Part shown: piece after piece, positions 1 to 47,368 of the stretch
How the letters are laid out: each line of letters starts with the position of its first letter
Position numbering within the stretch: position 1 is the stretch's first letter
Assembly (NCBI GenBank): GCA_002104905.1
Contig: MCFE01000673.1
Span: forward strand, 1-47,368
Direction of reading: 5' to 3'
Source: Basidiobolus meristosporus CBS 931.73
Lineage: Eukaryota > Fungi > Basidiobolomycota
DNA: 47,368 bases
Notes under the pieces: generated by a model
The model's input: only the letters and a program-made list of their open reading frames with translations
Databases searched by the model: none
What the model was told of the DNA's origin: nothing
Program-made: the position numbers and the translations under genes

Positions 1-399
1 ATTCCTCAGTCGTTGCAGATCTCCAAAACTTTGTCTGAGGCCTATTTGGGGCCTCTTTTACAGTCTGGGGCTCATCAATACGGACTGAATAAGCATAGGT
101 TAAGTGTGTACCCTCCTTGATACAATAATTTGGGCTATTTCTTGTCTGATTGAATCTCAGGGCATTTGACGCTGGAATGATCACTTCTGGGATATTCCTG
201 GGCACTGATTCTGGCTGAATCATGGTTGTAGAGTCCTCTGGAGTGAAAAGATTTCTTTGATTTGCTCTGAATCAATCCTGACAATTGCTGGACTTGAGAT
301 CAGATTTTTGTCATCATCTGAAGTCATTTTTTGTGAAAATTTTGGGTTTTCATCAGACAGCACATCCCTGGACTTGTTTAGCTTCTTCTCTTTGGTATT

Positions 400-1383
400 T
401 TAGTGTCTGTATGCGTTGCTCTCATTGCAGTAACCCAAAAATATGCATTTTATACTTTTTGGCTCAAATTTTGACTGATTTCTGGGCAGTTTCTTGGCAT
501 ATGCTGTACACCCAAATATTCTTAGATGTTCCACACTTGGTCTGTACCCATACCATACTTCAAATGGAGTAGAATCACAAAGCATTCTGTTATAACTTCT
601 ATTTTTAAGGTATACAGCAGTGGCAACTGATTCTGCCCAAAAATCATAGGATAGTTTTTGAACATGGATCATAGATCTTGCCATATCAATTATTGATCTG
701 TTGGCACATTCTGCTACTTCATTTTGCTGTGGGGAGTATGGTACAGTAGTCTCTTGCTTTATACCATGAACTTTGCAGAATTGGATGAAGAGTTTTGAGG
801 TATATTCTCCAACATTGTCAGAGCATATTGTCTTGATTTTTTCACCAGTTTCTCCCTCCACCATGGCTTTAAACTCCCTGAACTTAGAAAGAGCTTCTTC
901 CCTTCTCTTCATGGAGTAGACCCACCTGTATCTTATATAATCATCAGTAAAAGTGATTAAATACTTCATCCTGCCTAAGGATAAATTTTGCATAGGTCCA
1001 CACAGATCTGAGTGAATAAGATCTAATTTTTTCTTAGTTTTAATTAACTCAGAGCTCTTGAACAGATGTCTGGCTTGCTTCCCATATATGCAGGCTTCAC
1101 AGTGCTCCAAAATAGCTGGGGGATCAACTTTTACTCTGGAGATTAGCTGATCTTTGATTATTTTGCACAAGTAATCAAAATTCATGTGCCCAAATCTCCT
1201 GTGCCAAAGCATTGGTGTTTCTTCATTGAAGTTACCCATACTGGCTTCCAAATATGATGGAATATAAGTCAGCCTGTATAGATTCTTATCTCTGATACCC
1301 AAAGCAATATGGGCACTATTTTGATCAGCAATCTTGCATACAGCATTGTCAAAGCTGAAATTGAGTCCTTCTGCAGTGGCCAT
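400..1383 (-). pseudogene. pol: Copia pol fragment: GAG-pre-integrase and integrase core
   Basis: Motifs LWHRRFGHMN, HSDLCGP, SDNVGEY, TVPYSPQQNEVAE, FWAESVATAVYLKNR, KCIFLGY; there is an upstream premature TAG relative to the paralogue. Confidence 0.93.
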
Positions 1384-1399
1384 GCTTACAGATAGTAGG

Positions 1400-1864
1400 T
1401 TCTTGGCTATTTCTGGTACCTAGAGTACATCTTTAAGGGTCAGTGTATGGCTTCCTTCACTGCTTCTTAGGTTTACTTGGATAGTTCCTTCTCCCACTGC
1501 ATCAAGTGTTCTATTGTCACCCATGAAAACCTTCTTAATTGGAATATCTTGATATTGGGTAAAGAGTTCTTTTTGGTGTGTAAAGTGTTAAGATGCTCCA
1601 GAGTCAATATACCATGTCTGAGAATCATTTTTGTGGTCATATTAAGTGCAGATATGAATAGTGTATCTTCAGCTGTTGCAGCATTTCCATATTCAGGCTT
1701 TTTCTGCTCACTCTCTCTCTTTTTGAAGCACCAGTCTGATGTTTGTCCTTTCCTTTTGCAGTAGTTGCAAAACAGGTTGCTGTTGTTTTTGTAGGGTCTT
1801 GGGTACCTCCTTTGTTGGTTATTGCTGCTTATTAAAGCATTTTCTTCTTCCTTCTTATTGGCAC
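1400..1864 (-). pseudogene. gag: Copia gag C-terminus (CCHC-type knuckle) and protease, frameshifted
   Basis: FCNYCKRKGQTSDWC knuckle; YIDSGA readable in an alternative frame near 1600; matches the paralogue ORF 46138-47331. Confidence 0.88.
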
Positions 1865-2936
1865 TGTAGTGGGGTGACAGTGACACCCACTGACAGATGT
1901 GCTCATTCCCTTATTTTCTACTTCCCTATATCCCTACTACACTCATTTTAGTATTATCCCATTTGTCTTGCCCAATCAGTACTATCCCATAAGCCGGTTG
2001 ACTATCACACCTGCTTACCTTATTGCATAAGTTACCCCTCACTTTATGTAAGATTACTAGCTACAAGTGCTTCTATATTAGGCAAGTACCCGCGCCAGTA
2101 CCCGTGACACATGATCAACCTGTGTCACCATCCCTACCATTTCCATACCATATATGGTATCCCCATGTTGCACAGGTTTCAGAATACTGATTCCTGATTG
2201 GTTGGATGTGCTGTGCCTCTTAGAACCTTCCGGCACCTACTTAGAACATTTGTAGGTCATTCTGATGTCATTAAGATTTCTATTGATATCCGGAACCTTC
2301 TGGAACACCATGATTAGTAATCACTTAGCCAGTGAGAAAAGTATATAAGGGAGGCTATCCCTCTACAATAAATCATCATCCCTTTTATCAATATACCAAC
2401 TTGTTGATTAGTGTGATCACTGCTACCTGCTGCTACCTGAACTTCCAACCCCAGACCACAGGACACTCCCAGGAAACCGCGCTAACAGCCAACTGACCTT
2501 GGAGGCACTACTTGTGAGGAATACTCAGAGTAGGTATCTTTTATTTATATTTGATTCTTTCCCAAGTTTGTTCTTGTACAGGCAAAGATACTTTTCTGTC
2601 TTTGTAACTATTGACCACAGCTGCATTCTTATCAAGTCCCTGCTGGTGGAGTTTACAGTTGTTTTGACTTTGGAAGCTTTAGTACATTGTCATCTCAAAG
2701 GACGCTGAACCCAGCACATACTTTTGTTAAGACGCCAACTAAGTTGGGGATTGTAGCTCAATAGTTTTCCCTTGACAAGCTTGTGGCTTTATTCCCCTTC
2801 ACATTAGATTAGAGACAGAACCCAAGTATTCCTAGCAAGCTTTTGCCAGAGGTTATTGCACCCAGTGAACACCCCACACACAAAACACTTGAGAAGTGTT
2901 GGACGTATCTCTCCCTTGGACCTATACACCACCACA
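1865..2936 (+). mobile_element. LTR-A solo LTR #1 (1072 bp)
   Basis: TGTAGTGG...CCACCACA termini; TATATAA at 2342 and AATAAA at 2367; flanked by GCAC (1861-1864) and GCGC (2937-2940); near-identical copies elsewhere in the window. Confidence 0.92.
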
Positions 2937-3309
2937 GCGCTGTAGTGGGGTGACAGTGACACCCACTGACAGATGTGCTCATTCCCTTATTTTCTACTTC
3001 CCTATATCTCTACTACACTCATTTTAGTTTTATCCCATTTGTCTTACCCAATCAGTACTATCCCATAAGCCGGTTGACTATCACACCTGCTTACCTTATT
3101 GCATTAGTTACCCCTCACTTTATATAAGATTACTAGCTATAAGTGCTTCTATATTAGGCAACTACCCATGCCAGTACCCGTGTCACATGATCTACCAGTG
3201 TCACCATCCCTACCACTGCCATACCATATATGGTATCCCTATGTTACACAGGTTTCAGAATACTGATTCCTGATTGGTTGGATGTGCTGTGCCTTTTAGA
3301 ACCTTCCGG

Positions 3310-4029
3310 TGCGGTGGTGTAGAGGTACTCCTGGGAGAAGCTACACAACTCAAGGTGTGTGAGGTGTCTGATGGGTGCAATAACCTCTGTGTCTAAACTC
3401 TGTGTGTCTTGTGCACTACCCTGAAAAGCTCCTTGATGTCAGGTCTGAGATGTACTGTTGAAGGCAGGTGCAGTGATCAACTGCTAATCAATAAGGTAGA
3501 AGTGTTACTGATAGAAGGGATGATTTATTGGTGAGGGATTGCTTTCCCTTAAATACTTTTCCTGATTGCCAAGTGATTACTAATGAAAAGGTTATAGAAG
3601 ATTCTAGGTATCAGTGGAATTCTTAATGACATCACTATGAGCTAAAAATATGCCAAGAATGTCCTGGAAGGTTCTAAAAGGCACAGCACTCTCAACCAAT
3701 CAGGAATCAGTAGTCTGAAACCTGTGCAACATAGAAATACCATATATGGTATTGAAGTGGTAGGGATGGTAACACAGACCTAGGTCATGTGTCATGGGTA
3801 CTGACGCAGGTACTTGCCTTATATAGATACATCTACTGATCACAAAGCTGAATAACATCTAGGATAACTAATGCTAATAACTAATCAGGGTAAACATCAT
3901 ATGGGGATAATACTGATAATATGGGCAAAAGAAGAATGGGATAATACTGATAAGATAAAATATGGATAAGTATATCATAATGACTATATGAATAAACTTG
4001 TCTGTGGGAGGTATGTTTACCTTACCACA
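3310..4029 (-). mobile_element. 720-bp solo LTR of an LTR-A-related subfamily, antisense
   Basis: TG...CA ends; CCGG TSD at 3306-3309 and 4030-4033 (empty site CCGG at 2230-2233 in copy #1); the central part is clearly homologous to the reverse complement of LTR-A. Confidence 0.9.
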
Positions 4030-4451
4030 CCGGCACCTACTTGGAACATTCTTGGGTCATTCTGATGTCATTAAGATTTCTATTGATATCCAGAACCTTC
4101 TGGAACACCATGATTAGTAATTACTTAGCCAGTGAGAAAAGTATATAAGGGAGGCTATCCCTCAACAATAAATCATCATCCCTTTTATCAATATACCAAC
4201 TTATTGATTATTGTGATCACTGCTACCTGCTGCTACCTGAACTTCCAACCCTAGACCACAGGACACTCCCAGGAAACTGAACTGACAGCCAACTGACCTT
4301 GGAGCTACTGCTTGTGAGGAATACTCAGAGTAGGTATCTTTTATATATTTGATTCTTTCACAAGTTTGTTCTTGTACAGGCAAAGATACTTTTCTGTCTT
4401 TGTAACTATTGACCACAGCTGCATTCTTATCAAGTCACTGCTGGTGGAGTT

Positions 4452-4838
4452 TGTGGGTTATTACTGACTGTACTTGATGAGTGGGAGAGCTTGTAGGTCA
4501 AGTCAGTACCACTTGGTTCAGAATAGCTTCCGATAGAAGGTAGCAAGGTAATAAAGACTTCTGTTTATTTCGTCCAAATCTTGTTGTTCTTCCTGGTTCA
4601 ATTGGGTAGATATATATATCACTTGGAGGGGCTTAGACAATAGACAATGTGTTATAAAATAGGGGTGTGAACACCTTCCTGTTATGGTAAGTGTTCTAAC
4701 TAGATAAGGGCAGGGATAGGAGGGGAGGACGCGTGGGGGAATCATAGGGAGGGTACTGGAGGACTTCGGGTAGGACTCTGGAGGGAACTCTTGGGAGAAC
4801 TCTTGGGCGAAGAGTGGGTACTACATTGAGTACTCACA
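4452..4838 (-). repeat. Gypsy-G 3' LTR
   Basis: Direct repeat of 10838-11224, with 382/387 identity by manual alignment. Confidence 0.97.
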
Positions 4839-4882
4839 TATCCCGGGGGTTAAGTGGGAGCTTTGTCCTCAAAGTTCTTTGA

Positions 4883-6076
4883 CTAACTCGCTTCTCCAGG
4901 ATCAATTTCGTTTACAGAGCATGGGGAGTCACCGTAGTACCATTGCTGGTTGTTGCTCGCAAGGGGATCACGGGCAAGTACCTGATACCATTCGGCGGCA
5001 GAGTGGGGTGCGGCCTGTGTTGCTTGAGGGATGTTTTCCACAGAGCCAAATAGTTGGCAAACCATAGGGTTCTGGGTAAGTTCCTCGGGAGGGTCAGAGA
5101 CCAAGAAAAGGTGCAATAGCGCAATAAAGTCTTGCTTCTTTATCTTGCGAACGTTATCGGGGCTTGTCCTTTTTGTGTTCAATATGACGGCGGGGGACCT
5201 TTTGAAGAGGGCGTACACTCGGTCGGCAGTCACCCGTTGTCGATAACAAGTTTTTGCTTCTTCCAAGACGTATTGTAGTTCTTCCGTAGAAACTGTGGCG
5301 TGATCAAGGCGCTTTTGTACTCGCCTCATGGTTTCTACAGAATCCGCGGCGGTTTCTTTGGCTTCTTGGAGTTGGACTTCATACTGATTCCTGAGTTGTC
5401 ATATGGTAGACCACTGTAATAGTTGTAACACAGCAACTTGGTGGATCGCATGGGTTAACTGGCCGGTGTATTTAATCTGTTTGTGTATCTTCTCTAAGAT
5501 GGTTCCTTCTTGGAAATGTGGTTCAAGATGTTCGCAAATTTCTCGGAGGAGTCCTTCAATCGGGAGTTCTACTTCTGGTGCTCTTGCAGCTCATACCAGG
5601 TCTGCATATACCTCAACAACCGTGGTACCTATTAATGGCAAGTATGCAACAAAACAGGGGGGCTCTCGAGGTCTTGTGAGGGCGCAACAGTTGATTCCTT
5701 GTGTCTTCTGTCTGACTGTGTCCAGTATGGATACGGGAATCAGCATGGCGTCCTTCTCCTTAATGATCAAGGAACCTCCTCTTAGGTGGTACACGGTCTT
5801 CTTGGGTAGTATCTCTATGCTTTGTATTGGCGTGGGTAACTTGTCTCGTCCCTCTCTGATTGTGTCTTGTATTAGCGTGACTGCTCCGGCAAACAACTCT
5901 TCATAGGTGGCTCTCGTCGTACGTAACGCTCGTACCATATCTCTTAACACTTGCAGGTTGGTTTTGTTTTCGATATCATCTTGGTTCTTGCTAGTGGGAG
6001 GGGTATTGCCAGTTTTGGGTGAACTGTTTCCTTTGGCGCTTTCCATATGCATTCTTTTGTTCTCCCCTTTGGGCAA
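4883..6076 (-). pseudogene. Gypsy-G ORF3 (env position), unknown function, ~390-397 codons, broken by two TGA stops
   Basis: Track ORFs 5591-6076 and 4883-5329 are in one frame. The intervening DNA is open except for TGA at 5591-5593 and 5399-5401. First ATG at 6052; a coiled-coil-like segment is present. Confidence 0.8.
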
Positions 6077-6181
6077 ACTCCCTTGCGCATATTATTTGTA
6101 CCTATATTGACTAAAATCTCCTCTAATAAACTTCGAATGTATCCCGTGTCTTCCTCTATCCTTGTCCTGATAATTGTTTAA

Positions 6182-9100
6182 TCACACTTTGGTCTCAGTG
6201 ATGATCGGTGGATCATCATGAAACGGTTTCAGATGGGCTGGTGCTACGTTGCTGATTGTCTTATTATTCAGGGTGATGGTGTACTTTGGTCCATGGTCCA
6301 AACTGATAATGGTGCATGGGCCAATCCATTGGGGTGTAAATCGTGGGCGGAACTTGAGGCCTGCAATGGTTTGGTCGTACCACACCTTATTGCCTGGTTT
6401 CCACTTTCGTCTTGTTAGTTTCTCATTTTTGGGTGGAGGGGGAAGGTGCTTGTCAACATTTTCGAATACTTTTATGTATAGGTGGGCGATACGGTGTATC
6501 AACCTTTCTATATAGTCGTTATGTGTCGTCAGGGGGACACCTTCCATCGTCAATCCAGCTTCCTCCCGCCACTTGGGTCTTCGTCCATATAGGATTTCAT
6601 ATGGGGAGAAACCCGTCGTTTTATTTGGTGTGGTGCGCATTGCTAGGAGTGTCAGTGGGAGCAGCTTGGCCCATGATTGGGGAAGTTCCCAGTGAAGCTT
6701 CTCCAGTTTGCGGCAACACGTCTGGTTCATCCTCTCGGTTAATCCGTTAGTCTGGGGGTGATACGCGGCCGTGAAGACTTGTTTCACGCCCATCATTTTG
6801 CACAGGTGGGCCACGGTGTCGTTCAGGAAGGAACCACCATTGTTGGACAGGAGTATCTGAGGATATCCGTGTCGGCAGATGAGGTGTTCTAGAATGAATT
6901 GGGCGGTTGTCTTCTGATCTTTATTGCGGATGGCTTGGGCTTCTACCCACTTTGAGAAATAATCGGCAGCAATTATTATGTATTGTTCTCCTTTCTTTGT
7001 TTTCATAAAGGGGCCAACAAAGTTGATCCCTACTTGGTGGAAGGGCAGGTCAACCGGTATTGGTGCGGTTGTCCCTATCTTCTGACTTCGGTTGAATCTT
7101 TTGCAAGTGGTGCATCTTTGTAACGTATTTGTAACGTCGGTCATCATTTTTCGCCAATAAAACGTTTTTCTTAACATCTTATATGTCGTTAGGGGGTTAG
7201 CGTGTCCCAATGACATATGTCTTTCTTGTATGATTTCTTCACGGGCTGCTAGTGGGGGTACCTTGGCTCTGGACTCTCCTTGGAGGAACCATAGTCGATT
7301 TTCTTGTACTTCGTACTGACACCATTTCCTTCAAAATTCTCTCTTCTGTTTGTTTGTAACAACGTGTTCAGGATACCTCCCTTTCTTTTTAAAGCAGATT
7401 ACGTCCTCGTACTCATCACTGACACGTATTTGGCAAACGGGATAGCGACTGAGGAAGTCTGCGTCCTGGTGTTTCTTGCCAGCGCGGTGAATTATTTCAA
7501 AGTTGTATTGCTGTAGTCATAGGGCCCAACGTGCTAGTCGGCCGGTAAAGTCTTTAGTTTTCATCAGCCAGACCAGTGCGCTGTGGTCTGTTACTATTGT
7601 GAATTGGCAACCATGTATGTATGTATGGAATTGTTTAATTGAATAAACAACAGCCAGACATTCTATCTTGGGAACGGGGTAGTGGCATTTGTGTTTGTTT
7701 AGCAAACGGCTCACGTAACCGATCGGGTGGAATTTGCCGGGTTGGTGGTATTGTCCCAGTACGGCGCCTATACCGGTGAGGCTTCCATCACAGTTAATAA
7801 AAAATCTTGCATCCCAATTGAGAAATTGTAACACTGGCGGTGACGTCAGGGAATGTTTCAGCTGATCGAATGCTCTCTTTTGAGGCTCCGACCATACAAA
7901 ACACTAGCCCTTTTGCGTCAATTTGTATAGGGGGGCTGCTATCATTGCGAAGTTTTTGACAAAGCGGCAATAGTAGCCGGCTAATCCTAGGAATCCCAAC
8001 ACTGCATTAATGTCCTTTGGTGCAGGTGCATTTTGAACGGCTTTCAGGAGTGATGTAGATGGGTATATTCCATCTGCCAAGATCTCGTGGCCCAGGAACA
8101 ACAATTTTGTATACAGGAAATGGCACTTCTTGGGATGTAGTTTGAGTTGGTTCTTGAGGAGGGATGTCAGGATACGTTGCACGTCGTGTATATGTTCTTC
8201 TACATTGGGGGAATATATCGTGATGTCGTCCAGATACACGAGGGTGCATTCCCATTGTAGATTTCCTAGCACCTTGTCGATCATCCTTTGGAATGTAGCG
8301 GGGGCATTGCACAAGCCAAAGGGTAGTCGGTTCCATTTGTATAATCCAAACGATGTTATAAAAGCGGTTTTGGGTCGATCTTCCGGGGCTACTTCTACTT
8401 GCCAATACCTGGAGATTAAGTCAAGAGAGCTAAAATATTTAGCTCCAATTAATCTGTCCAAGAGGTCGTCTATTCGCGGTAGCAGATACACGTCCTTCTG
8501 GGTGACGGCGTTCAATTTCCGGTAGTCAATGCAAAAGCGTCGCTTTCCGTCTTTCTTCGGGACTATCACTACGGGGGAGGCCCACGGAGACTGGCTCTCT
8601 GTAATGATGTCGTCTTTTAATAAAGTTTCAATTGTCTCTTTGATATAGTCTGTGTCAATTTTTGAATTCCTATAGGCTTTTTGCTTGATGGGGTATTTGT
8701 CGGCGAGGTGGATTTGGTGATATACCCCAGGTATATGACCAATTACTTGGTTCTTAGAGAATACTCAGGCAAGCGGACGTATTCCTTCTAGGAATTTGTC
8801 TCGTAACGTAGGCGGTAGACCGGGGTCCACATCTAGTTTGGGGAGTTCTTCTTCTGGTTCTTTGTTTTGAGGTGGTCCTTGGTTGTTTCCGTCGACTTCC
8901 TCTAAGTTTAACAATGGCACTCCTCTAGGCAATGTCACCGTGTGTCGCCCGTTGTTAACCACTAAGCATTTCAGGCTTTGCGTTTCAAATTTTGGTGGTA
9001 TCCATACTTTAGGGATCAAGATTCCTTCCAGTTGCTTGGATGCTTTTGCTGCGGTTATCATTCTTCCGCTCGTTGAATAAGCTATTGGTGTTTCTAATGA

Positions 9101-10020
9101 GATCACCGTCTCACTGGCGGGTGGTATTTTTATCACCTTTCATGTGATGATCGGAGACTGCAACGGTTTCACCTCTTTGATTGTCACACTGTTGCTACGC
9201 GCCTGGCTCTCATCGGTGATATGAATCAGTGGGATACTCTCGGTATCCCACCTGAGTTCAGATGCACTGTAAAGTATATCCATCTTATGTTGGATAAACC
9301 AACTCTCGCCAATGAGTAAGTTGTTGGCTGCGACGGGTAGGACCATGACATCTTGGCGTATTATCAAGTTGCCTAGCCAAATGGGGCAATTGGGCACCAT
9401 ACCTACCGTTGTATCCAGTTGGTCATTCGCTAGCCGTACTTGAATGGTGTCGTTGGGGACTATATTTAGTTATAGACGTTTCGCTAATGACTCTGACATG
9501 ATCAACGTAGAGGATCCTGTGTCAATAAGGGCAAGAATCTCCTTATTCTCTATACGTACCTTTACGTATGTACCTTTATTCGGTTTTTGCAGGACCGTCT
9601 GGTTGACATGGAGGGTCGTTATCTCCTTCAATCCCTCTATCAGTTCCTTGACTAGAGCTGGGGCCAGTCCCAGTAAATTGGTTATTGGGAGGGTTGCCTT
9701 GGTTTGCTCTAGTACCTTCATTATGGGGAATAGGCCATGGGAAGACGTGCTAGCGTTCTTCATTTGCTTTAACACTTCTTCCCAAGGTTCATTCTGTACT
9801 TCTTCACCTAATTCCGCGCTCTTTCCTTTTGACGGAACCTCTACTACAGGTTCCTTTGCCTCCTCTCTAGAAGCAACATGTTGACGCTTCTTCTTCTGCA
9901 CTTCAATTGTCCTGACCAGAGGGCTTAGATTGACTGAGTCCCGTTGGCCTCCTGGCGAGGGACTCTGTCTTTTGACGCCTTCTTCTCTTTTGTGTCCGGT
10001 ACGGCTTCTCTTCCATATCG
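6182..10020 (-). pseudogene. pol: Gypsy-G pol: protease, RT, RNase H, integrase; one frame with six nonsense codons
   Basis: ALIDTGSS (PR); SPWASPVVIVPKKDG, FCIDYRKLN, VYLDD (RT); CDGSLTGIGAVL, TDHSAL (RH); GH..., C..C, AYHPQTNGLTER, WIGP (IN). Stops at 9470, 9140, 8765, 7904, 7517 and 7331. Confidence 0.96.
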
Positions 10021-10796
10021 TTTTTCACATCCATGGGCCCGGTGACCTACTTCTCCACACACATAACATGGATACTGTTGTTGCGGTCGTTCCATCTGTT
10101 GGGTCAGGACTTGAACCTGGGCCTTTAGATCTACGACAGCTTCCCAGAGTTTATCACCCTCTTTGGGGACTTCTTGGACATTGTTGATTGAGAGTTCTTG
10201 GACCTTTCGCCGTAATTCCTCTAACTCACGGTCTTTCGGGGAGGCGATTTTTCCTTTCTTACAGGGGATCCCTGTCCTTCAATCATTTGTATCACTATAG
10301 GGTAGCCCCATAGCAAGATGACCCCTCGTACTTGTTTGACCAACTCTTGCAACATTTTACATCCCTGTTGTTCTTCAGACGCCCTACGTCTTATTTCGTC
10401 GTCTAAGCCCATGATGTAATACCTCATGAGCTGTTGTTTGGCAATTTCATCCTTTGGGAGACATCGAACTTGTTGGAGAAACAGTTCAGTGTAGGCTTCA
10501 TAGCTTTCACTGCTTTTCTTCCGCGAGGACAGTAGAAGGGCTTTGTAGTGGTATCCTTTGGCATATAGAAAGCATGTCTTGTAGGCTTCTTCTAGTGCAT
10601 CCCAGTTGTCTTTGACTGCGTCTTCCAACCCATAATGCCATCGCCATGCTGACCCTTCCATATGTCTTGCAAACTCTCTTACTTTCTTATTGTTGTCCCA
10701 TCCTGCATCAACCGCAACTCTCTCAAACTTATTGAACCACTCAAGGGCTTTCTCTCTCTTTCCCTTGTATGTTTTTAGTTTGATTGTAGTAGTCAT
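9925..10796 (-). pseudogene. gag: Gypsy-G gag (capsid plus CCHC knuckle), one internal frameshift near 10305
   Basis: EWFNKFERVA...AWRW...WDALEEAYKTCF capsid-like segment; CYVCGEVGHRAHGC knuckle near 10030-10075 in a shifted frame ending in TAA at 9925-9927. Confidence 0.88.
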
Positions 10797-10819
10797 TACC
10801 TCACTTGTGCTTATTTCTG

Positions 10820-10833
10820 CAGAGACGGCACCA
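10820..10833 (-). promoter_or_regulatory. Gypsy-G primer-binding site, tRNA-His-like (TGGTGCCGTCTCTG)
   Basis: Lies 4 nt inside the 5' LTR; complementary to a tRNA 3' end ...GACGGCA-CCA, the acceptor-stem ending typical of eukaryotic tRNA-His. Confidence 0.7.
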
Positions 10834-10837
10834 AATA

Positions 10838-11224
10838 TGTGGGTTATTACTGACTGTACTTGATGAGTGGGAGAGCTTGTAGGTCAAGTCAGTACCACTT
10901 GGTTCAGAATAGCTTCCAATAGAAGGTAGCAAGGTAATAAAGACTTCTGTTTATTTCGTCCAAATCTCGTTGTTCTTCCTGGTTCAATTGGGTAGATATA
11001 TATATCACTTGGAGGGGCTTAGACAATAGACAATGTGTTATAAAATAGGGGTGTGAACACCTTCCTGTTATGGTAAGTGTTCAAACTAGATAAGGGCAGG
11101 GATAGGAGGGGAGGACGCATGGGGGAATCATAGGGAGGGTACTGGAGGACTTCGGGTAGGACTCTGGAGGGAACTCTTGGGAGAACTCTTGGGCAAAGAG
11201 TGGGTACTACATTGAGTACTCACA
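10838..11224 (-). repeat. Gypsy-G 5' LTR
   Basis: Direct repeat of 4452-4838, adjacent to the PBS. Confidence 0.97.
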
Positions 11225-11516
11225 GAGTTTACAGCTGTTTTGACTTTGGAAGCTTTAGTACCTTGTCATCTCAAAGGACGCTGAGCCCAGCACATACTTT
11301 TGTTAAGATGTCAACTAAGTTGGGGATTGTAGCTCAGTAGTTTTCCCTTGACAAGCTTGTGGCTTTATTCCCCTTCACATTAGATTAGAGACAGAACCCA
11401 AGTATTCCTAGCAAGCTTTTGCCAGAGGTTATTGTGCCCAGTGAACACCCCACACACAAAACACTTGAGAAGTGTTGGACGTATCTCTCCCTTGGACTTA
11501 TACACCACCACAGCGC

Positions 11517-12122
11517 TTGATTTTCTTGATTCTTCATCCTGGGGCCTTCCATATATGTAATTTAAGGTAAAATCTTTAATTCTGGACTCTAGGGCTGATA
11601 CAAGGCCCTGAAACATGTCTGTTAGGCTATCCAGGATGGTAACTATCACATCCTCATGAGTAGTTGGTATGCCCACAGATTCCATTTCATCTGCCAGCAG
11701 GGTATTCTGTTGATTAAATTTTTCATTTCTTCTCCTGCCAGCTTCTTTGTACTAAAGAGTTTTTGTCTCAAATACATTTTCTTAGCAGCTGAGCATGACT
11801 GTTAGGTGTCTTCTAATGCCTTCCAGGCATTCTTTGCTGTTTTTGCTCTTGAGCATTGAATTAGCAAGTTATCTTTAACATTAAGGCAAATGCAATTGAA
11901 GGCACTTTGTTCTTTCTTCTGGTACTTTGAGGCTTTGTCTCCCATGTTTTTAGGAGGGCATTCTTTGCCCATGACAATCTTCCAAAGGCCTCTTTCTTGT
12001 AGCAGCATCTTCATCTTCAACTTCCACACTTGGTAGTTAGATCTATCCAACTTTCCAGAAGAGGGAAAAGTTCCAGTAATAGCAGTAGTAGATATTGCAG
12101 AGAGTGACAGCTTGGTGCTCAT
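11517..12122 (-). pseudogene. gag: Copia copy 1 gag N-terminal part
   Basis: KLDRSNYQVWKLKMKMLLQERGLWKIV and AKNAWKALE are copia gag N-terminal/UBN2-like motifs; matches 46980-47368. Confidence 0.9.
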
Positions 12123-12126
12123 AACC
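12117..12126 (-). promoter_or_regulatory. Copia PBS of the GGTTATG type (internal/half tRNA-iMet priming), containing the gag ATG
   Basis: The minus strand reads LTR ...CAACA-GGTTATGAGCACC, similar to the GGTTATGGGCCC PBS of copia-type elements. Confidence 0.75.
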
Positions 12127-12474
12127 TGTTGTAAGAGTCTTGGAGATATTGCAAGTGATTAGGTGAACAAGTAGATTATCAGGTTTTCACTTAATGATTT
12201 ATTGAATATAAAAGTAGTATTTATACTTTTACATGGTCTTGGCATTACAAGCACATAGAATAGGTTAAAAAGGTTCCAAGAACATGTGTGCAAAGTTTGG
12301 GGCTGTTTGGACAACTTTGAGAATTTTCATGTTCTGAATACCTGGTGTTTTGGTGAAAATATTCCAAGTAACTCCCAACAAGGAATTTGGTCAGTATTCT
12401 CTAGGACTTGAGGATAATGATCTAAGTGACTACATTAGGTGAATATCTAGGTGGAATTGCAAATTTTTACAACA
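12127..12474 (-). repeat. Copia 5' LTR (348 bp)
   Basis: TGTTG...CAACA termini, abuts the PBS; homologous pieces at ~20272-20520 and ~23855-23901. Confidence 0.85.
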
Positions 12475-12660
12475 GCATTTAGGTATCTAAAGTCTGCTTA
12501 ACTGCTGCAATATGATCAGATCCATAGTTCTGATTATCCTGACTGACCACTCTTGCTGAACATAAGATATCTGGACATGTTCCAAGCATGATATACATCT
12601 GACTGCTGACAATATATTGATAAGGGAAGTCAGGACTTTCAGATGGCTTCAAGCTCTGCT
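12475..12660 (-). pseudogene. Older copia RT/RNase H junction fragment
   Basis: 12560-12660 matches 44221-44330 (YQSMV..MYIMLGTCPDISY region). Confidence 0.75.
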
Positions 12661-13448
12661 GATTTTTCTATGAATAATTATTATGATGATCCCATCAAAG
12701 GGCCATTGCAGATTCTAGGTCCTGTGACTAAGCAGTATTGATTCCATCAAGTCACCATGCAAAGACCATGAAAAAATAATTGCACCCCAGATATCATAAA
12801 AAACTGGGTCAAAATTTTTCATCACAACAATACAAAAGTGGCTTTTGATTGGTCATCTGCCAATTTTCTCACTTTCTGATCCTGGACACTCTATCACTTC
12901 CTAAGTTTGTGTGCATTGATTGACTGTTGCCTCTTTTTCACACTCCTTACCACCTGACTCAACCATTTCTCTTACTTTTCATGCATACAAATTGAATTAT
13001 TTCCGTTGAAACTTCAGTTGTACCTCAATTGCTGATATGGGAAGTCAGAGCTCTCAGATGGCTTCAAGCTCTCTTGATTTTTCTATGAAGAATTATTGTA
13101 ATGATCCTGTCAAAAGGGTGTAAAAAAGTTAAAGTCCCATGACTAAGAGGTACTGATCCCATCAGGACACCATCCAGAGACCATTGCAAAATAATTGCAC
13201 CCCAGATTTCACCAAAAACTTAGTCAAAATTTTTCACCACAACAATACAAAAGTGGCTTTTGATTGGTTCCCTGCCAATTTGCTCACTTTCTGATCCAGG
13301 CCACTCTATTGCCTCCTACATTTGTGTGCATCAATTGGCTATTGCCTCTTTTTCACACTCCTTACTTCCTGACTCAACCATTTCTCTTACTCTCAATGTG
13401 TCCAAATAGATTTACTTCCGTTAAAACTTCAGTTGTACCTCAATTGGC
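12619..13448. repeat. Degenerate ~415-bp tandem duplication of a copia-RT/CACTA chimeric junction
   Basis: CAGATGGCTTCAAGCTC occurs at 12640 and 13055; both units end in AAACTTCAGTTGTACCTCAATTG. Confidence 0.8.
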
Positions 13449-16400
13449 AATTGTATGACCTATACAAGTCCCTATACCCTACACTAACATTAAGCCTAAC
13501 CCCACACTCAACAAGTAACTCCATTAAAATCCACCACTCAATAAGTATTTCTGCTGTAACGTTCTGGTTCCACAACTTTAGTGGGAACCCAGCAGCTTTA
13601 TACCACTGTTCATTCACTGGTTCCCACATGTCCTGGTCTTCAGCTGGCACTGCAAGGTCTAGCAGCTCATCTGCCAGTCTTTGCAATAAATCCTTGCAAT
13701 ATTCCACTGCATTTTCTTGAGCACTGCTCTTGAAGAAGTGCTGCCACCTCTTGGTATGCCTATTAATGTTCCAAAACTCCACTGAAGGCATTGTAATAGT
13801 CTTTCAAGCTCTTGACATTGTAATCTTGTCTGTCAGTGGGATCTCCACTCTGTCAGCAAAGGAGGATGTGGAGGCTGTGGTAGACAAATTGCCTTTTTCA
13901 GCAAACTCATTTACCTTGCTGGAGTGTAGCTCATTTGGCTGCGCTTCCAGCTCTTGTGAAAACAGCTGTTTTCTTATTAGTAATTCTTCTAGGCTATGAT
14001 GGGATTCAGTCTGTTCCTGGCTTGCGGCATTGATTGGCAAGAACTGGAGTTTCTTTTGCATGCCTCCCTGTTTCAAGCTTGGGTAGACATTTTTCCCCTT
14101 ACCTTTTCCTTTATCACTGCCAGGTCTTTCACTGCTACTTTGTCTGAGTGCTTCTTTTAAAGAACTGCGTTTTCACCTGGATAAATTCTGCTATGACACA
14201 TCTGTTTTGGCCTGCTTGTCCCTTGCTGGCACTCTTCTGGCAACCTGATGTTTCTTTTCTGCTTGTTTTGAGCTCTCAACCATAGTTGTGACAGGCTCCT
14301 GTAAAAGTGGCTGGTTTTTATCACTGCCAGGTCCTTCACTGCTACTTTGACTGGGTTCTTATGGAGTGTTACTATGCTTTTTCCTTGATAAATGTTGTGC
14401 TGGTGCATCTGTGTCTGCCTGCTTGTCCCTAATTGGCACTCTCCCAGCTACCTGATGTCACTTTGACTCTTGTCTGGAGCTTTTGGCCCTGCTTGTAACA
14501 GGCTCTTGAAGAAGCTGCTGGTTTTTAGCCATGGCACCCTTGTTCTTCTGCCTTTGGTAGTTTCTGCTATTCTTAAGATACTTTCTTAGCATACCAATGC
14601 TGGCCCAAAATCTATTTGCCTGTTTGAATTCAGGATAATGCTCATGGAACAAGTCAAGTGCATTCTGCTTGGCCTTGAGTCCCTGATGGTCCCATGGTAT
14701 GCTGGCCTTCAGGTGACGGCATGCTAGACTTCTGATGGCCTCTTGTATATTAGCTCACTCTTGACTATTGCACTCAATGGCTTCACGGATCTTCAATGTC
14801 TTATGATTTTTAGGCATTGGTATAAACACCCCATTGTCTCCCTCCCATGCTGTGATAGGTTTTTCTGTGGGCTGTATCTTTGGGCAGTGCTGTAGTGCTT
14901 GAAAGAGTGTAGGGTGTTCCTCTGCTGTTACATCAGGAAATGGTTCAATTCTTGGCTGTGACATTGAGCTACTTGAGTTCCTTCTTTGCAGCAAAGATAC
15001 TGCTTTCTCTACCTGGGATATTGATTGCTCTACACATATTGTCCACTCATCCTGTTTCTGGACTATTTCCTGATTTCTCTGGGCCATTGCATCTATCCTA
15101 TCAGACACTGCACCTAATTGCTTCATTATTGCTTTGGTATGAGCTGACAACATACTTGCTAATATGGGTGGTGGTGATGTTATCATGGCCACTTGCTGAT
15201 CTTCAACTGACGGTACTGCATTTGCTACATTCTCATCTGCCTGAGCAAAATGGTCAGATTGTTGCTTTGCAGAGGTTCTCAATTGCCTGCTTGACTGAGA
15301 GCCTGAGGAGTTTGCATTATTACCTTCAATGAGCACACTGTCCACAGGGCCTTTTTTGGATGTAGCCCTGCTTGTTGCGCTGAATGTCATAGCAATCTGT
15401 TGTCCAACCATTGTAGTGGTGTATAAGTCCAAGGGAGAGATACATCTAACACTTCTCAAGTGCTTTGTGTGTGGGGTGTTTACTGGGTGCAATAACCTCT
15501 GGCAAAAGCTTGCTAGGAATACTTGGGTTCTGTCTCTAATCTAATGTAATGGGGAAAAAAGCCACAAGCTTGTCAAGGGGAAAACTATTGAGCTACAATC
15601 CCCAACTTAGTTGACATCTTAACAAAAGTATGTGCTGGGCTCAGTGTCCTTTGAGATGACAATGTACTAAAGCTTCCAAAGTCAAAACAACTGTAAACTC
15701 CACCAGCAGGGACTTGATAAGAATGCAGCTGTGGTCAATAGTTACAAAGACAGAAAATTATCTTTGCCTGTACAAGAAGAAACTTGGGAAAGAATTAAAT
15801 ATAATAAAAGATACCTACTCTGAGTATTCCTCACAAGTAGTGCCTCCAAGGTCAGTTTGCTGTCAGCATGGTTTCCTGGGAGTGTCCTGTGGTCTGGGGT
15901 TGGAAGTTCAGGTAGCAGCAGGTAGCCATGATCACACTAATCAACAATTTGTTTTATTAATAAAGGAGATGATTACTTATTGTTGAGGGACAGCCTCCCT
16001 TATATACTTTTTTTACTGGCTAAGAGATTACTAATCATGGTGTTCTAGAAGGTTCCAGATATCAATGGTAATCTTAATGATATCAGAATGACCTAAGAAT
16101 GTGCTAAGTAGGTGCAGGAAGGTTCTAAGAGGCACAGCACATCCAACCAATTAGGAATCAGTACTCTGAAACCTGTGTAGCATAGGTATACTATATATGG
16201 TATGGAAATGGTAGGGATGGTGACACAGGTTGATCATGTGTCATGGGTACTGGCACAGGTACTTGTCTAATATAGAAGCACTTACTGCTAGTAATCTTAC
16301 ATAAAGTGAGGGATAACTTATGCAATAAGGTAAGCAGGTGTAATAGTCAACTGGCTTATGGGATAGTACTGATCAGGTAAGACAAATGGGATAAAACCAA

Positions 16401-16556
16401 AATAAGTGTAGTAGAGAAATAGGGAAGTAGACACTATAAGAATGAGCACATCTGTCAGTGGGTGTCACTGTGACCCCACTACACTGTTCTTCTGTTGCTA
16501 TCAGTGGTGGGGTTTGGTTGAGAACCAGACAACTTTGCTTTATTTTTTGGCAGCAT
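13429..16556 (-). pseudogene. CACTA accessory ORF-X copy 1 (~680 codons after removing LTR-A #3)
   Basis: ATG at 16556; consecutive track ORFs (14755-15492, 14458-14652, 13804-14076, 13429-13791) match in order those at 41054-43099. Confidence 0.72.
15412..16483 (-). mobile_element. LTR-A solo LTR #3 (1072 bp), antisense, inserted near the 5' end of ORF-X
   Basis: Full-length reverse complement of LTR-A; flanks are CCAT (15408-15411) and CTGT (16484-16487); the paralogous empty site is at 41123-41126. Confidence 0.93.
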
Positions 16557-16984
16557 ATATATGGAAGTGAGTCAAACCAAAGGGGAAATAGTGCTACATA
16601 TATGTGTGTTTGTTGTGCCACAACTTTATTCATAATGCTTACTATGGCAGGTCATCATTGAATCTTACATTCATGTAGGTGCAATGTCTCAAATACAAAA
16701 CTGTCTTAAGTTCACATGATTATTGACCAAAAAGTGATATAATAGCACTATGTTGTTGAAGTTCATACTGTTTGCCCCATGAACAAGACCACTTTGACTC
16801 AACACCAGAAGAGCAGAGAAAAAAGACCATGTGGCTATTGTGCCAAGCCTCTCACCCATGAAGCATGCAGACAGCATAGGAAGTATTAAAAGGATCATGG
16901 CCAGTGTTTTGCAACCCAAGTCATATTTGACCATTCATTGGTCACTACTGCACCAGCATTATCTTGCTGGCCAGTTGATACTTC

Positions 16985-18990
16985 TATATTGGTATGTATC
17001 AATCAAGCGCAAACATATTCTATATATTTGATGGCAAACATTACAAACAGCTAAGAGGCAAGGGCTACTTTGAAGGTATGTATGACCATGCCTTTGCTTT
17101 AGAGCTTGATGGCATCTCATTAAACAAGTACTCTACCAGCAAATCCTGCTGGCCACTGATTCTCATTAATCTGAATCTGCTGCCCATCTTATGGTATCAG
17201 AGCAATAATTTGATGGTAGACTCACTAGTATCCAGGCCTAAATCACCATCCAGCCTGGATAGCTACCTGTGTCCATTGCAGGATGATTTTTGTGTACTTT
17301 CCAGCAAGATAATAGTAAATGGCCATCATGTAAAAGTGCATATTATTAACTGCATTGGAGATACTATACCATCAGCAAGATAGTAGGTTTTTCTGGGTAC
17401 AATGGATGGTATTGCAGTCAAATGCGTGAGATCCAGGGGATTTATTCCATAACTCATACACATTATTGTAACCCAAACACCAACACTAAGAATATCATCT
17501 ACCTGCAGAGAGAACATACAGAAGTTAGTATGCAATTGCAGCAAATCTGGCAAGCTATAAGTCATTGGCCAGAAAATGGAATCAATTGGAAACCAGTGAT
17601 ACTTCAGATAGCAGGTATCTGTTGGAGCAAAAGCCGTCCACTGGGAGCAATGCATTTGCTTCTCAACAATATCCCTATACTGATAACCAAGTTGTACATG
17701 GGGCATTTCAAGTTAAATGAGTCCTTCAAAATACTGGAGAAATCTGAAAGAATTGGCAAGATATCACAGAGTATCTGCTACCCTAAGTACTTCTCACAGG
17801 CTCCAATCAATACTCATATGCATATGCAGCAATATAAATGCAAAGACTGGATGAGCTGGATATGTATTTATTCAAGTGGCGTTCTGAAGCCATTCCTACC
17901 AAGAGTACATTGGATGCATTGGGAGTCATATGTGGACATTGTAGGATTATTTATCCAGAAGCAGATCAACAATGCCAACTTGACATATCTTCAGCTGTTG
18001 TGTGAGGAGTTATAATGAGATTTGAGCAGCTATACTACCAACATAGAGCTGAACATGTAAGTCTCTGCTGCTACTGTAGCCATTCTCTACTCTCTTCCTT
18101 GGTGTGTGGTGAATATTGGGCCTTGCTTCACCTTTTGGGAATTTCCTATGGAGCAGAGGTGTGGGGAGATTGGAAGGTGAGTCAAGTTGCAGGTACTACC
18201 ATATTCCAATCTCATCAAGAATATTACCTTCAAGTCTGTCATAGATGTGATGAGTTGTCACATGGAGGACAGCCAGGAAGAGTTGCAAAATACTGAGGAC
18301 AGATGTGCACATGAAGACACCTATGTCTATGGCATTAAGAAGCTAAGCGGCCCCAATGCATGGGTAATCAGTTAAGTAATGCAAAGTTGGGCTGGGTGCA
18401 ACAAGTAACTAATTTTTACTAGGAAAACCTGTCCATGGTATGCCAGACTTCTCATGGTCATAAGCCAGCTTCTACACCATTGAATACAGAATTCACGCAA
18501 ACAAGAGTCAGACAACATCTACAAGGGGGCTAGAATCCAGTAGGGAGAAGGAATATATTGGCTAAATACCAAGAAGTTCTTTGCGGATATTCAGGAGGTA
18601 TTCATGGCAGAAGTGGTGACATCTAAGCATATGTTTGCGAGATGTCTATGTTACCAGCAATTCAAGGTATATGGCAACTTTGCAAGTATCACACTAAAAA
18701 GCTGTAAAGTTGAGGTGATAGAAGTATTTCAACTGTGGCAGGTGTGCATGCTTGTAGAGGTTAGTAAGCAGGAGGCCATAGTTTTTTTTGATTTGGACTA
18801 TATGTGGAATACTCAAGGTAGAAGTGTGTAAGCAAATCAAGTGGGGTGATTCTACAGTGGGATAGATGAATTGCACAAGGGGAGGTAGAAAAAGGAAATA
18901 TCATTTGGTAAATTGGTATGGTAGCAGTATACAGAGCTTACTCTAGGCCACCACACTGCCATAGTAATGCCTGCAGATTCTTGCTGTGAG
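16985..18990 (+). pseudogene. CACTA/En-Spm (Transposase_21/Tnp2-like) transposase, fragmented
   Basis: ELDGISL..SCWPLILINLNL, PKSPSSLDSYL.PL.D, CIGD.P, KDWMSWICIYS..L, WEFPMEQ.CG, PYSNL motifs characteristic of CMC transposases. Confidence 0.88.
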
Positions 18991-19329
18991 GCCATTGATA
19001 AACCATCAAGATTTTTTGCCATATAGGACAATTAGATGTCCTGGCCGGTTAGATCCATTTAAATTGCTGTAGAGTGCTACAAGACTGCAACAATGCCATC
19101 CAATTATTGCCACAGCACCAATCAAACCCTGTCAAGTTTTATAGCTTTATTTGGCAGTAAAATCAGCAATATGGCATTGTGATCCTGTCATGAGATTGTC
19201 AAGAGGGTTGCAAATCCAAGCTGCTGGTATTATGACAGTCTCTAAACAGGATCCTGATGGCTAATCTGAATTGGATCCACCCACAGGACCAAGTTATTTT
19301 TTGTAAGGGTGATAATGCAGCTCAATACA

Positions 19330-20270
19330 AGAAGCACTCAGACAGAGTAGCAGCAAAAGAATTGACAGTGATAAAGGAAATAGTAAAGGCAAAGTCTAAG
19401 CAAGCCAGAGAGGGATATTTAAAGAAAAGTTGCAGGTCTAACTAATAAATGCTATCAGCTCAGAATAGACTGGATCCCATAATAGCCAAGAAGAATTTTC
19501 CACAAGAAAACAGCTGTTTTCTCAAGAGTTTGGAGCACAGCCAATTGAGCTCTACTCCAGTGAGGTAGATGAGTTCGCAGAGAAAAGTAATTCATCTACT
19601 GCTGGCTCCACACCCTCCATTGTAGACACAGTGGAGATCCTACTAACAGACATAGCAATGATGTCAAGAACTTGAAAGACTATTGCAATGTCTACAGTGG
19701 AGTTTGGAACATTATTAGGTATGCAAAGAGGTTGCAGTACTTCTTTGAGAGCAGTGCTCAAAAAAATGCACTTTAATAATGCAAGAATCTATTGCAAAGA
19801 CTGACAGGCAAGGAGCTAGACTTTGCAGTGCTGGCTGAAGACCAAGACATATGGGAACCAGTGAATGAACTATGGCATAAAGCAGTGGGGTCCCTACTAA
19901 AGGTATGGAAAAAGGGCATTATGGCTAGAATGCTCATTTAATGGGGGATGTGGATGGAGTTACTTGTTGAGTGTTTGGCTGAGCTCAATGTTAGTGTTGG
20001 GTAAAGGGACTTGTATAGGTTGGTACAGCGGGAAATCAAGTTACACCTGACAACTGAACAGGAATAAGCCAATTTGTATGCATTAAAGTAAGTTCACTGT
20101 TGGAGTTAGGAAGTGTCAAGTGCAAAAAGAGGCAGTTATCAATCTATATACAGAAACATAGAAGGCAATGGAGTGCCTGGGATCAAAAAGTGAGAGAACC
20201 AGAAGGGAACCAACCAAAAGCAACTTATTTGCTGTGATGAAAAACCTTGACCAAGTTTTTTATGAAATCT
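19330..20270 (+). pseudogene. Third, more divergent copy of the ORF-X 3' part and downstream region
   Basis: Homologous to 42375-43330 (AAGAAGCACTCAGACA..., GTGGAGTTTGGAACATT, CAAGACATATGGGAACCAGTGAATGAAC). Confidence 0.75.
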
Positions 20271-20271
20271 A

Positions 20272-20520
20272 ATTGTAAAAATTTGTAATTCCACCTACAT
20301 ACTGACATAACTTAGTCACTTAGATCATTATTTGCATGTTCTAGAGAATACTGACCAATTTCCTAGTTGGGATCTACTCAAAAATAATCTCACAAAGACA
20401 TCAGGTATCTAAAACACAAAAATTCACAAAGTTGTCCAGACAGCCCCAAAATTTAAACACTTGTTCTTGGGACCTTTCTAAATCTGTTTACATGTTTGCT
20501 ATACCAAGACCATGTAAGTC
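20272..20520 (+). repeat. Partial copia LTR
   Basis: Reverse-complement homology to 12225-12474 (TTGTAAAAATTTG.AATTCCACC, CTTAGTCACTTAGATCATTA, GTTGTCCAGACAGCCCCAAA). Confidence 0.75.
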
Positions 20521-20534
20521 ATGAGATTCAATGG

Positions 20535-20995
20535 GTTTCTTAATCAATATTGCATTGGTCTTGTTGAGTGTGACATATCAAAGAGCACTTTATTCATCAG
20601 AGAAGTTTCCTTAAGTTGTTCAGCAACTCTGTTGATATTTAAATCATGGTGTTCAAGCTGCTGTATATATGTGGCTGGTAGGTCTTCAGTGTGCATACTA
20701 GATTTCTATTCTAATGAGTTCCACATGACAACATCCAACTCAACTGGTAGTTTACAGTCTAGTCTATAGAGTAGCATAAGTGGCTATGGTACAGTTGTTT
20801 TCTTAGTAGTAATTCTACCTGACCAAAGGGCAAGATATAGCTGTTGTGGCCATTGTAAAGTGTAATATTCCAAATTCTTGACTAGAGAATTGACTGGTGG
20901 ACTAAGTCCCTTTTCAACCATTCCATTGGATTGAGGGTGGTAAGCTGTTGTAAAAACAATGTATATTTTATACCTTGAGCACAATTTGTGATCAC
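20535..20995 (-). pseudogene. Ylt1-like gypsy integrase C-terminal fragment
   Basis: TAYHPQSNGMVEKG...WPQQLYLALW; colinear with 29490-29930. Confidence 0.8.
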
Positions 20996-20999
20996 AATC

Positions 21000-22534
21000 T
21001 AGTATTCCAAGCTTACTCTGGGTCATTCATACCCTCTGCATGGTGTTTCCCCATTGCTGCCAGCTGGGAATGAACGCTTTTAGGACTTTTGTTACCATAG
21101 ACAGTGGGGTTAGACCTTGTAGGGCAGTAGTTCATGTAATAGCAGAGACGCTTAACAAGAGATCTCCTTGAGTAGATTGGAGCAGATGGTCCAGAGTAAT
21201 TGGTGTAGATCTTCTTTAATGTGCTAAATGGATATCCAGTGGTAGTGATGGGATTAATGAGAAAAGACCATTCAGATGAGTAAGCCAAATCAAAATCAAT
21301 ATGCAATCAAGTACAGGTAACATGAATTGATTCCGTGCAATCAGCTTAATTTATCTGATTTTCTATGCAATATGATTGAATATCCATCAAATGCCATAAT
21401 ACCTATCATTATGTTGCGAAAGTTATCCTCAAATAATAGCTTGGTGATTTTATTGATACTTTAATCATATGTCTATGGTAATATAAGAAATCCTCAATTG
21501 ATGTGATCTGATCCATGTCAATACAGTTCAAGAGGTATCATGCAAAATATGGAAAATTCAACAATCACATTAGTTCTCACATATATTGCAGATAAGACCA
21601 GGTTGATGCCATAATACTACTGTATATTTATTCAAATCTGTCACTATGGTCCCTATACAAAGTCTCAACTCATCTTTAGTACAATCCAGACAAACCAATC
21701 CCCCAGCTCACAAGCACAGTCCTGACCAGAAATGTCAATGTTGAATTCATCTGAGTTCTTGCCAAATGTTTTAGTATGGCCCTGGTGTCCATGATGAGCC
21801 TGAATACAGATATTTGTGCATTGATCATTAATCTAGCAGAGCTGAATACCTCAGAGAGTCAACAGAGATGGAAGAATACCAGTAGTGATCTGTGGCAAGA
21901 GCTCTACATCAGGATGCCAGCAGATGTATGTAAGAAGATATACTACAAGACAAATATTGAAATCAAGAATGAGCCGTGAGCAAGGGGATTGGATAAGGAA
22001 GCTGCATGCACACAATTCCACATGCCATTTGCACAAAACAGGCTGGACATCTACATTTGTGCCTCAGCTTTGGGAACCAAGAATATTTTGAATGGGCTGT
22101 TGCCTCAAATGACTAATGTACTATTGATTGAGATTTTGCCTCAGATGACTAATGTATTACATGCTATACTAATCAAGCTAAGTGGCTTCCAAGAGCAATA
22201 TATACAGGACTCATCAAGGCAGCATTTCCAAACAACTAAACAGAGTGTAGAGTGAATACCTTGAGAAATCAGGGGCAAGCCTGAGGAGGAAGAGTACAGA
22301 GTGCAAACAGCTAGGCCCAGATTACATCAGTATGCCCTGCATGACTCCTTGCCATCTCCTGCATTGTCAGCGCACCAGTGCACATTAGTTCAAACTATGC
22401 CAACACCCTACACAAGAGCACCCCTCATCAAGTTGACATGCATCAGATCAATGCAAGCACTTCAGAGAAAAACTACCAGAACTTGCTAAACTAATCATTT
22501 AGACAAGAGTTGAATGGAACAAGCCAAGTTGCAT
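21000..22534. mobile_element. PIF/Harbinger-like element, copy A (transposase N-terminus on minus at ~21000-21306; partner ORF on plus at ~21650-22534), truncated at both ends
   Basis: Inverted homologue of 31180-32690; ORF pairs YSSEW..INPIT..G.PF and SMMSL.T.I.A..INLAEL.TS match. Confidence 0.75.
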
Positions 22535-23397
22535 TGTAGTGGTATATATGTCCAGGAGAGAGATACTTCTAACACTTCTCATATGCTTGGTGTGTGGGGT
22601 GCTCACTGGGTACAATAACCTCTCTATTTACTCTAATGTGAGGGCAAATAAAGCCATAAGCTTGTCAACTGAAAAACATTGAGCTACAATATCCAACTTA
22701 GTTGGCATCTTAACCAAAGTATGTGCTGAGCTCAGTGTCCTTTGAGATGACAGTGTACTAAAGCTTGAAAACTCAAAACAACTGTAAGCTCCTCCAGCTG
22801 GGACTTCATAAGAATGCAGCTATGGTCAATAGTTACAAAGACAGAGAAGTTTCTTTGCCTGTACAAGAAGAAACTTGGGAAAGAATCAAACATAATAAAA
22901 GATACCTGCTCTGAGGATTTCTCATAAGTAGTGCCTCCAAGGTCAGTTGGCTGTTAGTGCAGTTTCCTGGGAGTGTCCTGTGGTCAAAGTTCTGAGCTCA
23001 GGTAGCAGCAGGTAGCATTGATTATGCCAATCAACAAGTTGGCATATTGAAAAAAGAAATGAAGATTTGTTGTTAATGAATCGCAACACTTATAAACTTT
23101 CCTCATTGGCCAAGTGATTAATGATCATGATGTTCTAGAAGATTCTGGAGGTCAATAGAAATCTTAATGACCTCAGAATGAGCAAAGGATGTTCTAAGTA
23201 GATGCTGGAAGGTTCAAAGAAGCACATCACTTCTACCCAGTAGGGATCAGTATTATTAGACCAGTGTAACATAGGGATACCATATATGGAATGAAAATGG
23301 TAGGGATGGTGACATGGTTTAATTATGTGTCACAGGTCCTGGCAATTACTTGCCTACTATAGGAGCACCTACATCTAGTAATTTTACATAAAGTAAA
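22535..23397 (-). mobile_element. LTR-A copy #4, antisense, truncated
   Basis: Begins TGTAGTGG after GCAT; homologous to 15412-16310; fused to an LTR-B piece. Confidence 0.85.
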
Positions 23398-23468
23398 GCT
23401 AAACATAGAACTAATTGATTTGACTAAGAACTGATCTGACTTAAACATTCAAGCAGTAGATCATAACA
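23398..23468 (-). repeat. LTR-B terminal fragment
   Basis: CTAATTGATTTGACTAAGAACTGATC...AAGCAGTAGATCATAACA matches the reverse complement of 40651-40720. Confidence 0.8.
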
Positions 23469-23569
23469 TACACAAATGCTTGCACTGATCATCATTGAGG
23501 CTTTAGCTGCTCCATATTTGCCTTTTGACAGATCAGGGGCTGACTACTAGTATTTCTTAATATAGGCTG

Positions 23570-23901
23570 TAGATGCTTTAGCTTTCAGCAGTGCATTAGA
23601 AATTTGTTTCCAAAAATTGCAATTAAAGACACTTTGTACATTCTTTGAATGATTTGAGGCTTTGTCTCCTGCACTCTTAGGAGGGCATTCTTCTCCTATA
23701 CCAACATCCAAGGATTACTTTCTTTAGCAAGATCTTCATGTTCAACTTTCAGACTCAGGAATTATATCCATCCTGCTTTTCAGCAAAGGGAAACATTTCA
23801 ATAATAGCAGTAGTAGGTATTGCTAAGAGTGACAGCTTGGGGCTGAGAAGCAGTTGTAAGAGCTTTGAAGATATAAGAAATGACTGGGGGGAACAAGCAG
23901 A
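23570..23901 (-). pseudogene. gag: Copia gag 5' fragment, degenerate PBS and LTR end
   Basis: Homologous to 11830-12175. Confidence 0.75.
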
Positions 23902-26900
23902 TGTCCCAAGTCTTGATATATTGGTTGTGCAGGAACAGGGAGTTTAGCTAATATTGTATTTACTGAAACGTGAACTGAATTTTATTGAGGTTCCAGCAGC
24001 TCCATATATACATTTTGCCAGAGCAATTTCTGACTAATTGTATTTCTTGATGTCATTATGGCAGATGACTCATTTGAATGCATAATCAGCACCCAATTAG
24101 CTCTTACTTAATATATCTATTTCTCTGTGATATTGATTGGCTAATACTTCTGCTGACTATTACTACTAATCTGACAGATAACACTGTTATATTGATAGGC
24201 TAAACCTAAAACTAATTGATTTGACCAAAAACTGAACTAATCTATACATTCAAGCAGCAGATCATAGCATTCTTCTCTACTATAGTTGAGAAGGCTCTCC
24301 TGATTCTCTTTCTTCTAAATACAATATTTTGATGCCTCAGTATTGTTGGCAAGTCTAGCAGGCTTGAGTCTGTCTCTATGGACTAAATATTCCTGGATGT
24401 TATCTATCCACTATTTGGTAGGTTCTAAATGGACATTCTCTGATGATCTTGAAAGGTCCTGTCCATTTTATTTCAAACTTGTTCCAAGTGCTGATTCTCA
24501 GCAATACAGAGTCCCCAACTGTCAATGCTTCTTGTGATATTGTCTTATCAAATCTCTGCTTCATCTTTTCTGCACTTTGAGATACTTTGTCATGTGCCTC
24601 CTGAGGTCTTTGTTCTGGCTGCTGTTGTCTACTTGGCCAACTGAGTTCATCTTCTAAGGCCTCTGTAAGCTTTAGTTGTATGAGATCTCCTAGAATCTTT
24701 GGTTCACATCCATATACTAGGTAGTATAGCAATTATTCAGTGGTGTTGTGCACTCTAACTCAGCAGGCAAAAAGTGCTTGATCTTGATACTCATCCTATG
24801 CACTGACAGCTGCATTTGCATACTTAGTCAGCATTTTTCCTAATAATCCATTCAACTACTCAGTGACTCCATTAGTTCCAGCGGATATATCAGGGTTTTC
24901 AGCTGTTTGATCTCCTGCATTTCTAGGTAAGCTTGCATGTACTTGTCATCAAGTTCACTCCTCTACCAGATAAAATCTCTACAGGAAATTCATACTTCAT
25001 AAGGATCTCATGGTAGATGAAACTTGCAACATCTTGGCCACTGGCTACAGGTACATCCTTAGCTACTGACCATTCAGTGCCATGGTCAATTGTTACTAGG
25101 ATTCATCAGATGCATCTCCTGGTAATTGGCAGTCTTCTGATAAAGTCAATTCCCCATCTTTCAAATGGTCTTACAGGCTCCAGGGGAAAGAGTTCAGCAA
25201 TTCTCAATGGTTGGCCTTGGTTTATTTGGCAACTTGGGCATGTTTTCACTAGCTTCTCAATATCCTGTTTTATTCTGGGTCACAATTCTCTGGTTTTCAC
25301 AAGGATTTAGGCTCCTTGAATTACAAAATGTCCATATCCATTATGTGGCATATGCAATAAATCCAGGCAAGCAACATAAGGGCAATAGGCAATAGGGCTT
25401 CCATCAACAGTCTTGTAAGGTGTTTCATCAAGTACTACAACTTTGCAGGCTTCATCCCGGATTATCTTTCTGATCTCTTCATCCACCTCATTAGGAATGG
25501 CATGGTTTTCCAGTTACTCTAGTAATAAGCTAGGCCTATCTGATTCATGCACAAAGTTGAGTTACGCATTTTGCTCTAGTCTGGATAAGGCATCAGCAAC
25601 TGTGTTGTTTTTCCCAGGGCAGTAGACAGTCTCCAAGTCAAATTGCTGAATGTATTCACTCTATCTTGTCATACTTCTGAATAGTACCTTCTGAGTAAAT
25701 ACATACTTGAGTGAGGCATGATCAGTCCTTACATTGCTCCGGACTCCTTCAGTATAACATCTTCAGGCCTTCATGCAGTGTATTATGGCAAGCATCTCCT
25801 TCTCATGCACTGGATAGCTTTGTTCTGCTGCATTCAGCTTCTTAGACTCAACAGCAATTGAGTAGTACTTTCCATCATGTCCTTGGCTCAGTACCCCTCC
25901 AATTGCATAATTTGAAGCATCTGTGCACAGTGTAAACTCTTCTCTGAAGTATAGAATTCTTAAGCTTGGCAGCTTAGCAACTTCATTCTTGAGCATCTGA
26001 AATGCTGTGTCACAGGCTATGTCCCAATTCAAGGTATTTTTTTTGTTAAGAAAATCAGTTAATAGGGTTGCAATACTTGCAAAGGACTTGACCAATCTCT
26101 GATAACAGGAAACCATTCCAAGGAATGAGCTGAGTTCTGATATGCTATGGGGCTGCTTCAGATTCTTGATGACTTCACCATCTTGAAGTCTAAGGTAGCT
26201 CCTGTACTAGTCACTGTGTGTACCAGTTATTCAAAATGCTCCTTCATGAACTGACACATTACTAGCTTGTCATGCAGCTTGTTTGCTCTAAGCCCCTTCA
26301 AGACCTTTACAATGTGCATCAAGTTTTCCACTTCTGTCTTGCTGTACATCAATATGCTTTCTAGGTAGATTACCGCAGACATATCTAATCACACCTGGAA
26401 GACTGTTTGTATAAAGGTCAAGAATGATCCAGGGCTATTGGTAAGGCCAAATCCATGACTAAGTACTGCTAGTGTCTATATCTGGTTTGGAATGCTGTCT
26501 TAAGAATGTCTTCTAGTTTCAACCTGATCTGGTTGTATCCTGACATGAGGTCAATTTTGCTGAGTATAGTTGCTCTGTTGAGTTGATCCAAAAGCTCCTC
26601 AATCCAAGGTATGGGGTACTTATTCTTCATGGTTGCTGGGTTGAGGGCCCTGTAGTCAATGCACATCCTAAGAGCTACATTGCTCTTTTACACAAATGAC
26701 ACTGGTGCTCCCCAAGTTGACTTGCTGCATCTGATATATCCTTGCTCCAATAACCACTGTGTATGTCTTTTCATCTCTTACAACTTCAATGGACTCATTC
26801 TGTAAGTTATCTGACTTGCAGGAGGGTTATCTCCTGTGTCAATGGCATGATCCATGTCTCTTGCTGATGGTAGGCTTACAAGATTATCTGGAAACATGTC

Positions 26901-28457
26901 TGTATATTCTTTCAGAGGAGTCTGCGCCTTCTGGGGTGCTGGAGTAGGGGAATCCTCCTGTAATACTGCCATGAGGAACATCTGGGTACCTTTTTGAAAT
27001 GCTCTACAGGAATGTGTCTTGCTTAGTTCACTTGTTACAATTACTGGAACTGACAAAGCTGAAATCCAGTCTTATTATTCTTCATTCTTACTGGCTAAGT
27101 AATAGTGTTGATTATGTGAGAGTTCCCATCAGTTTTTGAGACTAAAGTTGATTTGGTGGGTTTCAAGTTGATTTCAGCTTTCAAGGCATATTGCTCTGAC
27201 ATGTACTCATGCAATACTCCTGAGTCAATTATAATCTTGGCAGGTCCTCCTTTGATTACTCTATTCAAGTTCAATAGCTTTCCTGAGTCCAAGGTCATTT
27301 GGATAGGTATTTTTTTGTCATGTGGTGGTTGAGTTCCAAGTCCTCTTTGAGCTTGTCCTCCATATTACTATGCTTCAGGGCTTCAATATTGCTGAAGATT
27401 CTTGTTGACTGGTGTCTATTCCTTCTCTGAGGGCAGTACTTTGCAATATGTCCTTGCTGGTGGCAATTAAAGCAAAGTCCTTTCTTCTTGCATTCTTCTG
27501 AGGTGGGATTCTTTTGTATAGTCTCTGTTGCCATTGGCACTTCCTCTGATTGACTTCTCACATAGTTATTATGGCCACTCTGATTATTCAAAGTAGGCTA
27601 CCCAACTATAGACATAGCTGAGTTTTAATCAATGGCAATCTTGATGGCTTCTTCAATATTGTGCAGCCCTCAATAGTTTGTTACAAGTTTTGGTATAAGA
27701 GTTGTAGAGGAATAGGGAGTTTAGCTAGTATTGTATCCACTAAAACTTGAACTGATTTTTATTGAGGTTCCAGCAGCTCCTTATATACATTTTGCCAGTT
27801 CAATTGCTGACTAATTGTATTTCCTAATGTAGGTTGTGGCTAATGACTCATCTGATTGCATCATCATCACCCAATAAGATTCTACTTAATATATCTATTT
27901 CTGTCTGATAAGGATCTGCTGATTCATTTGCTGACTAATGCTACTGATTCAACAGATAATACTGATATACTAATAACCTAAACATATACTATTGATTTGA
28001 CTAAAAACTGATCAAACTTAAACATTCAAGCGGCAGATCATAACAAGTTCACTTCCTTGCAAATTATTTCTTTAGCCCTTCAATACAGTATTCAACTTGA
28101 GCCCGGGGGTCCAATACTTCAATGTGCCCAAGCAGACATCTATATTCATAGATGTACTCTTCAACCATTCCTTTCTGTCTGATTGTCTTCAACTTCCTGC
28201 TTAGTAGTGTTTGCCAATGTGGAGGTTCAAGAGCATCCAGAATTGCAAACACATGCTCATCCCAGGTAGAAATTGAAGAGCATCCCATCATAATGGCTGA
28301 CCTGATCTTGTTGCGGTGTTCCAGTAATGCTGCATCTGCTGAGGCAGACTATGCATAGTGCAACCTGATTTCTGGAGCAATTTCCTTAGCCTCAATAGCT
28401 TCTTTAATCTGCAAGAGCCATACTTCCAGGTTTTTATTGACTCTACCATGGTACAGG
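23902..28457 (-). mobile_element. Gypsy-B copy 1, degenerate (3' LTR 23902-24269, PPT, IN, RH, RT, PR, gag; 5' end lost)
   Basis: Colinear with 36665-41019; PPT AGTAGAGAAGAA next to the LTR; [40 protein letters not shown] motifs. Confidence 0.9.
27679..28045 (-). mobile_element. LTR-B solo LTR (367 bp) inserted in the gag of its own family
   Basis: TG...CA ends; 4-bp TSD AGTT (27675-27678, 28046-28049); the gag sequence resumes on both sides. Confidence 0.88.
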
Positions 28458-28573
28458 TGTAGTGGGGTCACAGTGACACCCTCTGACAAATGTGCTCATT
28501 CCTTTATTTTCTACTTTCCTATTTTTTCTACTACCCTTATATCAGTTTTATCTCATATATTTTACTTGATCAG
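28458..28573 (+). mobile_element. LTR-A copy #5, first ~115 bp only
   Basis: TGTAGTGGGGTCACAGTGACACCC...TACTTGATCAG matches the LTR-A start. Confidence 0.85.
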
Positions 28574-30050
28574 CTAGAGAACAAGGTACTCTCAGATCAA
28601 GAGAGAACTGCTGGGAGCTGTGAAGATGCTAAGGAAACTGAAGTCACAGCTTTACATAACACATTTCATCCTGGAACCAGATGCCAGGCCACTGATAGGA
28701 ATGATGTATAAGCCTGACTCACCTGATAATGCCACTAATCAATGGATGGCATGGCTGAAGATGTTTGACTTTGAGATCAGACATATCCCTAGTGAGACAA
28801 ATGTTGTGGCTGATGCATTATTCAGGAAAGGACCACAATTGTTTAAGAATTTGGCCCCCACTTTCCCAAGAGTGAACCACCTGGAGCTTGATCATTCAGT
28901 ATCTAAGGACACTCAAGAAGCCTAGCTGGATGGAACCTCATGAGTTCAGAAAGCTAAGAAAGAAGGCTCACCACTACTATCTCATGGATGACTTTCTCTT
29001 TAAATGTGTTGTGCATGGACTTACACCAGGAAGGGTAGTCACTACAGCAAAAGAGCAACTGAGCATCATGACAAGTGTCCTACAAGGAGAACCAGGAGGA
29101 CATAGAGGACAAGAAGCTACCTACAATACCACAGCTTGGAGGTACTACTGAGAAAACATGTACTATGATATCCAACACTTTGGTGAGTCATATGTAGCCT
29201 ACCAGAAGTGATCATATAAGTGTTATAAAGAGTCATTGCATCCTACTTACACAATCTGTCTGTGGCAAAAGGTTGTTATTGACCTTGTCCACATCCCAAT
29301 AGCTGGATCAAAGAAATACCTGATTATTGCTGGAGGTGACCTTAGTAGATGTGCAGAAGCTTGAGCCTTGCCCAACAACCAGAGCCATACCATATGGAGA
29401 CTTATACTTGAAGATATTATATGAGATTTGGCTGCATCCAACAACCTATTGCTGATAGAGGAGAGATGACATCCCAAATGACTCAGGAGCTGTGCTCAAA
29501 GCATAAAGTACATATTGCTTCTACTGCAGCTTACCATCTTCAAACCAATGGAATGGTAGAGAGAGGCCATGGATCACATGTGAACTCTCTAGTAAAGACC
29601 TTCAAGAACAATACAACACTGTGGCCACAGCAGTTGCATCTAGCAATCTGGGCAGATTGGAGTACTACTAAGAGAACAACTGGATTATCACCATTTAAGC
29701 TACACTATGGACATGACTGTATACTAGCACTTGAGTTAGACACAGCCACTTGGAACTCATTGGAATGGAAATCTGATACGCACACTGAAGACCTCCTAGC
29801 CACTTGTATACAGCAACTTGATCACCATGACTTAAATATCAACAGAGCTGCTTAACAACTTGAGGATGCATGGCTGAAGAACAAAGTACCCTTTGATAAG
29901 CCATACTCAACAAGACCAAAGCCACTCTTAATAGGAGACCCAGTCTTACTTTATGATTCAACCTTCAACAAACAATGAAGTTGGTAGTTTGACAACCAAT
30001 GAACTGGCCCCTACCTCATTTCCAAACTGATTGGAAATGGAAGTTATTAG
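28574..30050 (+). pseudogene. pol: Ylt1-like Ty3/gypsy pol fragment: RNase H end and integrase
   Basis: YSQIKRELLG, EPDARPLIGMM..PD, W.AWLKMFDFEIRHIP; GGHRGQEATY; YHLQTNGMVERGH; LAIWAD; TW..LEW...TEDLLA; TGPY. Confidence 0.85.
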
Positions 30051-30896
30051 ACTTGTTCCATTGTACTGTGCCAGGGTGTGCAGCATGATCAGCAGTCTCT
30101 AAGAACACTCAGTTGCAATACTGTAGCTACCAGTAGGCAGGATTGCTCTTGGACTATTTTGCACCATGCGGGACAATTTTGCATGCTATGACACAATCTG
30201 ACACATTGATGTTGGCATGGATAATTGCACCAATGTGTAATGTTTGCATCACATGTGCAATTGGATACTGCTATTATTGTAGGTAAAATCCTGGTATTTG
30301 GATATGTTTCTTCAAGGTAAATGGAAATTAATGCGTATCACACTATAAACTACACTGATACTTACAATTTTGGTTACCATCACTCCAATTGGATGGTATC
30401 TCAGTGATTAATTGGTCCAAAAGTATCCTGGAGCTGTCAGCCCCAAACTGGCTCTGACCAGTACACAAGCTACCTGATTTGCCTTCAAGTATCCCATTTT
30501 GCCCATTGAGCAAGTAAATCCTTGATCCTAGTGATAGGACAAGGTGTCATAGCTAGCATGCAACCAATTAAACAGGTGCAAAACAGATCAAATGGCTGCA
30601 CTGGTGCAACAAATATAAATATGCAGGTTGTTTATTTTTAGGAGCTCTGTCTCAAATCTGAGACAACCTTGATATTGTTTATATTCAAAATTTAGTGATC
30701 ACTGATTTGCAATGACTTTATTTGGATTGCAAAAAAAATGCATTGACTGGATCATTACAAATAATAGCAATTCAATGCAATAGCATTATCTTCTTGTAGA
30801 TTTTTTTCCCACAAGGATTACTACTGAAGCACTTGGTACCAATTCACTTTACACACCAAAACTACTTCCTTGCAGACTATCCTCTTGGCTACTTAT

Positions 30897-32033
30897 TTAT
30901 TTGTAGACAGTATTTTGCCTCCTAGTTGATGAGTGCAATGCTGCAGCTTGACCATGCTTAATTGCTCTGGATGATGTTACTGAACCAGCCTGCAATGCTA
31001 TGTGCTGATGCGTTCTTTTACTTGCCAAAGGCTCTGGTGGTGGAGGCACTTCATATGGGTCATCATCAGTCAGTTCACCAGAAGAAACTTGCCAATAGTC
31101 ATGTGTAATGGGACATGCATGTGCAACTTGATGTGCTGGCATGTCCCTTTGCTGAGTTTGATGTGATGCTGCTTGTTGACACTACTGGGCCTGCTCCAAT
31201 GCACTTATGTCAAAATGAGCAGTTTGGAGAGTTCTGGTGGTATTGCTCTGAAGTGTGCACAATTACCCATCATGTGCTGACTTGATGTGGGGCACTTTTC
31301 TGAAGAGTGTTGGTATAGTATGGACTGGCATGCTCTGGCATGCTGAAGTTGCAAGGGATGGTAAGGAATCAACCAAGGCATGCTGGCGCAGCCTAGTCAC
31401 TGTTGCTTGCGGTTTGTATTCTTTCTCTTGAGGCTCACCTTATGATTCCTTAAGGTATTCACTTACCCTCTGTCTGATACTTTGGAACTGTTGCCTGGAT
31501 GAGTCCTGTATACATTGCTCTTGGAAGCCGCTTAGCCCTAATAATATATAATGTAATACATTAGTCATTTGAGGCAAAAACTCATTCAAAATCTCTTTGG
31601 TTCCCAAAGTTGAGGCACAAACAGACACATTTGGCCTATACTGCGCAAATTGCGTGTAAAATCATTCCTGCCTGGCTTCCTCATCAAATCCCCTCACTCT
31701 CAGCTCATTCTTGATTTCAATACCTCTCTTGTTATATATCTTCTTACATACATCTGCTGGCATCTCAATATAGAGCTCATGCCACAGCTTTCTACTCAGG
31801 TTCATCCATCTCTGTCAACTCCCTGAGGTATCTAGTTCTGCTAGATTAATGAGATGTGCCCAAATATTGGTATGTAGGCTCATCATAGACAATTGGGCCA
31901 TACTAAAATCCTTTGGTAAGAACTCTATAAGATCTTCCATTGTCTTCTCCGGTCTGGACTGCACTTGTGAACTAGGGGATGGGTTTTGTCTGGGTTGTAC
32001 TACAGATGAGTTGAGACTTAGTATAGGGACCAA
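30897..32033 (-). pseudogene. Harbinger-associated partner ORF (~380 codons, several stops), unknown function
   Basis: Track ORFs 31815-32033, 31440-31628 and 30897-31142 join through stops; conserved with copy A. Confidence 0.6.
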
Positions 32034-32391
32034 AGTGATGGATTTTGATACTTTTATGATATTGTATTGGTATCAACCTGGTCTTAAAAGAAGTATATAT
32101 GAAAACTAATGTGATTGTTGAGTTTTCCATATATCATTCATGATGCATCATGGATTGCATTAACACAGATTGGATCCCATCAATTGCAGATTTCCTATTT
32201 GGTTATAGACTTGGGAGTAAAGTGTCAATAAAAATACTAAGTCATTGTTTGAGGATAATTTTTGCTACATAATGAAGGGACATATGGCAATTGATGGAGA
32301 TTTAATCATAATGCATAGAAAATCAGATAAGTAAGGTGACTGTGCCAAATTAATTCAACTCACCCCAGCCCAATCACCTACCAATTCTAAT

Positions 32392-33161
32392 ATGACTTAC
32401 TCATCTGAATGGTCCCCTCCCATCAATCCCATTACTAACACTGGATTTCCTTTTCACACACGGGAGGAGATCTATACCAAGTACTGTGATCCATCTACCC
32501 CAATCTACTCAAGGAGATCCCTTGTTAGGATTCTCTGCTACTACAAGAACTATTGCCCCATAAGGTTTCATCCCACCAGCAATGGCAAGAAAAGTCCTGG
32601 AAGCTTTCATTCACAACTGATAGCAATGTATGATTACCTTGCAGAGGGTATGAATGACTTTGAGCAAGTTTTGAATACTAGATCCAGAAGCTCCAATAGA
32701 ACTCCATATCCTAGAGTGTGAGCAACAGGTTCCATTTAAGGAGTATTTTGGATACTTTCCAAGTCAGGATTAACAGACCTTTGAGTGGGCAGAGACTATT
32801 TTATTCTGGCAAGTACAAGGAACACTGTGTGCAGTTTCAAGCACTGTCTGACATTGAGGGTAACATTATATGGTTTAGTGGGCCATTTGCTGGAAGTAGG
32901 CATGACAAAGCATTCTGGGTAGCAAATCATCCAGATTTCAGTAGTGGAGACAGATATATGGCAAACTTAGCTTATATTGGAGAGGATTGTCAGAGATTAG
33001 GATGTATTAGGGCATATATGAAGCCAAGGAATGGTGAGCTTAGCAGGAAGCAGAAGCACTTCAATAAGATATCTGATCATTTCAGAGTGAGGGTAGAGCA
33101 TACATTTGGATATCTGAGATTACTCAGCATATTGGCTGGTAAATACAGAGGAAAGTCATAA
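32392..33161 (+). pseudogene. PIF/Harbinger (DDE_Tnp_4-like) transposase
   Basis: LDTF.V.I.RP..QRLFYSGK.K.H.V.FQ, SGPFAGSRHD, MANLAYIG, KP..GELS..QK.FN, RVRVEHTFG.L..L.IL..KYR. Confidence 0.88.
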
Positions 33162-33369
33162 ATAGGAGAAAACAGCAGTATAGGTAAAATAGTTAAGATA
33201 CTCATCAACGCACAGTATATTCTTACAAGAAGATATTCACTGAGAGAAATGTATCTGGAGCCTTATGATGAGTAAATAAAGCAAGGAAAGCACTATTCTG
33301 AGCAACATAAGTAAAAATAAATCAAAGTACCAGTAACTATTTCCTACCACTGGCAATATGGTCAAGTCT

Positions 33370-33441
33370 ATAGTGCCAGATAGTGCTGTGGAATACAGAT
33401 TGATCTGGTGCTATAAAAAGGCTGGCACTATATGGCACTAT
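33370..33441. repeat. Inverted repeat of tandem GCACTAT motifs (16/17 match, ~38-bp loop); candidate DNA-transposon terminus
   Basis: ATAGTGCCAGATAGTGC (33370-33386) versus GCACTATATGGCACTAT (33425-33441). Confidence 0.65.
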
Positions 33442-33829
33442 CCAACAGAACAAGTCTAATTTATATCTGAGCTTGACAGCACCCAGCTGAGAGCACCAGT
33501 TGCAGGTAACCAACTTGAGTTACCCTATGAAAAGCAATTTGGTCCCACAGGTGGATCCAATCTGGATCAGCTATCAGGATCCTGCTTGGAGACCACACTG
33601 ATACCAGCAGCTTAGAACTAGTGACCCTCTTAATAATGTATGGCAGGATCCTGATGGCATTTTGCTAATTTTACTGCCAAATAAAGTTATAAAAACTTAA
33701 CAGGGTGTGATTGGTGCCAAGACAATATTTGCATGGCATTGTTGCAGTTATAATGTGCTCAACACCTATATTAAATCAATCTAAATGGCCAGGACATTTG
33801 ATTGCGTTATATAGCAAACATCTTGACAG

Positions 33830-36175
33830 AATTTTAGCAGCCACACAGTGAGGCTCTGTAGTCCTCATTACAGTAGTACGGTGGCCTACAGCTAGTTCTG
33901 TATAACACCACTATACAAATATACCAAATGGTATTTCCTTTTCTACCTCCCCTTGTGCAATTCATGTTTTCCACTGTGGAATCACCCCTCTTTATTTGCT
34001 TACCCAATACTACCTTTGGTACTCCACATATAGTCAAAATAAAAGAAACTATGACCTCCTGATTGCTAAACTCTGTAAACATGCACACCTGCCACAATTG
34101 ACATACTTCTATCACCTCAAGTTTACAGCTTTCCAATGTGATACTTGTAAAGTTGCCATAAACCTTGTACTGCTGGTACCATATACATCTTACAAACATG
34201 TGCTTGGTTGTTGTCACTTTTGCCATGAGTACCTCCTGAATATCCTCACAGAACTTCTAGGTATTTATCCAATATATTTCTTCTCCCTGCTGCATTCTAG
34301 TCCCCCTTAGATGTGCAATCTAGCCCTTGTTTATGTGAATTCTGTATAGAATGGTGGAAAGGTGGCTTGTGTTTGTGAGAAATCCAGCATACCTTGGTGG
34401 AGCTTTCCTAACAAGAATTAGTTGCTTGTTGCACCCAACCCAGCTTTGAATTACTTACTTGATTACCCTTACATTGGGGCTGCTTAGCTTCTTAAAGCCA
34501 TAGGCATAGGTGTCTCCATATGGACATCTGTCCTCAGGATTTTTCAGCTCTACCTGGCTGACCTCCATGTGCCAACTTATTGCATTCATGACAGACTTAA
34601 AAGTGATATTCTTGATAAGATTGGAATATGGTAGTACCTGCAACTTGACTTGTCTTTCTTTCTCCCCACACATTTGCTCCATAGGAAACTCCCAAAAGGT
34701 GAAGCAAGGCCTAATATTCTCCACACACCAAGCAAGATGGAGTAGAGAATGGATAAAGTGGTGGCAGAGATCTACATGCACAGCTTTATGTTTGTGGTAT
34801 AGCTGCTCAGATCCTGTTACAAACTCCTTGCCCAACAGCTACATATGCATTGTGTTAGCATTGGTGATTGGATTCTGGATAAATATTCCTATAATGTCCA
34901 CATATGACTCCAAATGCTTCCAATGTACTCTGGGTGGGAATGGTTTCACAATGCCACCTGAATAAATATATTTCCAGTTCATCCAGTCCTTGCATTTGTA
35001 TTGTTGCATATTTGTGTAAAAATTGATTGGAGCCCATGAGAAGTACTAAGGGTTACAGATACTCTGTAATATCTTGCCACCTCCTTCAAGTATCTCCAGC
35101 ATTTTGAAGGGCTGATTTAGCTTGTAGAGCCTCATGTATAATTTGGTCATCAGTATAGGGATATTGTTGAAAAGCAAAAGCATTTCTTCCAGTAGAAAGC
35201 TATTGCTGTATCAGATACCCTCTATCTCAAGTATCTCTGGTTTCCAGTTGGTTCCATATTCCAACCAATGGCTTATAACCTGCCAACTTTGTTGCAATTG
35301 CACGCTGACTTCTGTACATTCTCTCTGTGGGAAGATAATGTTCTTAGTGCTGGTATTTGGGTAATAATAATGTATGTGAGTTATGGAGTAAATATCCCTG
35401 GATCTCACACATTCGACAGCAATACTGTCCATTGTGCCCGGAAAAACCTGTCATCTTGCTGATGGCTGGGGTATCTCCAATGCAGATAATAATATGCACT
35501 CTTACATGATGGCCACTTACCATTATCCTGCTGGAACGCATACAAAACTCATCCAGCAATAGATGCAGGTAACTATTCAGGCTGGATAGTGATTTGGGCC
35601 CACATACCAGTGAGACTATCATCAGATTATTGCTCTGATACTGTAACATGGGTTGCAGATTCAGATTGACAAGAATCAGTGGCCAGCATGACTTGCTGGT
35701 AGAGTACTTGTTTGATGAGAATCTATCAAGTGCTAAGGCAAAGGCATGGTCATACATACCTTCAAAGTAGCCCTTGCTTCATGGCTGTTTTTAATGTTTG
35801 CCATCAAATATTTCAGATATGTTTGCGCTTGATTTATACGGATTGCAGTACTGTCTAGCTTTGCAATATTTGTCAGACAGCATTAGCTTCTTTATACAGG
35901 GTATTACTGGAATATATCATGAGTGTTAGCCATGTTTTCCCTTTGTGGTGGTGGATTCCTGACAATTTGGACATGTTACAATGGTAGAAAATTTGGATTT
36001 GAATGCCATGCAACTGCTAACACATGCTGAAATCTGGACAGTCTCTGGGTCATATGCTGCTGGCCACATGACAGTTATTCACTTGTACCATGGACATGGG
36101 AAGTTGAATCCTGGAATGAATTTGGCAAGAAGTAGCAATAAATCCTCAAAGCCCCCATTGCGGATATTAGTGGAA
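33830..36175 (-). pseudogene. CACTA transposase copy 2, including the N-terminal Cys-rich region
   Basis: ACVSSC..F..C PNC..., YIPVIP; SCWPLILVNLNL, CGPKS, CIGDTPAISKMTGFSGHNGQYCCRMC; HSLLHL...WEFPMEQMCG; PYSNL. Confidence 0.9.
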
Positions 36176-36508
36176 ATCAAATCAGTAGCATTAGTCAGTA
36201 AATGAATCAGCAGATCCTTATCAGACAGAAATAGATATATGAAGTAGGATCTTATTGGGTGATGATGATGCAATCAAATGAGTCATCAGCCACAACCGAC
36301 ATTAGGAAATACAATTAGTCAGCAATTGAACTGGCAAAATGTATATAAGGAGCTGCTGGAACCTCAATAAAAATCAGTTCAAGTTTTAGTGAATACAATA
36401 CTAGCTAAACTCCCTATTCCTCTACAACTTTTATACCAAGACTTGTAACATTGGTAGCAGCACTAACCAGTAACCTCCCTCCTGAAGAAAGAAGAAACCA
36501 CCCTCAAG

Positions 36509-39500
36509 ATGTCAGACAATCAAGAATGGAAGAATGCCATGCAGCAAGTCCTGGCCCAACAGCAACAGTTACTCCAGATCCTCAGCCAACAGCAACAAGG
36601 AATGACTACCATGGCTCAGAGACAGCAAAGCCCTGTCAAGAGCAACTTTAGTGTGAAGGTCAACCAGTACCATGGCAAAGTCAATCAAAACCTGGGAACT
36701 TGGCTCTTTCAGATTGAAGAAGCATTTAGAGCCAAAGGAATTGCTCCAGAAAGCAAGTTGCATTATGCAGCTTCTTACCTGGCAGATGCAGATTTACTGT
36801 GGTACCACAACAAGATCAGGTCAGCCACTATGATGGGATGCTCTACAATCTCTACCTGGGATGAGTTTGTGTTGGAAATTCAGGATGCTTTTGAACCTCC
36901 CCACCAGCAGACACTACTAAGAAGGAAGCTAAAGACACTCAAACAGAAAGGAATGGTTCAAGAATATATCTATGAGTACAGATGTCTACTTGGACAAATT
37001 GAAAGAATGGAACCCTGGATCAAGTAGAATACTTTATTGATGGGTTGAAAGAAAGAACTTGCAAGGAAGTGAATTACCAAAGACCTCAGACTATTGAAGA
37101 AGCCATCAAGATTGCCATTGACTATGACTCAGCTATGTTTGGAGTTGGGAAGCCTACAGTGACTAATCAGAAAGGCTACAATCATTATGAAAGAAGGCAG
37201 TCAGAAGCAGTACCAATGGAAATAGAAGCTATGCAGAAGAATCCTACCTCAGAAGAATGTAAGAGGAAAGGACTTTGCTTCAATTGCCACCATCAAGGAC
37301 ATATTGCAAAGGACTGCCCTCAGAGAAGAAATGGACACCAGCTATCAAGAACCTTTAGCCGTATTGAGGCCTTGGAGCATAGTAACATGGGGGATGAACT
37401 TGAAGAAGACTCAGAACTCACCTTCCATACGACAGAAGAATACCTATCCCAGATGACCTCAAACTCAGGAAAGCTCTTGTACTTGAATGGAGTAATCAAT
37501 AGAGTACCTGCCAAGATCATGATTGACTCAGGAGCATTGCATGAGTACATGTCAGAGCAGTTTGCTCTGAAAGCTGGAATTAACTTGGAACCCACCAAAT
37601 CAACTTCAGTCTCAACAGCTGATGGGAACTCTCACATAATCAGCCGTATTACTTGGCCAGTAAGAATGAAGATCAATGACAATGAAGAAGACCTACAGGC
37701 TTATGTATTTGGGAACTGCAAGTTTGACCTTGTACTTGGAAAAACCTGGCTATTTTGTTGTAATCCATCAATCAACTGGAGAACCCATGCTACTCAGATC
37801 CAAAAAGACAACAAGACCTATGAGCTATTACCTGCCAGGCTGGATTTCAACTAAGTCAATTCCAGTATGTGTGAGACAAGTAAACTTAGCAAAGCCCAGT
37901 TCTGTAGAGCACTTAGAAAAGGTACCCAGATGTTCCTCATGGCTGTATTACAGGAGGATTCTGCTACCCCAGCACCCCAGCAGGTCCAGACTCTCTTGAA
38001 GAAATATTCAGACGTGTTTCCAGATGAGCTTGTAAGCTTACCACCAGTCACAGATGTGGATCATGCCATTGACACAGGAGATAGCCCTCTACTGAGCAAG
38101 ACACCTTACAGAATAAGTCCATTGAAATTGGAGGAAATGAAGAGACAAATTGATCAGCTATTGGAGCAAGGATACATCAGACCCAGCAAGTCACCTTGGG
38201 GAGCACCATTGCTTTTTGTGAAAAAGATGGATGGAACACTTAGGATGTGCATTAGCTACAGAGCCCTGAACTCAGTTACCGTCAAAAAAAAGTACCCATA
38301 CCTTGGATTGATGAGCTTTTGGACCAACTTAATGGAGCCACTATTTTCAGCAAAATTGACCTCATGACAGGACACAACAAGATTAGGGTGAAGCCAGAAG
38401 ACATCCCTAAGACAGCATTCAGGACCAGATATGGACATTACAAGTACTTAATCATGAGTTTTGGCCTCACCAATGCCCCTGCAACTTTCATGACCCTGAT
38501 GCAGACTGTCTTCCAGGAATACTTAGACAAGTTTGTCATAATCTACCTAGATGATATGCTGATATACAGCAAGACAGAAGAGGATCACTTGGTGCACATT
38601 GAAAAGGTCTTGAAGAAGCTAAGAGAAAACAAGCTTTATGGCAAGCTACCCAAGTGTGAATTCTTCAAGGAACATGTTGAATATCTGGGACACATAGTGA
38701 CTAGCACAGGAGTAACCTTGGACACCAAGAAGGTGAAAGTAATCAAGAATCTGAAGCAGCCGCATAGCATATCAGAGCTCAGATCATTCTTTGGAATGGT
38801 TTTCCATTATTGCAGATTTGTCAAGTTGTTTGCAGGTATTGCAGCCCCTTTAACTGATATCCTCAAGAAAGACAATACCTACAAGTGGGACATAGATTGT
38901 GAGACTGCCTTCCAGATGCTCAAGAATGAACTTGTTAAGCTGCCAAGCTTAAGAATACCAGACTTCAGAAAAGAGTTCACTCTGTGCACAGATGCTTCAG
39001 ATTATGCAATTGGTGAAGTGCTGAGCCAAGAACACAAGGGAAAGGACTACCCTGTTGCCTTTGAATCCAAGCAACTGAACTCAGCAGAACAAGACTATCC
39101 AGTCCATGAGAAGGATATGCTTGCTATAATACACTGTTTGAAGACATGGATATGCTATATTGAAGGAGTCAAATGCACTGTGAAGACTGATCATGCCTCC
39201 CTCAAGTATATATTTACTCAGAAGGTACTCTCTACAAGAATGACAAGATGGAGTAAATACACTCAGCAATTTGACCTGGAGATTGCCTATTGCCCTGGAA
39301 AAAACAACACGGTTGCTGATGCCTTATCAAGATTAGATCAAGTTGCACAACTCAACTTGGTGTATGAACCAGACTGGCCTAGCCTATTACCAAAGTACTT
39401 GAAGAACCAAGCCATTCCTAATGAGGTGGATGAAGATATCAAGAAGATAATCCGTGATGAAGCCAGCAAATTTGTTGTACAGGATGAAACACTCTACCAA

Positions 39501-40589
39501 ATTGATGATGGTAGCCCTATTGCCTATTGCCCTTATGTTTCTTGCCTGGATTTAATACATAAGCTACACAATGCATATAAACATCTTGGAATTGAAGGAA
39601 CCTATAGTCTTGTGAAAGCCAGAGCATGGTGGCCCAGAATGAAACAAGACATTGGGAAGCTAGTGAAAACATGCCCAAATTGCCAAATTAACCAAAGCCA
39701 ATCACAGAGAATTGCTGAACTCTTTCTCTTGGAGCCTGTAAGACCATTTGAAAGATGGGGAATTGACTTTATTGGACAACTGCCAACTACCAGGAAATGC
39801 AACCGTTGGATACTAGTAGCAATTGACCATGCCACTAAATGGCCAGTTGCTAAGGCTGTACCAATAGCCAGTGAATAAGAAGTTGCAAGTTTTATTTAGC
39901 ATGATATCCTGATGAAGTATGGATGCCCTGTGGAGTTCTTATCTGATAGAGGAGCAAACTTTATGGCAAAGACATTAGAGGCTTACCTGGAAATGCAGCA
40001 GATCAGACACTTGAAAACCATGGCATATCACCCTAGAACTAATGGAGTCACTGAGCGGTTTAATGGATTATTTGGAAAGATGCTGACCAAGTATGCAAGT
40101 GGATTTGTCAGTAAATGGGATGAGTACATAGACCAGGCACTCTTTGCATGCAGAGTCAGAGTACACAACACCACCCAGCAATCACCATTTCACTTAGTGT
40201 ATGGATGCGAACCAAGGATTCCAGGAGATCCCACACAACCAAAGCTTACAGACACCTTAGAAAATGAACTCAGTCAGCTGAGTAGACACCAGCAACTGGA
40301 ACAAAGACATCAAGAGGCACAGACCAAAGTATCTCAAAGTGCAGAAAAGATGAAGCAGAGATTTGATAAGACCATAGCCCCAGAAGCATCAACAGTTGGG
40401 AACTTTGTATTGCAAAGAAACAACACTTGGAAGAAGTTTGAGTCACAATGGACAGGACCATTCAAGATCATCAGAGAATGTCCATTTGCAACTTACCAAC
40501 TGGTGGACAAACAAGGCAATATCCGGGAAGACTTAGTGCATAGGGACAGACTCAAGCTTGCAAGACTTGCTGATAATACTGAACCATGA
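36509..40589 (+). pseudogene. pol: Gypsy-B gag-pol (capsid, CCHC, PR, RT, RH, IN), several frameshifts and stops
   Basis: WLFQIEEAF; CFNCHHQGHIAKDC; IMIDSGA; [12 protein letters not shown]; IIYLDD; TDASDYAIG; RWGIDFIG; LSDRGANF; YHPRTNGVTERFN; WTGPF. Confidence 0.95.
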
Positions 40590-40650
40590 AGATATTGGTA
40601 TCTCAAGAAAAGAGATTCAGGAGAACCATCTCAAGTTTAGTAGGGGAGAA

Positions 40651-41019
40651 TGTTATGATCTGCTGCTTGAATGTTTAAGTTAGATCAGTTTTTTAGTCAA
40701 ATCAATTAGTATATGTTTAGGTTATCAGTATATCAGTATTATCTATCAAATCAGTAGCATTAGTCAGCAAATGAATCAGCAGATCCTTATCAGACAGAAA
40801 TAGATATATCAAGTAGGATCTTATTAGGTGAGGATGATGTAATCAAATGAGTTATTAGCCACAACCTATATTAGGAAATGCAATTAGTCAGCAATTGATC
40901 TGGCAAAATGTATGTAAGGAACTGCTGGAACCTCAATAAAAATCAGTTCAAGTTTTAGTGAATACAATACTAGCTAAACTCCCTATTCCTCTACAACTCT
41001 TATACCAAGACTTGTAACA
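40651..41019 (+). repeat. Gypsy-B 3' LTR (369 bp)
   Basis: TGTTATG...TGTAACA, follows the PPT; homologous to 23902-24269, 27679-28045 and 36176-36450. Confidence 0.93.
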
Positions 41020-41053
41020 TATTTCCCCTTTGGTTTGACTCACTTCCATATAT

Positions 41054-43099
41054 ATGCCACCAAAAAATAAAGCAACGTTGTCTGGCTTCCAACCAAGCCC
41101 CACCACTGACAGCAGCAGAAGAACAGTTGGTCAACAGCTTGCTTTGACATTCAGTGCAACAAGTAGGGCTACATCAAATAAAGGCAATGTTGACAGTGGC
41201 CCACTTGTGTTAATGATACAGACTCCTCAGGCTCTCAGTCAAGTAGGCAATTGAGAACCTCTGCTGAGCCAGAAGCTGACCATTTTGCTCAGGCAGATGA
41301 GAATGTAGCAAATGCAGTACCTTCAGTTGAAGATCAGCAAGCGGCCATGATAGCAGCACCACCACTCTTATTAGCAGTTATGTTGTCAGCTCATACCAAA
41401 GCATTAATAAAGCTATTAGGTGCAGTGGCTGATAGGATGGATGCAATGGCCCAGAGAAATCAGGAAATAGTCCAGAAATAGGATGAGTGGATAATATGTG
41501 TAGAGCAATCAATATCCCAGGTAGACAAAGCAGTATCTTTGCTGCAAAGAAGGAACTCAAGTAGCTCAATTGCACAGCCAAGAATTGAGCCATTTCCTGA
41601 TGTAACAGCAGAGGAACACCATACAGACTTTGAAGCACAGCAACAGTCCCCAAAGATAAAGTCCAGGGAAGAACCTATCCTAGTGTGAGAGGTAGACAAT
41701 GCGGTGTTTATACCAAAGCCTGAAAATTAAAATACATTGAGGATATGTGAAGCCAACAAGTGTAACAATGAAGAGTGGGCTAATATTTAAGAGGCTGTCA
41801 GAAGTCTAGCATGCCATCACCTTAAGGCCGGCATACCATGGAGCATCAGGAACTCCAGACCAAGCAGAATGCACTTAACTTGTTACATGTTCATTATCCT
41901 GGAATCATATGGACAAATGGATTTTGGGCCATCATTGGTATGCTAAGAAAGTATCTTAAGAATAGCAAAAGCTATCAAATGCAGCAAAACAAGGGTGCCA
42001 TGGCTAAAAGCCAGCGGCTTCCTTAAGTACCCATTACAAGCAGGGCCAAAACCCCAGACAAGTGTCAAAGAGATGTCAGGTTGCTGGAGGAGTGCCAATT
42101 AGGGACAGGAAGGCAGACACACATGCACCAGCACAACATTTATCAAGGAAAAAGCATAGTACCACTCAAGAAGCACTCAGACAAAGTAGTGGTGAAGGAC
42201 CTGGAGTGATAAAAACCAGCAGCTCTTACAGGAGCCCATCACAACCATGGTTGAGAGCTTGAAACAAGCAGAAAAGAAAAATCAGGTTGCCAGAAGAGTG
42301 CCAGCAAGGGAATAGCAGGCCAAAACAGATGCGTCAAAGCAGAATTCATCAAGGTGACAATGAAGTTGATTACAAGAAGCACTCAGACAAAGTAGCAGTG
42401 AAAGACCTGGCAGTGATACAGGCAAAGGTAAAGGGAAAAATGTCTACCCAAACCTGAGACAGGGTGGCATGCAAGAAAAACTACAGTTCTTGCCAATTAA
42501 TGCCACAAGCCTGGAACTAACTGAATCCCATCATACCCAAGACAAATTACCCACAATAAAGCAGCTGCTTTCACAAGAGTTGGAAGTGCAGCGGTTGAGC
42601 TACACTCCAGCAAAGTCATTGAGTTTGCAGAAAAATGAAATTTGTCTACAACAACTTCCACATCCTCCATTGTTGACAGAGTGAGGATCCTGCTGACAGA
42701 CAAGACTACAATTTCAAGAACTCAAAAAACTATCACAATGCCTTCAGTGGAATTTTGGAACATTAATAGGCACACCAAGAGGTTGCAGCACTTCTTCAAG
42801 AGCAGTGCTCAAGAAAACACACTTGAATATTGCAAGGATTTATTGCAAAGACTGGCAGATGAGGTGCTAGACCTTGCAGTGCCAGCTGATGTCCAGGACA
42901 TGGGGGGACCAGTGAATTACAGTGGCATAGAGCTGTTGGGTTCCCACCAGAGTCATGAAACAGAATGTTTCAGCAGAAATACTTATTGAGTGGTGGATTT
43001 TAATGGTGTTACTTGTCAAGTGTGGGGTTGGGTTTAATGTTAGTGTAGGGTAGAGGGACTTGTATATGTCAATGCAATTGCAAATTGAGGTACAACTGA
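41054..43099 (+). pseudogene. CACTA accessory ORF-X copy 2
   Basis: MPPKNKATLSG...; same segment order as copy 1, including FWA.IGMLRKYLKNS..YQ and MPSVEFWNINRHTKR.QHFFKSSAQE. Confidence 0.72.
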
Positions 43100-43522
43100 A
43101 GTTTCAATGGAAATAAGTCAATTTGTACACATAAAAAGTAAGAGAAACTGTCAAGTAAGGAAGTAGGGAGTGTGGAAATGAGGCAATAGCCAATCATTGC
43201 ACACAAACATAGGAGGTGATAGAGTGTCCAGGATCAGAAAGTGAGCAAATTGGCAGGGAACCAACTAAAAGCCACTTAAATATTGTGGTGATGAAAAATT
43301 TTGACCAAGTTGTTTGTGAAATCTGGGGTGCAATTACTTTTCAATGGTCTCTGGATGGTGTCCTGACAGGATCAGTACTTCTTAGTCATGGGACTTTAAC
43401 TTTGTGATGGCCTTTTGACAGGATCATTACAATAATTTTTTGTAGGATTTTTGAAGCACAGGAATTTTGAACATCTATATTAGTTTGATTTGACCCAAGC
43501 TCAAAGCTGAGAGGAGGGTGGA

Positions 43523-44216
43523 TGTAGTGGGGTCACAATGACACCCACTGACAAATGTGCCCATTCCCATATTCTTTACTTCCCTATTTTTCTACTACCC
43601 TTATTTTAGATTTATTCTGTATTTCTTACTTGATCAGTACTATCCCATAAGCCAGCTGACTATCACACCTGCTAACCTTTTTGCATAAGTTATCCCTCAT
43701 TTTATGTATGATTACTTGATATATATGCATCTATGTCAGGCAGGTACCAGCACCAGTACCCTTGACACATGACTAATTGGTGGCACCATCCCTACTATTT
43801 TCATACCATATATGGTGTCTCTATGTTATGTACATTTCAGAATACTGATCCCTGATTGGTTGGGTGTGCTTTGCCTCTCAGAACCTTCCAGCACCTACTT
43901 AGAACACTCTTAGCTCATTCTGATGTCATTAAGATTTCTGTTTGATTGCCAAAACCTTCTGGAACACCATGATTGGTAATCACTTTGCCAGTGAGAAAAG
44001 TATATAAGGGAGGCTATCCCTCTACAATAAATCATCATCCTTTTTATCAATATACCAACTTGTTTATTAGTGTGATCACTGCTACCTGCTGCTACCTGAA
44101 CTTCCAACCCTAGACCACAGGACACTCCCAGGAAACCATGCTGACAGCAAACTGACCTTGGAGGCACTACTTGTGAGGAATACTCAGAGTAGGTATCTTT
44201 TATTATATTTGATTCT
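43523..44216 (+). mobile_element. LTR-A copy #6, 3'-truncated
   Basis: Homologous to 1865-2557; joined directly to copia RT sequence. Confidence 0.88.
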
Positions 44217-47200
44217 CTCCCACTGAATATGAGATATCTGGACACGTTCCAAGCATGATATACATCTGACTGTCAACCATAGACTGATAAGGAAAGTTAG
44301 GGCTTTCAGATGGCACCAAGCTCTCTTGATTTGGTTGAGTTTTGACCAAGTTAAGGTTTGTCTCCATTGGGGTAGCTGCCGGTTTAAAGTCTTCCATTTT
44401 GTACTTCTTTAGTATATCTTGAATATACTTGGATTGACTTAGGATGATAGTCTGGGTACTTCTGTCTATGGAGAACTTAATCCCTAAGTAGTAACTAAGT
44501 TTTCCTAGATTGGACATCTTGAACTCCTTAGATAGGCTGGATTTAGTCTCTTCCAATGTTTCTAGGTTATTGGCGGCTATAATAAGATCATCCACATATA
44601 GAGCTAATAGAACTGGATTTGCTCTATCTGGCTTATAGTATATACTATAGTCAGCATTACTCCTTTTGAAACTCAAAGATTTCAAATAAGAATCCATCTT
44701 GCATTTCCAGGCACTTGGTGATTGTTTGAGACCATATAGTGACTTTTAAGCTTGCAGACCAAATGGGGGTTATCTTGGTCAATAAACCCATCAGGCTGAT
44801 CCATATACACGTCCTCATCAAGTTCTCTGTTCAAAAATGCAGTTTTTACATCCATTTGATGAATAAAAAACTTATATTTTGCTGCAATAGCCAAAATTAA
44901 TCTGATGGAATTAAACTTGACTGCCGGTGCAAAGGTCTCAGTATAGTCAAGTCCTTTTGTTTGAGAGTATCCTTTGGCTACAAGTCTTGCTTTGTATCTT
45001 TCAATTGTACCATCAGCCATGTATTTTGTCTTGAAGACCCATCTGCATCCAATTGATTTTTGGTTGATTGGTAATTTGACTAAGTCCCAAGTTTGATATT
45101 CCATCAGGGCCTGATAATCCTCAGTCATTGCAGATCTTCAAAACTTTGTCTGAGGGCTATTTTGGGCCTCTTTTACAGTCTGGGGTTCATCAATATGGAC
45201 TGAATAAGCATAGGCTAAGTTTATACCCTAATTGATATAGTAAATTGGGCTATTTCTTGTCCGATTGGATCTCCAGGCATTTGAAACTCAAATGATCACT
45301 TCTGGGATATTCTGGGGCACTGATTCTGGCTGAACCACGGTTGTAGAGTCCTCTGGAGTGAAAAAATTTTCATTGTTTTGCTCTGATTCAATCCTGACAA
45401 TTGGTGGACTTGAGTTCAAGTTTTCATCATCATCTGATGTCATTTTTTGTGAAATTTTGAATTTTCATCAAACAGCACATCCCTGGACTTGACCAGCTTC
45501 TTTGCTTTGGTATTGTAGAGTCTGTATGCCTTACTCTCATTGCAGTAGCCCAAAAATATGCATTTTACACTTTTTAGTTCAATTTTTGACTGATTTCCGG
45601 CCAGTTTTTTGGCATATGCTGTACACCCAAATATTCTTAGATATTCTGCACTTGGTCTGTACCCATACCATGCTTCAAATGGAGTAGAATCACAAGGTAT
45701 TCTGTTATAACTCCTATTTTTAAGATATACAGCAGTGGCAATTGATTCCGCCCAAAAATCATGGGATAATTTTTGATCATGGATCATATATCTTGCCATA
45801 TCAATTATTGATCTGTTAGCTTGCTCTGCTACTCCATTTTGCTGTGGGGAATATGGTACAGTAGTCTCTTGCTTTATCCCATGAATTTTGCAGAAGTGGA
45901 TGAAGAGTTTTGAGGTATATTCTCCACCATTGTCAGAGCGTATTTTCTTGATTATTTCACCAGTTTTTCTCTCCACCATGGCTTTAAACTCCCTGAACTT
46001 AGACAGAGCTTCTTCCTTTCTCTCCATGAAGTAGATCCATGTGTATCTTGTATAATCATCAATAAAAGTGATCAAATACTTCATCCCGCCTACAGATAAA
46101 TTTTGCATAGGTCCACACAGAATTGAGTGAATTAGATCTAATTTTTCTTAGTTTTGATTAACCCAGTGCTGTTGAACAGTTGTCTGGCTTGTTTCCTATA
46201 TATGCAGGCTTTGCAGTGCTCCAAATTTGATGGGGGATTAATTTTCACTCCAGAAATTTGCTGATCTTTGATCATTTTACGCAAATAATCAAAGTTGATG
46301 TGTCCAAATCTCCTGTGCCAAAGCATTAGTGTTTCTTCATTTAAGTTACTTATATTGACTTCCAAATATGATGGAATATAAGTCAACTTGTATAGATTCC
46401 GATCTCTGATGCCCAAAGCAATATGGGCACCATTTTGATCAGTGATCCTGCATCCAGAATTGTCAAAACTGAAAATGAGTCCTTCTGCTGTGGCCTTGCT
46501 TACAGAGAGTAGGTTCTTGGCTATTTCTGGTACATAGAGTACTTCTTTAAAGGTCAGTGTATGATTTCCTTCACTGCTTCTAAGGTTTACTTGGATAGTT
46601 CCTTCTCTCACTGCATCAAGTGTTCTATTGTCACCCATGAAAACCTTCTTAATTGGAATTTCTTGATATTGGGTAAAAAGTTCATTTTGGTGTGTAAAGT
46701 GTTGAGAAGCTCCAGAGCCAATATACCACGTCTGAGAATCCTTGTTTGTGGTTATATTTAGTGCAGATATGAACAGTCTATCTTCAGTTGTTGCAGCATT
46801 TCCATATTCAGGCATCTTTTGCTGATTATCTTTCTTTTTGAGACACTGGTCTGATGTGTGTCCTTTCCTTTTGCAGTAGTTACAAAACAGGTTGCTGTTG
46901 CCTTTGTAGGGTCTTGAGTTCCTCCTTTGTTGGTTATCATTGCTTATTAAAGCATCTTCTTCTTCCTTCTTATTGGCGCTTGTTTTTCTTAATTCTTCAT
47001 CCAGGAGCCTTCCAAATACGTAATTTAAGGTCAAATCTTCAGTTCTGGACTCTAGGGCTGATACAAGGCCCTGAAGCATGTCTGTCAGGCTATTCAGGAT
47101 GGTAACTATCACATCCTCATCAGTAGTTGGTACACCCACAGATTCCATCTCATCTACCAGCAGGATAATTCTGTTAATTAGATTTTTCATTTCTTCTCCT

Positions 47201-47368
47201 GGCAGCATCTTTGTAGTTAAGAATTTTTGTCTCAGATACATATTCTTGGCAGCTGAACATGACTGGTAGGTGACTTCTAATGCTTTCCAGGCATTCTTGG
47301 CCGTTTTTGCTCTTAAGCATTGAATTAGCAATTTGTCCTTGACATTAAGGCAAATGCAGTTAAAGGCA
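44217..47368 (-). mobile_element. Ty1/copia copy 2 (gag to RT; 5' end outside the window, 3' end deleted)
   Basis: gag-PR ORF 46138-47331; IN 45440-46108 (SDNGGEY, QQNGVAE); RT 44217-45128 (GCRWVFKTK, KARLVAKGY, QMDVKTAFL, YVDDL); 1-bp deletion in a T6 run near 46141. Confidence 0.96.

Follow-up and report, generated by a model that had tools for sequence, protein, structure and literature searches.

Apparent CpG-centred insertion of an LTR-like repeat family, a targeting habit known from related Ginger1 transposons

The window analysed here, a 47,368-bp stretch of DNA that consists entirely of repeats, contains copies of a unit designated LTR-A and a diverged relative, A'. Many of the tetranucleotides that flank these copies carry a CpG at their centre or appear to have done so once. 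This raises the question of whether the family selects CpG at positions 2 and 3 of its target-site duplication (TSD), and if so, what reads that CpG. Our sample comprises six loci in one window, or seven if a tandem pair is counted twice. From these loci, CpG-centred targeting looks real and only modestly new, being a habit known from the related Ginger1 transposons.

Insertion sites of LTR-A and A'

We set the LTR ends by terminal-motif searches combined with nhmmer, using a profile of the LTR-A copies, and this profile revealed no further LTR-A fragments in the window. LTR-A measures 1,072 bp and has TGTAG...CYACA ends; its termini (TGTAGTGGGGT...ACACCACYACA) form an inverted match of 10/11. 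Three comparisons between filled and empty sites show that its TSD is 4 bp long and derived from the target. At the LTR-A and A' sites compared in this way, the empty site already holds the full tetranucleotide, which rules out that the “TSD” bases were contributed by the element itself. All of the flank and TSD tetranucleotides listed in a first-pass annotation of this DNA were recovered, at the coordinates given below.

LTR-A copy 1 (1865–2936, forward strand) is a complete solo unit of 1,072 bp, TGTAGTGGGG...CACCACCACA. Its left flank or TSD at 1861–1864 is GCAC, which differs from GCGC by a single G>A change of the CpG type, and the empty site reads GCGC. Copies 1 and 2 stand in tandem, separated by GCGC at 2937–2940, and their junction CCACAGCGCTGTAG contains a perfect 10-bp palindrome, ACAGCGCTGT. 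Copy 2 (2941–11512, forward strand) is interrupted by two nested insertions, leaving pieces at 2941–3309, 4030–4451 and 11225–11512, and is followed by a right TSD of GCGC (11513–11516). The empty target for both copies is GCGC at 46976–46979 in an 89%-identical copia paralogue. Copy 2 is a sister of copy 1, with 4.2% divergence and nine shared derived non-CpG sites. The two may stem from one insertion that was then duplicated in tandem, in which case the sample loses one event.

A' (3310–4029, reverse strand) is nested in copy 2. It is a 720-bp relative of LTR-A with ~75% identity and both termini conserved (TGTGGTAAGG...CACCACCGCA); its 5' end is TGTGG and that of LTR-A is TGTAG, both following TGTNR. 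CCGG flanks A' as the left (3306–3309) and right TSD (4030–4033), and the corresponding empty site, also CCGG, lies within copy 1 at 2230–2233.

Copy 3 (15412–16483, reverse strand) is likewise complete and solo and shares 92.8% identity with copy 1. One of its TSD copies is CCAT (15408–15411) and the other is CTGT (16484–16487). Because the two TSD copies were identical at insertion and now read CA and TG at the same position, the target must have been CCGT. The earlier interpretation of CCAT and CTGT as opposite-strand decay products of CCGT is thus borne out, with the complementary products found in the two TSD copies. An empty site for copy 3, left unused by the first-pass annotation, is present at 41123–41126 in an 87%-identical paralogue, where it reads ACAG (CTGT on the other strand).

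The remaining copies are truncated. Copy 4 (22535–23394, reverse strand) lacks the first ~180 bp, and the flank at its intact 3' end is GCAT (22531–22534), which corresponds to GTGT on the reverse strand of a paralogue (31179–31182). Judging from these two tetranucleotides, the site was probably GCGT at insertion, as had been proposed; the tetranucleotides are indeed present, but the paralogue is only 74% identical and its homology ends at the LTR end. This site could also have decayed already before insertion. Copy 5 (28458–28573, forward strand) consists of the first 116 bp only and adjoins a gypsy RNase H-integrase fragment (28587–30062). The flank at its intact 5' end is CAGG (28454–28457), with CTGG on the reverse strand of a paralogue (36664–36667), and we agree with the earlier caveat that no CpG can be reconstructed here without a transversion. 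Copy 6 (43523–44222, forward strand) comprises the first 700 bp only and is preceded by TGGA (43519–43522). This flank was rightly set aside as not fitting a CpG centre, but its status as a TSD is doubtful: it ends a purine run, GAGAGGAGGGTGGA (43509–43522, forward strand), that lies directly upstream of copy 6 and holds 13/14 purines, a content reached by 0.27% of 14-mers in the window. TGGA may therefore be a polypurine tract and not a TSD.

In summary, three of the six loci were CpG-centred when hit, namely GCGC, CCGG and CCGT (now CCAT/CTGT), and the CpG is still intact at the GCGC and CCGG sites. Expressed over informative loci, a CpG centre occurs in 3–4 of 5–6. The first-pass annotation had counted six fitting insertions out of seven; it was right that most sites are CpG-centred, but with CAGG unfit the count becomes five of seven insertions or four of six loci. 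The habit is common to two diverged relatives, LTR-A and A', which retain conserved termini at 75% identity.

CpG background of the window

CpG is visibly scarce in the host repeats, as had been remarked before: the window contains 364 CpG in 47,368 bp (observed/expected 0.18), with CA and TG in excess (1.37 and 1.30, respectively). Between repeats in the window, C/T mismatch amounts to 81% at CG versus 16–17% elsewhere (CHG and CHH). The decay is CG-only with no CHG effect, and every NCG context is depleted. Detectable ancestral CpG accounts for 1.2–1.4% of dinucleotide positions, or ~2% after correction for same-direction decay.

We compared central CG at the window loci with this local dinucleotide background, a check that the first-pass annotation had put forward. 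At p = 0.02, the binomial probability of at least four CpG-centred sites in six is 2.3e-6; when only loci with an intact CpG are counted (at least two in six), it is 5.7e-3. The CpG pattern was noticed post hoc, and ~100 such patterns would have been possible; the P = 2.3e-6 figure survives that correction. At the lower confidence bound, CpG-centred sites are enriched at least ~10-fold over the local background, in support of the proposed preference of LTR-A and A' for CpG at TSD positions 2–3. The hit CpGs are isolated: the 100-bp flanks of every LTR-A site contain 0–1 further CpG each, and the hit CpGs are the only ones within ~200 bp. The other LTR elements in the window have TSDs or flanks devoid of CpG (GAGTT, AGTT/AGTT, TATT and CAGA), and a Fisher test of the LTR-A sites against these four control sites gives P=0.07. 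One control is gypsyB (4452–11224, reverse strand), a young Ty3/gypsy element nested in copy 2, with LTRs at 4452–4838 and 10838–11224 that are 98.7% identical and a 5-bp TSD, GAGTT.

Nature of the element and origin of the preference

We infer that LTR-A is an LTR. Read in one orientation, the unit has a TATATAA box with AATAAA after it, an LTR-like arrangement, and the purine run upstream of copy 6 is the only polypurine-tract-like hint for this element. Within the 47-kb window we found no paired LTR-A with an internal region, integrase or primer-binding site, all seven copies being single units, and no coding region linked to LTR-A. Local alignment of the first 300 bp with the reverse complement of the last 300 bp was no better than shuffles, indicating no TIR beyond the terminal ~11 bp. 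No LTR-A ORF was long or conserved enough for a protein-based search. In exact scans, the 5'-terminal 20-mer of LTR-A was absent from metagenome, genome and viral contig collections, and a 24-mer invariant in five LTR-A copies was absent from metagenome and genome contig collections. The only close relatives of the window's proteins are on two short MEGAHIT contigs of ENA assembly ERZ27274739 (copia, 83% nucleotide identity; chromovirus, 69%), neither of which carries LTR-A. The chromovirus and copia proteins of the window are otherwise nearest to plant and fern entries (43–48%). For the gypsyB integrase ORF we found no existing record, and the nearest entries to this integrase come from coral, sponge, fish, tick and spider (36–42%).

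Several candidate partners for LTR-A were rejected. Copies 3 and 4 are not the two LTRs of one element, since host sequence resumes beyond either end of copy 3. The integrase-like stretch at 28587–30062 was considered as a Ginger-type transposase or as LTR-A pol; RNase H homology precedes it, marking it as a gypsy pol fragment, and no 3' LTR-A follows. A 2.4-kb repeat at 41020–43477 was considered as the LTR-A internal region, but two of its other copies run into the region upstream of copia gag, and it is more likely a copia LTR/UTR.

The explanation that we favour, and hold to be reasonably probable from the sequence, is that LTR-A and A' are solo or truncated LTRs of a 4-bp-stagger family whose integrase intrinsically prefers SCGB. 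Both would derive from a family of LTR retroelements that is of Gypsy type or otherwise integrase-bearing. The family's integrase, encoded outside the window, would cut with a 4-bp stagger at S-C-G-B, placing the CpG step exactly midway, and would duplicate this tetranucleotide at every integration. Repeat CpGs in this genome are evidently heavily methylated and prone to deamination, so that the duplicated CpGs would decay independently to TG or CA, which would account for the mismatched CCAT/CTGT and GCAC/GCGC pairs. Every insertion would also regenerate two copies of the rare preferred site, so that a second hit into a TSD copy would be expected, and this would explain the LTR-GCGC-LTR tandem. 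By analogy with Ginger1 transposases, we infer that the integrase itself is the source of the preference, through sequence or DNA-shape readout; the preference may be the central pyrimidine-purine rule of 4-bp retroviral intasomes taken to an extreme.

Chance alone is a very improbable source of the pattern. There are only 6–7 insertions, the hypothesis came after the data, one locus was possibly counted twice and one site is weakly reconstructed, all of which would be compatible with coincidence and post-hoc pattern finding in the absence of any targeting. However, P ranges from 2e-6 to 6e-3 depending on the strictness of counting, the stricter-background figures are at most ~1e-3 after allowing for ~100 patterns, the hit CpGs stand alone in ~200 bp, and the same motif is the established target of a related enzyme family (Ginger1). 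It is also quite improbable that the sites obey only the generic V-Y-R-B rule of 4-bp-stagger intasomes, documented for PFV, MLV, PERV and XMRV (PMC4422553), with the CpG specificity being small-sample luck. GCGC, CCGG, CCGT and GCGT, the four CpG sites, do all fit V-Y-R-B, with a central pyrimidine-purine step, no T at position 1 and no A at position 4; CAGG departs from the rule at its central step, although its paralogue CTGG has a TG centre, and TGGA departs from it throughout. Generic flexibility of the central pyrimidine-purine step is nevertheless insufficient because CG makes up only ~8% of such steps: finding CG at four of four pyrimidine-purine centres has P ~4e-5, and at four of five, P ~2e-4. 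Even in the ancestral sequence, CG was outnumbered ~11-fold by CA, TG and TA steps combined. No LTR-A site, however, has one of these three steps at its centre unless there is evidence that a CpG preceded it. Improbable, too, is that LTR-A is a non-autonomous Ginger1-like cut-and-paste element mobilised by an integrase-like transposase. The TGTNR termini and 4-bp TSD would suit such an element, both Ginger1 targets, CCGG and CCGT, recur here, the seven copies are all single with no paired LTRs in 47 kb, and a site-specific transposon would readily give rise to an element-TSD-element tandem. Against this, the LTR-A TIR is ~11 bp compared with 40–270 bp in Ginger1, GCGC and GCGT are not among the reported Ginger1 targets, the order of TATATAA and AATAAA is LTR-like, the 13/14-purine run upstream of copy 6 resembles the polypurine tract before a 3' LTR, and no transposase is linked to LTR-A, the integrase-like stretch beside copy 5 having been assigned to gypsy pol.

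A further alternative, put forward in the first-pass annotation and in our view unlikely, is that the integrase, or a reader domain fused to it or recruited by it, recognises 5-methyl-CpG and so steers insertions into silenced repeats. The mismatch rates and CpG depletion described above indicate that repeat CpGs are evidently methylated in the germ line, and the hit sites were therefore very probably methylated. Kitamura, Lee and Coffin examined in 1992 how CpG methylation influences retroviral integration in vitro, and methylation reportedly created preferred sites. CopiaMBD offers a precedent for a retrotransposon that uses a methyl-CpG reader (PMC6673714). On the other hand, sequence cannot separate a requirement for 5mC from tolerance of it, and since nearly all repeat CpGs decay, any CpG-seeking integrase would meet methylated CpG by default. 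In Ginger1 and ZAM, a 4-bp specificity that includes CG is a matter of plain sequence preference, and Drosophila, the host of ZAM, has to our knowledge essentially no CpG methylation. Tethering of the MBD type would moreover produce regional enrichment in CpG-dense DNA and not base-exact centring, whereas the flanks of every LTR-A site hold 0–1 CpG per 100 bp; the CpG enrichment relative to other LTR elements that a CopiaMBD-like mode would predict is absent. A version without a tethering domain, in which the integrase would read the methylated CpG step at the cut centre by sensing either the 5-methyl groups or the resulting DNA shape, we judge quite unlikely. If it were true, a host silencing mark would serve as a base-level address for new insertions, and silenced repeats would form a self-renewing landing pad that gains two new methylatable sites per insertion.

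Should the intrinsic SCGB preference hold genome-wide, LTR-A would be an LTR-type element whose CpG-centred tetranucleotide specificity has until now been reported for cut-and-paste transposons of the Ginger1 kind, and target choice would be linked to integrase lineage across the divide between LTR elements and DNA transposons. In a heavily methylated, CpG-depleted genome, the preference would confine insertions to a small, shrinking set of sites and promote tandem and nested self-insertions. The TSDs of such an element would act as built-in clocks of CpG decay, and LTR-A would be a clean model in which to test whether an integrase can tell methylated CpG from the unmethylated form.

Comparison with known systems

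Methylation-guided integration has been proposed for CopiaMBD, in which an MBD is fused next to the integrase; the effect is regional, involving CpG-dense methylated DNA within 150–1000 bp (de Mendoza et al. 2019, PMC6673714). LTR-A sites, in contrast, are CpG-poor save for the hit CpG, and CopiaMBD has no base-exact CpG in its TSD. Retroviruses with a 4-bp TSD select sites in which the central step is a flexible pyrimidine-purine one, and they tend to avoid T at position 0 and A at position +3 (Serrao et al. 2015, PMC4422553). Theirs is a weak preference, shared out among CA, TG, TA and CG, whereas the preference of LTR-A is apparently restricted to CG despite the rarity of CG.

LTR target motifs are generally palindromes (PMC3276498). 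Subgroups of Drosophila errantiviruses use the palindromic 4-bp targets TATA, CGCG and ATAT and reuse the same site (PMC2527525, PMC5408687), and the ZAM integrase binds and targets CGCGCg (PMC2527525). LTR-A resembles the ZAM-type errantiviruses in choosing a short GC palindrome and duplicating 4 bp, a looser parallel than Ginger1. The CGCG target of the ZAM subgroup would be centred on GC and LTR-A sites are centred on CG; ZAM also needs a second binding site 40–56 bp away. None of the LTR-A sites lies within CGCGCG, the sites being isolated SCGB tetranucleotides.

Ginger1, a precedent absent from the first-pass annotation, has a 4-bp TSD of CCGG (75%) or CCGT/ACGG (24%) among 112 Hydra copies (Bao, Kapitonov and Jurka 2010, PMC2836005). 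It encodes a Gypsy-like integrase, a transposase with YPYY and GPY/F motifs together with an OTU or Ulp1 domain, moves by cut-and-paste and has TGTNR termini with TIRs of 40–270 bp, and the paper that describes it makes no mention of methylation (PMC2836005). We compared LTR-A with Ginger1 by ends and TSDs. The inverted ends of LTR-A are only ~11 bp and its overall look is LTR-like, unlike Ginger1; the TGTNR ends of LTR-A and A' agree with it but are common to most Gypsy LTRs and thus non-discriminating. LTR-A also differs in having inserted at GCGC and probably GCGT, so that the first target base is S rather than C, and the CAGG of copy 5 has no Ginger1 counterpart either. As in Ginger1, A' inserted at CCGG and LTR-A copy 3 at CCGT.

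A CpG-poor nest of transposable elements

The whole 47,368-bp window consists of nested transposable elements. Pfam matches place Ty1/copia gag, protease and integrase at 400-1383 and 45440-47331, copia RT at 44203-45128, a chromovirus-type Ty3/gypsy element that is present twice, at 36176-41020 and 23901-28458, and a young gypsy element, gypsyB, at 4452-11224. The 387-bp LTRs of gypsyB are 98.7% identical to each other, and its target-site duplication (TSD) is 5 bp long (GAGTT). Fragments of EnSpm/CACTA transposase (Transposase_21; 16994-17383 and 35344-35757) sit in two inverted copies of a 2.3-kb repeat, and a PIF/Harbinger DDE domain (DDE_Tnp_4; 32718-33161) lies among the LTR elements. 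Another repeat, of about 2.4 kb (12618-13446, 13088-15408, 41020-43477 and 19308-20270) and containing a 415-bp tandem duplication, continues in two copies into the region upstream of copia gag and is therefore probably an unusually long copia LTR/UTR; its 245-aa ORF (14755-15492, minus strand) has no Pfam match. The window gave no Rfam match and no Alu/7SL match; the latter, together with a make-up of copia, chromovirus, EnSpm and Harbinger elements whose proteins lack close database relatives, speaks against human DNA.

The nearest database entries to the chromovirus and copia proteins come from plants and ferns (43-48% identity). Those to the gypsyB integrase come from coral, sponge, fish, tick and spider (36-42%), with no relative above 42% identity among 5.8 billion proteins; these animal entries include a 600-aa integrase+OTU protein of Ginger1-like architecture. 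The sole close relatives of any window sequence were two short contigs of the ENA metagenome assembly ERZ27274739, one with copia (k141_126514; 83% nucleotide identity to the window copy, CpG o/e 0.15) and one with chromovirus (k141_117284; 69%, CpG o/e 0.0), which suggests that the sample holds DNA from a related large-genome host.

At 41% GC, the window has a CpG o/e of 0.18, with CA and TG overrepresented and CpG depleted in all four NCG contexts. When paralogous repeat copies are aligned, 81% of CG cytosines show a C/T mismatch, versus 16% of CHG and 17% of CHH cytosines. Given this confinement to CG and the NCG depletion, we infer that the repeats underwent CpG-specific methylation and deamination. 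The plant-type CHG component is absent from the paralogue alignments, even though the chromovirus and copia proteins sit nearest plant entries.

LTR-A copies and their target sites

Self-comparison, terminal-motif searches and nhmmer identified six copies of the repeat family LTR-A in the window, together with a shorter relative, A'. Copies 1 (1865-2936, forward strand), 2 (2941-11512, forward, split by the nested A' and gypsyB) and 3 (15412-16483, reverse) are complete; copy 4 (22535-23394, reverse) is without its first 180 bp, and copies 5 (28458-28573) and 6 (43523-44222), both forward, retain only the first 116 and 700 bp. The 720-bp A' (3310-4029, reverse) is about 75% identical to LTR-A and conserved at both ends. 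The LTR-A unit measures 1,072 bp, starts with TGTAGTGGGG and ends with CACCACYACA, its terminal inverted match being only about 11 bp. It carries a TATATAA box and then AATAAA in one orientation, and no usable ORF. LTR-A probes found zero matches in metagenome, prokaryote-genome and viral collections.

The first-pass annotation had proposed that LTR-A prefers CpG-centred 4-bp sites, and every tetranucleotide it listed is present at its position. Three filled/empty comparisons, in which the flanks of an insertion are set against a paralogous repeat copy lacking it, prove a 4-bp, target-derived duplication. GCAC/copy 1/GCGC/copy 2/GCGC corresponds to an empty GCGC at 46976-46979 (copia copy, 89% identical), CCGG/A'/CCGG to an empty CCGG at 2230-2233 in LTR-A copy 1, and CCAT/copy 3/CTGT to an empty CTGT on the reverse strand of 41123-41126 (paralogue, 87% identical), the last of these empty sites being new here. 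The copia of k141_126514 reads GCTC (reverse strand) at the LTR-A target position. Since TSD copies are identical at insertion, the CA versus TG at the same position in copy 3 implies CCGT at that time; the alternative, two adjacent non-CpG transitions in one TSD copy, is disfavoured by a factor of some tens even when a background prior is included, a rough estimate made by hand from mismatch rates and not a computed likelihood.

The remaining copies are less uniform. For copy 4 the only flank is GCAT, and a paralogue of 74% identity, whose homology ends at the LTR end, has GTGT there; the ancestral site was probably GCGT, though it could already have decayed by the time of insertion. In the gypsy-related repeat involved, the order of two segments is reversed between 20552-22529 and 28587-32683 (integrase core then 1.5-kb segment, versus 1.5-kb segment then integrase core), which makes 31179-31182 weaker as an empty site for this copy; the 1.5-kb segment may be the LTR of that element. 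At copy 5, CAGG faces CTGG in the paralogue, and only a transversion could turn the site into a CpG. TGGA, which flanks copy 6, had been counted as a misfit. It forms the end of a purine run, GAGAGGAGGGTGGA (43509-43522), that abuts the copy on its 5' side, with 13 purines in 14 positions, a level reached by 0.27% of window 14-mers. If this run is a polypurine tract, as it may be, copy 6 would be a 3' LTR with a little internal sequence surviving to its left, TGGA would not be a TSD and the misfit would disappear.

Copies 1 and 2 stand head to tail with a single GCGC between them (junction 2932-2945), and the junction holds a perfect 10-bp palindrome, ACAGCGCTGT, formally like a two-LTR circle junction. 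They are sisters, 4.2% apart, with nine shared derived non-CpG states versus one for each alternative grouping. LTR-LTR recombination is out as the origin of the tandem because it cannot give LTR-TSD-LTR. The tandem may reflect one active lineage inserting twice into a single tetranucleotide, or else a tandem duplication bounded by the 4-bp repeats, and we thus count six loci and six to seven events. Candidate sites are few, the window holding 24 GCGC and 30 CCGG, so that under a strong tetranucleotide preference a second insertion into a freshly duplicated site would be unsurprising.

Strength of the proposed CpG-centred preference

Taking as ancestral CpG any position with CG in at least one copy or with complementary TG and CA in the two, we detected it at 1.2-1.4% of dinucleotide positions in 25.6 kb of paralogue alignments, or about 2% after correction for same-direction decay. 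At p=0.02, the probability that at least four of six loci are CpG-centred is 2.3e-6, which stays small when about 100 noticeable patterns are allowed for; for the loci with CG still intact only (at least two of six), it is 5.7e-3. The CpG-centred fraction has a 95% interval of 22-96% for 4/6 and 12-88% for 3/6, and the enrichment is at least six- to ten-fold. CpG is absent from the sites of the other LTR elements, namely GAGTT for gypsyB, AGTT/AGTT for a chromovirus solo LTR, and TATT and CAGA for the chromovirus flanks (Fisher P=0.07, with four controls only). That solo LTR (27679-28045) is nested within a copy of its own family, and its 4-bp TSD means that such duplications are not LTR-A-specific in this genome. 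The proposed CpG-centred preference of LTR-A and A' is unlikely to be chance and is probably real, though it counts six loci only and CAGG does not fit.

Target choice and the nature of the element

The CpG-centred sites are best and most economically explained by an intrinsic specificity, in which the family's integrase would prefer S-C-G-B with the CpG central in the 4-bp stagger. Among retroviruses, the intasomes of PFV, MLV, PERV and XMRV, which duplicate 4 bp, strongly bend the target, choose a flexible pyrimidine-purine step for the two central positions, and tend to avoid T at position 1 and A at position 4 (PMC4422553). All four LTR-A/A' CpG sites conform to this frame. The generic pyrimidine-purine rule is insufficient as sole explanation, since CA, TG and TA were, even ancestrally, jointly about 11 times commoner than CG and all four such centres are CG (P ~4e-5).

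The first-pass annotation went further and suggested that a preference for CpG, possibly methylated, would steer LTR-A into silenced repeats as a safe haven without needing a chromodomain. In a window made up entirely of repeats and free of LTR-A coding sequence, we regard this methyl-CpG safe-haven reading as possible but unsupported. CpG methylation reportedly created preferred sites for retroviral integration in vitro (Kitamura, Lee and Coffin, 1992). The decay pattern indicates that repeat CpGs were methylated, so the target sites almost certainly were so at insertion, as methyl-CpG guidance would have it; but an enzyme with a plain sequence preference would be expected to meet methylated targets just as much. 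The methyl-CpG-guided CopiaMBD retrotransposons are regionally enriched in CpG-dense DNA (PMC6673714), the opposite of LTR-A, whose target CpGs are isolated (0 or 1 other CpG per 100-bp flank).

Neither paired LTRs nor an internal region of LTR-A occurs in the window, and the want of paired LTRs among seven copies would suit a Ginger1-like DNA transposon. That identity nonetheless appears unlikely: Ginger1 inverted repeats span 40-270 bp (PMC2836005) against about 11 bp here, GCGC and probably GCGT are among the LTR-A targets, and an LTR is favoured by the promoter- and poly(A)-like signals and by the purines ahead of copy 6. Judged by these features, LTR-A is quite likely an LTR. The integrase-like stretch beside copy 5 is rejected as a transposase; preceded by RNase H homology, it is a gypsy pol fragment.

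LTR retroelements are known to hit palindromic, sequence-specific 4-bp targets (PMC2527525, PMC5408687, PMC3276498): the integrase of ZAM both binds CGCGCg and directs insertion to it (PMC2527525), errantivirus subgroups have TATA, CGCG or ATAT as targets (PMC5408687), and palindromes are the general form of LTR target motifs (PMC3276498). Of the known systems, Ginger1 comes closest; it encodes a Gypsy-type integrase and has TGTNR ends like Gypsy LTRs (PMC2836005), a motif matched by the LTR-A-family ends TGTAG and TGTGG. Among 112 Hydra copies its 4-bp TSDs are CCGG (75%) and CCGT/ACGG (24%), in a paper that leaves methylation unmentioned (PMC2836005), and the same tetranucleotides serve A' (CCGG) and copy 3 (CCGT). 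A CpG-centred tetranucleotide target is thus already known for one integrase lineage, and the specificity of LTR-A would be best explained as one of the kind described for Ginger1, with ZAM as a looser parallel.
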